Positions 1-64,000 of a stretch of DNA of 64,000 bases are shown one piece after another. Positions within the stretch are counted from its first letter, which is position 1; each line of letters starts with the position of its first letter. The stretch is from an uncultured Gemmatimonadales bacterium (GTDB taxonomy: Bacteria; Gemmatimonadota; Gemmatimonadetes; Gemmatimonadales; Gemmatimonadaceae): contig CAWKNZ010000007.1 in NCBI GenBank assembly GCA_963851265.1, positions 711,091-775,090 on the forward strand, in the 5' to 3' direction. The translations under genes and the position numbers were made by a program. The notes under the pieces are model-generated. The model ran no database searches and was not told the DNA's origin. It worked only from the letters and a program-made list of their open reading frames with translations.

Positions 1-264
1 GCCGCCGACGGCGTCACGCCCGACGAGCTGGCGCGCGCGCAGACGTACGCGTTAGGCACCTACGCCATCGCGCGGCAGGGCGGGGGCGCGGTGCTCGGCG
101 ACGTGCTCGACGCGTGGCAGGCCGGCGACGGACTGCACGAGCTGGACGAGTACGAGGCGCGGGTGCGGGCCGTCACCACGGACGACGTGCGCGCGTTCGC
201 GGCCGCGCACTTCGATCCGGCGCGCCACGTCGAGGGCGTGGTGCGCGGAGCGGACGCGACCTGA
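1..264 (+). CDS. C-terminal fragment of a probable M16 (pitrilysin/insulinase) family peptidase, 5'-truncated by the window edge
   Basis: Frame 1 is open from base 1 to TGA at 262-264. It reads ...GVTPDELARAQTYALG...EYEARVRAVTTDDVRAFAAAHF..., typical of the M16 C-terminus. Not in the ORF track. Confidence 0.65.
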   Translation, partial: AADGVTPDELARAQTYALGTYAIARQGGGAVLGDVLDAWQAGDGLHELDEYEARVRAVTTDDVRAFAAAHFDPARHVEGVVRGADAT

Positions 265-307
265 CGCGGCCGCGGGCGCGCGCCGCGACGGCAGCCCCGC
301 CGCGCGG

Positions 308-586
308 CTACCGCGGCTGGTAGAGCGTCGGCGTGGCGCGCTCGCCACCCTCGGCTGACGTCCGGTCCGCGAGCAGCGCGGCGGTGAACCGCTGCCCTTC
401 GGCCACGCGCTCGACCTCGATCGCGATCGCGTCGACGGCCTGCTCGATGCGCGCGAGCCGCGCGTCCATCGCGCGCAGCTCGGGCCCCCCGGCGCCGCGG
501 CCGCGGCCGGCCATCGTCCTCACCACGCTGACGATGGTGCCGGAAATGATGGCGACGACGGAAACGAAGGCGAGCGCGTGCGACAC
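308..586 (-). CDS. Small membrane-anchored coiled-coil hypothetical protein
   Basis: N-terminal hydrophobic helix, then RLARIEQAVDAIAIEVERVAEGQRF. Start uncertain. Confidence 0.65.
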   Translation of the reverse strand: MSHALAFVSVVAIISGTIVSVVRTMAGRGRGAGGPELRAMDARLARIEQAVDAIAIEVERVAEGQRFTAALLADRTSAEGGERATPTLYQPR

Positions 587-734
587 GAGGACTCCGGGAT
601 GATCGGCGGGTGAGGCGCCCCGGCGTGCGGGGCCGCGCGCCGGCCATGACCGTGCCGGCTCGGGCCCTACGGCCGCGACCGCCCGGCGGTGTCAACGCCT
701 CCGGCCGGCTCCGGGAGGCACGCGGCGCCCGCCG

Positions 735-1916
735 TCACCCCGCGAACCGCACGCACACCGGCGCCGGCACCTCCACGTGCAGCCCGCTCGGCGTGAGGCG
801 CCCGCTCGACCGGTCGACGCGGAATCCCGTGATCGTGTTGGACCGCTGGTTGGCCGCGTACAGGAACGCCCCCGAAGGGTCGAGCGCGAAGTTGCGCGGC
901 CAGTCGCCGCCCGTCGGCACGCGCTGCACGAGCGTGAGCGTGCCCGTCCGCTGGTCGATCCCGAACACGACGAGCACGTTGTCGCCGCGCACCGACGCGT
1001 AGAGGAACCGCCCCGAGGGCGCGACGTGCAGGTCGGCGGCCGTGCGCTCGGTCGCGCCCGACGCCTCCACCGCGGGCACGGTCTGCAGCGGCGTCAGCGC
1101 CCCGGTGGCCGGGTCGAAGCGGTACGCGCCGACCGTGAGGTCCAGCTCGTTGGTGACGTAGACGAAGCGCCCGCCCGGGTGGAAGGCGATGTGGCGCGGC
1201 CCCGCGCCGGGCCGCGTCGCGATGGTCGGCACTGCGGCGGGGGTGAGCGCGCCACCCGAACCGCCGAGCGCGTAGACGTAGATCTGATCGGTGCCGAGGT
1301 CTGCGGAGAGCGCGAAGCGACCCGACGGATCGGGGACGATGCTGTGCGCGTGCGGGCTCTGCTGCCGGTCGGTACGCGGCCCCGAGCCGGTGTGCGGCAG
1401 TAGCTGCGTGAGCGCGCCGAGGCTGCCGTCCGCCGCGATCGGTAACGCGGCGACGCTCCCGCCCGTGTAGTTCGCGACCAGCGCGGTGCGTCCCGCGGGG
1501 TCGACCGAGATGTAGGCCGGCGCCGCGCCACCCGACGCGTGCGGCTGACCGAGCGGGGTGAGCTCGCCGGAGCCCGCGGCAATCGCGAAGGCACTCACCG
1601 CGCCCGACGCCGCACCCTCGTACTTCTCGACCTCGTTGACCGCGTACAGCACCGTACCGCGCGGGTGGAGGGCGAGGAACGACGGGTTGGGCCCCACGAC
1701 GCTCGCGCCGAGCGGGCGCCACTCGCCGGTCGTCGGGTTCACGCGGTAGCGGTACACGCCCTCCGTGCGCCCGCCCTCGGTGTAGGTGCCCACGTAGACG
1801 AGGCGCCCGTCCTCGACGGATGCGCCGGACGGCGCCCGGCCGTCGCGACCGGTGGACGCGCGGGCCGCGAGCCAGACGGCCCCGGCGGAGGAAGCGAGGA
1901 AGTCGCGACGATTCAC
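735..1916 (-). CDS. pgl: Lactonase family 7-bladed beta-propeller (6-phosphogluconolactonase/gluconolactonase-like) with Tat signal
   Basis: MNRRDFL twin-arginine signal; VYVGTYT, PHAHS, GPRH and WPRNF motifs; next to gntP and gntK. Confidence 0.85.
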   Translation of the reverse strand: MNRRDFLASSAGAVWLAARASTGRDGRAPSGASVEDGRLVYVGTYTEGGRTEGVYRYRVNPTTGEWRPLGASVVGPNPSFLALHPRGTVLYAVNEVEKYEGAASGAVSAFAIAAGSGELTPLGQPHASGGAAPAYISVDPAGRTALVANYTGGSVAALPIAADGSLGALTQLLPHTGSGPRTDRQQSPHAHSIVPDPSGRFALSADLGTDQIYVYALGGSGGALTPAAVPTIATRPGAGPRHIAFHPGGRFVYVTNELDLTVGAYRFDPATGALTPLQTVPAVEASGATERTAADLHVAPSGRFLYASVRGDNVLVVFGIDQRTGTLTLVQRVPTGGDWPRNFALDPSGAFLYAANQRSNTITGFRVDRSSGRLTPSGLHVEVPAPVCVRFAG

Positions 1917-1923
1917 GGCGATG

Positions 1924-3324
1924 TCAGGGGAAGACGACCCGCAGGAGGAGCGCGGCCGCGAGCCCGGTGAGCGCGATGATCGCCTCCATCACGCTCCACG
2001 TGGCGAACGTCTGCCGCACGGTGAGGTTGAAGTACTGCTTGAACATCCAGAAGCCGGTGTCGTTGACGTGCGAGAACATGAGGCTCCCCGCACCCGTCGC
2101 GATCACCAGCAGTTCGGGCCGCGCGACGCCGGCGTGCGCGATCGGCGCGATGATGCCCGCCGTGGTCAGCGCCGCGACCGTCGCCGACCCGACGGCGAAC
2201 CGTAACGCCGCGGCGACCGCGAAGGCGAGGAGGATGGGGTTCCAGCGCAGCAGGATCGCGCGCCGCGCGACGTAGTCGGCCACGCCGCCGTCGCGTAGAA
2301 CCTGCGCGAACGCGCCGCCCGCGGCGATGACGAGCACGAGCATCGCCACGCCCCCGACGGCCCCCGCGAGCGCGGGCATCAGGTCGTCCATCCGTCGCCC
2401 GCGCCGCACGCCGAGCGTGTAGAGCGCGACGAGAACCCCGGCGAGCAGGGCGACGTTCGCGTTGCCGACGAACTTGCCGGCGACCACGACCGCCCGCAGC
2501 GTCGGGTCGGGCACCGCCGCCGCGAGGCGGGTCGTGAAGCCCGCGACGTTGCCGATGGGGTCGAGGGCCGCCGTCCCCGCCACCGCGTCGACCAGCGCGC
2601 CCGAGAGCATGCAGAGCACGGGAACGAGCGCCGTCCCGGCCGCGACGCCGATCCTGGGGAGCGCGGCCGGGTCGACCTCACGCCGCGTGAACAGCGCCGG
2701 CGGGGGCACCGCGGCGGCCACCGCTCCCGTGCGCAGCGTGCGGCCGAAGAGGATCCCGCCGAGCAGGACGGCGGGCACGGCCGCGACCAGACCGACCGCG
2801 AGCGTCCGCCCCACCCCGGCGCCGTACGCGTAGGCGAGGAACGTCGGCGCGGGGTGCGGCGGCAGGAACCCGTGCGTGGCCGACAGCGCCGAGGCGAGCG
2901 GCACGCCGAGGTAGGCGAGCGGCAGCCCGGTAGCGACGCTGAGCGCGTAGACGAGCGGGATGAGCACGAGGAAGCCCGCGTTGTACAGCATGGGCAGTCC
3001 GACGAGCAGCCCGGCCGCCGCCATCGCGAACGGCACCCGGCGCGGCCCGAACGCCGCGGCGAGCCGGCCGACGATCACGTGCGCCGCGCCGCTCTCGTCG
3101 AGCAGCCGGCCGAGCATCGCGCCGAACACCAACACCAGCACCACGCTCCCCATCGTCGACCCGATGCCGCGCAGCATCGCGTCGAGCACGGCGAGCGGGC
3201 CCATGCCGTTGAGCAGGCCGACCGCGACGGCCGTCAGCAACAGCGCGAAGAACGCGTCGAGCCGCACCACGAGGACGAGGACGAGCAGTAGCGCGATCCC
3301 GGCCGTGACCCAGAGCAGTGGCAT
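1924..3324 (-). CDS. gntP: GntP family gluconate:H+ symporter
   Basis: Polytopic membrane protein with HGFLPPHPAP and SHVNDTGFWMFK motifs. Confidence 0.9.
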   Translation of the reverse strand: MPLLWVTAGIALLLVLVLVVRLDAFFALLLTAVAVGLLNGMGPLAVLDAMLRGIGSTMGSVVLVLVFGAMLGRLLDESGAAHVIVGRLAAAFGPRRVPFAMAAAGLLVGLPMLYNAGFLVLIPLVYALSVATGLPLAYLGVPLASALSATHGFLPPHPAPTFLAYAYGAGVGRTLAVGLVAAVPAVLLGGILFGRTLRTGAVAAAVPPPALFTRREVDPAALPRIGVAAGTALVPVLCMLSGALVDAVAGTAALDPIGNVAGFTTRLAAAVPDPTLRAVVVAGKFVGNANVALLAGVLVALYTLGVRRGRRMDDLMPALAGAVGGVAMLVLVIAAGGAFAQVLRDGGVADYVARRAILLRWNPILLAFAVAAALRFAVGSATVAALTTAGIIAPIAHAGVARPELLVIATGAGSLMFSHVNDTGFWMFKQYFNLTVRQTFATWSVMEAIIALTGLAAALLLRVVFP

Positions 3325-3363
3325 AGGTCGTACATGCTAACCCGGCGTATGCCGCCCTCGCGC

Positions 3364-3894
3364 ATGGTGATCATCGTCATGGGGCCTGCGGGCTCGGGGA
3401 AGTCCTTCGTCGGGGAACGCCTCGCCGCCGCACTCGGCTGGCGCTTCTACGAGGGCGACGCATTCCACCCCGCGGCCAACGTCGCGCGCATGCGCGCGGG
3501 GCTGCCGTTGGGTGACGCGGAGCGCGCGCCGTGGCTCGACGCGCTGGCGCACGTGGTCGCGGACTGCCTCGCGGGCGGAACGCCGGCGGTGCTCACGTGC
3601 TCCGCATTACGGCGTGCGTACCGGAGCGCACTCGTGCCGGCCGGCGCCGCGCCGGGGACGGTGCGCTTCGTGTACCTGCGCGCCACACCGGCGCTCCTCG
3701 CCGCGCGTCTCGCCGCGCGCGCGGGGCACTTCTTCGCGCCCGACCTCCTCGCGAGTCAGCTCGCCGCACTCGAGCCGCCCGACGACGCGGAACCGGCGCC
3801 CGTGCTCGTCCTCGACGCCGCCGCGTCGCCAGACGCGCTGATTGATGACGTATGCCGCACATTCGCACTCGACCAACGACCGAAATCGCACTGA
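3364..3894 (+). CDS. gntK: Gluconokinase (GntK/IdnK type)
   Basis: MGPAGSGKS P-loop, EGDAFHP, CSALRRAYR and SQLAALEPP motifs; alternative ATGs at 3334 and 3349. Confidence 0.9.
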   Translation: MVIIVMGPAGSGKSFVGERLAAALGWRFYEGDAFHPAANVARMRAGLPLGDAERAPWLDALAHVVADCLAGGTPAVLTCSALRRAYRSALVPAGAAPGTVRFVYLRATPALLAARLAARAGHFFAPDLLASQLAALEPPDDAEPAPVLVLDAAASPDALIDDVCRTFALDQRPKSH

Positions 3895-4232
3895 CGCGCC
3901 ACAAATCCGCGTCCCCGCGCGTGTACGGCGCGGCCCGTGCGAGACTGCGACCCGTGCCCTCCTCCGACGCCTCGGCCGGCAATCCCGCCGGCAACGCCCC
4001 GCTGCGCGGCGAGGCGCGCTCCGCGCAGCCGCGGCCGTTGCGGCGCGTGCTCGTCCACATGGGCGTCGAATGGACCGTGACCGAGTGTGACGGCTCGCAG
4101 GTCCCCGGCTCGCGCGGTGCGCGGTGCCTCGTGTTCGCGTCGTCTGAGGCGATCCGCCGCGTCTGGGACGTGCCGCCCGACTGGTACACCCTCCCCGACG
4201 CGACACTCTTCGCGCTCAGCTGGCGGCGCTGA
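3852..4232 (+). CDS. Hypothetical protein (start uncertain)
   Basis: Protein-like C-terminal segment WTVTECDG...CLVFASSEAIRRVWDVPPDW...LSWRR. Confidence 0.55.
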   Translation: MPHIRTRPTTEIALTRHKSASPRVYGAARARLRPVPSSDASAGNPAGNAPLRGEARSAQPRPLRRVLVHMGVEWTVTECDGSQVPGSRGARCLVFASSEAIRRVWDVPPDWYTLPDATLFALSWRR

Positions 4233-4344
4233 ACGGGGCGAGGCGGCGGGCGACGCGTCGCACGTGGCCGCGCCCGGGACGACGCGCGGACCGGCGGCAC
4301 CGAATGTGAACCGGGCGCCTGCGTCCCTCATCCCTCCCGTCCGC

Positions 4345-4761
4345 ATGGCTGACCAGTCCGACCGCTCCGAATCGCGCCAACAGGCGCTCAACCCGCACCG
4401 CGACGAGGACCGCCAGCGCGCGGCCGACGTCGCCTACTCGCAGCTCCGCCAGCGCGGCGTCGACGTCACCGGTGACGAGGACCCCGACGCGCTCGCCGAC
4501 ATCCTCGAGTCCGTCGAGCGCTTCGAGAACGCCGTCTCGATGCTCGGCGCCGACCGCATGACCAACGCGCCCGACAGCGCGCAGCCCGACGACCGCCGCC
4601 TCGTGCTCCCCCCGCGGCTCGACGGCGAGGCGCCCGCGACCTACGCGCGCCGCATCCGCTCGGCGGCCGACGGCATCCAGAGCCGCGCGCCGGCCGACGC
4701 GCCGGCCCAGGGCGCGGGCGACGCCGCGTTAGGCGGTCTGGCCGCCGACGCGCAGGGCTGA
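4345..4761 (+). CDS. Hypothetical protein
   Basis: ATG at 4345 (MADQSDR...); acidic helical composition with GC3-biased codons. Confidence 0.7.
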   Translation: MADQSDRSESRQQALNPHRDEDRQRAADVAYSQLRQRGVDVTGDEDPDALADILESVERFENAVSMLGADRMTNAPDSAQPDDRRLVLPPRLDGEAPATYARRIRSAADGIQSRAPADAPAQGAGDAALGGLAADAQG

Positions 4762-4796
4762 GCGCGGCGGGGCGGCGCGCCGCCATGCCGGCACCG

Positions 4797-4838
4797 GTCG
4801 CGCCGTAGCCGGTCGCGCGCGACCGGCTACGGCGCGAC
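4797..4838. terminator. 42-bp perfect palindrome between convergent genes, overlapping a stop codon
   Basis: gtcgcgccgtagccggtcgcg|cgcgaccggctacggcgcgac. Confidence 0.6.
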
Positions 4839-6410
4839 GCCCTCGCGCAACCCGCGCAGTGCGCGGCGTACGGCGTTCATCGCCGGGCGCACCGCCCCAC
4901 TCGCGCCGCGCAGGCCGGTCATCTCGGTGTAGTCCCCGGGCTCGCCGACGAGCACGCCGCCGATTTCGGGCCGCCCGCTCGCCCAGGCGATCGTGTGCCA
5001 CACGACCCCTTCCTGGCTCGCGACGCCGTGCACCACGGGGAACCCGCGCACGTCGAACACCCACTCCTCCTTCGGCCGCGGCGGCGCGTCCGGGGCGGAC
5101 TCGGCCGCGCGCACCCAACGTTCGGCCGCGCGGAGCCGCGCGTCGACCCCGCCGGCGCCGCTGAACGACGGGCGCACCGTGAATCCCACCACGTCGAGCG
5201 GCGCCGCGCGCGACGCGGCCCACGCCCAGAGCGTGCTGTCCGCCGCGCTGTAATCGCCCGCCGCGACGCCGACGCGGATCCGGCGGTTGACCGCGTGGGC
5301 GCGCGTGGCCGCGGCCGCGAGATAGCGCTCCCACTCCGCGGGGGCCAGACGGCCCACGTCGTCCGTCGCGTCGCCGTAGGGCGCGCCGGCCGGAAGGATC
5401 AGGTCGGGGCGGAGCGCGCGTGCCGCGCGCTCGACGAGCGCCAGCCGCCGCGCGTCGAACCCCTCCGGGTCGGCACGCCGCCGGGCCGCGTCGCCCGGCT
5501 CGTAGTCGAGCGTGACGACGAGGAGCGTGCTGTCGCGCTGCGTGGGTTCGAGCACCCCGGACAGCGAGTCGAGCGCGGTGAGCGCGAGCCCGCCGGGGCG
5601 GAGCCGCACGTGCACCGCGTCGAGGTCGACCGAGTCGACGAGCGGCGCGTCGTTGCGGACCGTGAGCGCGGGCGGCGGCCCGGCGAGGTGCGTCAGCATC
5701 GCGAGCCCGACCGCGAGATCGCCGTTCGGCCGCTCGCTCAGGCGTTCCGTGCGGTAGGGCGCGTAGCTCGCGATCGCCGCCGTCGCTCGCGGCAGCTCGA
5801 GGACCGTCACGCCCGCGACGAACGCCGCCGACACCGAAATCAGCGCGCGCGTCGCACGCGTGAGCCGCCAGCGTGCCGGATAGGCGGGCACGAGCAGGGG
5901 CACGAGCACCGCGAGCGGTGAGACGAGTGCCGCGTTGCCGAGCACCGTGCCGAGCACCGTCGCCTGGGCGGCCGAGAGCGAGAGGAGAAACGCGGGCGGT
6001 TCGACCCCGCGTTCGACGAGGTAGCGGGTGACGGTGACCAGCGTGACGACGAGGTCGTACACGACGAGCGGGATCCCGACGAGTGGCGTGACGAGCCTCC
6101 GCCCGGTGGCGTAGGCCGCCTGCGCGAGCACCAGCAGCGCCGTGAGCGGCCAGAGCCACGCCACCGTGTTCACCGCACGGCCGCCGTACAGCGTGCTTCC
6201 CGCGATGTGCGTGAGGTAGGCCGGCGCGATGAGCAGCCCACACACGCCGCTCAGCAGGGCGAGCGCGCCTGGCGCGCGGCGCAGCTGCGCGATGCGCCCC
6301 GCGTAGGCCACGTTCCACGCGACGGCGAGCAGCGTCGCCGCTGCGTACCCCGCCACCGACGGCTCGACCGTCGGAACGACGGCGAGCGCCAGTACCGCGA
6401 GTCCTGCCAT
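4827..6410 (-). CDS. Membrane protein with about six N-terminal TM helices and a C-terminal soluble alpha/beta (possibly glycoside-hydrolase-like TIM-barrel) domain
   Basis: Hydrophobic first ~210 aa, then alternating alpha/beta segments (LDVVGF, KEEWVF); start overlaps the stop of the SpeD-like gene. Confidence 0.65.
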   Translation of the reverse strand: MAGLAVLALAVVPTVEPSVAGYAAATLLAVAWNVAYAGRIAQLRRAPGALALLSGVCGLLIAPAYLTHIAGSTLYGGRAVNTVAWLWPLTALLVLAQAAYATGRRLVTPLVGIPLVVYDLVVTLVTVTRYLVERGVEPPAFLLSLSAAQATVLGTVLGNAALVSPLAVLVPLLVPAYPARWRLTRATRALISVSAAFVAGVTVLELPRATAAIASYAPYRTERLSERPNGDLAVGLAMLTHLAGPPPALTVRNDAPLVDSVDLDAVHVRLRPGGLALTALDSLSGVLEPTQRDSTLLVVTLDYEPGDAARRRADPEGFDARRLALVERAARALRPDLILPAGAPYGDATDDVGRLAPAEWERYLAAAATRAHAVNRRIRVGVAAGDYSAADSTLWAWAASRAAPLDVVGFTVRPSFSGAGGVDARLRAAERWVRAAESAPDAPPRPKEEWVFDVRGFPVVHGVASQEGVVWHTIAWASGRPEIGGVLVGEPGDYTEMTGLRGASGAVRPAMNAVRRALRGLREGVAP

Positions 6411-6760
6411 CAGCCGCGCGCGTGCGCTTCGGCGTGCACCGAGCGCGCGCTCAGGCGCCGGGCAAACACGTCGGCCGCCTTGCGCGGATCGCCCGCGAGC
6501 GGCGCCAGCACGTCGAGCAGCAGCACGCCTTCGTCCGGGCGCGTGTGCACGATGATGTGGCAGCTGCCCAGGAGGAGCGCCGCCGCGATCCCACCGCTGG
6601 GCAGCGTGCGGATCACCGGCGTGCCGTCGCCCGCGATCGCGCTCAGCCCCGCCGCCCCCGCCGCGGCGACGAGCAACCCCCCGACGAGGGCGCGGTCGGT
6701 GAGCTGCGCGGCGGGCACTCCGGCGAAGTCGGCGAGCAAGTGCGTGAACGCGGGGGGCAA
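6410..6760 (-). CDS. S-adenosylmethionine decarboxylase (SpeD class 1B)-fold protein with altered cleavage motif
   Basis: HLLADF at the N-terminus and GGIAAALLLGSCHIIVHTRPDEG align with G(V)TGxxLLxESHxxxHTWPE. Confidence 0.7.
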   Translation of the reverse strand: MPPAFTHLLADFAGVPAAQLTDRALVGGLLVAAAGAAGLSAIAGDGTPVIRTLPSGGIAAALLLGSCHIIVHTRPDEGVLLLDVLAPLAGDPRKAADVFARRLSARSVHAEAHARG

Positions 6761-6873
6761 GCGAGGGCCAGCGACGAGCGGCGGCGAGGGCGGGCGATCG
6801 ATCCGGGCACGTTACGGGCCCACGCCCGCGCGCGGCAGTGGGCGCCGCGCAGGCCTGTCGTGCGTCCGACGCG

Positions 6874-6906
6874 ACGCGTCCGGCGTACGCGTCCGGCGTA
6901 CGCGTC
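6874..6906. repeat. 13-bp tandem repeat (acgcgtccggcgt, about 2.5 copies) in a divergent intergenic region
   Basis: Read directly from the sequence. Confidence 0.6.
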
Positions 6907-6976
6907 GGTCGCAGCCGCCCGTAGCGCCGGCGCTCGGGGGCGCGCGCGAGCGTACGGGCGGTATAGCTTCTCGCCC

Positions 6977-7534
6977 ATGCCGTTCACCCCCGCCGCCAGG
7001 CCGGCCACTTCGGGGCCGACGACGCTGTGGACGCTGCCCAACGTCGTGTCGCTCTCGCGCGTCGCGCTCGCCGTCGGCTTCGTCGCCTCCACGGGGCCGG
7101 GCCAGCAGCTCGCCTACGTCGGCGTTGCCTCGCTCACCGACTTTCTGGACGGCTGGCTCGCGCGGCGCCGCAACGCGGTCACGCGCTGGGGCGCGCTGCT
7201 CGATCCGATCGCGGACCGCATCTTCGTGCTCGCCGCGGTCGCGACGTTCGTCGCGCACGGCGCGCTCGCGCCGTGGCAGGCGGTCGCGCTCCTCCTGCGC
7301 GACGTGATGACGGTGATCGGCTTCTTCGTCGCGCGCTCGATCGCGTGGCTCCGCCCGGTGCGCTTCCGCGCCCGCCCGCTCGGCAAGGTCGTCACCGGAT
7401 TTCAGCTCGCCACGCTGTTCGCGCTGATCCTCGTGCCGCGCCTCGCGTCGTGGCTCGTCGTCACCGTACTCCTGCTCGCGATCGCGGCCACGGTGGACTA
7501 CACCCTCCTGCTGTGGCGCGAGCGCGAACGCTGA
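6977..7534 (+). CDS. CDP-alcohol phosphatidyltransferase (PgsA-like)
   Basis: TLPNVVSLSR and DFLDGWLARRRNAVTRWGALLDPIAD signature; ATG at 6977. Confidence 0.9.
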   Translation: MPFTPAARPATSGPTTLWTLPNVVSLSRVALAVGFVASTGPGQQLAYVGVASLTDFLDGWLARRRNAVTRWGALLDPIADRIFVLAAVATFVAHGALAPWQAVALLLRDVMTVIGFFVARSIAWLRPVRFRARPLGKVVTGFQLATLFALILVPRLASWLVVTVLLLAIAATVDYTLLLWRERER

Positions 7535-8037
7535 CACGGGCACGGACGCAGTCCCGCACGGCCCGCGTCGCCCTGGCGGCGCTGCTCGCCCTCGTAGTCG
7601 GCGCCCGCCGCGGCGCCGCCCAGCCCGCCGCCGACGCGCCACTCCGGCCGAGCCTGGCGGCGACCGCGGTGTTCGACGCGCACCCGCTCGGCCTCGTCAG
7701 CGCGGGCGTGGAGGGCGACGCGGGACTCTACACGCGCCTCGGTCTCAGCGCCGCGATCGGCACCTCGACCGCGAGCGGCGCGCACACCGTGGGCGAGGTG
7801 GCCGCCACCGGGCGCTTTCTGCTCGACCCGCTTCGCCAGCAGGCCCACGGGGTGTACGCGACCGGGGGGCTCGCGCTCCGCCTACAGCGGGCCACGCGAC
7901 CGCGCCCCCTGGTGCTCGCCGGGTTGGGCGTCGAAGGGCGCCCGCTCGGGCCGGTGATGCCGGCGCTGGAAGCCGGGCTGGGCGGCGGGGCGCGGCTCGG
8001 CGTGGTGCTGCGCCCGGCGCGTCCGCGGCGCCGCTGA
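7531..8037 (+). CDS. Hypothetical exported protein with amphipathic beta-strands
   Basis: Signal-peptide-like ALAALLALVV...AAQP followed by strand-like segments; no clear ATG, possible CTG start overlapping the upstream stop. Confidence 0.45.
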   Translation: MTRARTQSRTARVALAALLALVVGARRGAAQPAADAPLRPSLAATAVFDAHPLGLVSAGVEGDAGLYTRLGLSAAIGTSTASGAHTVGEVAATGRFLLDPLRQQAHGVYATGGLALRLQRATRPRPLVLAGLGVEGRPLGPVMPALEAGLGGGARLGVVLRPARPRRR

Positions 8038-8157
8038 GCGCCCGCCGGGCGCGGCGTTAGGCGCGGGCGCGCCGGCCGGAAATGCGAACGCCCCCGAGTG
8101 CGGGGGCGCTGCGGACGTGCGGGCTCGGCGGGCGATCGGTGCCGGGCGGTGCTGACG

Positions 8158-8448
8158 TCAGGCCGCGGTCGTCGCGACCTGCTGCCGCTTCGGCGGCTGC
8201 GCGAAGCGCTCGCCGAGGGTGCGGAGCTCGCGGAGCTGCGCCGGGGCGAGCTCGGAGAAGCGGTCGGTCATGTACGCCATGGTGGCGTCGAACCACTCCT
8301 TCTGGTGCTCCGGCTCGGCGCCGATGACGCCGCACGACATCACGTGCTGGAACAGCTCGTCGCGCGCCTCCTCGAACGGGGTCGGGGCGGCCGTCTCGCG
8401 ACGGGGTCGGACGGCGGGGCCGCCCGCTTGCTGTCTCACTCTGCTCAT
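8158..8448 (-). CDS. Small helical hypothetical protein
   Basis: FEEARDELFQHVMSCGVIGA...WFDATMAYM; AT-rich upstream region; hairpin downstream at 8089-8108. Confidence 0.75.
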   Translation of the reverse strand: MSRVRQQAGGPAVRPRRETAAPTPFEEARDELFQHVMSCGVIGAEPEHQKEWFDATMAYMTDRFSELAPAQLRELRTLGERFAQPPKRQQVATTAA

Positions 8449-8592
8449 GTAATCGGGTTATGGACGAAAGGTTAGATATTGCTGCTGTAAAGTAATGGGA
8501 CTGCGTGCCAGTTCCTAGCCAAAATGCCTGACGTGGTGCCGGGATCCGCGCCCCGTCGCGCGACCGTGACAGGGCGCCGCGTGCGGTCGGCA

Positions 8593-9564
8593 CTACTCCT
8601 CCGACTGCCGCCGGTCGGCCCCGCCGCGGTCCGCCTGCCGGCGGTCGCCGGAGTCTGCGGCGGCCACCGGAACTGCCGGCGCCGTGCGCGCCTCCGCGAG
8701 GTCGTCGGGCGTCGGCGCGGGGGCGTCGATCTCGGTCCGCGCGGCGTGCGCCGCGATCGTCGCCGCGAGCGCGTAGGGGGCCTCCTCCGGGACGAGCCGC
8801 CCGACTTTGGGAAACCGTTCGAGGCGGCTGCCCGGAATGGCCCGGAGCAGCTGCGCCGGCGTTCCCCGGTCGAGCCAGGGGTCGTCCTCACCCCACACCA
8901 CGAGTGTCGGGGCGGTGATCGAGGCGAGGTCGATCTCTTCGACTTCTTCTACCCGTAAGGAGCGCGCAAGATCGAGCAGGTGCGGCACGCCTTCCGACCC
9001 CACGAACGGCGCGAGGTAGCGCGCGACGAGTTTCTCGGGCATGTGCTCGGGGTTGGCCACCGAGCCGCGCAGGAGCGGCGCGAGCAGCGGCGCCGCGCCG
9101 AACACCCCGCGCCCCAGCCGGAACACGAACCGCGCGGTGTTGCGCTGCAGCGTGCGCACGTCCTCGCCCGGCACGTCGTCGAAGGCGACGGCGTTGACCA
9201 CCACCAGTCCGGCCACCCGGTCGGGGCGCGTCGCGGCGAGCCGCAGGGCGACCGCGCCGCCGATGTCGACGCCGACGACCAGCGCCCGCGCGACGCGCAG
9301 CACGGTGAGCGCCCGGTCGAGATACTCCGACTGTGCCGCGACCCCGAAGTCGGCCTCGAGCGGGCGGTCGCTCTCGCCGTGGCCGAGCAGGTCGATCGCG
9401 AACACCGTGTGCCGCGCGGCCGCGAGCGCCGGCGCCACGGCGCGCCACAGGAACGTCGAGGTGCCAAACCCGTGCAGCAGCACGATCGGCAGCCCACCCT
9501 GGCCGTAGCGTTCGACGTGGACCGAGCCCGGCCCAACGGGGATACGAAGATGGTCGGCGCGCAC
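8593..9564 (-). CDS. Alpha/beta fold hydrolase (epoxide hydrolase/dehalogenase-like)
   Basis: LLHGF, IDLLGHGES, GVDIGG nucleophile elbow and PTLVVWGEDD motifs. Confidence 0.85.
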   Translation of the reverse strand: MRADHLRIPVGPGSVHVERYGQGGLPIVLLHGFGTSTFLWRAVAPALAAARHTVFAIDLLGHGESDRPLEADFGVAAQSEYLDRALTVLRVARALVVGVDIGGAVALRLAATRPDRVAGLVVVNAVAFDDVPGEDVRTLQRNTARFVFRLGRGVFGAAPLLAPLLRGSVANPEHMPEKLVARYLAPFVGSEGVPHLLDLARSLRVEEVEEIDLASITAPTLVVWGEDDPWLDRGTPAQLLRAIPGSRLERFPKVGRLVPEEAPYALAATIAAHAARTEIDAPAPTPDDLAEARTAPAVPVAAADSGDRRQADRGGADRRQSEE

Positions 9565-9646
9565 GGCGCAAAGGTATGCGCATCGCATGCCGCTACGGCC
9601 ACGTCTAGCTTACGACCGGCGTCCCGCCGTCCATCACCGCCTCTCG

Positions 9647-9952
9647 ATGTCCGATTCCGACCAGACCTACGACGCCGGGCGCGCCCGCAACCTCGAAGCG
9701 CTCCTCGTCACCCTCGCCGACCGCATCCGGGCGCTCCACGGCGAGGGTGTCCTTCTGCGGCACGCGGGCGAACTCATGCGCCTCCTCGGCGACGTGCGCA
9801 GCGAGCTGTTTCACTACGAAGTGCGCGCGACCTACGACACGCCCGAGGTGGCCGAGAGCCGCCGGGTCGTGCGCGACGCCATCGACGCCCAGTCGGGTCC
9901 CACCTGGCAACCCTCCGAGTGGGCACCCGACGCACCCGAGGACCGCGAGTGA
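9647..9952 (+). CDS. Hypothetical protein
   Basis: ATG at 9647; stop overlaps the next start (GTGA). Confidence 0.7.
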   Translation: MSDSDQTYDAGRARNLEALLVTLADRIRALHGEGVLLRHAGELMRLLGDVRSELFHYEVRATYDTPEVAESRRVVRDAIDAQSGPTWQPSEWAPDAPEDRE

Positions 9953-10716
9953 CCGCCCCACGCCCCGCCGGCAAGACCGGCCCCAACGTCGTGCGCCAGA
10001 CCCGTGGCGGCTCCAGCCGCAAGGGCTTTTACGTGGTGCTCCTGCTGATCGCCGTCGTCGGCATCGCGGCAATCGCCACGGTGCTACAGCGGAGCAATGC
10101 GAGCGAGACCGCCCCGATCACCGTGCCGCCCCCCACGGCCGCGCTCGGCGCGCGGCCGGTCGGCTACACCCTCGGCAACGCCAACGCGCCGGTCGAGATC
10201 ATCGAGTTCGCCGACTTCGAATGCCCGATCTGCGGCCAGTTCGCGACGGTGAGCGAGCCCGACGTGCGCAAGCAGCTCATCGCCACCGGACTCGCGCGCT
10301 ATCGCCTGTACGACCTGCAGGTGAACACGGGGCACCACAACAGCCCGGCCGCCTCGCTCGCGGCCGCGTGCGCCGACGAGCAGGGCAAGTTCTGGCCGAT
10401 GCACGACCGGCTGTTCGAGGGGCAGAACGACTGGAACACCGAGGCCACGAGCGAGCCGCGCCCGGTCTTCGCCGGCTACGCGCAGCAGCTCGGCCTCGAC
10501 ATGACGCGCTGGAATCAGTGCTTCGACCAGCGCCGCCACCTCGAGCGCCTCGCCGCCAACCGGGCTGAGGCCGAGCGGGTCCATTTCCAGGGCACGCCCA
10601 ACTTCGTGATCGGTGACCGGCTCTACTCCAACCCGCTGACCTTCGACCAGATCAAGGCCGCGGTCGACTCGGCGCGCACGCGCGTCACCGCTACGCCGCC
10701 CGTCGCGGCGCAGTAA
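9949..10716 (+). CDS. DsbA/thioredoxin-fold protein with N-terminal membrane anchor
   Basis: EFADFECPIC CxxC motif, QGKFWPMHD and GTP cis-proline loop. Confidence 0.9.
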   Translation: MTAPRPAGKTGPNVVRQTRGGSSRKGFYVVLLLIAVVGIAAIATVLQRSNASETAPITVPPPTAALGARPVGYTLGNANAPVEIIEFADFECPICGQFATVSEPDVRKQLIATGLARYRLYDLQVNTGHHNSPAASLAAACADEQGKFWPMHDRLFEGQNDWNTEATSEPRPVFAGYAQQLGLDMTRWNQCFDQRRHLERLAANRAEAERVHFQGTPNFVIGDRLYSNPLTFDQIKAAVDSARTRVTATPPVAAQ

Positions 10717-10720
10717 GCCG

Positions 10721-10755
10721 GCGGGTCGTCCCGCGCACGGCGCGGGACGACCCGC
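10721..10755. terminator. 16-bp stem hairpin between convergent genes
   Basis: gcgggtcgtcccgcgc-acg-gcgcgggacgacccgc. Confidence 0.6.
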
Positions 10756-10773
10756 TCCGGGACGCGCGCCCGG

Positions 10774-11178
10774 CTACGCCCGCCGCCGCGCGTCCGCCGC
10801 GTCGTCCAACCGCAGTCGCGGTTTGGCGGACACCGATTCCACGCCGGCGTCCGCGGCCGTCCCGTTCTCCGCGCGCCCCTCGGCCCGCTGGCGCCGGCGG
10901 TAGGGCACGAGGTCCTGCCCAAGTACGACGAGTGCGCGAGTCGCGACCGTGCTCGCCAGCGGCTCCGGAATTCCCATCACGCGGATGTACGTGTCGATCG
11001 CCCGGTCGAACGTCATGTCCTCGGCCAGCGTGTCCATGAACATCAGCGCGTTGTCGACGTGCACGCGCACGATGGACTCCTCCGCCCGCGCCTGCGCCAA
11101 CCGGAGCCGCCGCTCGGCAGCCTCGGGAAGCTTGCGGGCGAAGATGGATTCGGGGAACAGATTGCCGAGCATGGCCAC
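10774..11178 (-). CDS. Hypothetical protein
   Basis: Protein-like ORF MLGNLFPESIFARKLPE... with host-like codon usage. Confidence 0.7.
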   Translation of the reverse strand: MAMLGNLFPESIFARKLPEAAERRLRLAQARAEESIVRVHVDNALMFMDTLAEDMTFDRAIDTYIRVMGIPEPLASTVATRALVVLGQDLVPYRRRQRAEGRAENGTAADAGVESVSAKPRLRLDDAADARRRA

Positions 11179-11336
11179 GAGCGAGGTCCTCGGGGGACGG
11201 GCGGGGACGGGCGGAGCGGGCGCGCGAAGCCCCCGCTCGCCAGGCGGACGAGACCGCAGCCGGCGAACGGGGGCAGGGAGCGTACCACAGAGACCCGCGG
11301 GCGGGTCGAGGGGTCACGAAAACGGCAGGGGCCGCC

Positions 11337-13316
11337 TCAGCTCTCCTGGCTTTCGTACTGCTCCTTGAGCGACGCGACCACGCCCGGGTCGGCGAGCGTC
11401 GTCGTGTCACCTAACGCACGCCCTTCGGCGATGTCGCGCAGCAGTCGACGCATGATCTTCCCCGATCGCGTCTTCGGCAGGTCGGCCGAGAAGAGGATGT
11501 CGTCGGGCTTGGCGATGGCGCCGATCTTCTCGCCCACGTGGTCGCGCAGCTCGTCGCGGAGCGCGCCGCTCTGCGTGAAGCCCGCTCGCAGCGTCACGAA
11601 CGCCGCGATCGCCTGGCCCTTGAGCGCGTGCGCCTTGCCCACCGCGGCCGCCTCTGCGACGGCCGGGTGGTCGACGAGCGCGCTCTCGACCTCCATCGTC
11701 CCGATGCGGTGGCCGGCCACGTTGAGCACGTCGTCCACCCGCCCGAGGATCCAGTAGTAGCCGTCGTCGTCGCGCTTGGCGCCGTCGCCGGCGAAGTAGA
11801 CGTCCGGGCGGTTGGGCCACTTCGTGAAGTAGGTGTCGACGTAGCGCTGGTCGTCGCCCCAGATGGTGCGCAGCATCGACGGCCACGGCTTCGTGATCGC
11901 GAGCAGGCCGCCCCCCTTCTCGATCTCCCTTCCCTCGGCGTCGAGGAGCGCGGCCGAGATTCCGGGGAAGGGCACCGTCGCGGAGCCCGGCTTCGTGGGC
12001 GTCACGCCCGGCAGCGGGGTGATCATGATCGCGCCCGTCTCGGTCTGCCACCACGTGTCGACGATCGGGCAGCGGCCGCGGCCGATGTGCTCCCGGTACC
12101 ACATCCACGCTTCGGGGTTGATCGGCTCGCCGACGCTGCCCAACAGCCGGAGCGTCGAGAGGTCGCGCCGCGCGGGGTACTCGGCCCCCCACTTCATGAA
12201 CGCGCGGATCGCCGTCGGCGCGGTGTAGAAGATCGTCACCCCGTAACGCTCGATCACGTCCCAGAAGCGGTCCTTGTCCGGCCAGTCGGGCGCGCCCTCG
12301 TAGAGCACGCACGTCGCCCCGTTGGCGAGCGGGCCGTAGACGATGTAGGAGTGGCCGGTGACCCAGCCCACGTCGGCGGTGCACCAGTAGACGTCCTCCT
12401 CCTTGAGGTCGAACACGTACTTGGTCGTGGCCGCCGCGCCGGTGAGGTAGCCGCCCGTCGTGTGCACGATCCCCTTCGGCTTGCCGGTCGTGCCCGAGGT
12501 GTAGAGGATGAACAGCAGGTCCTCCGCATCCATCGGCGTGGGCGCGCGGTAGAAGCCGCCGTCGGGCGCCTTCGCATCGTGCATGAGGCGGTGCCACCAG
12601 TGGTCGCGCCCTTCCTGGATCTCGGGGAACGCGAGGTCGCCCTGCGCTCCCGGGCGCCGCTGCACGACCACGACGTTCTCGATCGAGGGGCACTCCTCGA
12701 GCGCCTTGTCGGCGTTGCGCTTGAGAGGCACCACCTGTCCGCGCCGGTACCCGCGGTCGGCGGTGATGAGGAGCTTGCACTGCGAGTCGTTGATGCGGTC
12801 GCGCAGGCTCTCGGGGCTGAAGCCGCCGAAGACCACCGAGTGCACGGCGCCCACCCGCGCGCAGGCGAGCATCGCGACCACCGCCTCGACGATCATCGGC
12901 AGGTAGATGGCGACGCGGTCGCCCTTCTGCACGCCGAACCGGTCGAGCACGAGCGCGAACTTGTTGACCTCGCGGTAGAGGTCCCAGTAGGTGAGCGTGC
13001 GGCGGTCGCCGGGCTCGCCCTCGAAGATCAGCGCGGCCTTGTTGCGCCGCGGCCCCTGCACGTGCCGGTCGAGGCAGTTGGCGCTCGCGTTGAGCTGCCC
13101 GCCGACGAACCACTTCGCGTGCGGCGGCTGCCAGTCGAGCACCTGATCCCACGGCCGCATCCACTCCAGCTGGCCGGCCATCCGCGCCCAGAACGCCTCG
13201 GGGTCGCGCGCGCCCTCGGCGTGCAGCGCGTCGTCGGGGGCGAGTGCCGTCTGGCGGAACGCGGCGGGCGGCGGGAAGGAGCGAGTCTCCTGCAGCAGAA
13301 CGTCGAGGTCGGACAT
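11337..13316 (-). CDS. acs: Acetyl-CoA synthetase (AMP-forming)
   Basis: [25 protein letters not shown] and [12 protein letters not shown] motifs. Confidence 0.95.
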
Positions 13317-13504
13317 GGCGAGGGAGGAGAGCGGGTCGGGGGTGTCGACGTGAATCGCCCGGCGGACAGGGAGCGGTCGCGCCGGTGAACGTTACACCGG
13401 CGCGCGCGGACGATTCTGGCGCCCCGTCGGTACGTCACATACCGTGCGCGTGCCGCATCACGTGCGCCCCCCACGCGTCCCCGCCCACCTCCCCCTCGCC
13501 GGCC

Positions 13505-15172
13505 ATGGCCACCTACGCCCCCACCGCGCCGCTCGCGGCGCCCACGCGCGACGTCGCGATCAAGGACGTGCGCGGCGTCATCTTCGCCGCCTCGCTCGGC
13601 ACCGTGTTCGAGTGGTACGACTTCTACCTGTACGGCTCGCTCGCGGCGATCATCTCGAAGCAGTTCTTCTCGGGCGTCAACCCGACGGCCGGCTTCGTGT
13701 TCGCGCTGCTCGCCTTCGCCGCCGGCTTCGCCGTCCGCCCGTTCGGCGCGGTCGTCTTCGGCCGGCTCGGCGACCTCGTCGGGCGCAAGTACACGTTCCT
13801 GGTCACGATCCTCATCATGGGCTTCTCGACCTTCCTGGTCGGGGTGCTCCCGTCGTACGCGTCGATCGGCGTGATCGCGCCCATCGCGCTCGTCACCCTG
13901 CGGCTGCTGCAGGGCCTCGCGTTAGGCGGCGAGTACGGCGGCGCGGCGACGTACGTGGCCGAGCACGCGCCCAACGGGAAGCGCGGCAGCTACACGGCGT
14001 GGATCCAGACGACCGCGACGCTCGGCCTCTTCCTCTCGCTCCTCGTGATCCTCGGCTGCCGCGTCGTGCTCGGCACCGAGCAGTTCGAGGCCTGGGGCTG
14101 GCGCATCCCGTTCGCCGTCTCGCTCGTGCTGCTCGCGGTCTCGACGTGGATCCGGCTCCGCCTGGACGAGAGCCCGATGTTCCGGCAGATGAAGGCCGAG
14201 GGGAAGGGGTCGAAGTCGCCGCTCAAGGACTCGTTCGGCAACTGGGGCAACCTCAAGCTCGTGCTGCTCGCGCTGTTCGGGCTCGCGATGGGGCAGGCGG
14301 TGGTGTGGTATACCGGGCAGTTCTACGCGCTGTTCTTCCTGACCCAGATGCTGAAGGTGGACGCGCAGAGCGCGAACCTGATGGTCGCCGCGGCGCTCCT
14401 GCTCGCCACGCCGTTCTTCATCGTGATGGGCGCGCTGTCGGACCGGATCGGGCGCAAGCCGGTCATCCTCGGCGGGTGCCTCGTCGCCGCGCTCACGTAC
14501 TTCCCGCTGTTCAAGGCGCTCACCCACTACGCCAACCCCGCGCTCGAGCAGGCGCAGACGACCGCGCCGGTGACGGTCGTCGCCGACCCCAACGCGTGCT
14601 CGTTCCAGTTCGACCCGGTGGGTAAGGCCAAGTTCACGTCGAGCTGCGACGTGGCGAAGGCGGCGCTCGTCAAGGCGGGCGTGCCGTACGTGAACCAGGC
14701 CGCGGCGGCCGGCAGCGTCGCGCAGGTGACGGTGGGCAGCACCGCGCTGCCGTCGTACGACGGCAAGGCGCCCGACGCCAAGGCCCGCGGGGCCGCGTTC
14801 GACAAGGCGTTAGGCGGTGCGCTCAAGTCGGCGGGCTACCCGGCCAAGGCCGACCCCACGCGCGTCAACACGCCGATGGTCATCGCCGTGCTGTTCGTGC
14901 TCGTGCTCTACGTGACGATGGTCTACGGGCCGATCGCCGCGATGCTCGTCGAGATGTTCCCCACGCGCATCCGCTACACCTCGATGTCGCTCCCCTACCA
15001 CATCGGGAACGGCTGGTTCGGCGGCTTCCTGCCGACGACGGCGTTCGCGATCGTCGCCGCGACGGGCAACCTGTACTCGGGGCTCTGGTACCCGATCATC
15101 ATCGCGGCCATCACGGTCGTCATCGGCGCGCTGTTCGTGCGCGAGACGCGGACGGTCGACATCCGCGGCTGA
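13505..15172 (+). CDS. MFS transporter, metabolite:H+ symporter (MHS) family
   Basis: GTVFEWYDF, GDLVGRK, GGEYGGA and EMFPTRIRYT motifs; ATG at 13505. Confidence 0.9.
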   Translation: MATYAPTAPLAAPTRDVAIKDVRGVIFAASLGTVFEWYDFYLYGSLAAIISKQFFSGVNPTAGFVFALLAFAAGFAVRPFGAVVFGRLGDLVGRKYTFLVTILIMGFSTFLVGVLPSYASIGVIAPIALVTLRLLQGLALGGEYGGAATYVAEHAPNGKRGSYTAWIQTTATLGLFLSLLVILGCRVVLGTEQFEAWGWRIPFAVSLVLLAVSTWIRLRLDESPMFRQMKAEGKGSKSPLKDSFGNWGNLKLVLLALFGLAMGQAVVWYTGQFYALFFLTQMLKVDAQSANLMVAAALLLATPFFIVMGALSDRIGRKPVILGGCLVAALTYFPLFKALTHYANPALEQAQTTAPVTVVADPNACSFQFDPVGKAKFTSSCDVAKAALVKAGVPYVNQAAAAGSVAQVTVGSTALPSYDGKAPDAKARGAAFDKALGGALKSAGYPAKADPTRVNTPMVIAVLFVLVLYVTMVYGPIAAMLVEMFPTRIRYTSMSLPYHIGNGWFGGFLPTTAFAIVAATGNLYSGLWYPIIIAAITVVIGALFVRETRTVDIRG

Positions 15173-15182
15173 GCGCCTTGGA

Positions 15183-15214
15183 GGGACGGGGGCGCCGTGC
15201 GGCGCCCCCGTCCC
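15183..15214 (+). terminator. GC-rich hairpin after the MFS gene
   Basis: gggacgggggcgccg-tg-cggcgcccccgtccc. Confidence 0.55.
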
Positions 15215-15297
15215 CAGCACGCCGGGCCGCCGCCGGCGGCCTTGTCGGCGCGTGCGGGGCGCCGCATGTTCGCGCGACCCTCACCGGACCGCCCTTT

Positions 15298-16902
15298 ATG
15301 CGATACTCGCCTCCCTGGCCCGGCGCGGCAGTCCGCGCGGTGGCAACACTCGCGGCCGTCGGCCTGACGGCGATCGCGCCGCCTGCGCCGCTCGCCGCAC
15401 AGCCGGTACGGCTCGGCGAGGTGAGCTTCCCCGTGTCCGCGACCGGCGCCGCCGCGCGCGAGTTCCGCACGGGCGTGCTCTACCTGCATAGCTTCGAGTA
15501 CGATTCCGCCGCGGCCGCGTTCCGCCGCGCGCAGCAGCGCGCGCCGCACTTCGCGATGGCGTACTGGGGCGAGGCGATGACGTACACGCACCCGGTGTGG
15601 AACCAGCAGGACACGGCCGCCGCCCGCGCCGCGCTCGGCCGCCTCGCCCCGACCCGTGAGGCGCGGCGCGCGGCGGCGGACACCCCGCGCGAGCGCGACT
15701 ACCTCGACGCGGTCGAGGTGCTGTACGGTCCGGGCCCGAAGGCCGCGCGCGATACGGCGTACGCGGCGGCGATGGCGCGCGTGGCCGCCGCACACCCCGA
15801 AGACGCCGAGGCCCAGACGTTCTTCGCGCTCGCGCTGCTGGGGCTCAACCAGGGCGAGCGCGACGTGCCCACGTACATGCGCGCGGCCGCCATCGCCGGT
15901 CCGGTCTTCGCGGCCCATCCGACGCACCCGGGCGCGGCGCACTACCTCATCCACGCGTTCGACGACCCCGCCCACGCGCCGCTCGGGCTTCCCGCGGCGC
16001 GCGCCTACTCGGGCATCGCCCCCGACGCGCCGCACGCGCAGCACATGACGTCGCACATCTTCCTCGCGCTCGGCATGTGGGACGCGACGGTGCACGCCAA
16101 CGAGGTCGCGAGCACCTACCACGACTCGGCCGGGCGCTCCCTGCACCTCACCTGCGGACACTACGGCGAGTGGCTGCAGTACGCCTACCTGCAGCAGGGA
16201 CGTCCGAAGGCGGCCGCGAACGTCATGGCCGAATGCGGCGCCCAGATCCGCAACGCGCGGAACTCCCGCCCGCAGATGGGCCGGTCGTCGTTGGCGCACA
16301 TGCGCGCGGTTCAGATCGTCGACGGGATGGTCGACACCGCGCCCGCGGCCGGCGACTCGGCCGGACTGTCCGCGTACGGTCGCGCCTTCGTCGCGCTCGG
16401 CGACGCGCACGCCGCGGCGCATCGCGGCGACACGGCCACGCTGCGGACCGCCCGCGCCACGCTCGCCGGGCTGCCCGACGCACTGCCGTCCGGCTACGGC
16501 GAGATCGCGACGCGCCAGACCGACGGACTGCTCGCGCGCGCCACAGGGGATAGCGCCGCCGCGCTGGCCGCACTGCGCCGGGCCGCGGCCGTCGAAGACA
16601 GCCTGCCGGTGGAGTTCGGTCCGCCGCTCGTCGTCAAGCCCTCCCACGAGCTGCTCGGCGAGACGCTGCTCGCGCTCGGCCGCCCGGCGGACGCGCGCGT
16701 CGAGTTCGATCGCCAGCTCACCCGCACCCCGCGGCGCGCCGCGACGCTGCTCGACCTCGCGCGGGCGGCCCGCGCCGCCGGCGACCCGGCCCGCGCCGCG
16801 ACGGCGCTCGCCGAGCTCGCCGACGTGTCGCGGCACGCGGAGCCCGACGCGCCCGTGCGGGCCGCGCTCGCGGCGGGGGCGGGGCGTACGGCCGAGCGTT
16901 AG
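15298..16902 (+). CDS. Exported tetratricopeptide-repeat protein
   Basis: Signal peptide; LHSFEY, FAMAYWGEAM, HPGAAHYLIH and HAQHMTSHIF motifs; helical repeats. Confidence 0.8.
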   Translation: MRYSPPWPGAAVRAVATLAAVGLTAIAPPAPLAAQPVRLGEVSFPVSATGAAAREFRTGVLYLHSFEYDSAAAAFRRAQQRAPHFAMAYWGEAMTYTHPVWNQQDTAAARAALGRLAPTREARRAAADTPRERDYLDAVEVLYGPGPKAARDTAYAAAMARVAAAHPEDAEAQTFFALALLGLNQGERDVPTYMRAAAIAGPVFAAHPTHPGAAHYLIHAFDDPAHAPLGLPAARAYSGIAPDAPHAQHMTSHIFLALGMWDATVHANEVASTYHDSAGRSLHLTCGHYGEWLQYAYLQQGRPKAAANVMAECGAQIRNARNSRPQMGRSSLAHMRAVQIVDGMVDTAPAAGDSAGLSAYGRAFVALGDAHAAAHRGDTATLRTARATLAGLPDALPSGYGEIATRQTDGLLARATGDSAAALAALRRAAAVEDSLPVEFGPPLVVKPSHELLGETLLALGRPADARVEFDRQLTRTPRRAATLLDLARAARAAGDPARAATALAELADVSRHAEPDAPVRAALAAGAGRTAER

Positions 16903-16909
16903 GCGCGCG

Positions 16910-18865
16910 ATGGTGCCCGAACCCGCGTCGCCCACGCCGCCGCCCGCCGGCGCCGACCTCCGCACCCTCCTGGCCGGGGAGGCGCCGATCCCGGCCCCCG
17001 CGTGGCTCGCCGAGCGCGCCCCGGTGGACTACGACGCCGAGCGCGCGCGCGCGGCGGCCGACCCGGACGCGTTCTGGGCGGAGCAGGCCGGTGCCGTCGA
17101 GTGGGCCGCGCCGTGGCACACGGTGCGCCGCTTCGAGCCCCCCGAGCACGCGTGGTTCGAGGGCGGGCGCCTCAACGTGACCGTCAGCTGCCTCGACCGG
17201 CACGCCAGGGGCGAGCGGCGGACCAAGGCCGCGCTCATCTGGCTCTCCGAGGACGGCGACGAACGCACCTACACCTACGGCCGCCTGTACCGGGAGGTCA
17301 ACCGCTTCGCCAACGCGCTCGCGTCGTTAGGCGTGGGCGCGGGCGACCGCGTCGTCCTCTACATGCCCAACACGCCCGAGGGCGTGGTCGCGATGCTCGC
17401 CTGCGCGCGGCTGGGGGCGATCCACTCGGTCGTCTACGCGGGGATCGGCGCGGGCGCGCTGCGCGCGCGCATCGAGGACGCGGGCGCGAAGGCGGTGGTC
17501 TGCTCCGACTACACCTACCGGCGCGGCAAGCCGGTCCCGCTCAAGCCGATCGTCGACGAGGCCGTGCGCGGGCTGGCCTTCGTGGAGCACGTCGTCGTCC
17601 ACCGCCGCGGCTCGCGCCCGGGCGACGCGCCCGCGGGGTTCGCCCCGGCCGCGTTCAGCTCGGAGCGCGAGGTCGACTTCTACGACGTGCAGGCGCCGCA
17701 CGCGATCCGCCGCGAGCCCGCGATGGTCGACGCCGAACACCCGCTGTTCATCCTCTACACGTCGGGCACGACGGGGCGGCCCAAGGGCGTGGTGCACACC
17801 ACGGGCGGATACCTCGTCGGCGTGACCTACCTCGCGCGCGCCTTCCTCCAGCTGGGCGAGCGCGACGTCTACTACTGCACGTCCGACCTCGGCTGGGCCG
17901 TGGGGCACTCGTACATCGTGTACGGCCCGCTGTCGATCGGCGCGACGGTGGTCTTCCGCGAGGGCGCGCCCGACTGGCCCACCGCCGACGTGACGTGGGA
18001 GCTGGTCGAGCGCTTCGGCGTCGACGTGATGTTCACGGCGCCGACGGCGGTGCGCATGTGGATGAGCCACGGCGCGGAGGCGCCCGCCAAGTTCGACCTG
18101 TCGCGCCTGCGGCTGCTCGCCTGCGCCGGAGAGCCGCTCAACCCGGAGGCGCACCGCTGGGCGCAGCGGAACCTCGTGGGGCAGGGCGACGGCTTCGTCG
18201 TCGACAACTGGTGGCAGACCGAGATCGCCGCGCCGGTGCTCGCGACCTTCCCGGCGTTCGAGGCGCGGCCCGGGCGGGTGGGCAAGCCCGTGCCCGGGGC
18301 GGAGGTCGCGGTGGTCGACGCGGCGGGCCGGCCGCTGCCGCCCAACACGGGCGGACTGCTGGTACTCACGGCGCCGCTCCCGTGGATGCTGCGCACCATC
18401 TGGAACGACCACGCGCGCTACGCCGCGTACTGGCAGCAGATCCCGGGCGTCTACACGGCGGGCGACGTCGCGGTGATCGACGAGGACGGCTACGTCGCGG
18501 TGTTGGGCCGCGCGGACGACGTGCTCAACGTCGCGGGGCACCGCATCGGGACGGCCGACGTGGAGGGCTCGCTCCTGCGGCACCCCGCGGTGGCCGAGAG
18601 CGCCGTGGTCGGGCTGCCCGACCCGATCCGGGGGGAGCGGATCAAGGCGTTCGTGGTCGTGCGCGCGGGACACCCGGCCGGGCCGGCGCTGATCGCCTCG
18701 CTGAAGGACCACGTTAGGCAGGACCTCGGCCCGATCGCGCAGCCGAGCGAGGTCGAGGTGCGCGCGTCGCTGCCGAAGACCCGCTCGGGGAAGATCGTGC
18801 GGCGGATGCTGAAGGCGGAGGCGATGGGGGTGGACCCGGGGGACCTGAGCACGCTCGCGGATTGA
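16910..18865 (+). CDS. Second acetate/propionate--CoA ligase (Acs family)
   Basis: YTSGTTGRPKG, DNWWQTE and [12 protein letters not shown] motifs. Confidence 0.9.
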   Translation: MVPEPASPTPPPAGADLRTLLAGEAPIPAPAWLAERAPVDYDAERARAAADPDAFWAEQAGAVEWAAPWHTVRRFEPPEHAWFEGGRLNVTVSCLDRHARGERRTKAALIWLSEDGDERTYTYGRLYREVNRFANALASLGVGAGDRVVLYMPNTPEGVVAMLACARLGAIHSVVYAGIGAGALRARIEDAGAKAVVCSDYTYRRGKPVPLKPIVDEAVRGLAFVEHVVVHRRGSRPGDAPAGFAPAAFSSEREVDFYDVQAPHAIRREPAMVDAEHPLFILYTSGTTGRPKGVVHTTGGYLVGVTYLARAFLQLGERDVYYCTSDLGWAVGHSYIVYGPLSIGATVVFREGAPDWPTADVTWELVERFGVDVMFTAPTAVRMWMSHGAEAPAKFDLSRLRLLACAGEPLNPEAHRWAQRNLVGQGDGFVVDNWWQTEIAAPVLATFPAFEARPGRVGKPVPGAEVAVVDAAGRPLPPNTGGLLVLTAPLPWMLRTIWNDHARYAAYWQQIPGVYTAGDVAVIDEDGYVAVLGRADDVLNVAGHRIGTADVEGSLLRHPAVAESAVVGLPDPIRGERIKAFVVVRAGHPAGPALIASLKDHVRQDLGPIAQPSEVEVRASLPKTRSGKIVRRMLKAEAMGVDPGDLSTLAD

Positions 18866-18902
18866 GCGGGCGCGCCCGCGCAGCCCCGGTTAGCGTTCCC
18901 CC

Positions 18903-19628
18903 GTGCCCGCGCCCGCCGCCCCGCCCCCCGCCCTCGAAGCGCTCGCCCTGGCCCGCCGCTACGGCCCGCGCCGCGCCGTGGACGGCGTGAGCTTCGCGCT
19001 CGCCCCGGGCGACTGCCTCGCCCTGTTCGGGCCCAACGGGGCGGGGAAGAGCACCCTGCTCAAGATGCTCGGCGGCCTGCTCCGCCCCTCGAGCGGCGAG
19101 GCGCGCGTCGCCGGACGCGCGGTCGGCGGCGACGACGGCGCGGCGCGGGGGTCGGTCGGCCTCATCTCGCACCAGAGCCAGCTCTACGCCGCGCTCACCG
19201 CCCGCGAGAACGTCGCCTTCGCGGCGCGCCTCTACGGCGTGCCCGATCCCGACGCGGCCGCGCTGCGCGCCCTCGAGCAGCTCCGGGTCGCCGACCGCGC
19301 CGACACGCCCGTGCGGCGCCTCTCGCGCGGGCTGCAGCAGCGCGTCTCGATCGCGCGCGCGGTCGTCCACGCGCCCGCCGTCCTCCTCTGCGACGAGCCC
19401 TACACCGGCCTCGACACGGTCGGCGCGGACGCGCTCACCGCGACGCTCACGGCGTTGCGGGCGGGCGGCGCCGCCCTGGTGCTCGTCACGCACCAGTTAG
19501 GCGAGGGACTCGCGCTCGCCACGCAGGTCGCCGTGCTCGTGGCCGGGCGCCTCGCGCACCACGCGCCGCGCGCGGCCGTCGACGACGCCGCGTTCGTCGA
19601 CGCGTACCGCGCGCTCGCCGCGGCCTGA
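18903..19628 (+). CDS. ccmA: Heme exporter ATP-binding protein CcmA
   Basis: GPNGAGKS, LSRGLQQR and DEPYTGLD motifs; upstream of ccmB and ccmC. Confidence 0.85.
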   Translation: MPAPAAPPPALEALALARRYGPRRAVDGVSFALAPGDCLALFGPNGAGKSTLLKMLGGLLRPSSGEARVAGRAVGGDDGAARGSVGLISHQSQLYAALTARENVAFAARLYGVPDPDAAALRALEQLRVADRADTPVRRLSRGLQQRVSIARAVVHAPAVLLCDEPYTGLDTVGADALTATLTALRAGGAALVLVTHQLGEGLALATQVAVLVAGRLAHHAPRAAVDDAAFVDAYRALAAA

Positions 19629-19648
19629 CCGCGCGCAAGCCCGCCCGC

Positions 19649-20338
19649 GTGACGCCGCCGTCCGTCCTCGCGACCGCCCTGCTCGTCGCCCGCAAGGACC
19701 TGCTGATCGAGTTCCGCACGCGCAGCGCGTTCCTCGCCGCGGTGGTCTTCGCGCTCGTCGCGGTCGTGATCTTCCGCTTCTCGTCCGACCCCACCGCGGT
19801 CAACCCGCTCGACCTCGCGCCCGGCGTGCTCTGGACGATCTTCGTCTTCAGCGGCATCCTCGGCCTGCACCGCTCGTTCGGCGTGGAGCAGGCCGACCGC
19901 GCGATCGACGCGCTGCTCGCCTCGCCCGTTCCGCGCGAGGCGGTGTTCATCGGCAAGCTGCTCGCGAACTTCGCGTTCGTCGCGTGTGTTCAGCTCGTGG
20001 CGATCCCCGCGGTCGCGCTCTTCTACGACCTGCCGATCGGCGGCGGCATTCTCGCCGGGATCTTTGCGATCGCGGCGCTCGCGGCGGTCGGACTGGTCGC
20101 CGTCGGCACCCTGTTCTCCGCGATGACCGTCAACACGCGACTCGCCGAGCTGCTGCTGCCGATGCTCGCGCTGCCCTTCTTCGTGCCCGTCGTGACGCCC
20201 GCCGCGCTCGCCACGGCCCGGCTGCTCGCCGGGCGGCCGCTGGCGGAAGTGGGGGGAATGCTCAAGCTTTTGGGGAGCTTCGACCTGGTGTTCCTCGTCG
20301 CGTGCACGCTCGCCTTTCCGTACACGCTCGAAGACTGA
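19649..20338 (+). CDS. ccmB: Heme exporter protein CcmB
   Basis: KDLLIEFR, PGVLW and LLLPMLALP motifs; six TM helices. Confidence 0.9.
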   Translation: MTPPSVLATALLVARKDLLIEFRTRSAFLAAVVFALVAVVIFRFSSDPTAVNPLDLAPGVLWTIFVFSGILGLHRSFGVEQADRAIDALLASPVPREAVFIGKLLANFAFVACVQLVAIPAVALFYDLPIGGGILAGIFAIAALAAVGLVAVGTLFSAMTVNTRLAELLLPMLALPFFVPVVTPAALATARLLAGRPLAEVGGMLKLLGSFDLVFLVACTLAFPYTLED

Positions 20339-20374
20339 TCCGTTCGGGATGACTCTCGAGATGACCCTGCCGGT

Positions 20375-21130
20375 ATGACCAACCCGTCGTTCACGCTCTC
20401 GCCACCCCTCGCGCCGACGCCGGCGGCCGCCGCGCCGGCCGCGCCCGCGCGTCCGGCCCGCGGCGTCGACCTGCTGCTCATCGCCGGCCTGCTCGCCGTC
20501 GCGGGCGCGATGGCGCGCGCGGTCTGGTTCACGCCGATCGAGGCGATGCAGGGCGCGGCGCAGAAGATCTTCTACGTGCACGTGCCGTCGGCCGTCGTCT
20601 CCCTCTACCTCGGCCTGCCGCTCGTCGCGATCGCGAGCGGCGTCTACCTGTGGCTCAAGGACGACCGCCTCGACCGGCTCGCGGAGAGCGCGGCCGAGGT
20701 GAGCCTCGTGTTCATGACCGCGGTGCTCGTCACCGGGCCGGTGTGGGGCAAGCCGATCTGGGGCACGTGGTGGACGTGGGACGCGCGCCTCACGCTCACG
20801 CTCTTCCTCTGGTTCGTCGTCGTCGGCTACCTCGTGCTGCGTGGTGCGATCGAGGACCGCGCCCAACGCGCGCGCTACTCCGCGGTGCTCGGCCTCTTGG
20901 CGGTGCTGCTCGTGCCGTTCATCCACCTCAGCGTGTACCTGTTCCGCACGCTGCACCCGATGCCCGTGGTGCTCAAGCCGAGCGCGCCGTCGCTGCCGCC
21001 CGAGATGACGCACACGCTGCTCCTGAGCTTCGGCGCGTTCGCGCTGCTGTTCGTCGCACTGCTGCGCGCGCGCCTGCGCTACGCCAACGAGCGCGAGCTC
21101 GTCGCGCTGGCCGAGGAGGCCGGACAGTGA
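20375..21130 (+). CDS. ccmC: Cytochrome c biogenesis protein CcmC
   Basis: YVHVP and WGKPIWGTWWTWDARLT (WWD motif), RTLHP. Confidence 0.92.
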   Translation: MTNPSFTLSPPLAPTPAAAAPAAPARPARGVDLLLIAGLLAVAGAMARAVWFTPIEAMQGAAQKIFYVHVPSAVVSLYLGLPLVAIASGVYLWLKDDRLDRLAESAAEVSLVFMTAVLVTGPVWGKPIWGTWWTWDARLTLTLFLWFVVVGYLVLRGAIEDRAQRARYSAVLGLLAVLLVPFIHLSVYLFRTLHPMPVVLKPSAPSLPPEMTHTLLLSFGAFALLFVALLRARLRYANERELVALAEEAGQ

Positions 21131-21276
21131 GCGGCGGCCCTCCCGACAATGCCGCGTACTTTCACGCCGCGTACGTGCTCGTCGTACTCGTGTACGGCGG
21201 CTATGCGGCGGTGCTGCTACGCCGCCGGGCGCGCGTACGCCAGATCCTCGACCGACTGGGTGCGCCGGACCGCTGA
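21127..21276 (+). CDS. ccmD: Probable heme exporter protein CcmD (49 aa)
   Basis: GTG overlaps the ccmC stop; YFHAAYVLVVLVYGGY TM helix followed by a basic tail. Confidence 0.7.
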   Translation: MSGGPPDNAAYFHAAYVLVVLVYGGYAAVLLRRRARVRQILDRLGAPDR

Positions 21277-21303
21277 ACTGGCCCGGGCGTATAGCTTTCG
21301 CGT

Positions 21304-21891
21304 ATGCTGAATCCCTGGCACGACCTCCCGCCCGGCCCGCATCCGCCCGACCAGGTCACGGCGATCATCGAGATCCCGGCCGGTAGCCGCAACAAGTACG
21401 AGCTCTGCAAGGACTCGGGCATGCTGCGCCTCGACCGCGTGCTGTACTCGGCCGTGCACTACCCGGGCGACTACGGCTTCGTCCCGCAGACGCTGCACGA
21501 GGACAACGACCCGATCGACATCCTCGTGCGCATCCAGGAGCCCACGTTCCCGGGATGCCAGATCGACGCCCGCCCGATCGGCGTGCTGCGCATGCTCGAC
21601 AAGGGTGAGCCGGACGACAAGATCCTCGCCGTGCCGATGCACGACCCGCTGCACCAGGAGTACTTCGACATCGCCGACCTGCCCGCGCACTATCTGAAGG
21701 AGGTCGAGCACTTCTTCCGCATCTACAAGGACCTCGAGGGCAAGCGCGTCGAGATCCTCGGGTGGGAGAAGAGCGAGAGCGCGATGCGCCTGATCGAAGA
21801 GAGTATCGTGCGCTACCAGGCGAAGTACGGCGTGCGCGCGCCGGCACCGGAGTCGAGCGCGCCGGTGATCGCCTCCGCGGCGCTGCGCTGA
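21304..21891 (+). CDS. ppa: Inorganic pyrophosphatase (family I)
   Basis: NKYE, LDR, YGFVPQT, DNDPID, DDKIL and YKDLE motifs. Confidence 0.95.
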   Translation: MLNPWHDLPPGPHPPDQVTAIIEIPAGSRNKYELCKDSGMLRLDRVLYSAVHYPGDYGFVPQTLHEDNDPIDILVRIQEPTFPGCQIDARPIGVLRMLDKGEPDDKILAVPMHDPLHQEYFDIADLPAHYLKEVEHFFRIYKDLEGKRVEILGWEKSESAMRLIEESIVRYQAKYGVRAPAPESSAPVIASAALR

Positions 21892-21925
21892 CGGCATCAC
21901 TCGCGCCGCGTCGCTCGCGGCGCGG

Positions 21926-23326
21926 TCAGTAGTTCACGGTCTGACCCGCGAGCGCTTCGGCCGGCCGCGGGAGCGGACGGACGCCCGCGCGCGTCGCGCG
22001 CACGGCGCCGTCCTTCATCTCGTGCGCGATGCGGTCGGCGTACGTCCAGAAATCGACCTGGATCGTGTGGCGCGGCGAGGACCGGTACCGCCGCGCCACG
22101 GCGGCGGCATCCTCGCCGATCGCGCGGCGCATCACCTCCGCGTCGGGTAGCGCCCAGTCGCCCGCGACAAGGCCCGCCACCCACCGGCCCTGCAGCTCGG
22201 CCAGCGGCACGATCGAGCCGATCGGCTGGAGCAGTCCGATGAAATACAGGCCCGGCGACGTAGGGGGCACCACGCCCCGAAAGAGCGCGACGTGGTTGTC
22301 GCGCACCGGAAGCACCTCGGGCGGCAGGAACGGGAACGTGATGTTGTAGCCGGTCGCGTAGATGATCGCGTCGAACGGCGCGCGGGTGCCGTCCTCGAAC
22401 ACGATCTCGGTTCCCGCGAGTTCGGCGACGTTCGGCTTGATCTTGAGCCGCCCGTGCCCGACGTAGCTCAGGAACTCCTGATTGATCGTCGGGTGCGCGG
22501 CGAGCATTCCGTATGGCGGCGTCGGCATCCCGTAGCGGAGCTGGTCGCCGGCCGTGAGGTAGACGAGGGCGCGGTACAACCGCTCGCGCATCCAGAGCGG
22601 CAACCGCTCGGAGCCGCGGGTCACCCACTGGTCGGCCGGGCGGCCGAGGATGTACTTCGGGACGATCCACGCCCCCGACCGCGTCGAGAGCGCCACGACG
22701 TCCGCGATGCGCGACAGGTCGACCGCGATGTCGACCGCCGAATTGCCGATCCCGACGACGAGCACGCGCTTGCCGCTGTACGCCTCGGGCCGGCGGTAGT
22801 CGTGCGCGTGGATCGCGTCGCCGTCGAAGCGCCCCGGGAACTCCGGCAGCCGCGCGTCCCAGTGGTGTCCGTTGCACACCGCGACCGCGCCGTAGCGTCT
22901 CGTGCTCTCACGCCCGTCGCGGTCGCGGACCGTGACGACCCATTCCCCGCCGTCCGGCTCCACGCGCCGCACCTCGGTGCGGAACTGGATCAGCGGCGTC
23001 ACCCCGAAATGATCGGCGTACGCCTCGAAATAGCGCAGCACGTCGGAATGATGGCCGAAGTCCGGGAAGCCCGCGGGCAACGGGAAGTCCGCGAACTCCA
23101 TGTTCGACTTGCTCGAGTTGATGTGCAGCGAGTGGTACGCCGCGCTCTGCCCGTTGTCGTTGCCGTACCGCCAGTTCCCGCCCAACGCCGAGCCCTTCTC
23201 GTAGCAGTCGAACGGCACGCCGCGCTCGGCGAGCGCCTTGGCCGTCGTCAGGCCGGCACAGCCCGCCCCGATGACGCAGACGCGCTGGCCGGCGGCGATG
23301 GCGCTAGGAACGGTCGCGGACGTCAT
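21926..23326 (-). CDS. Flavin-containing monooxygenase (class B)
   Basis: GAGCAG, FDGDAIHAHDY fingerprint, GIGNSA and ATGY motifs. Confidence 0.9.
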   Translation of the reverse strand: MTSATVPSAIAAGQRVCVIGAGCAGLTTAKALAERGVPFDCYEKGSALGGNWRYGNDNGQSAAYHSLHINSSKSNMEFADFPLPAGFPDFGHHSDVLRYFEAYADHFGVTPLIQFRTEVRRVEPDGGEWVVTVRDRDGRESTRRYGAVAVCNGHHWDARLPEFPGRFDGDAIHAHDYRRPEAYSGKRVLVVGIGNSAVDIAVDLSRIADVVALSTRSGAWIVPKYILGRPADQWVTRGSERLPLWMRERLYRALVYLTAGDQLRYGMPTPPYGMLAAHPTINQEFLSYVGHGRLKIKPNVAELAGTEIVFEDGTRAPFDAIIYATGYNITFPFLPPEVLPVRDNHVALFRGVVPPTSPGLYFIGLLQPIGSIVPLAELQGRWVAGLVAGDWALPDAEVMRRAIGEDAAAVARRYRSSPRHTIQVDFWTYADRIAHEMKDGAVRATRAGVRPLPRPAEALAGQTVNY

Positions 23327-23401
23327 GACGAATTTCGTGGGGATCAAATCACCGCGCGGAGTGCCCGTTTATAGGTCGACGTCCGCCGTCGCGCAATATC
23401 G

Positions 23402-24133
23402 CTATTCGGCATCGAGCTCCGCGCCTTCGAGGTCCGCGGCGTCGCCCTGCAGCACGCGCACCTCGGCCATCACCGACGAGCCCCGGATGTGCACCCGCGG
23501 CGCATGTCGGGCGTCGAGGTCGGCATGCATGGTTTCGTCGTGCGCCGCGCCGATGAACGGGAGCACGTCGACCGTCGCCTGCACCCCCCGGGGTAGCAGG
23601 ACGCGCACATTCGCCATCACCGCACCGATGTCGATCTCGCACCCCCCCACGGGCAGCACGGCGTCGCGCAGGTCGAGCACCGCCTCACTCATGATCGCCC
23701 ACACACGAAGTCGCGGCGACACGAGCCACGGACCGACGCGCCGGGTCGAGCTCATCACCGCCAGCATCCGGTTCTCGTCGCGGCTCACGTCGCGCACCGG
23801 CACGAGCGTTCCGCGCTGCCAGCCGTAGGCACCAGGCGGGAGTCCGACCGTCTCCGGTTGCGGCCGCGGGCCCGTGGCGGCATGCGGCGCGGCGGGCCAG
23901 GCCGCGGTCGTCAACGCGTCGCCCATCTGCTCGAGCGCGCGGGCGTCGGTCAGCGCATGCAGTCGGTCGAGTTCGGCCTCGAACTGCTCGACCGTGAGCG
24001 AATCGTCCGCGTACCGATCGGTCAGCAGGCGGACGACGCGCTCGCGCGCGACCTCACGGCGCGCGATCTCACGCTGCGCGGCCTCGTCGGCCCGGTCGGG
24101 GAAGGCGTTCGGCGTCGGAGGCATGCCCGCCAT
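23402..24133 (-). CDS. DUF1707 SHOCT-like domain plus LiaF/DUF2154-like C-terminal domain protein
   Basis: RERVVRLLTDRYADDSLTVEQFEAELD, then AVLDLRDA and VRVLLP motifs. Confidence 0.7.
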   Translation of the reverse strand: MAGMPPTPNAFPDRADEAAQREIARREVARERVVRLLTDRYADDSLTVEQFEAELDRLHALTDARALEQMGDALTTAAWPAAPHAATGPRPQPETVGLPPGAYGWQRGTLVPVRDVSRDENRMLAVMSSTRRVGPWLVSPRLRVWAIMSEAVLDLRDAVLPVGGCEIDIGAVMANVRVLLPRGVQATVDVLPFIGAAHDETMHADLDARHAPRVHIRGSSVMAEVRVLQGDAADLEGAELDAE

Positions 24134-24224
24134 ACGCGCGCGGACGACGGAAGGTGTCGCAGGGGCGGTCGGCGTACCGCATCACGTGATGCCGCCCCGC
24201 CCGCGACCGACGATCGCGCCGCGC

Positions 24225-24269
24225 GATCGCCCTCGCGGTGATCGCTCTCGCGGTGATCGCCCTAGCGGT
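24225..24269. repeat. 15-bp tandem repeat, three copies (gatcgcYctMgcggt), overlapping the ketosynthase stop codon
   Basis: gatcgccctcgcggt/gatcgctctcgcggt/gatcgccctagcggt. Confidence 0.75.
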
Positions 24270-25503
24270 GCCGCCGGAACACCAGCGCGGCGTTGATTCC
24301 GCCGAACCCGAAGCTGTTCGACATCGCCACGTCGACCTCTTCGTCGCGACCCTCGCCCGTGATCATCGCGAGGTCGCAAGCAGGGTCCGGCACTTCGAGG
24401 TTGATCGTGGGGGGCAGCCACCCGCGGTGCAGGGCGAGCACGGTGATGGCCGCCTCGACCGCGCCCGACGCGCCGAGTGCGTGGCCGTAATAGCCCTTCG
24501 TGCCGCTCACGGGGAGCGCGTCCGCGTGCGCGCCGAACACCTGCCTCGCGGCGAGCGTCTCGGTGGGGTCGTTGAGCGGCGTCGACGACCCGTGCGCGTT
24601 CACGTAGCCCACCTCGTGCGGGGCCACGTGCGCGTCGCCGAGGGCGAGGCACATCGCGCGGGCCGCCTGGCGTCCGTCGGGACGCGGCGCGGTCATGTGG
24701 TGCGCGTCGTTGGTCGTGCCGTAGCCGACGACCTCGGCGTAGATGCGCGCGCCGCGCGCGAGGGCCCGCTCGCGCTCCTCCAGCACCAGCACCGTCGCGG
24801 CCTCGCCCATCACGAACCCGTCGCGGTCCTTGTCGAAGGGGCGCGACGCGGTGGCCGGGTCGTCGTTGCGCGTGCTCATCGCGCGGATGAGCGCGAACGC
24901 GCCGAAGCAGAGCGGCATCAGCGGCGCCTCCGCGCCGCCGGCGAACATCACGTCGGCGTAGCCGTCCCGGATCGCGCGGAACCCGTCGCCGATCGCCATC
25001 GCGCCCGACGCGCAGCTCATCGCGTTGGTCGAGTTCGGCCCGCTCACGCCGAGCTCGATCGCGATGTTGCAGCTCGACGCGCCGCCGAACACGTTGAGCG
25101 CGATCGTCGCGTCGAGCACGCGCGCGCCGTGGAGCGTGTACTTCGCGAGCTGCTCCTCCGCGAACCCGACTCCGCCTAACGCCGTGCCCATCACCGCGCC
25201 CACGCGGTCGCGGTCCTCGGCGCCGAGGTCCAGCCCCGAGTCCTCGAGCGCGAGTAGCGCGCCGGCTACCGAGAACTGCCCGAACCGGTCGAGCCGCTTG
25301 GCCCGCTTCCCCTCCATGTGGTCGTCGGGCACGAAGTCGCGCACCTCGGCCGCGTTCCGGCTGCGCCAGAGGTCGGGGTCGAAGCGCGTGAGCGTCGCGA
25401 CGGCCGATCGGCGCGCGCGGAGCCCGGCCCAGAGCCCGTCGGCCGTGGTGCCGATGGGGGTGATGGGCCCGAGCCCGGTGACGACGACGCGGCGGCGCGG
25501 CAT
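24262..25503 (-). CDS. Beta-ketoacyl-ACP synthase (FabF/KAS II or type II PKS KS-like)
   Basis: RRVVVTGLG; catalytic Cys in SCASG, His in NAHGSST and GHALGA; NSFGFGG. Confidence 0.9.
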   Translation of the reverse strand: MPRRRVVVTGLGPITPIGTTADGLWAGLRARRSAVATLTRFDPDLWRSRNAAEVRDFVPDDHMEGKRAKRLDRFGQFSVAGALLALEDSGLDLGAEDRDRVGAVMGTALGGVGFAEEQLAKYTLHGARVLDATIALNVFGGASSCNIAIELGVSGPNSTNAMSCASGAMAIGDGFRAIRDGYADVMFAGGAEAPLMPLCFGAFALIRAMSTRNDDPATASRPFDKDRDGFVMGEAATVLVLEERERALARGARIYAEVVGYGTTNDAHHMTAPRPDGRQAARAMCLALGDAHVAPHEVGYVNAHGSSTPLNDPTETLAARQVFGAHADALPVSGTKGYYGHALGASGAVEAAITVLALHRGWLPPTINLEVPDPACDLAMITGEGRDEEVDVAMSNSFGFGGINAALVFRRHR

Positions 25504-25614
25504 GAGGCGGTACGACGGGGGTTGCGTTACGAGAACATCGTGGGGACGCCCCTCGTGGGCGCCCCCCGGGCGGAGTACGATCGTGGACCGGCGATCGGAT
25601 GCGTCACGCGGGCG

Positions 25615-26208
25615 TCAGGCGGATGCGCCGCCCGCCGCGTCGCGTTCGGCCACGCGCGCCAGCCCGGCGAGCGTGCGCGACGCGATGCCGTGCACGAACA
25701 CCGGCCCAATAACCCCGACCGCCGCGAGCGTTCCGATCGCCGGCCAGCGCGGCCCGTCCCACACATGCACGATCCGCACGCGCGTCTGCGGGCGGCCGTC
25801 TGCGGCAGGCGCGAGCGCCTGGAAGCTCCACTCGACGTCCATGCCCGCGGTCACGCCCTGCACGTGGCGGTAGCGTACGAGCTGCGCGCCCTCGTCGACG
25901 CGCATCTCCGAGAGCCACCACGTGGGCCAGTCGGCGACGCCGAACGGCCGGTTGGCCGACATCTCGACCAGCCCGCCGCCGTCACGCGTGCGCGCCCGGA
26001 AGCGCACGAAGCGGTAGTGCGCGAGGTGCGTCGGCCACGCCTCGACGAAGCGCGCCAGGTCGAACAGCGGCGGGACGGGCGCGGCCACCACCTGCTCGTC
26101 CACCGTGATCATCGCGCGCCCCATCGGCATCGGGCCGAGGTCGTACGGGCGCTTGAGCGCGCGGTCGGGCGGGGGCGGAGGAGCGGTCGGGTTGGCGGGC
26201 GCCGTCAT
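25615..26208 (-). CDS. SRPBCC/START-fold protein (polyketide cyclase/dehydrase-like)
   Basis: LFDLARFVEAWP, WWLSEM and GMDVEWSF pattern. Confidence 0.75.
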   Translation of the reverse strand: MTAPANPTAPPPPPDRALKRPYDLGPMPMGRAMITVDEQVVAAPVPPLFDLARFVEAWPTHLAHYRFVRFRARTRDGGGLVEMSANRPFGVADWPTWWLSEMRVDEGAQLVRYRHVQGVTAGMDVEWSFQALAPAADGRPQTRVRIVHVWDGPRWPAIGTLAAVGVIGPVFVHGIASRTLAGLARVAERDAAGGASA

Positions 26209-26987
26209 GCGGTGTAAGCTCGCCCCGAACGCGACGGCGTGACAGTGCCGCTGCGGGCCGCGGCGTCAGCTCCCGTTCCGCCGCGCGGCCCGCGCCGCGG
26301 CTCCCACGTCGACACCACGCGCCAGCCGAGCCCGCGCCGCACGTGCGCCGCGGCGCCCGTCGCTCGGGTGACGAGCGCCGCGAGCTCGTGGGGCGTGAAG
26401 CCGCGGAACACCGAGACCACGCCGTCGTGCCGGGTGACCGGGTGGAAGCGGAGCGCGCGCGAGGCGAGCCAGAACCCGGCCGCCGCGACATAGCTCCGCC
26501 GCAGGTCCGCCACGATCACCAGACGTCGCGCCACGCGGTCGAGCTCGCCGAGCAGGTCGAGCAGCTCGGGCTCGGCGAAGTGGTGGGCTACCTGCGAGCA
26601 CGTCACGACGTCGACGCTCTGGTCCGCGAAGGGGAGGGCGAACGCGTCGGCGCAAATGCTGCCCCCCACGCGCGCGCGACTCGCGGCCGCGAGTGCGGGG
26701 CTCAGCTCGACGCCGTACGTCTCGAGCGCGACGCCGCGCCGGGCGGCGAGGCGCCGCGCGTGCCATGGGATGTCGCCCACGCCGGTGCCGACGTCGAGCA
26801 GCGTGTGCGCCACGCGCGTCCGGTCGCGGAGTACCGCGTCGAGCGCCCGCAGCACGGCCCGCCGCCCGCCGAACAGCACATTCGAGCGCGCCACGTCCTC
26901 GAGCGACCGCACCGTCGTCGCCGCGTCGAGCGCGGGGTCGTCGATGAGTTCGACGCCGCGCCGGCGCGCCGGGGTCAGCAGGCCCAC
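26205..26987 (-). CDS. Class I SAM-dependent methyltransferase
   Basis: ELIDDP, LLDVGTGVGD, DVVTCSQVAHHF, ADLRR and HDGVVSVFRGF motifs. Confidence 0.85.
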   Translation of the reverse strand: MGLLTPARRRGVELIDDPALDAATTVRSLEDVARSNVLFGGRRAVLRALDAVLRDRTRVAHTLLDVGTGVGDIPWHARRLAARRGVALETYGVELSPALAAASRARVGGSICADAFALPFADQSVDVVTCSQVAHHFAEPELLDLLGELDRVARRLVIVADLRRSYVAAAGFWLASRALRFHPVTRHDGVVSVFRGFTPHELAALVTRATGAAAHVRRGLGWRVVSTWEPRRGPRGGTGADAAARSGTVTPSRSGRAYTA

Positions 26988-27000
26988 GCCGCCCCCCGGA

Positions 27001-27037
27001 CGCGCCGCCGCCGCACGCGCCGCCCCCGCACGCGCCG
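27001..27037. repeat. 15-bp tandem repeat (cgcgccgccSccgca, about 2.5 copies), intergenic
   Basis: Read directly from the sequence. Confidence 0.5.
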
Positions 27038-27050
27038 GGCGCGCACGTGC

Positions 27051-27545
27051 CTAACGCTCGAGCGACGCGTAGCCGCCCCGGTAGTAGAGCAGGGGCCCGC
27101 CGTCGCGCCCCGAGGCCTCGCGCACCCCCGTCTCGGCGACCGCGCCCACGACGATCGTGTGGTCGCCGCCCGCGTGCCGCGCGGACACGCGGCACTCGAG
27201 CCACGCGAGCGTGCCGTCGAGCAGCGGCGCGCCGAGCGCGCCCCGCGCGTACCCCACGCCGGCGAACCGGTCCGACGGCTCGCGCGAGGCGAAGCGCCGC
27301 GACAGCGCCTCCTGCCCCGCCGCGAGCAGGTTCACGCCGAACACCACGCCCTCCTCCAGCACGTCGTGCAGCGTCGCCGCGCGATCGATGCAGACGAGGA
27401 TCATCGGCGGCTCGAGCGAGAGCGAGCAGAACGCGCTCAGCGTCATGCCGAGGTCGCGGCCGTCGACCGTGGTGGTGACCACGGTGACGCCCGACGCGAA
27501 GCGGCCGAGCGTGGCGCGGAAATCGTCGCGCGAAGGGGAGGACAT
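27051..27545 (-). CDS. Flavin reductase (HpaC/RutF-like)
   Basis: FRATLGRFASGVTVVT, SLSLEPP, GGDH and PLLYYRGGY motifs. Confidence 0.9.
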   Translation of the reverse strand: MSSPSRDDFRATLGRFASGVTVVTTTVDGRDLGMTLSAFCSLSLEPPMILVCIDRAATLHDVLEEGVVFGVNLLAAGQEALSRRFASREPSDRFAGVGYARGALGAPLLDGTLAWLECRVSARHAGGDHTIVVGAVAETGVREASGRDGGPLLYYRGGYASLER

Positions 27546-27579
27546 GGAAGCGAATCGTGCTCGTGGGTGAACGCGCCCG

Positions 27580-28869
27580 TCACCCCGCCGCGACGAACAG
27601 CTCCCAAAGATACCGCGCATTCAGCACCTGCCGCGGCGGCACGAAATCCCCGGCCACCCCGACGAGCAGGTCCGCCATGTCGCGCCGCCGCGAGAGCACC
27701 CGCGCCGCGCGGTTGATGAACGCCGGCCGCGCCACCGAGAGCGCGATGATGCGCTCCACGCGCCACTTGCCGCGGAACGCCCGACGGCGCGCGCCGTCGT
27801 AGGCCGCGAGCGCGCGGTCGGCCGCCTCCGCGTCCGCGCCGCGCCCGGTGCCTAACAGACGCGCCGCCTCGACCGCGTAGGGGCCCAACAGCTCGCCGCC
27901 GCGCAGCGCGGAGTAGACCCCCTCGCCGGTGAACGGGTCGAAGAACTCCGCCGCGTCGCCGACGAGCGCCGCGCCCGGCGCCCACGCCCGCCGCGCGTAC
28001 GACGCGAACGGCCCCGTGCACCGCACCGGCCCCGCGCGCTCCGCCCGCGCGAAGCGCGGCCCGAGCTGCGGCGCGCGCGCGAGCCAGGCGTCGAAGTACG
28101 CCGCCGGCGATCCGTAGCGCGCCAGCCCGCGCCGCGCGACGTCCGCGGGCGCGACCATCGACACGTTGGTCAGCCCGTGCCCCACGTCCGCGATCCCCAC
28201 GTAGCTGCCGTCCGCCTCGACGTGCATCTCGCCCATCGCCCGCCCCGGGCCCGCGCCGTCGGCCGGCGGCAGCCCGCGCACGTGGCACATGAAGGCGACG
28301 CGCCTCGGCCACGGCCAGCGCCGCGTGAGCGCGAGGCGCCGGCCCACCACCGACCGCAGCCCGTCGGCCCCGATCACGAGCGGCGCCCGGAGCGTGCGCG
28401 CCGCGCCGGCCGCGTCGTGCACCACGATCCCGGCCGCGCGCCCGCGCCCGTCGCGCAGCACGTCGACCGTCTTCGCCCGCTCCTCGACGCGCGCGCCGGC
28501 CCCGCGCGCCGCGTCGAGCAGCAGCAGGTCGAGCACGCGCCGCCGCAGGGCGAGTCCGCGGTCGCGAAACCCCCGGAACCCGTGCCCCGCGGCGAAGTGC
28601 CCGCTGATCACGTCTCCACTCGGGGCCCGCACGAGCATCCCGTCGAGCTGCGCCGCGCCGGCCGCCTCCGCCTTGGCCAACACGCCCATCAACTCCAGCA
28701 GTCGCGACGCCTCGGGGCTCAGGTACTCCGCGCACGTCTTGTCGCGCGGAAATCGCGCCCGGTCGACCACGAGCACGTCGACCCCTTCACTGGCCAGTTG
28801 CCACGCGGTCGACGCACCCGCGGGGCCACCACCTACCACGAGCACTTCGGCGTCGAATCGGGTCATCAA
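27580..28869 (-). CDS. FAD-dependent oxidoreductase (geranylgeranyl reductase/aromatic hydroxylase-like)
   Basis: VVGGGPAG, FPRDKTCAE, GADG and GDAAEFFDPFTGEG motifs. Confidence 0.88.
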   Translation of the reverse strand: MMTRFDAEVLVVGGGPAGASTAWQLASEGVDVLVVDRARFPRDKTCAEYLSPEASRLLELMGVLAKAEAAGAAQLDGMLVRAPSGDVISGHFAAGHGFRGFRDRGLALRRRVLDLLLLDAARGAGARVEERAKTVDVLRDGRGRAAGIVVHDAAGAARTLRAPLVIGADGLRSVVGRRLALTRRWPWPRRVAFMCHVRGLPPADGAGPGRAMGEMHVEADGSYVGIADVGHGLTNVSMVAPADVARRGLARYGSPAAYFDAWLARAPQLGPRFARAERAGPVRCTGPFASYARRAWAPGAALVGDAAEFFDPFTGEGVYSALRGGELLGPYAVEAARLLGTGRGADAEAADRALAAYDGARRRAFRGKWRVERIIALSVARPAFINRAARVLSRRRDMADLLVGVAGDFVPPRQVLNARYLWELFVAAG

Positions 28870-28974
28870 CAGGGGACGGGAGACACGGCACTAACGCACG
28901 AGCGCGGTTGCAGGTTGCGTGCGACGCGGGCGTGGAGCGCCCGAGCAGCGCGGCCGGCGCGCGCCGCGCGCAAG

Positions 28975-29832
28975 CTAGGCGGTGGGTCGCGGCGGAGCGG
29001 CCGACGCGCCGGCCGCTGCCCCGACCGCGGCACCGACCAGCGTGCAGAGCACGTTCACCCAGTCGTTGTCCAGCGCGCGCGTCCCGCCGACGACGCGCGT
29101 CGGCCGCCCGCACCGCGCGTGTACGGGCTGCTCGGTGGCCTCGCCACACGCGTCGCACCAGCGCCGCTCCTGCACCGTCGCGCCGAACACCGTATCGGCC
29201 GCCGCGCCGGCCACCCCGCCCGCGAGCGCGCCGGCGGCCGCCGCCCGCCCGAGCCCCGCGGCGAGCGCGAGCCCCGCGATCGCCGCCGCGCCCGCGACGA
29301 GCCCGAGCGTCCCCTCGGCCGTGACCGCGCCGGACGTCCCCGTCGGGACGGCGCGCCACCCGCGCACCAGCCGCGGCGTTCCCCCCACGGCCGTCCCGAC
29401 CTCGGTGGCCCACGTGTCGGCCGCGGCCGCGCCTAACGCGCCGGCGGCGGCGCCGGCGAACGCCGCCGCGCCGCGCGCGCCCGCGAGCGCCCCCGCCACC
29501 GCCGCCGCCGCGAACACGCCCCCGTTCGCGAACACCTGCGCCGCGTCGCGCGCGCCACCCTTGTCCACCACCGCGCCCGTGCGCCGCGCCTTCTCCGCGC
29601 GCCGCCAGCGCGAGAGCGCCGTTGACGACCCGAAGAACCCGATCAGCAGGACGCCCCACCCCGAGCCGGCACCGATCGCGGCCGTGCCCACCGCGACCGC
29701 CGCCCGCGCCCCGCCGGGCGCGAGCGACCCGCTCCGCCGCGCCGCGGCCGCGATTCCGGACGCGACGGCGAACCCCGCCACCGTCCGCGCGACGCTCGGG
29801 GGCGGGAAGGGGGGCGCTACAGACCGGGACAC
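28975..29832 (-). CDS. DUF92 (TMEM19-like) membrane protein
   Basis: RDAAQVFANG, ADTWATEVG, GTSGAVT, GATVQ and NDWVN motifs; start approximate. Confidence 0.85.
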   Translation of the reverse strand: MSRSVAPPFPPPSVARTVAGFAVASGIAAAARRSGSLAPGGARAAVAVGTAAIGAGSGWGVLLIGFFGSSTALSRWRRAEKARRTGAVVDKGGARDAAQVFANGGVFAAAAVAGALAGARGAAAFAGAAAGALGAAAADTWATEVGTAVGGTPRLVRGWRAVPTGTSGAVTAEGTLGLVAGAAAIAGLALAAGLGRAAAAGALAGGVAGAAADTVFGATVQERRWCDACGEATEQPVHARCGRPTRVVGGTRALDNDWVNVLCTLVGAAVGAAAGASAAPPRPTA

Positions 29833-30015
29833 GCGGCGGGGAGGCACGCGCGTAAGCACGGGCGCCGCGGGCCGCCGCGCAAGCGTACCGCTCGCTTGCC
29901 GCCGCGGGTTCGGTGGCGTACGCTTCACGCCCCGCGCTTCGGTCTTCGTTCGCGGGACCTGCTGCACCCGGGCGCGAGTCGCCCCGGGCCCCCTCTGCCC
30001 GCCCGCGATCCCGCG

Positions 30016-30630
30016 ATGGCCGCCACGGTCGACGCCCTCCTTCCCCTCTCGTTCCTCGAAGCCGTCCGCGCCGCCGACCGGCCGGACGGCGACCTCGACG
30101 CCGAGTTCGTGGCCGAGCTGCGCAACAAGCGCCTCGGCCTGAGCGACACGGTCCAGGCGCAGATTCGCCGCTACGGGGAGGCGCGCCGACGACACCAGCG
30201 CGCCGGCGCCGACGAGGTCGGCGCGCTCGCCCGCCTCATCGGCCGCCGTCCGGACGCGGAGGTCGTGTTTCGCTCGGCGGGCCGCTGGTGGGCCGAGGGC
30301 GCGTACGCGGCGCTGCCGCGCACGACGCGCCGCGCGGTACGCGCGCTGCCGGGGCTCGTCGCGCGACCCGTCGCCCTGCGGCAGGTGCGGCAGCTCGCGC
30401 GGCGCTACTTCGGCGGCACCGTCCGCCGCGTCGGCGGGTCGCTCGTGCTCGAGGTGCCCGCGCCGCTCACGCAGGGCGTCGCCGCGACGCAGGCCGGCTG
30501 CGCCTACTACGAGACCGGGTTCCGCGAACTGCTCCGGCTCCTCGTGGCCGCGGGCGGGCGCGTGGAGCACGTGCGCTGCGCGGCGCGCGGCGAGGGCGGC
30601 TGCCAGTGGCGCGCCGACTGGCGCGCCTAA
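30016..30630 (+). CDS. Hypothetical protein with a V4R-like C-terminus
   Basis: GCAYY...EHVRCAARGEGGCQW pattern. Confidence 0.65.
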   Translation: MAATVDALLPLSFLEAVRAADRPDGDLDAEFVAELRNKRLGLSDTVQAQIRRYGEARRRHQRAGADEVGALARLIGRRPDAEVVFRSAGRWWAEGAYAALPRTTRRAVRALPGLVARPVALRQVRQLARRYFGGTVRRVGGSLVLEVPAPLTQGVAATQAGCAYYETGFRELLRLLVAAGGRVEHVRCAARGEGGCQWRADWRA

Positions 30631-30644
30631 CGGAACCCGCCCCG

Positions 30645-31841
30645 ATGCTCACGCCCGAGTCCCTGCCGCGTTTCCAGACGGCGATCGCCGAGGCCGGCCT
30701 CGACGGCTGGCTCCTGTACGACTTCCGCGGCACCAACCCGATCGCCGCGGGGCTCGTCGGCCTCGACGGGATGGTCACCCGCCGCATCTTCGCGTGGATC
30801 CCGCGCGAGGGCACGCCGGTGGCGGTGACGCACGCCATCGAGCAGCGCCCGTGGGCGCACTGGCCGGCCGCGTGGCGCCGCGAGGTCTACAGCTCGTGGC
30901 GCGAGCTCGAGGGCACGCTCGGCGCGCTCGTGTCCGGGCGCCGCGTCGCGATGGAGTACTCGCCGGGCGACGCGGTGCCCTACGTGGACCGCGTGCCTGC
31001 GGGCGTGCTCGAGATGGTCCGCGCGTTGGGCGCGACCGTCGCCACCTCGGCCGATCTCGTGACGCGGCTCTACGCCGTCTGGACGGCCCCGCAGCTCGCC
31101 GCACACCGGCGCGCGGCCGAGCACGTCGCGGCCGTCGCGCATCAGGCCATCGCCGACGCCGGCGCGCGCCTGCGCGCGGGCGCGGCCGTGTACGAGCACG
31201 AGGTCGCCGCCGCGATCCGCGACGGCTTCGCGCGCGCGGGCCTCGAGACCGACGACGACCACGGCCCCATCGTCGCGCTCGGCGCCAATGCCGCCGACCC
31301 GCATTACGAGCCGTCGCCCGCGCGCCCCGTCGCGCTCGCGGCGGGGTCGCTCCTCCTCGTCGACCTGTGGGCGCGCGAGCCGGGCGTGGCCGGCGGGGCG
31401 CCCTACGCCGACCAGACGTGGATGGGCGCGCTCGGCGCGCCGACCGCCCGCGCCGTCGAGGTGTGGGAGGCGGTGCGCGACGCGCGCGACGCCGCGGTGG
31501 CCCTGCTGGCCGATCGCGTGCGCGGCGGAACCTCCGTGCGCGGCGCGGAGGCCGACGACGCGGCGCGCGCGGTGATCACGGCGCGCGGCTTCGGCCCCTA
31601 CTTCACCCACCGCACCGGCCACTCGATCGACGCGCGGGAGCTGCACGGTGCGGGGCCGCACCTCGACAACCTCGAGACGCGCGAGGAGCGCGCGCTCGTG
31701 CCCGGGGTGGGCTTCTCGGTCGAGCCCGGGGTCTACGTGCCGGGCGAGATCGGCGTCCGCTCCGAGGTCAACGCCTACGTCGGGGCCGGGGAACTGGTCG
31801 TCACGCCGTCGGCGCCGCAGCGCGAGCTGATCGTCGTCTGA
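30645..31841 (+). CDS. M24 family Xaa-Pro aminopeptidase
   Basis: DPHY, LVDLWA, YADQT, HRTGHS, SVEPG and RSE metal-ligand motifs. Confidence 0.9.
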   Translation: MLTPESLPRFQTAIAEAGLDGWLLYDFRGTNPIAAGLVGLDGMVTRRIFAWIPREGTPVAVTHAIEQRPWAHWPAAWRREVYSSWRELEGTLGALVSGRRVAMEYSPGDAVPYVDRVPAGVLEMVRALGATVATSADLVTRLYAVWTAPQLAAHRRAAEHVAAVAHQAIADAGARLRAGAAVYEHEVAAAIRDGFARAGLETDDDHGPIVALGANAADPHYEPSPARPVALAAGSLLLVDLWAREPGVAGGAPYADQTWMGALGAPTARAVEVWEAVRDARDAAVALLADRVRGGTSVRGAEADDAARAVITARGFGPYFTHRTGHSIDARELHGAGPHLDNLETREERALVPGVGFSVEPGVYVPGEIGVRSEVNAYVGAGELVVTPSAPQRELIVV

Positions 31842-31920
31842 CGCCGGCCGGACGCCCCTGGTCCGGCCGGCGTGCCGTTAGGCGCGCACGCGCGCACCGC
31901 GGCTCACCGCCCGCGGTACC

Positions 31921-32295
31921 TCAGCGCGCGTAGTACGCCCGGATGCACTCGGTGATCAGCCGTTCGCGGAAGTGCGTCGCCTCGAGCCGCCGCTCGGGCA
32001 CGTTCAGCTCCGGGAGCGACGCGAGCAGATCCTTGAATGCGACGATCACCTGCTCCGCGCGCAGCGCGCGGTCGCGCGCTTCGGCCACCGCCTCGTCGAG
32101 CGCGCGCGTCAGCGCGGCGCTCACCGGGGGCGCCTGCGGCCCGTCCGCCGGCCGGCGCCACAGCGCCGGGTCGTTCCACACCTGCAGCACGGCGTCGGCG
32201 AGCAGCGCGCGCGTCGGCTCGGAGATCGTGCGCGGCTCCGGTGTCGAGCGCGAATCGAAGCCCATCATGACGGCGCGGCGCGGCGGGAAAGACAT
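31921..32295 (-). CDS. Small helical hypothetical protein
   Basis: EARDRALRAEQVIVAFK...RERLITECIRAYY. Confidence 0.65.
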   Translation of the reverse strand: MSFPPRRAVMMGFDSRSTPEPRTISEPTRALLADAVLQVWNDPALWRRPADGPQAPPVSAALTRALDEAVAEARDRALRAEQVIVAFKDLLASLPELNVPERRLEATHFRERLITECIRAYYAR

Positions 32296-32459
32296 GGGGG
32301 GGGTCGAGCAGGGCGGGCCGATCACGATACGCCCGCGGCGGGCGGACGCCGAGGTAGCAGATCTGCTCCTCGCGTCGAGGGCGCGCACGGGTGCGCGCCG
32401 CGAATGAAACACCCGCGACGCGCGATGCGGCTCCACACCTCAGAGCCGGGTGAACATAC

Positions 32460-32478
32460 ACGCGTGAATTTCACGCGT
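32460..32478. promoter_or_regulatory. Perfect 9-1-9 palindrome in a divergent intergenic region; candidate transcription-factor operator
   Basis: acgcgtgaa-t-ttcacgcgt in a locally AT-richer spacer. Confidence 0.4.
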
Positions 32479-32668
32479 CAAAGCCCGCGACGCCGAGAAG
32501 TTTGAGTCAGACACGATCGCGACGTGACCGGCATCGCCACGATTCGCGGGTCTGCGGATTGCAGCGGGGCGCCCGCTACGTCCGCACCCCACCACGCACC
32601 GTCGTTGCCGGGCACCGCCGTGCGCCGGGCTTCCTGACCGTCACGCGCGCTGCCACGCACCCCGACGT

Positions 32669-33049
32669 ATGCCGCAACCCGCGAGGTCCTCACCGAAAAC
32701 ACAGGTCCTGATCCTGGCGCGCGAGAGCGTGATCGCGGCACTCATCGGGCTCCTCCTCGAGTTGGACGAGTACGACCCCGTGTTCGCCGAACCCGACGAG
32801 CGCTACGACGACGCGATCCGCCGCGTGCGCGCGCCGTTCGTCGTCATTCTCGACGGCGAGAGCCAGGAGGCCCGCTCCGACCTCTTCCACGCGCGGACCG
32901 CCCAGACGGGCGCGCGCGTCGTCCTGTTCAGCGAACCCGTCGCCGCCACAGAGGTACGCCTCGCCGCGCGGGAACGCCGACTGCCGTTCTTCGCGATGCC
33001 CGTCGACCGCGCCACGCTCGGCTCCGTCCTCCGCGAGGCGGTCGGGTGA
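32669..33049 (+). CDS. Receiver (CheY-like) fold protein, degenerate
   Basis: VLIL...VVILD...VVLFS...FAMPVD pattern matches receiver topology. Confidence 0.55.
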   Translation: MPQPARSSPKTQVLILARESVIAALIGLLLELDEYDPVFAEPDERYDDAIRRVRAPFVVILDGESQEARSDLFHARTAQTGARVVLFSEPVAATEVRLAARERRLPFFAMPVDRATLGSVLREAVG

Positions 33050-33945
33050 CCCGACACCCGCAGCCGCTCGGGCCACACGACGTGCCACTCCGTTCGTCTG
33101 CAGCGCGCGTCGCGCCCGTCGTCGTCCTGCTGTTGACGGCCTGCACGCGCGGCGAGTCGCGGCCGGCCCACGCCGACACCACGGCCGCGGCACGCGACGC
33201 CACGCACGCCGGTGCCGTGCCGCGCGACGTCACCCTCCCCGGGCTCACCGCCACGCAACCGGCGTACGCCGTCCGCCCGGCGGCCGACGCCGGCACCGTG
33301 ACGGGCACCGTCCAACTCGACGGCCCCGCGCCGCCCGACACGACCGTCGCGCCCGGCCCGGACGACGTGCGCACCTGCGGACGGTCACTCTCCATTCCCG
33401 CGATCGACGCACGCGGCGGCGGCGTGGCGGGCGTCGTCGTGTGGCTCGTCGGCGTCGGCGCGGGCAAGCCGCTCCCCGACGTGCGTCGCGCAGAGCTCGC
33501 CCTCGACGGCTGTCGGCTGCAGCCGCACATCGTCGCCGCGGTCGCCGGCGGCGCGCTCAACGTGCACGGCGTCGACGAGCTCGACGCGCGCCTCCGGTTC
33601 ACGCGCGTCGAGGGCGGCACCGCGGGCGACCGCCCCGGCACCGTGCTGCTGGAGGTGACCACCACCGACGCCGGGCAGGTGGTGCCGAGCGAACGCGTGG
33701 TCGCCGCGCCCGGTACCGTCGAGGCGCGCGGCGAGCTGCAGCCGTGGCTGCGCGCGTGGGTGCTCGCCTTCGACCACCCGTACTTCGCGACCACCGACGC
33801 GCGCGGCGCCTTCACCCTCGACGGTGTGCCGCCCGGCACCTACCAGCTCGTCGCGTGGCACGACCGGCTCGGCCGGGCGGTGCAGAGCGTGACCATCGTC
33901 CCGGGCGCGACCCAGACCGTCAGCGTCCGGATGGCGGCGAAGTAG
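33046..33945 (+). CDS. Lipoprotein with a carboxypeptidase-regulatory-like (transthyretin-like) domain
   Basis: LLTAC lipobox; GCRLQPH and HPYFATTD...F...VPPGTY...AWH motifs. Confidence 0.75.
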   Translation: MTRHPQPLGPHDVPLRSSAARVAPVVVLLLTACTRGESRPAHADTTAAARDATHAGAVPRDVTLPGLTATQPAYAVRPAADAGTVTGTVQLDGPAPPDTTVAPGPDDVRTCGRSLSIPAIDARGGGVAGVVVWLVGVGAGKPLPDVRRAELALDGCRLQPHIVAAVAGGALNVHGVDELDARLRFTRVEGGTAGDRPGTVLLEVTTTDAGQVVPSERVVAAPGTVEARGELQPWLRAWVLAFDHPYFATTDARGAFTLDGVPPGTYQLVAWHDRLGRAVQSVTIVPGATQTVSVRMAAK

Positions 33946-33966
33946 CGCCTCCGCGCGCGGGCGCGG

Positions 33967-35787
33967 TCACGCCGCGGCGGCGACCTCCTCCTCCCGGAAC
34001 TGCCCCCGGTACAGCCGGGCGTACAGCCCGCCGCGCGCGAGCAGCTCCGCGTGCGTCCCCTCTTCCACCACGCGACCGGCGTCGAGCACCACCACCCGGT
34101 CCGCCCGGCGCACCGTCGACAGCCGGTGGGCGATGATGAGCGTGGTCCGCCCGTCGAGCAACTCCGCGAGCGCTTCCTCGACCAGCCGCTCGCTCTCCGT
34201 GTCGAGCGACGACGTCGCCTCGTCGAGCACCACCACCGCCGGGTCCTTGAGGAACACGCGCGCGATCGCGATCCGCTGCCGCTGGCCGCCCGACAGCTTC
34301 ACGCCGCGCTCGCCCACCGGCGTGTCGTAGCCCTGCGGCAGCTGCCGCACGAACTCGTCCGCGTGCGCCGCGCGCGCCGCCGCGATCACCTCGTCCATCG
34401 ACGCGCCCGGCCGCGCGAGCGCGATGTTCTCGCGCACCGTGCCGCTGAACAGCGCCGGCTCCTGCGGGACGACGCCCACCGCGCCGCGCAGCTCGCCTAA
34501 CGCGACGTCGCGCACGTCCACCCCGTCTAACACCACGCGCCCGCCGGTCACGTCCCAGAAGCGCGGCAGGAGCGACCCGATGGTCGTCTTGCCCGCGCCC
34601 GAGCGCCCCACCAGCGCGACGACCTCGCCCGGCGCGGCGCGCAGGGTCACGCCGTGCAGCACGTCGGGCAGGTCGGGCGCGTAGCGGAAATGCACGCCCT
34701 CGAAGGCCACCGCCCCGCGCCGCCCGCGCTGCGCCGTCGGCAGCGGCACGGGCCGCTCCGGCTCCGCCACGGTCGGCCGCTCGTTCAGCAGCTCGAACAC
34801 GCGCTGCGCCGCGCCGATGGCTTCCTGATAGCTGCCGAACAGCGACGCCAGCGACCCCACGGCCGCGGCGATGAAGAACGCGTAGAAGAGGAACGAGACG
34901 AGCGCGCCCGCGGTGAGCGACCCGTCGAGCACGCGCCGACCGCCCTCCCAGAGCACCGCGGCCACGCCGGCGAAGGCGACGAACCCGACGATCCCGAAGA
35001 ACGCCGCGCGCACCTGCACCCGCGCCAGCGCCGCGCGCACGACGCCGCTCAGGAGCGCGTCGTACCGCCGCACCTCTTCCGCCTCGCGCACGAAGCTCTG
35101 CACCGTGCGGATCTGCGAGAACGCCTCGTCCGCGAGCGCGCCCGCGTCGGCCAGGCGGTCCTGCACCCCCGCGCTCGCCTTGCGCAGCGCGCGGCCGCAC
35201 ACGACCGCGACGGCGACCACGACGGGCGCCACGGCGAGCGTCGTCAGCGTCAGGTGCGGGTCGGTCTGCGTCAGCAGCACCGCCCCGCCCACCAGGAAGA
35301 GCACCTGCCGCGCGAACTCCGACACCCACGTGTTCATGAGCGATTGCAGCGACGTGAGGTCGGCGGAGAGCCGGCTCGTCAGCTCGCCGGTGCGCCGCTC
35401 GGTGTAGAAGGCCGGCGACAGCCGCACGAGGTGCGCGAACAGCGCCCCGCGCAGCTCCGCGAGCACCCGCTCGGCCGTGCCGCTCAGCAGCAGCACCTGC
35501 ACGTAGTTGCACACGCCCTGGACGGCGAACACCACCACGAGGCCCAACGCCATCCGGTCGAGCAGGGACCGGTCGCGCGCGACGAACGCCGCGTCCAGCA
35601 GCCAGCGCACCACGGCCGGGAAGGCGAGCCCCGCCCCAGCAGCGACGACCAGGCAGACGAGCGCGACGACCAGGCGCCCGGTGTACGGGCGCAGGAGGGG
35701 CAGGAGCCGCGCGAGCGGGCGTGGCGAGACCGCGCGGCGCTTGGGAGCGGGAGCCGGAGGGAGGGCGGGGATGGCAGTGTCGGTCAT
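33967..35787 (-). CDS. ABC exporter, fused permease/ATPase (MsbA/ABCB-like)
   Basis: Six-TM domain; GRSGAGKT, LSGGQRQR, DEATSSLD and IAHRLST motifs. Confidence 0.92.
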   Translation of the reverse strand: MTDTAIPALPPAPAPKRRAVSPRPLARLLPLLRPYTGRLVVALVCLVVAAGAGLAFPAVVRWLLDAAFVARDRSLLDRMALGLVVVFAVQGVCNYVQVLLLSGTAERVLAELRGALFAHLVRLSPAFYTERRTGELTSRLSADLTSLQSLMNTWVSEFARQVLFLVGGAVLLTQTDPHLTLTTLAVAPVVVAVAVVCGRALRKASAGVQDRLADAGALADEAFSQIRTVQSFVREAEEVRRYDALLSGVVRAALARVQVRAAFFGIVGFVAFAGVAAVLWEGGRRVLDGSLTAGALVSFLFYAFFIAAAVGSLASLFGSYQEAIGAAQRVFELLNERPTVAEPERPVPLPTAQRGRRGAVAFEGVHFRYAPDLPDVLHGVTLRAAPGEVVALVGRSGAGKTTIGSLLPRFWDVTGGRVVLDGVDVRDVALGELRGAVGVVPQEPALFSGTVRENIALARPGASMDEVIAAARAAHADEFVRQLPQGYDTPVGERGVKLSGGQRQRIAIARVFLKDPAVVVLDEATSSLDTESERLVEEALAELLDGRTTLIIAHRLSTVRRADRVVVLDAGRVVEEGTHAELLARGGLYARLYRGQFREEEVAAAA

Positions 35788-35865
35788 GGCGCGCGACGGC
35801 CTAACGGAAGGTGAGTGGTCGGGGGCGGGGCGGGGCGGCGCGCCGCCGGGACGCCGGGCGCGCGC

Positions 35866-36129
35866 TCACACCCCCAGCCACCGCCGCACCGCGTACAGCT
35901 CCACCCCCACGCGCCGCCGCGCGCGCGCCACGCGCTCGATGCGCGCGAGCACCTCGGCGGGCGGCACGTCGTACGCCGTCGACGGCCCGAACGCGGGGTA
36001 CTCGTCGACCCGGACGAGCCCCCCGCGCGGTCGCGAGAGCTGGAGCACCGTCTCGGGTTCGTTCCCCGCGCCTTCCAGCTGCACGGCGAGCGATTCGGAG
36101 GCGTCGAGGGGGGTCGGGTCGTAGGGCAT
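35866..36129 (-). CDS. Hypothetical protein (87 aa)
   Basis: ATG at 36129 (MPYDP...ELYAVRRWLGV). Confidence 0.55.
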   Translation of the reverse strand: MPYDPTPLDASESLAVQLEGAGNEPETVLQLSRPRGGLVRVDEYPAFGPSTAYDVPPAEVLARIERVARARRRVGVELYAVRRWLGV

Positions 36130-36256
36130 GGGGCGGAGCGGTCGGGGAGGCGGCGTCGGACGTCTCGTGTGGTGTCGAGCGCGCGGCCTCATACACCGCG
36201 GGGCGGCGGCCGGAGCAGGCCACCGCCCCGCCGCCGCGCGGCCGCCGCGCGCGCCC

Positions 36257-37156
36257 TCAGACCGCCCGATCGACCGCCATCGCGACGAACAGCAACGCGA
36301 GATACAGCAGCGAGTACTTGTACGTCCACCACGCCCGCGGGCCCCACGGCTCGCCGCGCCGCGCGAGAGCACGCACCTGCAGCACCCCCCACAGCAGCAG
36401 CCCGCCGAGCACGAGGGCGCTCGCGAGGTAGACCATCCCGAACGCGCCGAAGCACACCGGCAGCACGGTGAGCGCGATCAGCACCACCGTGTACCACAGC
36501 ATCTGCGCCATCGTCTCGCGCTCGCCCCACACGAGCGGCGCCATCGGCACGCCCGCGCGGCCGTAGTCGTGCTGCTTCATGAGCGCGAGCGCCCAGAAGT
36601 GCGGCGGCGTCCAGTAGAACACGATGAGGAACAGGTACACGGCCGCGAGGTCCACACGCCCCGTCGCCGCCGCCCACCCGACGAGCGGCGGGAACGCGCC
36701 CGCCGCCCCGCCGATCACGATGTTGTGCGGGCTCGTCCGCTTGAGCCAGCGCGTGTAGATGAAGACGTAGAAGTAGAACCCCGCGAGCGCGAGCCCGGCG
36801 GTGAGCACGTTCACGACGTGCGCGAGCAGCCACGTCGCCGCGGTCGCGCACATCACGCCGAAGGCGAGCACCGCCTGCGGCGTCATGCGCCCGCTCGGGA
36901 TCGGGCGCAGCCGCGTGCGCGCCATCACGTCGTCGATGTCGCGGTCGAGGTACATGTTGACCGCGTTCGCGCCTCCGGCCATCAGGTAGCCGCCGAGCGT
37001 GACCGCGAGCAGCGTCGCCCACGACGGCCGCCCGGCCACGTACATCGGCGCGATCGTCGTGACGAGCAGCAGCGAGATGATCCGCGGCTTGGTGAGCGCG
37101 ACGAGGTCCTTCGCGAGCGGGACCTCGCGCGCCCGCGTGACGGCGATCCCGGTCAT
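36257..37156 (-). CDS. ctaB: Protoheme IX farnesyltransferase (heme o synthase)
   Basis: LTKPRI, NMYLDRDIDDVMARTRLRP, LKR, WTPPHF and DY motifs. Confidence 0.95.
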   Translation of the reverse strand: MTGIAVTRAREVPLAKDLVALTKPRIISLLLVTTIAPMYVAGRPSWATLLAVTLGGYLMAGGANAVNMYLDRDIDDVMARTRLRPIPSGRMTPQAVLAFGVMCATAATWLLAHVVNVLTAGLALAGFYFYVFIYTRWLKRTSPHNIVIGGAAGAFPPLVGWAAATGRVDLAAVYLFLIVFYWTPPHFWALALMKQHDYGRAGVPMAPLVWGERETMAQMLWYTVVLIALTVLPVCFGAFGMVYLASALVLGGLLLWGVLQVRALARRGEPWGPRAWWTYKYSLLYLALLFVAMAVDRAV

Positions 37157-38175
37157 GCCGCGACCGCCGCGACGCTCCCGGCGCGCGCCCGGCGCACCAT
37201 CGCCGCGTCGTCGTCCGCCCACGCCGGCACCGTGCGCCCGGCGGCCATCCGCGCCAGGTAGACCATCGCGAACGCGGTAAGCCAGAGCGCCACACCGTTC
37301 GCCTGGTGCAGCGAGCGCACCGCGACCACGTAGTGCCCGGTCACCATCGCCGCGCCCAACACGACCTGCAGCGCGACGAGACCGAGCGCCACGCGCGACG
37401 CCGTCACGACGGGGCCCGCCTCGCGGCGCCGCGCGAACACGAACGGCAGCGCAACCAGGTGCGCGGCGAGCAGGTACGCCGTGATGCGGTGCGCGAGTTG
37501 GATGTGCGCCGTCCCTCCAGCGTACGCGGCCGTGCAGAACGGGAAGCCCTGGCACGACGACACCGCCCCGGCGACCTTCGCCGTGAGTGACCCGAGGAGC
37601 ACCGCCGTGAGGGCGAGCGCCGCGGCGACCGCCGCGCCGCGCACGGCCTTCGGCGTACCGCGCCCCGCGGCGCGCGCGGCCACCGCGCGCGGCGCGCCGA
37701 ACGCGCCCGCGCGCATCGCCGTCGCCGCGAGCGTCGCCAGCAGCGAGACCGCGATGACCTTGTGCGCCGCGGTCGCCCACGGCGTGTTGGCCTCCTTCAC
37801 CGTCACCGCGCCGAACGCCGCGGCGACGAACGAGATCGCGAGCGCGGCGCCCGCCGCGCGCAGCACCCCGCCGCGCCCCCCCACGCCCGGCGTCGCGCGC
37901 CGCGCGAACGCCGTGATCACGAGCGCCGCGACGGTCGAGATGAGCACGGCCGCGAACAGCCGGTGCAGCCACTCGATCACGAGCGTCGGCTGGTCGAACG
38001 ACGGGAACCACGACACCACGCCCGTCGCCGGATCGGCACAGCGCGGCCAGCTCGTCAGGCAGCCCATCCCCGATCCGGTGATCCGGACGATGGCGCCGAA
38101 CACGATGTGAAAGAACGCGATGGCCGTTGCGGCGAGACTCAGCCGGCGCACGGCGGACAGGGCAGGGGAGATCAC
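37153..38175 (-). CDS. ctaA: Heme A synthase (COX15/CtaA)
   Basis: GAIVRITGSGMGC..WPRC, EWLHR, HRI and LHQ motifs; stop overlaps the ctaB start. Confidence 0.88.
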   Translation of the reverse strand: MISPALSAVRRLSLAATAIAFFHIVFGAIVRITGSGMGCLTSWPRCADPATGVVSWFPSFDQPTLVIEWLHRLFAAVLISTVAALVITAFARRATPGVGGRGGVLRAAGAALAISFVAAAFGAVTVKEANTPWATAAHKVIAVSLLATLAATAMRAGAFGAPRAVAARAAGRGTPKAVRGAAVAAALALTAVLLGSLTAKVAGAVSSCQGFPFCTAAYAGGTAHIQLAHRITAYLLAAHLVALPFVFARRREAGPVVTASRVALGLVALQVVLGAAMVTGHYVVAVRSLHQANGVALWLTAFAMVYLARMAAGRTVPAWADDDAAMVRRARAGSVAAVAA

Positions 38176-38186
38176 GACGGCGGTTC

Positions 38187-38396
38187 CTATACCGGCAGCG
38201 CCCGCCACGTGAACACGAGCACGGCCGCGAGCGCGAGAGCCGGCGCGAGTGCCCACGCGAGTTCCGCCGGGCGGCGCGCCGCCGGCGCCGCGGCGCCGCG
38301 GCTCCCGATCAGCACCGAGCGCACGATCGCGCCCTGCGCGACGGCACATGCCACCGCGGCCACCCAAAACGTTGCGTGAGAAACAGAAGACGACAT
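38187..38396 (-). CDS. Small two-TM protein resembling the TM hairpin of cytochrome oxidase subunit II
   Basis: FWVAAVACAVAQ...ELAWALAPALAL; directly upstream of ctaA. Confidence 0.55.
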   Translation of the reverse strand: MSSSVSHATFWVAAVACAVAQGAIVRSVLIGSRGAAAPAARRPAELAWALAPALALAAVLVFTWRALPV

Positions 38397-38446
38397 CAGA
38401 CAAAGGTGGCCGCGCCCGAAGGGGTATTCAACTAGCGTTGTGCGCT

Positions 38447-39883
38447 ATGTCCGATCGTCTGCCGGCGCGCGCCCCACGCCATCTCGAACGCCAACTCGGC
38501 CTCTGGAGTGCCGTCGCCGTGCTCGTGGGCTCCACGATCGGCTCAGGCATTTTTCGCTCCCCTGCCGGGATCGCGGCCAAACTTCCCGGCCCGCTCCCGA
38601 TGCTCGCGGTCTGGACGGTGGGCGGCATCTTCGCCCTGTGCGGCGCGCTCACGCTGGCCGAGATCGCGGGCGCGCGCCCCGAGACGGGCGGACTCTACAT
38701 CTATATCCGGGACGGCTGGGGGCGGCTGCCGGCCTTCCTCTTCGGCTGGTCGGAGCTGGTCCTCATCCGCGCGGCCTCGATGGGGGCGGTGTCGCTCACC
38801 TTCGCGGAGTACTTCCTGCGCGTCGTCGGCGCCAACGCCCCCGGCTCCGCGCTCGCCGACCCCGCCGCCCAGGCGCGCGCGTCGCACTGGGTGGCCGCGG
38901 TCGCGATCGTCATCACCTCCGCGTTCAACTACCGCGGCGTGCGGCTCGGTGCGGCGGTGCAGAACCTCACCACGGTCGCCAAATACGGCGGGCTCGTCTT
39001 CATCATCCTGCTCGCCCTGGTCCTCGGCCTGCCGCGCACGGGCGGCCACTTCACGCCCGCCGCCCCGCCGGGCAGCTTCACCGGCGGCGCGTTCGGGCTC
39101 GCCCTCGTCTCGGCGCTCTGGGCCTTCGATGGCTGGGCCGACCTGTCGTTCGTCGCCGGAGAGGTGCGCGACCCGCGCCGCGTCCTGCCGCGGGCGCTCG
39201 TCCTCGGCACGGTCGCGGTGATCGTCGTCTACCTGCTCGCCAACGTCGCCTACCTCGCGGTGATGCCCGTCGAGGAGATCCGCACCTCGCGGCTCGTCGC
39301 GGCCGACGTCGCCGAGCGCCTCGTCGGCCCCGGGGGCGTGGCGTTCGTCGCCGCGACCGTGATGCTCTCCACGTTCGGCACGCTCAACGGCACGCTGCTC
39401 ACCGCGCCGCGCATCTTCTTCGCGCTCGCCGACGACGGGCTGTTCTTCCGCCCCGTGGCCCGCGTGCACCCGCGCTACGGCTCGCCGTACGTCGCGATCC
39501 TCCTTACCGCCGCGCTCGGCGTCGTCTTCGTGCTGCTGCGCAGCTTCGAAGCGCTCGCCGACGCCTTCGTGACGGCGATCCTGCCCTTCTACGCGCTCGG
39601 CGTCGCCAGCGTGTTTCGCCTGCGACGGGCGGCCGCGCGGGGCGAGGTGGATTACGACCCGCCGTTCCGCGTTCCCGGCTATCCGGTGGTACCGCTGCTC
39701 TTCGTCGCCGCGACCCTGTACCTGCTGATCAACGCGCTCATCGACCCGGCCGGTCGGGCGGCGACGGCGGTCACGCTCGGCGTCGTGTTGCTCGGGATTC
39801 CGGTGTACTGGTCGACGGTGGGGCGGCGCGCCCCGCGCCGGTCTCGTACGGCGCTACCCGAGCCGCCAGTCGCCCGACCGTGA
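38447..39883 (+). CDS. APC family amino acid permease
   Basis: GSTIGSGIF, GGLYIY, WAFDGW, GEVRDP and FRVPGYP motifs. Confidence 0.92.
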   Translation: MSDRLPARAPRHLERQLGLWSAVAVLVGSTIGSGIFRSPAGIAAKLPGPLPMLAVWTVGGIFALCGALTLAEIAGARPETGGLYIYIRDGWGRLPAFLFGWSELVLIRAASMGAVSLTFAEYFLRVVGANAPGSALADPAAQARASHWVAAVAIVITSAFNYRGVRLGAAVQNLTTVAKYGGLVFIILLALVLGLPRTGGHFTPAAPPGSFTGGAFGLALVSALWAFDGWADLSFVAGEVRDPRRVLPRALVLGTVAVIVVYLLANVAYLAVMPVEEIRTSRLVAADVAERLVGPGGVAFVAATVMLSTFGTLNGTLLTAPRIFFALADDGLFFRPVARVHPRYGSPYVAILLTAALGVVFVLLRSFEALADAFVTAILPFYALGVASVFRLRRAAARGEVDYDPPFRVPGYPVVPLLFVAATLYLLINALIDPAGRAATAVTLGVVLLGIPVYWSTVGRRAPRRSRTALPEPPVARP

Positions 39884-40160
39884 GGGCCGCGACGCTCGTC
39901 ACCCAACTGCGTCAGCGACCTGCGTCCGTGACGAACGCGTGACGGCGCCGCGGCGCGCCGGCGAGCGCACGCCGGTGACGCGTGAGGAGCCGGGCCGGGT
40001 CTCTAGGGGAACGTGACGCCGCTGGACGGCGGCGACTCCGCGCATCGACGGACGAGGGCGCCGTGACCGTTCGGTTACGTGCGCCCGAACCGCGTGCGTT
40101 GTACGGCCGAGTTTGGGCGAGGTACCTTGCCGCGCCCCTCCTCACCCCCTTTCCAACGTC

Positions 40161-43100
40161 ATGTCTACCAAGCGTTTGGCGTTTGCCACGCTCGTCGCGA
40201 CAGCCCTCCTGCCGGGTGCCGTTCCCTCCCGGCGTCTCGAAGCACAGGTCACCACCGGGTCGGTCGCCGGTGTGGTCACCAACGAAGCGAGCCAGCCGGT
40301 CGCCGGCGCGCAGGTGCAGGTCCTCAACCGCGCGACCGGGGTGTCGCGCGGCGTGGTCACCCGCGAGGACGGCCGCTACTTCGTCGCCGGGCTCGAAGTC
40401 GGCGCCGGCTACGAGATCACCGCGCGCCGCATCGGCTTCACGCCGGTGACGCGCTCCGGCGTCCGCGTGTCGCTCGGACAGTCCGCGCGCGTCGACGTCG
40501 CGCTCCAGTCGCAGGCGGCGCAGCTGTCGGCGGTGACCGTCACCGCGGCCGCGACCGCGAACAACGCGGTGATCGCGCCCGACCGGCGCGACGTGCGCAC
40601 GACGATCAGCGACACCGCGATCCTCCGCCTCCCGACCATCTCGCGCAACTTCACCGACTTCGTCGGCCTGACGCCGCAGGTGTCGACCGCCGGACCGGGC
40701 TTCTCGGGCGGCACCAACAACCGCTTCAACACCGTCCGCATCGACGGCGCGAACAGCACCGACCTGTTCGGACTCGGCTCGACCGGACAACCCGGCGGAC
40801 AGGCGAACGGGCGCTCGGTCCCGCTCGAGGCGATCAAGGAGTACCAGGTGCTCCTCACGCCGTTCGACGTCCGCCAGGGGCAGTTCTCGGGCGCGGTCAT
40901 CAACGCGGTCACCAAGAGCGGCACCAACACGTTCCAGGGCTCGCTGATCGGGACGACGCGCAACCAGAACTTCTCGCAGAACGTCCCGCTCATCCGCCAG
41001 CAGCCGTTCACGCAGACCAACTACGGCGCGACGGTCGGCGGCCCGCTCGTGCGCGACAAGGCGTTCTTCTTCGTCTCGACCGAGTTCCAGAAGCAGAACC
41101 AGGTCGCGCTCGGGCCCTACGTCGGCCAGCCCGCCGGCGCGCCGTCGCCGGTGCCCGTGGGCGGGGCCGACATCGCCCGCTTCCAGAGCATCCTGCAGGG
41201 CTACGGCATCACGGACATCGGCTCGCCCGGGCAGGTCGCGAACCACAACCCGCTCGCCAACGTCTTCGCGCGCACCGACCTCAACCTGAGCGGGAGCACG
41301 CGGCTGGTCCTCCGCTACAACTACGCGAGCGCGCAGCTCGACAACTTCTCGCGCAGCACGACCGCGCTGCGCTTCTCCAACAGCGGCTACAACTTCCAGA
41401 ACAGCACCAACGCGCCGCTGATCCAGCTCTACTCGAACTTCGCGAACGGCAACTATAACGAACTGTTCGCGGGCCTCACGTCGACGCGCGACAAGCGCGC
41501 GATCCCGATCACCTCGCCGTTCATCACCGTACAGGTCAACAACCCGGCCGGCGGCACCGCCACGATGGTCGCCGGGAGCGAGAACTCCTCGCAGGGCAAC
41601 TCGCTCGACCAGGACGTCTACGAGCTGACCGACAACTTCAGCTTCTCGGCCGCGAGTCACCGGATCACCGTCGGCACGCAGAACCAGTTCTACAAGGTCC
41701 GCAACCTGTTCTCGCAGAACTCGTACGGGAACTACTTCTTCGGGTCGCTCGACTCGCTCGCCGCGGGCACGCCGCGCACGTACACGGTCGGCGTCCGCCT
41801 GGGCGGCCCGCCGGACGCGCGCTTCCGCACCGCCAACTACAGCGGCTACCTGCAGGACGAGTGGACGCTGAGCAAGCGCTTCAACGTGCAGTACGGCGTG
41901 CGTCTCGACCTGCCGGCGTTCTACGACAGGCCGGGCTTCAACCCGGTGATCGACAGCGTCAAGGCCTACGGCCGCGAGACGAACCAGAAGCCGGCGAGCC
42001 GCCTCGAGTTCTCGCCGCGCCTGGGCTTCAACTCCGACGTGCTCGGCAACCAGACGCTGCAGCTGCGCGGCGGCGTGGGCCTGTTCGCCGGGCTGCCGCC
42101 CTACGTGTTCCTGAGCAACGTGTTCGGCAACTCCGGCGTCGACACGTACGGCAACTTCTCCTGCTCCAACCCGCAGGCGGCGCCCGCGTTCAACCCCAAC
42201 GCGTCACAGCAGCCGACCTCCTGCCGCACGACGGCGACGCAGAGCCCGTTCACCATCAACACCCTCGACCCGAGTCTCAAGCTCCCGCAGTACTTCAAGG
42301 CGTCCGCGGGCCTCGACCGCGCGCTGGGCGGCGGCTTCGTCTTCACGCTCGAGGGCCTCTACACGCGCGCCGTGAACGGCCTGTTCTACCAGAACCTCGC
42401 GACGCAGACCGTCACGGGCGTCGACCGGAACGGCCGCACGCTCTACGGCAACTACTCCCAGACGAACGGGAACGCCATCCCCTACACGGCCGAGTTCAAC
42501 GCGAACGCGACCGGCGCGTTCTCGGCCGACGGCCGCCGCAACCTGATCGGGCGCCAGTACGTCATCGACGCGACGAACCAGTCGAAGGACAACGCCTACA
42601 GCATCACCGGCGGCGTCCGCAAGCGCTACAGCGACCGCTTCGAGGGGAGCCTCTTCTACACGTACGGCCGCACCTACGACGTGCAGTCGCTGACGTCGTC
42701 GGTCGCGCTCTCCAACTGGAACTTCGGCCGCGCCATCTCGGGCAGCCAGTTCGACAAGACGCCGGGGGTCAGCAACTTCGACCAGCCGCACCGGATCGTC
42801 GCGTCGGGCACCTTCACCCTCCCGACGAAGACCGACATCTCGCTCGTCTACTTCGGGCAGAGCGGGTCGCCCTACTCGTTCACGTACAGCAACTTCGACG
42901 CGAACTTCGACGGGTCGACGAGCGACGACCTGATCTACGTGCCGCGCAACGTCTACGACCCGACGGAGATCCGCTTCGCCGCGCCCTCCGGCACGCCGAC
43001 CGCGCAGCAGGCGGCGAGCATCACGGCGCAGCAGGCCGGGTTCGACCGGCTCATCAACTCGACGAGCTGCCTGTCCAACGCGCGCGGTAAGATCATCGGG

Positions 43101-43454
43101 CGCAACACGTGCCGCACGCCGTTCACGAACCTCGTGAACGTCAACATCACGCAGGGGCTGCCGACGCTCCACGGGCAGAACTTCGAGGTCCGGCTCGACA
43201 TCCTCAACCTGGGCAACCTGCTGAACCACAACTGGGGCCAGCAGCCGTTCCTCACCTCGTCGTCTCCGCTCGTCCGCGCCAACACGGTCGGCAGCTCGGG
43301 CAGCTACGCGTCGGCCATCGGTCCCAACGGCGGACAGACGGCGTTCACGTTCAACCCCAACTACCAGCTGTACACGCCCTCCAGCCCGACGACCTCGGGC
43401 TCGACGCCGGGCGCGTACTACCAGCTGCAGCTCGGCCTGGGTTACCGGTTCTAA
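40161..43454 (+). CDS. Oar-like TonB-dependent outer-membrane receptor with an N-terminal carboxypeptidase-regulatory domain
   Basis: Signal peptide; RNFTDF, IDGA, INAVTKSGTN, YLQDEW and SPRLGF motifs; C-terminal YRF. Confidence 0.9.
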   Translation: MSTKRLAFATLVATALLPGAVPSRRLEAQVTTGSVAGVVTNEASQPVAGAQVQVLNRATGVSRGVVTREDGRYFVAGLEVGAGYEITARRIGFTPVTRSGVRVSLGQSARVDVALQSQAAQLSAVTVTAAATANNAVIAPDRRDVRTTISDTAILRLPTISRNFTDFVGLTPQVSTAGPGFSGGTNNRFNTVRIDGANSTDLFGLGSTGQPGGQANGRSVPLEAIKEYQVLLTPFDVRQGQFSGAVINAVTKSGTNTFQGSLIGTTRNQNFSQNVPLIRQQPFTQTNYGATVGGPLVRDKAFFFVSTEFQKQNQVALGPYVGQPAGAPSPVPVGGADIARFQSILQGYGITDIGSPGQVANHNPLANVFARTDLNLSGSTRLVLRYNYASAQLDNFSRSTTALRFSNSGYNFQNSTNAPLIQLYSNFANGNYNELFAGLTSTRDKRAIPITSPFITVQVNNPAGGTATMVAGSENSSQGNSLDQDVYELTDNFSFSAASHRITVGTQNQFYKVRNLFSQNSYGNYFFGSLDSLAAGTPRTYTVGVRLGGPPDARFRTANYSGYLQDEWTLSKRFNVQYGVRLDLPAFYDRPGFNPVIDSVKAYGRETNQKPASRLEFSPRLGFNSDVLGNQTLQLRGGVGLFAGLPPYVFLSNVFGNSGVDTYGNFSCSNPQAAPAFNPNASQQPTSCRTTATQSPFTINTLDPSLKLPQYFKASAGLDRALGGGFVFTLEGLYTRAVNGLFYQNLATQTVTGVDRNGRTLYGNYSQTNGNAIPYTAEFNANATGAFSADGRRNLIGRQYVIDATNQSKDNAYSITGGVRKRYSDRFEGSLFYTYGRTYDVQSLTSSVALSNWNFGRAISGSQFDKTPGVSNFDQPHRIVASGTFTLPTKTDISLVYFGQSGSPYSFTYSNFDANFDGSTSDDLIYVPRNVYDPTEIRFAAPSGTPTAQQAASITAQQAGFDRLINSTSCLSNARGKIIGRNTCRTPFTNLVNVNITQGLPTLHGQNFEVRLDILNLGNLLNHNWGQQPFLTSSSPLVRANTVGSSGSYASAIGPNGGQTAFTFNPNYQLYTPSSPTTSGSTPGAYYQLQLGLGYRF

Positions 43455-43481
43455 CTCGCCGGGCCGCGACGGCCCACGACG

Positions 43482-43541
43482 GGTCCGGACGCACGACGCC
43501 CCCGGGAGCAGCCGCTCCCGGGGGCGTCGTGCGTCCGGACC
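43482..43541. terminator. 28-bp perfect inverted repeat with a 4-nt loop between convergent genes
   Basis: ggtccggacgcacgacgcccccgggagc-agcc-gctcccgggggcgtcgtgcgtccggacc. Confidence 0.7.
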
Positions 43542-43592
43542 TGCGCGCGGACCTGTTGGCGCGGCGCCGTGTCGGCGCGGCGCCGCTCCGGG

Positions 43593-44477
43593 TCAGAAGA
43601 TCCGCACGATGCCGCGCGTGTACCGCGACGGGTTCTTCTGGAAGTCGGCCGTGAGCGAGTCGAGCCGCCCGACGAGCCGCTGCACGTTGGCGTAGAGCAG
43701 CGTGTCGCTCAGCAGCTTGCCCGCCGAGCCGTTCCCGCTCTGCAGCTGCGCGAGCGTGCTGTTGATGCGCGAGGTCGTGACGCGCAGCGAGTCGGTGAGC
43801 GCGCTCGCGTTCGCGCTCGCCGCGCGCACGTTGCTCAGCGTCGAGTCGATCTTGGCCGAGTCGACGCCGGCCAGCGCGTGGCGCGCCTGCACCTGCGTCG
43901 CCGTCAGCTGCCGCGACTGCTGCGCGGCGATCGTCGCGAGCTCCGCGACGAGCGCGTTCGTGCGGGTGAGCGTCGACCGGATGTCGCGCAGACCGCCGCT
44001 GTCGACCAGCTCCGACTGGATGCGGCGCGTGAGCGCGACCGCCACGGTCGCCACCGAGTCACCCTTGGCCGTGAGCTGGTCGATGCCGGCCGGCGGCGTG
44101 CCGGCGGGCACCGTGTCGCCCGCCGCGTACGAGCGGGTATCGGGCCTGCCCAGCAGCGAGACCTCGGCGTCGCCGAAGAGGCCCACCGGGGTGACCACCG
44201 CGTTCGCGTTGCGCGGGACCTTGCGCCCGTTCTCGATGTCCATCTGGAGCACGAGCGTGCCGTCGTTGCGCAGAGCCACGTCCTTCACGTAGCCCACCTG
44301 CACGCCCGCGAGGCGCACCGCCTGCCCGACCTTCAGGTTGGCACCCCAGCGGAACACGCTGTAGAGCGAGTAGCCCGAGCGGAGCCCGCCGCGCACGAGC
44401 CACACCGTGCCGAGCACGCCAATGGTGAGCGCGGCGGTGATGAGCATGCCGACGAGGATTTCGTTCCGTCGTTTCAT
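43593..44477 (-). CDS. mlaD: MlaD/MCE family protein
   Basis: N-terminal TM, LKVGQAVRLAGVQVGYV, GLFGD and a helical tail ending KNP. Confidence 0.88.
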   Translation of the reverse strand: MKRRNEILVGMLITAALTIGVLGTVWLVRGGLRSGYSLYSVFRWGANLKVGQAVRLAGVQVGYVKDVALRNDGTLVLQMDIENGRKVPRNANAVVTPVGLFGDAEVSLLGRPDTRSYAAGDTVPAGTPPAGIDQLTAKGDSVATVAVALTRRIQSELVDSGGLRDIRSTLTRTNALVAELATIAAQQSRQLTATQVQARHALAGVDSAKIDSTLSNVRAASANASALTDSLRVTTSRINSTLAQLQSGNGSAGKLLSDTLLYANVQRLVGRLDSLTADFQKNPSRYTRGIVRIF

Positions 44478-44511
44478 CGCTATTCGATGCTATTCGATTG
44501 AAATCGGCGCG

Positions 44512-45363
44512 TCAGCCGCGCACGTAGCTCGCGAGCGCCGACGCGATGACCGCGTCGAGCACGAGGATGGACACCGACGCGAACACCACCGCGCGCGCCG
44601 TCGAACGCCCCACGCCCTCCGCGCCCGACTCGGTCACGTACCCCTCGTACGAGCACACGAACGCGATCGCGCCGCCGAAGAACACGGCCTTGATGAGGCC
44701 GTATAACACCTGGAACGGCGTGAACGACAGCCGCAGCCCTTCGATGTAGTCCTGCGATGTCACCGGGGTGGCCGCCAGCAGCGTGCCCCACGCCGCGACG
44801 ATCGCCGTCGCGTTCGCGATCACCACGAGTACGGGCACCATCACGAGCGCGGCGAAGAAGCGCGGCACGGCGAGGAACGCCACCGGGTCGTACGCCAGCG
44901 TCTCGAGCGCGTCGATCTGCTCAGTCACCCGCATCGTCCCGATCTCCGCCGTCATCCGCGCGCCCACGCGCCCCGCCAGCACCAGCGCGGTCAGCAGCGG
45001 CCCGAGCTCCAGCACGATGCTGCCACGCACGAGCAGGCCGAGCACCGACAGCTGCACGCCGGCGAACAGCTGGTAGTAGGACTGGAAAGCCGTGACCGCG
45101 CCGAGGAAGCCGGCCACGATGAGCACGAGCGGGAGCGACTCGACGCCGATCCCCTGCATCTGCCGGATCGTTTCGCTTCCCCACGTCCCCGGCTCCGCGA
45201 ACGCGCGGACCATGTCGCGGAAGTAGTACCCACGCTTGCCGATCCCCGCGAACGCCGCGCGCGTCGCGCGCGTGGTGCGCGAGAAGATGGCCCACGGGGG
45301 CAGCGACTGGCGCCGCTCGTACCGGACGGTCTGGCGGCGCTCGGGCCGTGCATCGGTGGTCAC
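44512..45363 (-). CDS. mlaE: MlaE family ABC permease
   Basis: ELGPLLTALVLAGRVGA, AEIGTMRVTEQIDAL and GAEGVG motifs. Confidence 0.92.
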   Translation of the reverse strand: MTTDARPERRQTVRYERRQSLPPWAIFSRTTRATRAAFAGIGKRGYYFRDMVRAFAEPGTWGSETIRQMQGIGVESLPLVLIVAGFLGAVTAFQSYYQLFAGVQLSVLGLLVRGSIVLELGPLLTALVLAGRVGARMTAEIGTMRVTEQIDALETLAYDPVAFLAVPRFFAALVMVPVLVVIANATAIVAAWGTLLAATPVTSQDYIEGLRLSFTPFQVLYGLIKAVFFGGAIAFVCSYEGYVTESGAEGVGRSTARAVVFASVSILVLDAVIASALASYVRG

Positions 45364-45424
45364 GCGGGGAATGTAACCCGGCCGCCCTGCGGCCCCGAAC
45401 GCCCCCGCGCGGCGCGATCCTACC

Positions 45425-46708
45425 TCACGTCCTCGTGCGACTGAGCAGCACCGCCCCCGTGACCCCGAACAGCAGGCTGGGCACCCAGGCCGCCACCTCG
45501 GGCGGGATCAGCCCCTTGCCGCCCACCGCCTTCGTCAACTGGATGAGGACGAGGAAGAGGATCGTCGTGCCGAGCGAGAGCCCCACCCCGTACGCCGTCC
45601 CGCCGCGCTGCGTGCTCGTCGCGAGCGGCGCACCGAAGAGCAGGATGATCACGCACGTGACCGGGATCGCGATCTTCAGCATGCGCGTCACGCGGAGCGT
45701 GTTCACGTCCGCCCCCGAGCGCTGCATCGCGCGGATGAACCGCCCCAACTCGCGGTAGTCCATGTCGTCGGGCGCCTTGGGCGTGACCATGAGGTCGCGC
45801 GGCCGCTCGGTCATCTGGCGGTCGACGATCGAGTCGTACGCGAACGCGATGTCGATGGGTAGCCGCGCGGTCCGTACGCCCGACGCGGACACGGCGCTGT
45901 CCGCGTCGGCGTGCGCGGAATCGCCGGGGAGCACGTGCATCGTGCCCTTGCGCAGCGTCCACCCGCGCCCTGCGTTCCACTTCGCCCCTTCCGACGCGAG
46001 CAAGAGCCCCGGGTATTCGACGCCGTTCCCCTTCCGGTCGATCTCGACTCCGGTCATGGTGCCCGCGTCCACGCTCAGACTCTGCACCTTGTAGACGCGC
46101 CCCGCGTCGGCCGCGTACGCGAAGTTGGTGCGCGCGGAGCCGTTCTCGTCGTGGGTCTCCTTGAGCACCGCGAGGCGACGCGCGTTGGCCGGCGCGGCCA
46201 GCTCGCCGAGCGTGAGGCCGAGTCCCGTGGCGAGCGTCGCGCCCGCGACGATGGGGAGGATGAAGCGGTAGAAGCTGATCCCCGACGCCTTCGCCGCCGT
46301 AATCTCGGAATAGCGCGTGACCGCCCCGACGGTGAACACGGTCGCGAACAGCACGGCCGCGGGCAGGACGTTGAACATCGTCTCGGGCAGCCAGTAGACG
46401 TAACTGAGCGCGAGCTGTGCCGTCGTGATGTGCCGCTCGAGGTACTTGGGCAGGCTGTCGACCAGGTCGATGACGAACACGAGGATCGGGAACCCGAACG
46501 CCGTCACGACGAAGATCTTCATGAACTCCGTGAAGACGTAGCGATCGAGCGCGGAGCCGAACCGCACGCGTCGCCGCCCGCTGAACTCCGCCGTCCGCTC
46601 GGCCTGTGGCGCGCCCGCCGGCGGAGCGCCTGCAGGGGGCGCGACCGCCGGCATGGGGATCGGGAGGGTCGCCGTGCTGCCGAGCGTCTCCACGCTGCCG
46701 GAGCTCAC
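45425..46708 (-). CDS. lptG: LptF/LptG family permease (LptG-like)
   Basis: LDRYVF, SEITAAKASGIS and AAWVP motifs; start approximate (GTG overlapping the upstream stop). Confidence 0.82.
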   Translation of the reverse strand: MSSGSVETLGSTATLPIPMPAVAPPAGAPPAGAPQAERTAEFSGRRRVRFGSALDRYVFTEFMKIFVVTAFGFPILVFVIDLVDSLPKYLERHITTAQLALSYVYWLPETMFNVLPAAVLFATVFTVGAVTRYSEITAAKASGISFYRFILPIVAGATLATGLGLTLGELAAPANARRLAVLKETHDENGSARTNFAYAADAGRVYKVQSLSVDAGTMTGVEIDRKGNGVEYPGLLLASEGAKWNAGRGWTLRKGTMHVLPGDSAHADADSAVSASGVRTARLPIDIAFAYDSIVDRQMTERPRDLMVTPKAPDDMDYRELGRFIRAMQRSGADVNTLRVTRMLKIAIPVTCVIILLFGAPLATSTQRGGTAYGVGLSLGTTILFLVLIQLTKAVGGKGLIPPEVAAWVPSLLFGVTGAVLLSRTRT

Positions 46709-48243
46709 GCCGCCCCTCGGGCCACCGCGACACCGCCCGAGGCCGTGCGGCCCGCGGCGTTGGCGGCGCGCGCGTCGCGGCGCGCCTGGCGCCGCCAGCG
46801 CCACTGTTCGAACCATTCCTTGATGCCGCCGCCGCGCGACGACCCGCTCTCGCGCCCCATGCGCATCGCCATGACGAGGCCCACCGCGGTGAAGAGGATG
46901 TCCGCGCCCCACATGGCCAGCCACGGCGGCACGGTCCCGCGCTGCGCGAGCTCCTGCCCCGCGATGAGGAACGCGTAGTAGGTCGCGAACACGCCGAGGC
47001 TCACGCCGAGCACCATGCCCACGCCCCCGCGCGGGAAGCGCACGGCGAGCGGCGCGCCGAGCAGCACGAAGCTGATGCACGCGACGGCGAGCGCGAACTT
47101 CTTGTGGATCTCGACGTCGTAGCTGTTCATCGCCGTCTCGGCCTCGCCCACCCGCAGGCGGGCCACGGCCACCGAGCCGGCGCGCATCGCGCGGCTGTAG
47201 GCCGCCGTGTCGATCGCGTTGTTCACCGCGCTTTTGAGTCCCTGCGCGTGCGCCGCGCGAGGCAGCGCCACGCGGGCGATCGCCGCCGCCAGGCGCGACT
47301 TGGCCGCGCAGTACATCCGCCCGATCGAGCGCGCGTGCGTGGTGTCCATGGGCCCGAGATGTGGCCGGAGGCGGAGCGAGTCCTGGAGCGCGGTCGTCAG
47401 CTCGCGGCGCGCGCCGAGCACCTTGAATCGCTCGCTCTGGAACGAGGCGTCGAGCTCGCAGATGGTCATCTCGCGGTCGCTCTTGAACGTCTGCGCCTTC
47501 GGGTCGGAGATCTCGGGCCCCTTGGCGACGTCGCGCACGCGGGCGAGCTGCACCTTGTAGAAGGTGCGCGTGAGCTCGGCCGACTTCCCCGCGCCGAGCT
47601 GCTCGATTTCGCCGTCGTAGAGCGTGAGTGTCAGGTCCTTGCGGTTGGGGGCGAGGGCCAGCGTGCCGCTGTCGGCGCGGATGGTCTTCGGCGTGGCGCC
47701 GGTGAGGTCGTAGATCGTGACCTCTCGCATCCGGTTGGTGGCCTGGTCCACGTGCCCGGCGCGCAGGAAGAACTGCCGTTCGCCGACCTGGTTGATGGTC
47801 TGCTCGCGGAGTGCAAACGTGGGGCGGGCGCGCGCGATGTCGTTCTGGAGCACTGCCAGCCGGTGGTTCGCGGCGGGCAGCACGATGTCGTTGAAGCCCA
47901 CCATGACCGCGGCGAGCCCGGCCGCCGCCCAGAGCACGGGTACGAGGAGCCGGCGCATGGCCACGCCGCTCGCCTTGAACGCGGTGATCTCGTTCTCCGC
48001 CGCGAGCCGGCTGAACGCGTAGAGCGTCGAGACGAGCACGGCCATGGGCAGCGTCATCGCGACGGTGAACGGCACCGAGAGCACGAAGAACTCGGCGATC
48101 ACCTGCCACGGCAGCCCCTTACCGACGAGGTCGGCAAACTTGCGGGCAATGTAGTTGAGCAGCAGGAGCGACGTCAGCGCGCCGAGCGAGAAGCTCAGCG
48201 GGCCGAGGTGCTCCTTGAGGATGTATCGGGACGCGATGCGCAC
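46705..48243 (-). CDS. lptF: LptF/LptG family permease (LptF-like)
   Basis: RYILKE, ENEITAFKASG, EIHKKFAL and AMW motifs. Confidence 0.85.
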   Translation of the reverse strand: MRIASRYILKEHLGPLSFSLGALTSLLLLNYIARKFADLVGKGLPWQVIAEFFVLSVPFTVAMTLPMAVLVSTLYAFSRLAAENEITAFKASGVAMRRLLVPVLWAAAGLAAVMVGFNDIVLPAANHRLAVLQNDIARARPTFALREQTINQVGERQFFLRAGHVDQATNRMREVTIYDLTGATPKTIRADSGTLALAPNRKDLTLTLYDGEIEQLGAGKSAELTRTFYKVQLARVRDVAKGPEISDPKAQTFKSDREMTICELDASFQSERFKVLGARRELTTALQDSLRLRPHLGPMDTTHARSIGRMYCAAKSRLAAAIARVALPRAAHAQGLKSAVNNAIDTAAYSRAMRAGSVAVARLRVGEAETAMNSYDVEIHKKFALAVACISFVLLGAPLAVRFPRGGVGMVLGVSLGVFATYYAFLIAGQELAQRGTVPPWLAMWGADILFTAVGLVMAMRMGRESGSSRGGGIKEWFEQWRWRRQARRDARAANAAGRTASGGVAVARGAA

Positions 48244-48524
48244 GGAAGCTGAAGCGGGTGCGAAGTCGGGCAGCGCGCGGAACGCGAGGGCTGTGCTGCG
48301 AGAGTGGGGCCGGCGGCAAGTCTAACCGGACTCGGGTCGTACCCCGGACGGCGGCGAGGGTGCGGGCAGCGTCGCAGGGACCGGCGGCCCCGGCGGCCGC
48401 GGGGTAACGGCCAGTGCGCTATCACCGCCGCAGAAATCGGGGTTCGCCCATCCGCGCGTAGATTTGGCCCACCCCGCAACACCCTGATGCACCGCGCCGC
48501 GGCCGCGCGGCGTACCGTGGCGCC

Positions 48525-49124
48525 ATGACTTCCGCCGAACGCAGGGCCGTCGGGTTCTTCGCCGCCCTCGCCGCCGCCGGCGCCGGGGCGCGCGTCTTCG
48601 GGATCGGCGACCCACCCGGGGCTCGGCCGCCCACGCCGGCCGACCGGCTCGCGCTGCAGCGGCAGCTCGAGGCCGTCGATTCGGCGCACGCGCGGAAGGC
48701 GCGCGGTCGGACCGGCGAGCGGAGTGGCGGGCGGGGGGCCCGACGCCGCCGGTCCGCCGACAGCGCAGCGAGCGTACCCGCCGAGCCACGGGCGGCGGGC
48801 CCGGTCGGACGCGCCGCGGGACACCGCGTAGCCGAGGTTGCGGGGCCGGTGAACGTGAACGAGGCCGATTCGGCGGCCCTGGAGGCGCTTCCCGGCGTCG
48901 GTCCCGCGCTGGCGCGGCGGATCGTCGCCGACCGCGCCGCGCACGGGGCGTACCGGTCGATGACCGAGCTGAGTCGGGTGCCCGGAATAGGGGCCGGGTT
49001 GGAGCGTCGGCTCGCCGGGGCGGTGCGCTTCGGCGTGGCCGGCGGCGGGGTGACGTTCACCGGGGGCGGGCGTCCCCTTTCGGGGTCGGTTCCACGCGCT
49101 GCCGCCGGGTGGCCGCCCCCGTGA
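48525..49124 (+). CDS. comEA: ComEA family helix-hairpin-helix DNA-binding protein
   Basis: VNVNEAD..LEALPGVGPALARRIV...L.RVPGIG; N-terminal anchor. Confidence 0.85.
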   Translation: MTSAERRAVGFFAALAAAGAGARVFGIGDPPGARPPTPADRLALQRQLEAVDSAHARKARGRTGERSGGRGARRRRSADSAASVPAEPRAAGPVGRAAGHRVAEVAGPVNVNEADSAALEALPGVGPALARRIVADRAAHGAYRSMTELSRVPGIGAGLERRLAGAVRFGVAGGGVTFTGGGRPLSGSVPRAAAGWPPP

Positions 49125-49149
49125 CGACCGCCTGCCGCTTCGCCGCCTC

Positions 49150-51027
49150 GTGGCCCTTCCCGCTGCCGCTCCCGCCATCAGTCCGTCGCTCGCCGACCGC
49201 GAGCGCCTGGGCGAGTTCCTCGTCCGCGAGGGGCTCGTCACGCGCGAGCAGGTGGCGCGCGCGGTGGCCGAGCATCAGACGACCGGCATGCGGCTCGGCT
49301 ACTGCCTCGTGAAGCTCGGGTTCGTGCAGGAGGTCGAGTTGACGAAGGCCCTCGCGCGGCAGTTCCGGATGCCGGCGGTCGACCTGTCGCGCTTTGAGCC
49401 CGACGCGCGGGTGGTCAAGCTCGTGCCGGCGGAGCTGGCGCTCCGGCATCTCGTGTTGCCGCTCAAGCGCGAGGGGCGCACGCTCACCGTGGCGTTGGCC
49501 GACCCCGCGAACCCCAACGTTCTCGAGGACCTCAAGTTCATCACCCGCTACGACGTGTTTCCCGTCGTCGCGGGCGAGTACACGTTACGCGCGCTCGTCG
49601 AGAAGCACTATGACGTCGGCGAGCAGCAGCAGCAGGTGCAGTCGCAGCTGCAGACCCTCGTCGCGGAGTTCGCGAGCGACGACGCGGCCGGCGACGTCGA
49701 GGTGCTCGAGAACACCGAGGACGACGGTTCGGCGACCTCCGTCCTGGGCTCCGGCGTCGACGAGGCGCCGGTGGTCCGGCTGGTGAACGCGATCCTGGCC
49801 GAGGCGGTCAAGCGCGGGGCGAGTGACGTTCACATCGAGTGCTTCGAGCACGAGTTGCGGGTGCGCTTCCGCGTGGACGGCGCGCTCGCGGACATCATGA
49901 CGCCGCCCATCAAGCTCAAGGCGGCGCTCATCTCGCGGCTCAAGATCCTCGCCTCGCTCAACATCGCCGAGCGGCGGGTGCCGCAGGACGGGCGCATCAA
50001 GCTGAAGATGGGGAAGAAGGTCGTCGACTTCCGCGTGTCGACGCTGCCCACGCTGTTCGGCGAGAAGGTCGTGCTGCGCATCCTCGACAAGGGCAACCTC
50101 GCGCTCGACCTCGAAACGTTCGGGCTGGAGCCGCGCGCCGAGCGGGAGTTAGGCGAGGCGATCGCGAACCCGTACGGGATGGTGCTCGTCACCGGGCCCA
50201 CGGGATCGGGCAAGACGACCACGCTCTACTCCGCGCTCGCGAAGATCAACACCGGCGACGTGAACATCATGACCGCCGAGGACCCCGTCGAGTACAACCT
50301 GTTCGGGATCAACCAGGTGCAGGTGCGCACCGAGGTGGGGATGACGTTCGCGGCGGCGCTGAAGGCGTTCCTGCGGCAGGACCCGAACGTGATCATGGTC
50401 GGCGAGATCCGCGATCTGGAGACCGGCGGCATCGCCGTCAAGGCCGCGCTCACCGGCCACCTCGTGCTGTCGACGCTGCACACGAACTCCGCGCCCGAGA
50501 CCGTGACGCGGTTGCTGGACATGGGGCTCGAGCCGTTCAACGTGTCGAGCGCGCTGAACCTCGTGCTGGCGCAGCGGCTCGTGCGGCGGGTGTGCGTGAA
50601 GTGCAAGCAGCGGCACGCGATGACCGCGGTGGACTTCGCCGCGGCGAAGGTGCGTCCGGAGACGACGCTGCGCGAGCTGCGGTTCACGGCCGTGGCGATC
50701 GAGGACGCGAAGGCGCGTGCGACGCCGGAGGCCGCGCCGCTGCTGGCCGGCGTCTCCGTGGACACGCCGGTGGGGGAGCTGCCGTACTTCCGCGGCGCGG
50801 GCTGCGAGACGTGCAACGGCACCGGGCTGAAGGGGCGGCAGGGGCTGTACGAGGTGATGGTGATGACGCCCAAGATCCGGCGTCAGGTGCTCACCGGCGC
50901 CGACGCCGCGATGATCCGCGAGGTGGCGGTAGAGGAGGGGATGCTGACGCTGCGGATGGACGGGTGGCTCAAGGTGTTGAAGGGGATCACGACGATCGAA
51001 CAGGTGGTGCGGGAGACCAGCGTATGA
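49150..51027 (+). CDS. pilB: Type IV pilus assembly ATPase PilB
   Basis: RLGEFLV N-terminal domain; GPTGSGKTT, EDPVE and RQDPN motifs; CxxC pairs. Confidence 0.93.
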   Translation: MALPAAAPAISPSLADRERLGEFLVREGLVTREQVARAVAEHQTTGMRLGYCLVKLGFVQEVELTKALARQFRMPAVDLSRFEPDARVVKLVPAELALRHLVLPLKREGRTLTVALADPANPNVLEDLKFITRYDVFPVVAGEYTLRALVEKHYDVGEQQQQVQSQLQTLVAEFASDDAAGDVEVLENTEDDGSATSVLGSGVDEAPVVRLVNAILAEAVKRGASDVHIECFEHELRVRFRVDGALADIMTPPIKLKAALISRLKILASLNIAERRVPQDGRIKLKMGKKVVDFRVSTLPTLFGEKVVLRILDKGNLALDLETFGLEPRAERELGEAIANPYGMVLVTGPTGSGKTTTLYSALAKINTGDVNIMTAEDPVEYNLFGINQVQVRTEVGMTFAAALKAFLRQDPNVIMVGEIRDLETGGIAVKAALTGHLVLSTLHTNSAPETVTRLLDMGLEPFNVSSALNLVLAQRLVRRVCVKCKQRHAMTAVDFAAAKVRPETTLRELRFTAVAIEDAKARATPEAAPLLAGVSVDTPVGELPYFRGAGCETCNGTGLKGRQGLYEVMVMTPKIRRQVLTGADAAMIREVAVEEGMLTLRMDGWLKVLKGITTIEQVVRETSV

Positions 51028-52205
51028 GAATGCCTAACGATGTGCCCGGGGCCGGCGCCGTGGCGGGCAACGGCGCGGGGGCCGCGGCGGTCCCGCCCGC
51101 GCCGCCAAACCTCCGCACGCTGCTGGAGGAGATGGTCGCGCGCGGCGCGAGCGACCTGCACGTGACCGCGGGCGAGCGGCCGAAGTTGCGCGTGGACGGC
51201 GAGCTGGTGAACGCGGCGGGCGCGGTGCTCACGCCGCGCGACACGATGGCGCTCGCGTACTCGGTGCTCACCGACGCGCAGAAGAAGCGGTTCGAGATGG
51301 AGGACGAGCTCGACTTCTCGTTCGGGATCCCGCAGCTCGCGCGCTTCCGCGGCAACGCGTTCAAGCAGCGCGGGTGCGTGTCCGTGGCGGTGCGGCAGGT
51401 GCCGTTCGCGATCAAGCCGTTAGGCGAGCTGGGTCTGCCGCCGGCCGTGTCGCGGATGGCGGAGAAGCCTCGCGGGCTCGTGCTCGTGACGGGCCCGACC
51501 GGGTCGGGGAAGAGCACCACGCTGGCCGCGATGCTCGACAAGATCAACAAGGAGCGGCGCGGGCACATCATCACGGTCGAGGACCCGATCGAGTTCGTGC
51601 ACCGGCATCAGGGGTGCATCGTGAACCAGCGCGAGGTGGGCACCGACACGAAGAGCTTCTCGAGCGCGCTCAAGTACGCGCTGCGCGAGGACCCCGACGT
51701 GCTGCTGGTCGGCGAGATGCGCGACCTGGAGACGATCCAGGCGGCGCTGACGATCGCGGAGACGGGCCACCTCGCCTTCGCGACGCTGCACACCAACTCG
51801 GCGGCCGAGGCGATCACGCGCATCGTGGACGTCTTCCCGGCGACGCAGCAGGCGCAGGTGCGGGCGCAGCTCGCGTTCGTGCTGGAGGGGGTCGTGACGC
51901 AGACGCTGGTGCCGCGCGCGGCGGGGCGGGGCCGGGTGCTCGCGGCGGAGGTGCTGGTCGTCACGCCGGCGATCCGCGCGCTCGTGCGCGACGACAAGGT
52001 GCACCAGATCTACTCGCTCATGCAGGGCGGGAAGAAGTACGGGATGCAGACGCTGAACGACGCGTTGTACCAGCTGTACGTCGCGCGGCAGGTGACGGCG
52101 GAGGAGTGCCTGCGGGTGAGCGGCGCGCCGAACGAGTTCCTGCGGATGACGGGGCAGCCGGTGCCCGAGGACCCCACGGCGCCGCGCGGCGCCCCCACGA
52201 AGTAA
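51024..52205 (+). CDS. pilT: Type IV pilus retraction ATPase PilT
   Basis: ASDLH, GPTGSGKSTT, EDPIE, AETGH, AIRALVR (AIRNLIRE-like) and GMQT motifs. Confidence 0.93.
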   Translation: MRMPNDVPGAGAVAGNGAGAAAVPPAPPNLRTLLEEMVARGASDLHVTAGERPKLRVDGELVNAAGAVLTPRDTMALAYSVLTDAQKKRFEMEDELDFSFGIPQLARFRGNAFKQRGCVSVAVRQVPFAIKPLGELGLPPAVSRMAEKPRGLVLVTGPTGSGKSTTLAAMLDKINKERRGHIITVEDPIEFVHRHQGCIVNQREVGTDTKSFSSALKYALREDPDVLLVGEMRDLETIQAALTIAETGHLAFATLHTNSAAEAITRIVDVFPATQQAQVRAQLAFVLEGVVTQTLVPRAAGRGRVLAAEVLVVTPAIRALVRDDKVHQIYSLMQGGKKYGMQTLNDALYQLYVARQVTAEECLRVSGAPNEFLRMTGQPVPEDPTAPRGAPTK

Positions 52206-52217
52206 GCCCGACACCAC

Positions 52218-53411
52218 ATGCCTACCTTCGCCTACACCGCCCGCACGATGGGCGGCGACCTCCGTTCGGCCACGATCGACGCCCCGTCGCGCGAGGACGC
52301 GGTGTTGCAGCTGCGCAAGCTGCGGCTCGCCGTCGTCAAGGTCGACGAGATGGTGCGCAAGCCCAGGGCGCCGGGCAAGGTGCCGATGAAGGACGTGGTG
52401 ATCTTCACGCGGCAGTTCTCGACGATGATCAACGCGGGGCTGCCGCTGGTGCAGGCGCTCGACATCCTCTCGAAGCAGAGCGACAACAAGGCGCTGCAGC
52501 AGGTGACGCGCGCGGTGGTGTTCGACGTCGAGAGCGGGGCGACGGTGAGCGACGCGTTGGGCAAGCATCCGAAGGTGTTCACGGACCTCTACGTGAACAT
52601 GGTCGCCGCGGGCGAGGCGGGCGGTATCCTCGACACGATCCTGATGCGCCTGGCGACGTTCCTGGAGAAGGCGGACGCACTGATGCGGAAGGTGAAGGGC
52701 GCGATGATCTACCCGGCGGTGATCTCGGGCGTCGCGGTGATCTGCGTGACGGTGCTGCTGTGGAAGGTGATCCCGGTATTCGAGGGGATGTTCGCGAGCG
52801 TCAACCTCGAGCTGCCGCTGCCGACGCGCGTGGTGGTGGGTCTGTCGCGGTTCGTGAACGGGTACTGGTGGGCGCTGCTCGCGGGCGGGGCCGGGGCGGG
52901 ATTCCTGGTGCGGCAGTACTACGCGACGGCCAACGGCAAGCTGGTGATCGACCGCCTGCTGCTGAAGGTGCCCGTGCTGGGCGACGTGCTGCGGAAGGCG
53001 GCGGTCTCGCGGTTCACGCGGACGTTGGGCACGCTGATCGCGTCGGGCGTGAGCATCCTCGACGGGCTGGAGATCACGGCGCGGACGGCGGGGAACCGGG
53101 TGGTGCAGGACGCGATCCTGGCGTCGCGGACGAGCATCGCGGGCGGCGACACGATCGCCGCGCCGCTGGCGAAGAGTCAAGTGTTCCCGCCGATGGTGAT
53201 CTCGATGATCGCGGTGGGGGAGCAGACGGGCGGGCTGGACGAGATGCTGACGAAGATCGCGGACTTCTACGACAACGAGGTGGACGCGGCGGTGAGCGCG
53301 CTGCTGTCGCTGTTGGAGCCGCTGATGATCGTGGTGTTAGGCGTGGTAGTGGGGGGGATGGTGGTGGCGATGTATCTGCCGATTTTCGATATGATCAACG
53401 CGGTGCAGTGA
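52218..53411 (+). CDS. pilC: Type IV pilus inner-membrane platform protein PilC (T2SS F family)
   Basis: FTRQF, AGEAGG, YPA, GEQTG, LEP and MYLPIF motifs. Confidence 0.93.
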   Translation: MPTFAYTARTMGGDLRSATIDAPSREDAVLQLRKLRLAVVKVDEMVRKPRAPGKVPMKDVVIFTRQFSTMINAGLPLVQALDILSKQSDNKALQQVTRAVVFDVESGATVSDALGKHPKVFTDLYVNMVAAGEAGGILDTILMRLATFLEKADALMRKVKGAMIYPAVISGVAVICVTVLLWKVIPVFEGMFASVNLELPLPTRVVVGLSRFVNGYWWALLAGGAGAGFLVRQYYATANGKLVIDRLLLKVPVLGDVLRKAAVSRFTRTLGTLIASGVSILDGLEITARTAGNRVVQDAILASRTSIAGGDTIAAPLAKSQVFPPMVISMIAVGEQTGGLDEMLTKIADFYDNEVDAAVSALLSLLEPLMIVVLGVVVGGMVVAMYLPIFDMINAVQ

Positions 53412-53572
53412 GGAAGGTTGCCTCGCGTTGATCGACAGTTTGTCAAACCATTGACGCACACCTTGCCGAACGGTTGAGCGGCGATTTTCCGCTACGCGCG
53501 GCGGCTTGCCGCGAACGGTCACCGCGCACCGCACGTACCGCTGCTCGAATGCTCCGATCGAACCCGCGGCAG

Positions 53573-56500
53573 TCAGAGCGAAAAGCTTGCCCCGCCGTAG
53601 CTCTCGTAGATGTGCTCGAACACCGCCGAGCACTTCCGCTGATACAGCTCGGGCGTGTACGCGCGCGGTAACCCGACGTCTAGCGTGTCCTCTATTGCGA
53701 GGCGCACGCGCGCCCGCGCCTGGATCTGCCGTCGCCAGTCAAGCGCGAGCAGGTCGTTCAGCCGATCGAGCAGCTGGCGCGCGACCTTCTTCACCTCCTC
53801 GCGCTCGGCCGGCGCGAGCTCCGGGCCCGGGCGCGTCAGGATGTCGAACACCGTTAGCTCGGATTCTGTGAGATGCTCGCGGAGGTGGCGTTCCTCCTCC
53901 TGCGAGAGTGAGCCCGCGAACGACACGAGCTCGTCGAGGATCTGCTCGATGCTCCGGCTGCCGCTGTTGTAGCTCTCGATGAGCTGCTCGAACTTTTCCA
54001 GGTAGTCGGCGCGACTCCGGTTGATCTGAATCATCCGGTCAAGCTGCGCCCGGATCGCCGCCTTGAGCGCCTCGAGGTCGGACCGCTTGTGCTTCGACTC
54101 GGCATACCGCTCCCGAAGCGCCTCGAAGTCGATCTTCGAGAGGTCGACGAGCTTCGCGGGCCCAGACGGGATCGACACGCCGGCGATCGACGCGTCAAGT
54201 ACCTGCGCCACGCCTGTGAGCACCGCGGAGATGCTCGCCGGGTCAGGGCTCAGCTTCGCGCGGATCGCGTCGGCGACGGCGGTGAGGCACGCAGCGCGCG
54301 GCGTGAACTCGACGACCGACGGGTCGGGCTTCACGGCATCGTACAGCGCGCCGACCAGACGCGCGTGCGCGAGGAACACTTTCCGCTCAGGATCGGGCGC
54401 AATGAGCGCATCCACCGCGTCGGCGAGGCACTGAAGGCGCGCCATCGAGCCGCTCGGCTGCGACTCGACGTCGGGGAGCGAGACGCCGCGCGCGGCGCAG
54501 TACGCTGTCGCGTCGGCTACCGCCGTGTGCAGTTCTTCGACCAGCTGGTGCTTGTCGCGAACGGGCGTCGCCCCACTGCCACCCTTGCCGTAGATGGCGA
54601 GCGCCTTTTCCAGCGACACGAACACGTTCGCGTAGTCGACGATCAGGCCGCTGTGCTTTCCGCGGATACACCCGGTTCGCTCGCGCGATGGTCTGCATCA
54701 GCGTGTGATTCCGCATCGGCTTGTCGAGATACACCGTCGAGCAGCTCGGCGCGTCGAAGCCGGTCAGCCACATCGCGCAGACGAACACCAGGCGCAGCGG
54801 GTCGTCCGGGTCTTTGAATCGCTCGTCGAGATCCTCGATCGTTCATCCGCTTGCGGTGCGGCACGATGTCGAGCCCGAGTGCGCGCATCTGCTCGATCTC
54901 GTTCTGCCCCGGCGAGACGATGAGCGCCATGTCGGTCGTGTCGAGCACGATCGAGTCGGCGTCGCAGGTCGACGCGCTCGTCATCGGTGATGCGGACGCC
55001 CGCCAGTCGCCGCCAGCACGCGCGTGCGCTCGCGGTCCCAGTGCGTCGCGCACCTTGTCGTGCATCCGGAGCGCGGTCGCCTTGTCGATCGAGACCACCA
55101 TCGCCTTGCCGACGAAGCCGCGGCCGAGGAAGTGCCGGACGATGTCGCGCGCGATGGTGTCCAGCCGGTCGTCGCGGGTGAGCAGGTGGTACTGGCGCCC
55201 GAGCTCGCGCTCGAGCCGGGCCTCCTGCGTCCTCGTCCAGCCCCGCGCGCTTCGATGAGGTCGTAGATGTCCTCGTTGAGGTGCGGGTTCACCAGCTGCA
55301 GCTCGGGCGTGCGGTTCTCGTAAAAGAGCGGGACCGTCGCGCCGTCCTCGACCGACTGCTGGAAGTCGTAGATCGAGACGTAATCGCCGAACACGTCCTG
55401 CGTCCGCTCCTCGCCGGCGATCAGCGGGGTGCCGGTGAAGGCGAGAAAGAGCGCGTTCGGCAGCGCGGCGCGCATGTTCAGCGCGAGCGTGTCGTACTGG
55501 CTGCGGTGCGCCTCGTCGGTGAGCACGATCACGTCGCGCCGGTCGCTCAGAGCAACTCCGGCGTCTGGAACTTGTGGACGAGGGTGAAGACGTAGCGATG
55601 GTTGCCGCGCAGCAGCTCCCGCAGCTGCGCGCCGCTCGTCGCGTGGCATCGACCTTCGGCGTCAGCTCACGGCGCCGCACGCGGCTTGAAGGTCTTGGCG
55701 ATCTGGTCATCCAGCTCCACGCGGTCGGTGACGACGACGAACGTCCAGTTGCCGGCGACCTTGCGCAGCACCTTCTGCGCGAAGAAGACCATCGAGAAGC
55801 TCTTGCCGCTGCCCTGCGTCTGCCAGAAGACGCCGGCGCGGCCGTGGCCGCGCGCGCGGGCGTCGAGCATCGCGGCGATGGCGTTGTTGACGCCGAGGAA
55901 CTGGTGGTTCTGGCCGAGGATCTTGACGAGCGCCGGCCTTGTGCTCGGAGAAGAGCGTGAAGTTCTCGATCAGGTCGAGCAGGCGGGCAGGCTCGCACGT
56001 ACCGCGCAGGATCGACTTCCAGCGACACGCGGCGCGGCTCGTCCTCGCGCTCGATGCGCTTCCACTCGAAGAAACGCTCCCAGTCCGCGGTGAGGGTGCC
56101 GACGCGGCTGTCGGTGCCGTTGGACGCAATGAGAAGGGCGTTGTACCGGAAGAGCCCGGGCGCGCATTCAGCGGGTGCTTGTAGCTGCGTCAGGTTCGTC
56201 GTCGAACGCCTGGCGCGCGGGGACGCCCGGCTTCTTGAGTTCGACGACGACCAGCGGCAAGCCGTTGACGAATCCGACGAGGTCGGGGCGGCAGGTGTAG
56301 AGCGCGCCCGGTGACGGTCAGCTGGCAGACGAGCAGGAAGTCGTTCGCCGCAGGGGTGTCCCAGTCGATCACGCGCACGCGCTCGTCGCGCTCACCGCCG
56401 TGCTCGCGGTCGGGGACCTGCACGGGAACGCCGTCGCGGAGCAGAGCCCAGATCTCGCGATTGGCAGCGACGGGGGTCATCGCGCCGCGGTCGCGGGTCA

Positions 56501-56729
56501 GCTCGGCGACTGCTGCGTCGAGCGCGTCGGCGAGTAGGGCTGGGTTGAGACGCGCGAGGGCGACGCGCACGCGGCCGTCCAGGATGACGTCGCCGGTGGT
56601 CTCGCGGCCGAGCGTCCCGGTGGGGCCTAACGTCTCGTCCATCGCCGACACGGTGGACCAGCCCAGCTCCGCGAAGAGCTGAATCGCGGGCTGCTCGACG
56701 AGCTGGTCCTCGGTGTAGGCGTGGGGCAC
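53573..56729 (-). pseudogene. hsdR: Type I restriction endonuclease subunit R with many frameshifts (pseudogene or assembly indels)
   Basis: Fragments in shifting frames: [78 protein letters not shown], plus an intact C-terminal domain. Confidence 0.9.
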
Positions 56730-56740
56730 GGGTCAGCCCC

Positions 56741-59005
56741 TCACTTGAAATGCTGCTGGATGTACTCGTGCATGTGACTCGGCGGTAGCGCCGGGGAGGA
56801 TGCTCCCGCGCGGATGTAGAACTCCTCCGTCGAACCGTTCTTCAGAAAGACAGGCCGGTCGCTACGGTCGACCTCGATCACGAGGACACGCTGTCCGGCG
56901 ACGTCGGCGAAGCTGGGCCTCAGGCACGAGTGCACGCTGTTGCCGAGGTGGCTCTTCACCAAGTTGTCCAGGTGAAGCGCCATCTTGTCATCGTTCTCGA
57001 ACCCGTCATTGCCCAGTCCGATCGGATTGCCTGCGTCGTCCACGCCGACGAACAGCGTACCGCCCTTCGAGTTCAGGAACGCGGCGAGGGTCTTGATCAC
57101 GGCGTGCTCCATCTTCGAATCCTTCTGACCCGTGTGAAGATTCGCGCGGAGGGTCGACTTGAACTCAGTGAGTGGCCCCTCGCCCCGGCTGATCCGCGCC
57201 TCGAAGGTGTCCATGTCTGCCGGGACGGTCTCACCATCGGTGAGGCGCCGGTAGCCGTCGGCAATGACCTTGGCGATCCCGCGTCGCCGAGACTCCAAGA
57301 ACTTCGTGTACTCCATCTGCTCCCAACCGGTCGGCAGCGCGTGCCAGTACGCCTGGTCCGCCCGCTCCTTTGCCGTGAGTCGGCTCCAATACTTCGGGAG
57401 GTACTCCGACGGCGGAGTGTCCGAGATCGCGATGTTGTCGTTCCACTCGACCAACGCGTAGTTGGCGATCTGGTTGGTTTGGGGCGCCAACGTGAACCCG
57501 AGGCTAGACAGATAGCTCTTCGGGAAGAGGTGGTGCCGTTCCGCTCCTGATTTCGGCGACTTGATCGAGGGGTCGAGAACGTCGCGAGTGCGCTTCTTCG
57601 AGAAGAGGACACGCGCGTCGAGCACGTTCAACGACGCGAGGTAAGCGTAGAGCAGCGGGCTTGTCGCGGACGACGTGTCGAGGCGATTCGGTAGTGTGAC
57701 CGCCCAGAAGTCTTCGGTCAGATCCGCCGCCATCGCACGCTCGGCCCACGCGAGGAAATCACCGGCCACCGTCGCGCTCCGCAGTGCGGCGAGATCACGC
57801 TCCATCAAGGTCTCCGGCGAGCCACCGGTGTACCGCGACGTGACCGATGCCATGAAGAACCAGCGACCGATGACCTGCCCGAGCGTGTTCGGGTTGACCT
57901 TGAGGTCGATGCGCCCGATCAAGAACAGGATGTACGTGTAGAAGAGCGTCGTCTTGGAGCTGACGAGATTCGCCCCAGTGAAACCGGATTGCTTCAGAAT
58001 GCCGAGGTAGTCATGCCAGTGCGTCAGGTTGAGCGCGTGCGTCTGCGCTTGCTGAAGCCGGGCGAACTGCAGCTCGCGCTGCGCCTGGCTGAAGACCTCC
58101 GTGTCCATGTCCTTGCCGCGGAGGACTGAGTACGCGGATTTGAGCCGGGCGCGGCGGAACCCCATGCCAACTGCCACGCGGAGGAGCTGGTCAGGCGATG
58201 GCTCGACGAAGTGGTTGTACGCGCTCGGTCCCGATTTGCTCGGCTGGCGCGCGGCACGACAGAAGCTCTCGAGCTCCTTTCGTCCGTCCTCCCAGAACAC
58301 CGACATCAGTGTGAGGATGAAGTCAGCCTGGTTCAGCTTCTTCCCCTCGCTGTTGATCCGGACGAAAACCTCGGCGACCTGCTCTTCGTCAATACTTGCA
58401 GCGAGTTGGAGGACGGTGAACGGGTAGCTGGTCAGCGAGAAGAGCCGCTGGAGCGCATTCTCGCACGCCTTCCGCTGCTCCATGGTCAGCTCGACTCCGT
58501 TCCGCTTCCGGTGCGACGCCAGCCGATCGAGATACTCGCCGACGATCCGGTACTGGCTCGCGTTTGGGGCGAACAGCTCGGAAACGTTCGGCAGGTACTC
58601 TGGGTCCTTGCGGATCGCCGCATCGCAGACCTGGAAGGTCCCGTCGGTCGGCCGGAATGCGATTTCGATCCGCTCGGTTTGGTAGTCCTCGCGCACGACG
58701 GGGATGCCCTTCAGCACCGCGTAGAGCGACGTTAGGCGCTGCTGTCCATCGACAATCAACAGCTGCGGGACCTTCTGGTGGCTGTTGGTGCCAATCTGCT
58801 TCGTCTTCTCACCAACCTGGTTTTCCCAGAAGAGGAAGTACCCGACCGGGTAGCCACGATACATCGAGTCGAACAGGTCACGCACCTTCGCATTCTTCCA
58901 CACGAATGGGCGCTGAATGTCGGGCAGCCCGATCTCGCCCATCTGGACGTCGTCGATCAGCGTCGCGAGCGAGTAGCCGACTTCCTTGAAGAGCGTCGTA
59001 GTCAT
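56741..59005 (-). CDS. GmrSD-like DUF262 + HNH protein fused to a C-terminal Schlafen/AlbA_2 domain
   Basis: IQRPFVW, DGQQRLT and FVRIN (DUF262); ERHHLFP...N...N (HNH); GEGPLTEFK...AAFLNSKGGTLFVGVDD (AlbA_2). Confidence 0.85.
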   Translation of the reverse strand: MTTTLFKEVGYSLATLIDDVQMGEIGLPDIQRPFVWKNAKVRDLFDSMYRGYPVGYFLFWENQVGEKTKQIGTNSHQKVPQLLIVDGQQRLTSLYAVLKGIPVVREDYQTERIEIAFRPTDGTFQVCDAAIRKDPEYLPNVSELFAPNASQYRIVGEYLDRLASHRKRNGVELTMEQRKACENALQRLFSLTSYPFTVLQLAASIDEEQVAEVFVRINSEGKKLNQADFILTLMSVFWEDGRKELESFCRAARQPSKSGPSAYNHFVEPSPDQLLRVAVGMGFRRARLKSAYSVLRGKDMDTEVFSQAQRELQFARLQQAQTHALNLTHWHDYLGILKQSGFTGANLVSSKTTLFYTYILFLIGRIDLKVNPNTLGQVIGRWFFMASVTSRYTGGSPETLMERDLAALRSATVAGDFLAWAERAMAADLTEDFWAVTLPNRLDTSSATSPLLYAYLASLNVLDARVLFSKKRTRDVLDPSIKSPKSGAERHHLFPKSYLSSLGFTLAPQTNQIANYALVEWNDNIAISDTPPSEYLPKYWSRLTAKERADQAYWHALPTGWEQMEYTKFLESRRRGIAKVIADGYRRLTDGETVPADMDTFEARISRGEGPLTEFKSTLRANLHTGQKDSKMEHAVIKTLAAFLNSKGGTLFVGVDDAGNPIGLGNDGFENDDKMALHLDNLVKSHLGNSVHSCLRPSFADVAGQRVLVIEVDRSDRPVFLKNGSTEEFYIRAGASSPALPPSHMHEYIQQHFK

Positions 59006-59031
59006 GTGGATGGTTGGCCGCGGCAGGAACG

Positions 59032-60252
59032 TCAGGACAAGCTGGCTTCCGCCGCGGCGAGGTCGAGCTGGCCGGAGAGGAGGCGGGGGAGGAGGACGTC
59101 GCGGGTCGCACGAAGGTTGTCGACCTGCGAATGAAGTCGCTGGATCTGCGCGAACATTGGTGTGACGAGCTTCGAGAAGTGATCGAGGAGCATCCGCGGC
59201 GGCTGCGCGATCGGGAAGTCGTTAAGGCAACGCTCCTGCACGCGCTGTCGCCCACTTGCACCCGACATGCTCTTGATCGCAGTCGACCGAAATCGCTCGC
59301 TACGGGCGAGCAGGTAAACGAAGTGCGGCGTCAGACTCTTGGAGCGCAGCACGATGAACTCGGTTGATCCGAAGGCGACAGCACGCTCGCCGGGTAGAAA
59401 CTGGACGAAGCCGGTCTTCCCGTTCTCTAGACAGGGTGTGATCCGCGCGACGAGCGTGTCACCATTCTGAAACTTCGATCCGCTGTTACCGCCACGCGCT
59501 TCGATGTTGGTGATCAACATCGAATCATTCGCGAGACACTGCATCGGAACGAATGGCTTTTCGCCGTCCTTGGGAACCGAAACCCGAGGGTTCACGAGCA
59601 CGCATTCGGGGAGCGGCGTCAGCTGCCAACCACGGGGAACGTCGCCGAGTGATGTGGTGATCCGAGGTTGCTCTGCGTGCCCCGGAAACCGGAACTCGAC
59701 GAACCACTCGCGGTAGAGCGCGCGCGCCATCGTCTCCAGGATCTGGATGCGGCGCTGGCAGTTCTCTATCAGCTGGTCGTATGCCGCGAGAACGCCAGCA
59801 ATTCGGAGCTGAACGTCGAGTGGCGGAAGTGGAAGCTGAATCCTCCGCAGATTCGCTTGGGAGAGCTTAGGCTGAGCTGCTCCTGTCACAAACGCCTTGA
59901 TGTCGGCCGCGTTCAGGCACGCCAGGAGGAACGTATCGTCGATGATGCCCGGCTTTCCCCTGAGCACGTGGGCGTGATTGTTCACCCAAAAGCGCCCGTC
60001 TGCGAATAGCGCGAGCGGCAGCTTTTTGCTGTTCAGATTCTCGCCATCCTCCGCGGCAAGTATAAAGCGCCCCTCAAAGATGAAATCATCGACGTAATCG
60101 ATGATGCCCTGCGCACCGTAGTACGGGTACGCGCCTTTGCGTTGCTGCCGTTCGGAGCTGCTTAGCGGGATTCGCCGCGAGTCGAACAGATCAGCAACTT
60201 CGCCGAGCAGGGCGGTCCGCCAATCTGAACGCGGCGTGCTACTCGCTGTCAT
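59032..60252 (-). CDS. hsdS: Type I R-M specificity subunit S
   Basis: Two TRDs with conserved spacers ([31 protein letters not shown]); start overlaps the hsdM stop. Confidence 0.9.
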
Positions 60253-61879
60253 GCTTCGAGGAGCGCGGACACGTTGGCGGCAATGGTCAATTCGAGCCCA
60301 CGCGCCTCAGTGTTGAGTACTTCGAGTTCCTCGTGCAACCTGCCAAGCCGGGATTTGAAGTCCTCGTCGCTCACCTCTTCGCCAGGGGCAACGCCGACGT
60401 AGCGCCCCGGATTCAGCGACCATCCCTGCGCCTCGATCTCCGCAACCGTCGCCGCGCGGCACAGGCCCGGCACGTCGGCGTACTTCGGCTTCTTCCCGAA
60501 CACCTCCGCGATCTTCGCCCGCGCCTCGTCGCCGCCTAACGCGAAGTCCAGCGCCTCGCCGCGCCACAGCCTGACAAGGTTGCCGAGGAAGTCGATCTGC
60601 GCCGCCGTCCAGTCGCGGTGCGCGCGGTCGATCTGCCGGTAGATGTGCCGCGCGTCGACGAACAGCACCTCGTCCCGGCGCGCCGAATGTGCCTTGCCGC
60701 GGTCGAGGAACCAGAGCGTGCAGGGCAGCGTGACCGTGTAGAACATGTTGGGCCCGACGGCGACCATCACGTCCACCGCGCGCGCCTCGATCGAGCTGGC
60801 GGCGGATTTCCTGCTCCGAGGCGCGGGCGTCGGACGCGGAGTTCGCCATCACGAACCCCGCGCGCCCCTTGGCGTTCAGCGCCGAGTAGAAGAGCTGGAT
60901 CCAGAGGTAGTTCGCGTTGTCGGTGCGCGGCAGGCCGAAGGGAAAGCGGCGGCCCGGGCCGACGGCGTCCTTCAGTCGCTCCTTGTCGACCGCGTTCACG
61001 TTGAACGGCGGATTGGCGAGCACGAAGTCGAAGTGTCCCGTCGCCTCGTGCGGGTCGTCGTAGTAGCTGTTGATCTGGCCGCCGTGGCGGATGTCGCCGT
61101 CCAGCCCGTGCACGGCGAGGTTCATGCGGCAGAGGCGGCCCGTCTCGTCGGTCTTCTCGACGCCGTGGATGCGAGAGCTCGTCGTCGGGGTTCTTCGATG
61201 CGCCTGCGACGAACGCGCGCCGACTGCACGAACATGCCGCCCGAGCCGCACGCGGGGTCGAGGATGCGGCCGTGGTAGGGCTCGAGGATCTCGACGATGC
61301 AGCTTGCACGATGCTGGCCGGCGTGTAGAACTCGCCGCCCTTCTGGCCCTCGGTGCGCGCGAACTCGCCGAGGAAGTACTCGTAGATGCGACCGAAGGCG
61401 TCGTACTCGACGTTGGACGGGATCTCGGAGACCTTCTTCAGCAGCTCCTTGAGCAGCGTGCTGCTGAAGAGCTGGTACGGTCTTGCGGCAGCACGCCGGC
61501 GAGCTGCGGGTTGTGCTCGCTCGATCTCGGCGCATGGCCTCGTTGAGGGCCTTGCCGACGTTCGTCGCGCCTCGGGAAGTTGGAGCAGGGAGCCGAAGCG
61601 GGCTGTCTCGGGCAGGTAGAGGACGCTCTCGGCGTGGTAGGCCGTGGGGTCGTCGACGCGCGACGCCGCGGCGGCCGAGGCGCCGGCGGTTTCCAGCTCG
61701 GCGCGCCGCTTCGCAAAGCGGACCTCGGCGAAGCGCAGGAAGATCAGGCCGAGGACCGGGGCGGAGTACTGCTGGGCGGTGAGGCCGCTGTTCGCGCGGA
61801 GCTGGTCGGCGGCGGCCCAGAGGCGCTTTTCGAGCGTACCGGCGTCGGGGTCAGTTCCGGACGGAGCGATCCACTGCAT
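60249..61879 (-). pseudogene. hsdM: Type I R-M methyltransferase subunit M (m6A) with several frameshifts
   Basis: [32 protein letters not shown] and SLNPGRY motifs spread over different frames. Confidence 0.9.
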
Positions 61880-62729
61880 GTGCGGCTGGGGAAACGAGGA
61901 GCAACGAGAGGGGAAGCGACGGGACCGGCAATCTGGTACCGAGTCACGTTCTCCGGAACGTGTCCTCGCCAGTCATCGGGCGCGGCCGAAGTGTGGGGCG
62001 CATAGCCGGCGCCGAGCTGTCGATTGGAGCGTTACCCCCGCGGGCTCCGACCCAGACCAGCGCCGGAGCGGACGCTTGATCGGCTTGGCCAGACTCGGTC
62101 GCGCCGGACACGGCGGTTATTTCGGCTCGAGAGCGCGGATTTCCTCGGCTTCGGCCATCCGGGGCGCGGTGCAATGTGGCCCGACCCGCAGGTTATTTGT
62201 CTGCCGGCGCGCTCCGCTTCGCACGTTGGCGCGGCCCGACGCGAGTACTTCTCCGAAGCCGAGACAGCGGTGCGGACCGTCGACGTGAAGGGCAGCGACC
62301 CAGACATCGTCAATGGACGAACCGGCGATATCCTCGCGCGCGGGCGCGGGCGGCATCCACGGGACCATCACGCTCCGGGCCGGGGTGACGAGAACGTTTG
62401 CCTGGCGCGGGCGCCGCGTGCCGCTGCACTCCGGGCGGCAGGATATCGCGCTGTGTCCGTGGGGGAGGTGGCGCAGCCGCACATCGCAGGCACGCTCGTC
62501 GAAGCGGTCGCCAGTTGGACGGCCCTGCGAACGCGCCGCGTGTCGGGCGTCGTCGCCGACGGACTCCACGCCGGGCACCCCGCCGGCGCCTCACGGTGTT
62601 GGCGTCGACAAGCAGGGCCTGCCGGTTAGGCGTGAGCCGGCCGGGCCGGCAATCAGATCGCCCATTGGATTTGACCCGCGGCAGCGGACACCCGATTAGC
62701 CCCGCTATGGTGCGGGGCGGAGGTGTTCG

Positions 62730-63068
62730 ATGGCGGAAGGCAGGCAGCGGCGGGCGTTCACCGCCGAGTTCAAGGTCGAGGCGGTGCGGCGCATGGCCGA
62801 GCGGCGCGCGGCCGGGGTGGCGCTGAAGCAGATCGCGCGCGAGCTCGACGTGCGCGACGACCTGCTGCGGAAGTGGGCGCGGCAGGTCGGGGAGCACGCC
62901 GCGGGCGGCAGAGCCGCCCCCGCGCCGGGCGAGCTGTTCCCCGGCAATGGGCGCCTGCCGAGCGAGGCGGACGAGGTGCGGCGGCTCGAGCGCGAGGTCG
63001 CGCGGCTCAAGCAGGAGCTCGCCTTCGTAAAAAGTGCCGCGGTGTACTTCGCGAGGGAGTCGCGGTGA
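62730..63068 (+). CDS. IS3 transposase OrfA (HTH)
   Basis: RRAFTAEFKVEAV, IARELDV..LRKW and a leucine-zipper-like tail; A-run at 63029-63033 as possible -1 slip site. Confidence 0.9.
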   Translation: MAEGRQRRAFTAEFKVEAVRRMAERRAAGVALKQIARELDVRDDLLRKWARQVGEHAAGGRAAPAPGELFPGNGRLPSEADEVRRLEREVARLKQELAFVKSAAVYFARESR

Positions 63069-63964
63069 GCGACAAGTACGCCGCCATCGCCGCGCACCGC
63101 GGGCAGTACCCGGTGCGGCTCATGTGCGACGCGCTCGGCGTCAGCCCGAGCGGCTTCTACGCGGCCCAGGGGCGCGCGCCGGGCGCGCGGGCCGCGGCCG
63201 ACGAGCGGCTCCGGGTCGAGGTCCGGGCGGCGCACCGGAAGAGCCGCGGGCGCTACGGCGCGCCGCGCGTCCACCGCGCGCTGCGGGCGGCGGGCACTCG
63301 GGTCGGCAAGAAGCGCGTCGCGCGGGTGATGCGCGAGGACGGCCTGGTGGCGCGTCGGGCGCGGCGCCGGATACGGACGACGGACTCGGCGCACGCGCAG
63401 CCGGTGGCGCCGAACCTGGTGGCGCGCGGCTTCGCCGTCGCTACCCAGCCGGGGCTCGACCGCACGTGGGTGAGCGACTTCACGTACATCCCCACGCGCG
63501 AGGGCTGGCTCTTCCTCGCCGTGGTGCTCGACCTGGCGAGCCGCCGCGGGTAAAAACGGTCGGGCTGGGCGGTGCGCGAGACGATGGAGACGGAACTCGT
63601 GCTCGCGGCGCTCCGGATGGCGCTCGCCGCCCGGCACCCCGCGCCCGGGGTCGTGCAACACTCGGATCGTGGGGCGCAATACGCGAGCGGGGCCTACCAG
63701 GCGCTGCTCGCCGCGTACGGCGCGGTGCCGAGCATGAGTCGCAAGGGAGATTGCCACGATAACGCGGTCGCCGAGGCGTTCTTCGCCACGCTCGAACACG
63801 AGCTGCTGGCCGACACCACCTTCCTCTCGCGCGCCGCGGCGCGCGCCGGCATCTTCGAGTTCCTCACGTGGTACAACGCCGAGCGGCTCCACTCGAGCCT
63901 CGGCTACGTCAGTCCCGTGCAGTTCGAGCGGCACCTGCGCGCGCAGCCGGCGCGCGCGGCCTAA
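63065..63964 (+). pseudogene. IS3 transposase OrfB (DDE integrase core) with an in-frame TAA at 63551-63553
   Basis: YGAPRV, WVSDFTYI, HSDRGAQY, NAVAEAFF and YN..RLHSSL motifs; both halves are in the same frame. Confidence 0.85.
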
Positions 63965-64000
63965 CTCCGTGTCCGCTGCCGCGGGTCAAATCCAGAACGT

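Follow-up and report, generated by a model that had tools for sequence, protein, structure and literature searches.

The window, i.e. the whole stretch of 64,000 nucleotides analysed, belongs to the genome (G000) of a soil bacterium of the Gemmatimonadaceae, in which one (C/T)GTTAGGC is found per about 2.6 kb, against the codon habits of the organism. The heptamer GTTAGGC is present in the window in 26 exact copies, 15 on the plus and 11 on the minus strand; a recount returned the same number and coordinates as an earlier note on this DNA. Two congeneric genomes, G001 and G004, were used for comparison; contigs are written C1, C2 and so on.

Word copies within genes and spacers

Fourteen of the 26 sites read xxG-TTA-GGC within a called gene. 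On the plus strand, GCG-TTA-GGC is found at 51..57 (A-L-G, in an ORF running off the window start; unaligned in G001 and G004), at 4728..4734 (ORF 4087-4761; absent at the orthologous place in both congeners) and, within an MFS transporter gene (13244-15172), at 13921..13927, where both congeners have CTC, and at 14809..14815, kept in both. The same strand carries TCG-TTA-GGC at 17326..17332, in an acyl/acetyl-CoA synthetase gene (16910-18865; kept in G001, differing by one letter in G004), and CAG-TTA-GGC, with A at -1, at 19496..19502, in an ABC ATPase gene (18903-19628); the latter site is GTTGGGC in G001, and contigs of sequencing run X2 show A>G at 19499. On the minus strand, genes of the same orientation contain GCG-TTA-GGC at 25174..25180 (ketoacyl synthase, 24262-25503; kept in G001, not in G004), 29431..29437 (DUF92, 28975-30570; kept in G004, CTG in G001) and 34495..34501 (ABC exporter, 33967-35787; kept in both), and CTG-TTA-GGC at 27850..27856 (FAD-binding, 27580-28869; kept in G004, CTG in G001).

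The other frames described in the earlier note were found as claimed. The word is read as GTT-AGG-CAG (V-R-Q), a rare frame, at 18713..18719 (+), in the acyl/acetyl-CoA synthetase gene (kept in neither congener), as CGC-CTA-ACG (R-L-T) at 58731..58737 (+), in a GmrSD/DUF262-Schlafen gene on the minus strand (56741-59005), and as ATG-CCT-AAC at 51032..51038 (-), across the start of pilT. Stop codons, also as reported, are formed at 27049..27055 (-; the TAG of a flavin reductase gene, 27051-27620, minus strand; kept in G004), at 30625..30631 (-; GCC-TAA-C on the plus strand, the end of open frame 29896-30630 (+), at a place upstream of the DUF92 gene; kept in neither congener), at 63959..63965 (-; the TAA, in GCC-TAA-C, of an integrase-core ORF, 63572-63964) and at 16898..16904 (+), where a TAG (16900-16902) closes an open frame, a putative gene, 8 nt before the gene starting at 16910. 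The copies listed as intergenic do lie in no called ORF: 8056..8062 (+; kept in G004), 31877..31883 (+), 35799..35805 (-; directly upstream of the ABC exporter gene and kept in G001), at which a word-free stretch of 14.3 kb begins, and 62625..62631 (+; G at -1), in the spacer before an IS3-family transposase gene.

The competence machinery is represented in the window by plus-strand genes for a ComEA-type helix-hairpin-helix DNA receptor (48525..49124; HHH_3, E 1.1e-15), a PilB-type pilus assembly ATPase (49150..51027; T2SSE, E 2.2e-140, and MshEN), a PilT-type retraction ATPase (51030..52205; T2SSE, E 5.7e-50) and a PilC-type platform protein (52218..53411; T2SSF, E 5.9e-65). The closest named relative of the PilB is from a MAG titled Gemmatirosa sp. 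(93% identity). On the plus strand, pilB carries GAG-TTA-GGC (A at -1) at 50148..50154 and pilT CCG-TTA-GGC at 51419..51425, neither of them kept in the two congeners, and pilC GTG-TTA-GGC at 53336..53342, which is GTTGGGC in G004. Translation from 51030, the start spanned by the minus-strand copy, yields the PilT-type ATPase.

The region from 53.4 to 64 kb is a strain-specific island of lower GC, with no counterpart at the orthologous place in G001 or G004. Its 5 copies in 10.6 kb amount to normal word density, which is compatible with an origin in a gene pool that bears the word. In addition to those given above, they include 56625..56631 (-), outside called genes, and GCG-TTA-GGC at 60534..60540 (-), in a type I methylase fragment (60249-60776, minus strand).

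Abundance, context and spacing

In 100 dinucleotide-preserving shuffles of the window, GTTAGGC was found 2.65 times on average (sd 1.36, maximum 6), and none reached 26. The chance expectation of 5-6 copies previously put forward was too high, so that the enrichment is stronger than first stated. The genome as a whole holds 1762 copies, present on every contig, as against 8 to 118 copies for each one-letter neighbour of equal AT content. Shuffling of the window and genome-wide counting, the latter suggested earlier as a check, confirm the hyper-abundance. As to the motif itself, the GTTAGGC core stands, but the actual word is longer than a heptamer, being Y-GTTAGGC followed by not-T (8-9 nt), with the same preference in spacers. 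The top 8-mer in 400 kb was CGTTAGGC (116 observed, 5.1 expected). A literature search found no paper on the YGTTAGGC word.

The occurrence of the word in both orientations and all frames, in stop codons and in spacers supports the earlier proposal that it acts at the DNA level, not at the protein level. Of the 1029 TTA codons in the genome, 769 precede GGC and 722 lie inside YG-TTA-GGC, in agreement with the impression that most TTA codons fall within the motif. TTA accounts for 21% of Leu codons in YG-Leu-GGC and for 0.3-1.5% elsewhere. Synonymous opportunities are filled both in sense (L-G, 721/5604, 12.9%) and in antisense (P-N, 173/959, 18.0%), so that the word is independent of the transcribed strand. 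Among stop codons, 103 of 319 TAA and 56 of 604 TAG are inside the word. Its density rises from 0.30/kb in coding DNA to 0.90/kb in short spacers and to 2.0/kb between genes that converge; spacers are 3-7 times denser than coding DNA, and density peaks where constraint is lowest.

Spacing was compared with samples drawn among synonymous opportunities. Only 5 pairs of sites are 100-200 bp apart, against 24.3 expected (0 of 500 samples as low); sites repel one another below 500 bp, and pairs are in excess at 0.5-4 kb. The aligned window sites common to congeners are 5 of 15 for G001 and 6 of 18 for G004, at about 83% DNA identity, the usual alternative states being CTC, CTG or TTG Leu codons. 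Sites therefore turn over between congeners while density is maintained. Conservation in relatives, which the earlier note proposed to check, holds in that retention exceeds that of matched rare-codon 7-mers (14-16%; p 0.007), but about two thirds of the sites are not shared.

Accumulation at mostly synonymous, unconstrained places and rapid turnover could be accounted for by biased mismatch repair or gene conversion of the VSP type, the word being a neutral product with no reader. The one-step neighbour YG-TTG-GGC is raised as well (8.2% vs 3-4%), which may be taken in favour of this view, yet donor words of VSP repair are depleted. Short-range repulsion is not expected from a process of mutation alone, and retention above the matched control also speaks against it; we consider this explanation of low probability.

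Distribution among genomes and strand polarity

Word density is bimodal in the family: 52 of 151 genomes, and 26 of 68 genera, are rich. Beyond the family, richness was seen only in one genus of family f2 and one genome (G030) of family f3, with none in the remaining families of the phylum sample, in line with the suggestion of a lineage-specific word. The distribution is on/off among genera, with the identical word wherever it is rich; the densest genome, G012, shows a slight dialect, tCGTTAGGy. One poor genome (G114, 80 copies) belongs to a rich genus (G061, 4498; G151, 4831), and a 400-kb sample of the poor relative G006 contained no strongly enriched substitute word. A basecalling artefact is ruled out, since dozens of assemblies made independently show the same hyper-abundance and the word is also dense in Gemmatirosa kalamazoonensis KBS708, a cultured type strain with a finished PacBio genome. 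Soil-metagenome contigs were identical over sites 13921 and 17326, although the run is possibly the window's own source.

The short, asymmetric word resembles the sites of type III, IIG and BREX systems, and the window itself contains a type I system as well as a GmrSD-like gene; the word might thus be the target of a methyltransferase, restriction-modification or defence system. The methylation option, raised in the earlier note, is weakened by the published SMRT methylome of word-rich KBS708, which contains only the motifs RGATCY, ATGCAC and CCAGN7TCA. A density of 0.75/kb on the two G. kalamazoonensis megaplasmids also tells against such a role. Furthermore, hosts usually avoid their own restriction sites, while this word is enriched. 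SMRT detects m5C poorly, which leaves room for that modification; altogether we hold a methylation or defence role to be very improbable.

HIP1 of cyanobacteria (GCGATCGC) is, like YGTTAGGC, a hyper-abundant 8-mer, patchy within its phylum and written into genes in any frame; unlike YGTTAGGC, it is palindromic. A periodicity of 10-90 kb is reported for HIP1. The available text of Xu, Lawrence and Durand (PMC5861425) describes sites retained above control and non-randomly spaced, with a function long unknown, and attributes HIP1 density to selection on chromosome structure. By analogy, the word could be bound by a cytoplasmic chromosome-organising or nucleoid-associated protein. Abundance, retention and spacing match that report (PMC5861425, as far as available), the patchy distribution in one phylum is closer to HIP1 than to DUS or USS, and the word is on all replicons sampled, megaplasmids included. 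A housekeeping stretch of 45 kb around parB, with 0 copies against 12.1 expected, is nearly word-free also in its orthologous pieces in G001 and G004, and such a conserved zone (genus g1) could reflect an intracellular reader. However, the densest genome, G012, has 1.2-1.6 sites/kb around its parB, the turnover of two thirds of the sites between congeners would be odd for a positional function, and no candidate protein was found. This possibility is rated as rather unlikely.

With replichores inferred from gene orientation alone, in one contig, a modest excess on the presumed leading strand was observed (130/906 vs 41/434 opportunities; OR 1.6, p 0.011). Such an excess beyond gene orientation would suit a Chi-like signal modulating the AddAB helicase-nuclease at DNA ends and selected to be frequent, as would the asymmetric word of 7-8 nt (Chi words have 5-8) and its even spacing, appropriate for repair. 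In G000, two neighbouring genes with PD-(D/E)XK nuclease domains (C3:244.5-249 kb) form an AddAB-like pair, and a search for RecC was negative. The polarity is nonetheless weak: in a region where co-oriented genes make up 74% of gene length, 216 copies are leading and 103 lagging, the division among uncalled sites is 68 to 54, and ordinary coding 8-mers are equally skewed. The strands are divided 50+/33- in G060:C2 and 28+/28- in G150:C1, and strict polarity was found neither there nor in the G000 contig. The contrast drawn earlier with polarised Chi or KOPS, based on the occurrence of both orientations, therefore stands as to strict polarity, but has to accommodate a modest, about 1.6-fold, excess. 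Moreover, known Chi sites are far less enriched than this word, with its 20-50 fold excess against codon usage, and poor relatives such as G006 lack an alternative strongly enriched word. A Chi-like role is thus considered improbable.

Resemblance to integron sites and uptake signals

GTTAGGC is identical to the attC R box of local integrons, flanking Y/R included. This identity, the preferences for Y at -1 and not-T at +7, and the leading-strand excess had not been remarked in the earlier note. The word and its complement fit the consensus sequences GTTRRRY (R', core) and RYYYAAC (R'', inverse core) given in the available parts of two papers (PMC3053210, PMC12901181). Because the word equals the attC/attI R box, the dispersed copies could be read by an integron integrase, or a relative, as genomic recombination or landing sites. 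G000 carries an interrupted intI and attC-like hairpins whose ends are GCCTAAC(R)...(Y)GTTAGGC (C10:188.9-203.8 kb, C6:1592-1708). Most copies listed for two poor relatives, G021 and G023, form -/+ pairs 82-128 bp apart, repeating every ~0.5 kb, an arrangement resembling cassette arrays. Genomic attG sites are indeed used by integrases for the insertion of cassettes, but they require only GWT, according to the available part of a preprint. A lone R box, moreover, is not an attC: each dispersed copy stands by itself, lacking an L box and a partner for a hairpin, and such copies lie in housekeeping genes, where insertion would harm. Nor does integrase presence track the word (matches with E<=1e-40 in 39/52 rich and 58/91 poor genomes; OR 1.7, p 0.2): 13 rich genomes have no match, including G090 (4576 copies) and G136 (6328), and G012 and G001 have broken pieces only. 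An integrase reader appears quite improbable.

The earlier note had named DUS and USS, along with HIP1, as analogues, and rightly so. The word shares several features with the USS of Pasteurellaceae and the DUS of Neisseriaceae: it is short, asymmetric, present on both strands and over-represented by a factor of hundreds to thousands; it sits inside genes in spite of codon preference, with a further enrichment in spacers and near the ends of genes; it is specific to its lineage, slight dialects included; its density is about one per 0.7-2.6 kb; and it is accompanied by type IV pilus, ComEA, ComEC and DprA. For known uptake sequences, an orientation bias inside reading frames has been described, and for those of Pasteurellaceae also a preference for the ends of genes (PMC2346458, available text). 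YGTTAGGC differs in its letters, its shorter length (8-9 nt), its occurrence in Gemmatimonadota and its coincidence with the integron R box.

The uptake role that the earlier note drew from comEA-pilBTC gains from the presence in G000 of ComEC, two secretins and DprA besides the window genes, but such genes are nearly universal in the family, in word-rich and word-poor genomes alike. ComEC was found in 51/52 rich and also in 82/91 poor genomes (p 0.09, although related genomes are not independent observations), which means that the machinery fails to separate the two groups; three genera never gave a ComEC match (g25, g48, g67), and all of them are word-poor. A search with the ComP_DUS profile (PF16732) gave no match in G000 and, in other genomes, weak pilin-like matches only, 13 of 16 in word-poor genomes. 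No paper on transformation by Gemmatimonadota was among the literature matches listed. To our knowledge, all members of Neisseriaceae and Pasteurellaceae carry a word, and the on/off distribution, with one poor genome in a rich genus, counts against uptake. Uptake does not predict the leading-strand excess, nor does it alone explain the R-box identity. The word-free stretch around parB is a further point against it.

Our preferred, tentative reading, given somewhat less than an even chance, is that YGTTAGGC is a genome-wide uptake or self-recognition signal, most likely read by the DNA-uptake machinery and maintained by molecular drive; uptake as the reading step is what we infer. In its favour we count the enrichment against codon usage, the independence from the transcribed strand, the high spacer density, the mutual avoidance and the turnover of sites, the lineage-bound distribution, the machinery present, and the word content of the island and of the G. 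kalamazoonensis megaplasmids. A putative receptor, located on the cell surface or else in the periplasm, would bind the word on double-stranded DNA, and fragments bearing it would be imported more often via type IV pilus, ComEA and ComEC, and recombined by DprA and RecA. As a consequence of this preferential import, alleles gaining the word by point mutation would spread and those losing it would be replaced. A single word per fragment would suffice, which would explain the short-range avoidance between sites, and purifying selection on proteins would leave it only synonymous positions, stop codons and spacers.

Genome-wide enrichment and placement of the word

The heptamer GTTAGGC is present in 26 exact copies in the window, 15 on the plus and 11 on the minus strand, the same ones that the earlier note had counted, against a mean of 2.65 and a maximum of 6 in dinucleotide-preserving shuffles. 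The window is the final 64 kb of contig C7 of an assembly of 4.60 Mb (G000; 73% GC, 12 contigs), in which the word occurs 1762 times (885 plus, 877 minus) and is found on every contig, at 0.33-0.55 copies per kb. One-letter neighbours with equal AT content reach just 8-118 copies. The count of k-mers against a Markov background, which that note had called for, gave TTAGG as the most over-represented 5-mer (1925 observed, 613 expected under a maximal-order model) and CGTTAGGC as the top 8-mer (116 versus 5.1 expected in 400 kb, order-3 model). The enrichment is real, strong and genome-wide; over-representation of a short word beyond composition and codon usage is also a trait of the uptake sequences (DUS and USS) of Neisseriaceae and Pasteurellaceae.

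The word exceeds seven letters: the preceding base (position -1) is C in 79% of the copies and T in a further 14%, and T is avoided at position +7. The same preference is repeated in the 83 copies located in short spacers (Y 93% at -1, T 5% at +7), and the flanks are therefore not a side effect of coding. Primase start sites, which are TTA or CTA, were rejected as an explanation, since a trinucleotide requirement cannot account for an exact 8-mer. In the same genome the palindrome AGCGCT is under-represented (1233 observed versus 2235 expected) and its 7-mer variants with one inserted letter are over-represented; judged from these counts, the depletion looks like restriction-site avoidance.

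The position of the copies relative to genes was analyzed by using crude, GC3-based gene calls, covering 69% of G000. On the sense strand 756 copies are read as xxG-TTA-GGC and 27 as GTT-AGG-C, while 174 are antisense as xxG-CCT-AAC and 56 as xGC-CTA-ACx; 127 straddle gene edges and 622 lie in uncalled DNA. TTA makes up 1.0% of the Leu codons (n=1029): 769 of these are followed by GGC and 722 are inside YG-TTA-GGC, so that the earlier impression of most TTA codons lying within the motif holds genome-wide. The share of TTA among Leu codons is 21% in the YG-Leu-GGC context versus 0.3-1.5% in three control contexts. Synonymous opportunities are filled in 12.9% of cases for sense Leu-Gly (721/5604), 18.0% for antisense Pro-Asn (173/959), 3.5% for antisense Leu-Thr and 1.3% for Val-Arg, where the low occupancy goes with the need for two rare codons; sense copies are in excess because Leu-Gly is common. 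Stop codons are also used, 103 of 319 TAA as GCC-TAA-C and 56 of 604 TAG as xGT-TAG-GC, and the density, 0.30 copies per kb inside called genes, is 0.90 in short spacers and 2.0 between convergent genes. The occupancy of synonymous sites, stops and spacers indicates that the word is pushed in wherever protein constraint permits, on either strand, and the proposal of a signal acting on DNA rather than on protein is thus upheld.

A strain-specific island (window 53412-64000), directly downstream of pilC, is absent at this place in the two aligned congeners, G001 and G004. It contains pieces of a type I R-M system (the C-terminal part of HsdR, HsdS, and hsdM in two overlapping frames), together with a GmrSD/DUF262-Schlafen gene and an element of the IS3 family. 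The island is lower in GC, 63.5-70% in bins from 56 kb on. The word, already reported from this R-M island, has 5 copies in the island's 10.6 kb, a normal density. Elsewhere in the window, two paralogous acetyl/acyl-CoA synthetase genes (ACAS_N plus AMP-binding; 11337-13316, minus strand, and 16910-18865, plus strand) flank an MFS transporter gene and cross-match at about 67% identity in a DNA search. Within 45300-49200, the GC skew flips sign near 48 kb, at the divergent junction between an LptF/G-type permease gene (minus) and comEA-pilBTC (plus); this is probably an effect of gene orientation, not an origin.

Orientation, spacing and turnover of the sites

Summed over the rich genomes of the family, those with a high word density, 50701 copies are forward and 50649 reverse. 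The use of both orientations, with strict replichore polarity absent, is shared with DUS and USS. In G000, GC skew and third-position skew gave a replichore signal too noisy for use, and replichores were inferred for part of contig C2 alone, with a terminus placed near 1340 kb from gene orientation and the skew maximum. In this region 216 copies are on the presumed leading versus 103 on the lagging strand, with 74% of the gene length co-oriented. Within strata of gene strand, the word fills 130/906 opportunities on the leading versus 41/434 on the lagging strand, with an OR of 1.6 and p 0.011 on the inferred replichore map; ordinary coding 8-mers are as skewed by strand as the word. The copies are not strictly polarised, and any leading-strand excess on that map is modest, so that the description of the word as occurring in both orientations without replichore polarisation is retained, qualified by an excess of about 1.6-fold. 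A strong polarity in genus g52 was dismissed, the run of plus-strand copies being a listing artefact (50 plus and 33 minus on contig C2 of G060, 28 and 28 on contig C1 of G150).

A Chi-like signal would require RecBCD or AddAB; G000 has an AddAB-like pair of genes (RecC was not found in this genome, which is 94% complete). The strong co-orientation with replication typical of Chi is not seen; both the weak polarity and the scale of the enrichment speak against such a role, which is considered improbable.

Neighbouring copies avoid each other: 46 gaps are shorter than 200 bp, versus 130 expected under a Poisson model. Compared with random draws among the 6563 synonymous opportunities, gaps of 100-200 bp are 5 versus 24.3 (none of 500 samples as low) and gaps of 200-500 bp are 48 versus 64.8, with an excess at 0.5-4 kb. 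The longest word-free stretch extends for 45 kb around parB (contig C1, 182877-227963) and includes ordinary genes, such as those for MnmG, MnmE, phosphoglucomutase and transporters; it offers 91 opportunities, for which 12.1 copies are expected and 0 are present. In G001 and G004 the orthologous DNA likewise has almost no copies, and it is more diverged (74-84% identity) than the syntenic part of the window (66-93%, mostly about 80-87%). All four ParB-family matches of G000 fall inside word-free gaps larger than 14 kb. A general exclusion of the word from ParB/parS zones was rejected, as G012, another rich genome, has 1.2-1.6 sites per kb around its own parB. Nor are the word-free gaps, for the most part, foreign DNA: they chiefly contain housekeeping genes (IF-2, NusA, SecDF, PheS, DnaA/DnaN, DprA), in addition to two plasmid-like segments with ParA and RepA. 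The latter, C6:76506-91677 and C9:116597-131159, are word-free, carry ParA-like and weak ParB-like genes, with a RepA-like gene in one of them, and could represent plasmid-like elements that have integrated.

Synteny between the window and both G001 and G004 extends from about 0.7 to 53.4 kb, with an identity that is mostly about 80-87%. Of the aligned window sites, 5/15 are also found in G001 and 6/18 in G004; reciprocally, 19/24 sites of G001 and 20/26 of G004 are missing from the window, and ten sites are common to the two congeners alone. Where the word is not shared, its place is mostly taken by CTC, CTG or TTG Leu codons. Individual positions thus drift, whereas the overall density is kept. 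The comparison of synonymous sites among related genomes, suggested in the earlier note, revealed a retention (11/33) close to that of average in-phase 7-mers (33-35%) and twice that of matched 7-mers with rare A/T third positions (14-16%, p 0.007), in a small sample from one 64-kb region. Conservation above control is a trait of HIP1, the hyper-abundant word of cyanobacteria, for which a cytoplasmic structural reader has been proposed. HIP1 is a palindromic 8-mer; YGTTAGGC differs, not being its own reverse complement, and a reader of this kind is regarded as rather unlikely here. Neutral biased repair, as the source of the word, appears quite unlikely.

Distribution of the word and relation to integron sites

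Word density was determined in 151 family genomes with a completeness of 80% or more, and in 251 genomes sampled from the phylum. The tallies take in the unpublished G011, G047, G093, G205, G232 and G303, none of which is rich (G093 is intermediate); none of the conclusions depends on any single one of these. The distribution within the family is bimodal: 91 genomes (poor) have less than 20 copies/Mb, 52 (rich) have at least 50/Mb, up to 1480/Mb, and 8 fall between. Rich genomes are spread over 26 of the 68 family genera; a slightly different dialect, tCGTTAGGy, is seen in G012. The word is not shared by most genera, nor by one congener of a rich genus. All 5 genomes of the window's own genus, g1, are rich. 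Contrasts also occur inside genera, with 4498 and 4831 copies in G061 and G151 versus 80 in G114 (genus g53), and 920 and 1069 in G094 and G139 versus 180 in G031 (genus g23). Such on/off differences, among genera and within a genus (G114 versus G061 and G151), provide a natural comparison. Outside the family, the only rich genomes in the phylum sample are five of genus g103, family f2, and none of the remaining families and classes sampled is rich; in a separate sample, G030, of family f3, is rich. No other hyper-abundant word, as a possible substitute, was found in 400 kb of the poor relative G006.

GTTAGGC fits the integron R' consensus, described as GTTRRRY, and its complement fits R'', described as RYYYAAC (PMC3053210, PMC12901181); at the level of sequence, the identity between the word and the attC R box is real. 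In G000, 9 GCCTAAC...GTTAGGC pairs are spaced 30-180 bp apart, and several of them fold as typical attC hairpins, four being in C10:188.9-203.8 kb. About 1740 of the 1762 copies are single, and these dispersed copies neither form a paired R''-L''...L'-R' hairpin nor an attI beside intI. The array of attC-like hairpins (C10:188936-203792) has no integrase match reported nearby. The integrase gene, at C6:3005-6044, is split into two pieces about 2 kb apart and is probably interrupted. In the poor genomes G021 and G023 most of the copies listed are such pairs, repeating about every 0.5 kb. Counts of attC-like pairs across the family are confounded by chance pairs in rich genomes. A nearly identical attC is found in a poor genome of another genus (G048:C116:384-480) and in G000 (C10:194558-194654), which suggests a cassette pool common to rich and poor lineages.

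A role linked to the integrase is made very unlikely by its distribution. Integrase matches (E<=1e-40) are present in 39/52 rich versus 58/91 poor genomes (OR 1.7, p 0.2), and do not track the word; 13 rich genomes have no match, and G012 and G001 have fragments only. With no match in some rich genomes and matches in many poor ones, the integrase does not suffice for the word and is apparently not needed for it either; the word shows no dependence on it. Genomic target sites of the integrase are described in a preprint as requiring GWT alone (Loot et al. 2024).

Methylation, DNA uptake and significance

The word is also abundant in a cultured organism, KBS708, the type strain of Gemmatirosa kalamazoonensis, where 271 kb sampled from its two megaplasmids contain 203 copies (0.75 per kb), with CGTTAGGC found 176 times versus 7.9 expected. 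The word is often followed by A there, in the form GTTAGGCA (78/203), and TTAGGCAT occurs 22 times; this might represent another dialect. The SMRT methylome published for KBS708 lists only three m6A motifs, RGATCY, ATGCAC and CCAGN7TCA. As the strain is rich in the word and its methylome lacks it, the word carries neither m6A nor m4C in this strain (m5C is detected poorly by SMRT); methylation, one of the options originally put forward, is highly improbable.

The genes for ComEA, PilB, PilT and PilC, as first noticed, are all encoded in the window; the closest labelled relative of PilB is from a MAG named Gemmatirosa sp. (93% identity), the other matches being from Gemmatimonas, Gemmatimonadaceae and Gemmatimonadales. 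ComEC, two secretins and DprA are also encoded in G000. The machinery for uptake and processing is thus complete, as in the bearers of DUS and USS, and does not discriminate rich from poor genomes. ComEC was found in 51/52 rich and 82/91 poor genomes; the lone rich genome without it is assembled in 910 contigs, and its congeners do have ComEC. Three genera yielded no ComEC in any genome, and all three are poor. This distribution is consistent with an uptake role, but weak as evidence for it. The ComP_DUS receptor domain (PF16732) had no match in G000, and exceeded the cut-off in 2/151 genomes, both poor. The best-supported mechanism, which we favour tentatively, is an uptake or self-recognition word kept by molecular drive.

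The word and the integron core could also be the same on purpose, as parts of a cassette-harvesting uptake system, a conjecture to which we give a low probability; we know of no uptake specificity for attC. A receptor tuned to (Y)GTTAGGC would preferentially import gene cassettes, each bounded by two copies, together with conspecific DNA. Natural transformation would thereby be coupled to cassette capture, and the word would have spread along the chromosome as a by-product, via molecular drive. Cassette recruitment fed by transformation is described as shown in Vibrio cholerae (PMC12614218).

No published account of the word was found among the matches listed in a full-text literature search, Gemmatirosa genome papers included, as judged from titles and the opening lines of abstracts; the search returned no paper joining Gemmatimonadota with a DNA uptake sequence, and nothing relevant to their natural transformation among the matches listed. 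New here are the finding that integrase and word are not associated, the repulsion between sites at short range and their turnover against a matched control, together with the bimodal distribution in family and phylum with its contrasts within genera, the lack of a ComP-type receptor, and the word's occurrence in a cultured strain with a methylome that excludes m6A/m4C marking.

How uptake words and HIP1 arose has been a matter of debate for decades, and to our knowledge only two bacterial families mark their own DNA with uptake words. If the tentatively favoured uptake reading is right, this is a third, independent case, and it comes from a major, little-studied soil phylum. The on/off contrasts, the exact match to the integron core and the harmless cultured strain KBS708, whose genome is finished and whose methylome is published, jointly make the reader protein and the question of drive versus selection directly testable. 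Were the integron link real, transformation would be tied to cassette capture in soil bacteria.

Follow-up and report, generated by a model that had tools for sequence, protein, structure and literature searches.

The open reading frame between the type I restriction-modification (R-M) genes hsdS and hsdR of an uncultured Gemmatimonadales bacterium raises two questions: what does its protein do, and does it depend on the R-M genes around it? The gene was analyzed within a 64,000-nucleotide stretch of one contig (the window). It has no internal stops, and gaps of 26 bp and 11 bp separate it from the end of hsdS at 59032 and the start of hsdR at 56729, coordinates that bear out the intact 754-residue frame reported in the preliminary description. 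The GC content of the gene is 0.62 compared to 0.732 for the genome, and a profile search identified its product as the sole PF03235 match and the sole PF04326 match in the genome. No sigma-70 promoter-like sites were found in 53300–62700, terminator-like sites in this interval were at chance level (5 compared to 4.7 expected), and no tRNA genes were found within the 64-kb window. We propose that the position between hsdS and hsdR provides co-transcription without an obligatory physical partner.

Table 1. Coordinates of the fusion gene, its domains, and flanking features in the window.
Feature	Position	Strand	Basis
DUF262–helical–HNH-like–Schlafen fusion gene	56741..59005	-	ATG start, 754 aa
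DUF262/GmrS ParB-Srx fold NTPase domain, aa 14–231	58313..58966	-	PF03235 E 8.8e-33
Alpha-helical linker, about aa 236–470	57596..58300	-	secondary structure of model
GmrD-like HNH (His-Me finger) domain, about aa 471–590	57236..57595	-	motif conservation and structure
Schlafen/AlbA_2 tail, about aa 598–754	56741..57214	-	PF04326 E 6.6e-18
hsdS, type I specificity subunit, 406 aa, intact	59032..60252	-	PF01420 E 5.9e-27; PADLOC Specificity_I E 3.1e-66
hsdM, frameshifted in assembly	60249..61879	-	PF12161 and PF02384 spread over three ORFs
hsdR, frameshifted in assembly	53573..56729	-	HSDR_N, SWI2_SNF2, T1R_D3-like, and T1RH-like_C on separate ORFs
IS3-family element, upstream of hsdM	62666..63994	+	HTH_Tnp_1 and rve matches

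The protein has three predicted enzymatic domains with conserved catalytic residues, and it is independent of any one neighboring system. All of the motifs described earlier were located. The DUF262 domain contains Q31-R32, LFDS, D86-GQQ-R90, and F214-VRI-N218, the full N-terminal set of GmrSD and BrxU (QR, LFDS, DGQQR, FxxxN). The HNH-like motif is E489-R-H491-H492 with N515 and N524, and the Schlafen motif is E609-x4-E614-F-K616 (Ex4(E/D)xK) plus D657. Two of the three Pfam families suggested at the outset, GmrSD_N (PF03235) and SLFN_AlbA_2 (PF04326), match above their curated cut-offs. The latter spans residues 611–737 and profile positions 3–114 of 118, a full-length AlbA_2/Schlafen domain at the C terminus, where the preliminary description had placed the Schlafen signature. 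The third, GmrSD_C (PF07510), was not matched by the whole protein at E ≤ 0.01 or by the isolated HNH region at E ≤ 0.1, and the HNH assignment therefore rests on motif conservation and structure. PF07510 weakly matches an aligned homologue, L083 (E 1.8e-4), and the Atlas leads for the HNH region are HNH_4 (0.90) and GmrSD_C (0.89). A search of NCBIfam assigned no family to the protein, PADLOC 2.0 models did not match the isolated Schlafen tail at E ≤ 0.01, and a modification-reader domain was not found in the 754 residues. The first-ranked PADLOC model for the protein was HEC-05, which is BrxU (E 4.5e-41), and the DUF262 domain matched BrxU (7P9K) with a phmmer E of 1.3e-13.

Structure prediction led to the same relatives. 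The model was folded from a 108-row alignment (pLDDT 88.9), which was used instead of a shallower 32-row alignment that left residues 1–94 at pLDDT <50. As proposed earlier, the model was compared with known structures by Foldseek; BrxU matched residues 6–591 and was the top hit (E 4.5e-14), and a SAMD9/SLFN RNase domain matched residues 598–754. VIA-align superposed BrxU on residues 6–591 with Z 13.9, 489 aligned residues, 18–19% identity, and an rmsd of 19.2, a value high enough that a BrxU-like domain arrangement is unconfirmed. The SspE CTD aligned to residues 229–591 (Z 7.9, rmsd 5.4, 304 aligned). Cas9 HNH matches were weak overall (Z 4.4–4.7), as with 7MPZ on residues 450–565 (Z 4.7, rmsd 3.7, 100 aligned). 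SAMD9/SLFN RNase domains superpose on residues 598–754, and the SAMD9 tRNase domain 9O0D did so with Z 12.6 and rmsd 3.4 over 148 residues. The tail consists of one AlbA_2 lobe, and its homodimer prediction scored 0.00, which is uninformative either way. BrxU, the top match by both sequence and structure, has the same DUF262–linker–HNH layout and shares the LFDS serine and DGQQR, but it lacks the Schlafen tail, and its DHIYP reads HHLFP in the fusion.

The preliminary description regarded the architecture as uncharacterized, a view overtaken by the publication of DUF262–Schlafen fusions as the class pSlfn7, which has 109 proteins (Perez Taboada et al. 2026, PMC13056530). Two members were tested and one defended, with the mechanism not given: EcoSlfn7 (WP_028985442.1) protects against phage, most strongly against T7, and EluSlfn7 gave no clear defense (PMC13056530). 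The class and the fusion have in common an N-terminal PF03235, a C-terminal PF04326, and Ex4(E/D)xK. The pSlfn7 member WP_014554916.1 (708 aa) aligns to residues 13–753, including the HNH-like motif (25% identity, E 3e-55). In contrast, EcoSlfn7 (589 aa) aligns over the ParB motifs only (24%, E 1e-4). An HNH motif was seen in the fusion and none in EcoSlfn7. A profile comparison likewise aligned the two over the ParB region only; taken alone it is weak and cannot prove that EcoSlfn7 lacks an HNH domain, because a classical GmrSD control also aligned N-terminally only. PADLOC classifies the EcoSlfn7 DUF262 domain as NsnA-like and that of the fusion as HEC-05-like, the Schlafen domains share 27% identity and fall in distant parts of the tree, and the EcoSlfn7 gene resides in a P2-like prophage. 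No full-length homology to EcoSlfn7 was found, and both the alignment and the Schlafen tree place the fusion outside the EcoSlfn7 lineage. These comparisons indicate that pSlfn7 lumps at least two apparent lineages, the longer of which keeps a BrxU-type nuclease together with the RNase. The long HNH-bearing lineage was not among the two tested members, and a literature search that covered few subscription papers found no test of an HNH-bearing DUF262–Schlafen protein. The fusion was found in many other genomes, as expected, and appears to be a widespread two-nuclease subtype of pSlfn7.

Residue conservation bears out the earlier claim that both nuclease active sites look intact. Schlafen residues E609, E614, K616, and D657 are present in 66/66 fused relatives; HNH residues H491, H492, N515, and N524 are all present in 62/66 fused and 40/42 unfused rows; and DUF262 residues S47, D86, R90, and N218 are invariant in all 108 rows. 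The dN/dS ratio against a 90% identical copy is 0.035–0.11 across four parts of the gene, six further pairs give 0.04–0.22 wherever dS is unsaturated, and the HNH part alone gives 0.035–0.22. These ratios show the sequence signature of purifying selection on the fusion gene. The RefSeq protein WP_284352188.1 is 90% identical to the fusion. Four distant fused relatives are without some HNH residues, yet their Schlafen residues are all intact, which suggests that DNA cutting may be dispensable in some branches. These rows, one of which (P0208) also has a worn DGQQR motif, fit an arrangement in which the Schlafen tail does most of the work, the DUF262 chassis serves mainly as its sensor or switch, as seems so for EcoSlfn7, and HNH is secondary. 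The trigger then need not be modified DNA and could be, for example, nucleotide pools or a phage protein. EcoSlfn7 acts most strongly on T7 with no HNH motif seen, so this chassis is not needed for DUF262 to gate a Schlafen domain. However, HNH is equally conserved with and without the tail, its dN/dS is low as given above, and the resemblance to EcoSlfn7 is confined to the ParB motifs of a different DUF262 type. We consider this arrangement rather unlikely.

The chassis also exists alone as a protein of 581–598 residues, and 22/80 loci are unfused, so the Schlafen tail is an add-on. A domain scan of chassis relatives (58 of the 150 representatives and 3 further homologues) found DUF4268, RAMA, Mrr_N, McrB_N, or Uma2 replacing Schlafen or beside it, and two relatives have weak C-terminal HEPN-like matches under the cut-off. 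The chassis tree was built with FastTree and carries long-branch warnings. Schlafen tails that share a clade with that of the fusion (SH-aLRT 99) form the ends of type I HsdR proteins. A BrxL ATPase ends in a related tail. The swapping of such modules and the single AlbA_2 lobe would suit a tail that binds nucleic acid and confers specificity on the restriction nuclease, or that cuts a target other than tRNA. This role is improbable in our judgment: the tail is the most variable part of the protein (mean 49% identity to the query) and still keeps its four active-site residues invariant, RorSlfn5 and CbCash use an identical E-(D/E)-K triad to cleave tRNA, and the two HEPN-like relatives also count against it. 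The attachment of a predicted RNase domain to a GmrSD-type chassis has a precedent in VNG7073, a ParB(DUF262)–HNH(DUF2081)–HEPN fusion listed in a 2013 table (PMC3710099). Unlike the fusion, VNG7073 has HEPN in place of Schlafen, and it is itself a prediction.

The surrounding genes differ in assembly state. Compared to intact homologues, hsdM has 4 frame-shifted pieces and hsdR has 9 (reference, L001 HsdR), whereas hsdS and the fusion gene have zero frameshifts. Against the intact 539-residue hsdM copy of the same-genus genome G195 (87% nucleotide identity), the hsdM coding region has 13 indels, 11 insertions and 2 deletions. Nearly all of the breaks in hsdM and hsdR are single-base insertions, and the frame-true stretches are without nonsense codons. 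This pattern is better explained by long-read error, and the frameshifts are probably assembly errors. Selective retention of an intact fusion amid broken hsdM and hsdR was considered and dropped for the same reason. The IS3-family element ends 6 bp from the contig end, which is also the window end, and a terminal inverted repeat was spotted by eye.

The hsdS–hsdR position had been taken to imply coupling to type I restriction in the manner of PrrC, the ABC ATPase–HEPN protein of EcoprrI that is kept inactive by its R-M complex (PMC3710099). PrrC and the fusion are alike in pairing an NTPase with a tRNA nuclease, predicted in the fusion, encoded with type I R-M genes. They are unlike in domains and linkage: Pfam and fold searches give ParB, HNH-like, and full-length Schlafen domains rather than an ABC ATPase and HEPN, and the R-M linkage is facultative. 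GmrSD-family genes within type I operons are not new, since TgvAB of Vibrio cholerae VPI-2 and RloF of Campylobacter are known examples, and TgvAB alone, without the type I genes, protects against phages with modified cytosines (PMC11411939, PMC4619093). TgvAB is two proteins, and unlike the fusion neither TgvAB nor RloF has a Schlafen tail or RNase domain. A guard role would have the fusion bind the type I complex and its tail fire in response to inactivation of the complex by an anti-restriction protein of the phage. Consistent with this role are the position here, the loci directly between hsdS and hsdR (3/38 informative fused GTDB loci) or inside an hsd operon (8/38), the hsd genes in the examined DNA at 15/23 distinct loci of the close clade (≥68% identity), and the related tail on HsdR itself. 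However, the neighborhood survey proposed earlier found type I genes near 17/38 fused loci and none at the other 21/38, and the frequency for unfused loci is 6/17 (Fisher p 0.57, with kin not independent). In G031, a 90% identical copy is located in an island with Hma and AIPR and no hsd match, so constant hsdMSR linkage fails. In the same operon of G195 the slot is occupied by another GmrSD together with a DUF433/PIN pair, and TgvAB works without its type I genes. The hsdS–hsdR slot is a common, variable cargo slot and not a fixed partnership. An obligate PrrC-like link is unsupported by these sequence comparisons, and we judge the guard role very improbable.

The explanation that we somewhat favor is a stand-alone, horizontally moved phage-defense protein with a BrxU/HEC-05-type GmrSD chassis and a C-terminal Schlafen RNase. 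By analogy, the fusion probably joins a cutter of modified phage DNA to a small tRNA cutter. As in BrxU, the DUF262 domain would bind and hydrolyze NTP to power a dimer–monomer cycle that permits cleavage of modified phage DNA by the HNH domain, which would complement the adjoining type I system. The Schlafen tail would be a latent metal-dependent tRNase, as judged from RorSlfn5 and CbCash. A change in chassis conformation or assembly during infection may switch the tail on, and reduced translation and lower phage yield would form a second layer. A defense role, as first suggested, is likely, and EcoSlfn7 shows that a DUF262–Schlafen protein can defend. The more specific suggestion of abortive infection fared less well: the only bacterial single-gene Schlafen whose mechanism is studied in the pSlfn7 paper lowers burst size and does not abort infection (PMC13056530). 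A more speculative version, which we advance tentatively as possible but doubtful, makes one polypeptide a modification-dependent restriction enzyme that also guards itself. Ordinary NTP cycling would cut modified phage DNA, whereas jamming of the cycle by a phage inhibitor such as IPI*, or an excess of substrate, would cause the Schlafen tails to assemble and cut tRNA.

The novelty is below that of the earlier proposal, because DUF262–Schlafen fusions and GmrSD genes in type I operons are already known. The fusion is a compact test of whether a single chain can couple modified-DNA restriction to tRNA cleavage, and it also bears on a role of Schlafen tails as built-in back-ups against restriction inhibitors. 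Natural tailed and tailless versions at 53–59% identity are ready controls. If the protein does guard itself, the same-clade tails on HsdR and the related one on BrxL would make the Schlafen tail a portable back-up for DNA-handling defense NTPases.

The gene coding for the DUF262-Schlafen fusion protein was confirmed on the sequence as an intact open reading frame closely spaced between hsdS and hsdR. Its GC content is 0.62 compared to 0.732 genome-wide, and the single DUF262 match and the single AlbA_2 match found by searching the source genome are both this gene. A Pfam search bore out two parts of the architecture put forward in the preliminary description, GmrSD_N at residues 14–231 (E 8.8e-33) and SLFN_AlbA_2 at residues 611–737 (E 6.6e-18), and gave no match to GmrSD_C in the fusion protein. 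The top PADLOC model is HEC-05 (E 4.5e-41).

The AlphaFold2 model (108-row alignment) has a mean pLDDT of 88.9, and Foldseek ranked BrxU first (E 4.5e-14), followed by SspE and DndI. These comparisons and VIA-align agree with the proposed kinship of the chassis (DUF262, linker, and HNH-like part) to BrxU and of the C-terminal tail to Schlafen RNases. Residues 6–591 superpose on BrxU (Z 13.9, 489 aligned) with an rmsd of 19.2, indicating that the domains are placed differently relative to one another, and residues 229–591 superpose on the C-terminal part of SspE (Z 7.9, rmsd 5.4, 304 aligned). The match of residues 450–565 to the Cas9 HNH domain is weak (Z 4.7), in the range of common arrangements and meaningful only together with the motif. 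Residues 598–754 align with the SAMD9 tRNase domain (Z 12.6, rmsd 3.4, 148 aligned) and also with SLFN domains.

Residue conservation was scored in 108 aligned rows, 66 fused to a tail and 42 unfused. S47 is retained in all 108 and corresponds by alignment to BrxU S42, which BrxU requires along with Q101, R102, D474, and H475 (PMC8565348). H491, H492, N515, and N524 are jointly retained in 62/66 fused and 40/42 unfused rows. The Schlafen residues E609, E614, K616, and D657 are retained in 66/66 fused rows; CbCash, which is regulated through its assembly, acts on tRNA by means of an E-D-K triad (PMC13462974), and DUF262, GmrSD, PF03235, and HsdR are all absent from the supplements of that paper. 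That the tail is something other than a tRNase is improbable. Compared with the 90% identical copy in genome G031, the four parts of the protein have dN/dS values of 0.07, 0.08, 0.035, and 0.11. Four rows (P0184, P0201, P0211, and P0216) carry tryptophan at conserved glycines, as expected if TGA encodes glycine and the genes were translated with another code. The domains, fold, conserved sites, selection, and modular tail of the fusion protein are established by these analyses. The gene is real, well conserved, and of an already catalogued class, in which it falls into a subtype keeping both a predicted BrxU-type DNase site and a predicted Schlafen RNase site.

That class is pSlfn7, the published DUF262-Slfn group (109/5930; Perez Taboada et al. 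2026, PMC13056530). With its member EcoSlfn7, several phages plate less well (a 538-fold reduction for T7), by a mechanism outside the scope of that study. By eye, 97 of the 109 table rows fall into 31 genes of at least 2100 bp and 66 of about 1750–1870 bp, with type I R-M neighbors listed for 11/31 long and 0/66 short genes. EcoSlfn7 belongs to the short group, resides in a P2-like prophage, is NsnA-like in PADLOC rather than closest to HEC-05, and aligns with the fusion protein only across the ParB motifs. An HNH motif was not found in EcoSlfn7 by inspection, whereas the fusion protein has an HNH-like motif; a division of labor with Schlafen as the main effector and DUF262 as the sensor, which EcoSlfn7 might suggest, is unlikely for the fusion protein. 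The one long member compared, WP_014554916.1, aligns with it end to end, so the three-domain form already sits in the published table, though it is not described there as such. The initial view that the architecture is uncharacterized therefore stands only for function: our literature search found no test of an HNH-bearing DUF262-Schlafen member.

The fusion recurs in other genomes, as anticipated. From 8000 candidates scored in a homologue search, 120 matches were listed, every one with both Pfam domains; identity is 59–81% for 119 of these. A GTDB scan found at least 581 relatives among 600 stretches, and the best 80 loci, which span many bacterial phyla and methanogenic archaea, comprise 54 fused, 22 unfused (one, L038, stops early at 539 residues), and 4 cut by contig ends. 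Full-length matches occur in 2/201 host-family genomes searched, the source genome and G031. The chassis FastTree requires at least 10 changes of fused state, 5 forced by well-supported branches, compared to a shuffled mean of 33; the tree does not distinguish gain from loss. Within the fused rows, distances between chassis track those between tails (Spearman 0.83). A Pfam scan of 58 of 150 distant representatives and three other homologues identified DUF4268, RAMA, Mrr_N, McrB_N, Uma2, and, weakly, HEPN as other chassis partners.

The tail was matched in 39/401 genomes of the phylum at E ≤ 1e-10. Ten of the 29 tail loci examined strongly match an HsdR body, and three of these proteins were confirmed by Pfam as HsdR-Schlafen; the remaining carriers are DUF262 proteins, one BrxL ATPase, and unassigned proteins. 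In a quick tree built from 60 domains, one branch (SH-aLRT 99) unites 8 HsdR tails with 24/33 fusion-family tails, and EcoSlfn7 is on a long branch (27% identity); with an alignment of just 166 columns, the deeper branching is uncertain. The HsdR-Schlafen proteins (L135–L137 and L150–L159) have tails of the same clade at 39–46% identity, and none of the 55 compositions given in the pSlfn table (PMC13056530) names an HsdR class. Three loci (L169, L172, and L174) encode proteins of about 280 residues with a Schlafen domain and a possible membrane N-terminal part, whose only matches, to ECF transporters or ferric reductases, are weak.

Known examples of GmrSD genes set within a type I operon are RloF (PMC4619093), HEC-05 (bioRxiv 10.1101/2024.01.29.577857), and TgvAB, for which protection does not require the type I genes (PMC11411939). 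We sought hsdM, hsdS, and hsdR with profiles made from the loci's own genes and discarded 14 matches that we judged, in part after a PADLOC check, to be fragments, unrelated proteins, or genes of type II, III, or IV systems. Among the best 80 of at least 581 loci, 16/54 fused loci were excluded for short flanks; of the 38 informative ones, 8 lie within an hsd operon (3 directly hsdS-gene-hsdR), 9 adjoin hsd genes, and 21 have none. The unfused loci of this set divide 1/17 inside, 5/17 beside, and 11/17 without, and the difference is not significant. The R-M linkage first described holds at 17/38 informative fused loci and is not seen at 21/38. NaeI, DpnII, MmeI-type and BREX genes, along with DUF499 systems and housekeeping genes, were also among the 80 chosen neighbors scanned. 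Within the close clade (at least 68% identity) the association is tighter, by a hand tally with duplicates removed: hsd genes occur at 15/23 distinct loci, on both sides at 10, and are lacking at 8, some with short flanks. In an archaeal locus (L047), the fusion adjoins a second Schlafen gene (AlbA_2 + HATPase_c_4), both lying between hsdS and hsdR, and in two near-identical metagenome loci (L101 and L102) the fusion follows hsdS and hsdR is in four pieces.

The G031 copy is located some 16 kb past pilC and shares its island with HmaA, HmaB, HmaC, and one AIPR gene; no hsd match was found there. The same-genus genome G195 has the same operon at 87% nucleotide identity, with a classical 537-residue GmrSD (PF03235 + PF07510, HEC-06/Orf5-like) and then a DUF433-HTH/PIN gene pair between hsdS and hsdR. 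This again pairs a modification-dependent nuclease with a predicted RNase, as separate genes. The slot can thus take different contents, and the fusion gene is mobile on its own. These data show that R-M linkage is facultative; a PrrC-like reading, at which the slot position might hint and in which the protein guards the type I complex, is very improbable. The regulation of PrrC is described in PMC3710099, as is a ParB-HNH-HEPN fusion.

Flanking hsdM and hsdR are frame-shifted. Compared to intact G195 hsdM, the coding region has 13 indels, 11 insertions (10 single-base) and 2 deletions; the aligned hsdR ends have none. hsdS and the fusion gene have no single-base insertions, though flanked by these insertion-rich genes. 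Frame-true stretches of hsdM and hsdR contain no stop codons, and four stops were found only in two alignments crossing frameshifts. Uneven polishing of a long-read consensus probably explains this pattern better than decay. The island extends from after pilC to an IS3-family element at the contig end, which is single copy in the source assembly and has relatives of about 80% identity at nine places in same-genus G125. The post-pilC site is a defence hotspot in the host family, with type I R-M in the source genome and, judged by the hsdR end, in G195, and Hma, AIPR, and the fusion gene in G031; G073 and G125 gave no island-gene matches there.

Coordinates of features in the window and at comparison loci
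Feature	Sequence	Position	Strand	Remarks
Fusion gene	window	56741-59005	(-)	intact ORF, 754 aa; 26 bp after hsdS, 11 bp before hsdR
hsdM	window	60249-61879		4 frame-shifted pieces
hsdR	window	53573-56729		9 frame-shifted pieces
Post-pilC hotspot	window	53411-62666		also L134, L145 (G031)
IS3-family element	window	62666-63994		perfect terminal inverted repeat; integrase frame broken near 63553-63572
HsdR-Schlafen protein	L136	2002-5538		
BrxL-like ATPase, C-terminal Schlafen domain	L175	1-1971		
G195 slot	L144	4803-7614		
Fusion and second Schlafen gene	L047	8001-11733		

BrxU has an NTP-linked dimer/monomer cycle, cuts 5mC, 5hmC, and glucosyl-5hmC DNA (PMC8565348), and can be inhibited by IPI* (PMC12409352). 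By analogy, the chassis would carry out NTP-gated cutting of modified DNA, and the tail, judged by RorSlfn5 and CbCash, may be a latent tRNase. The two activities would be coupled through the chassis. On balance, we lean toward the fusion protein being a stand-alone defence of two layers.
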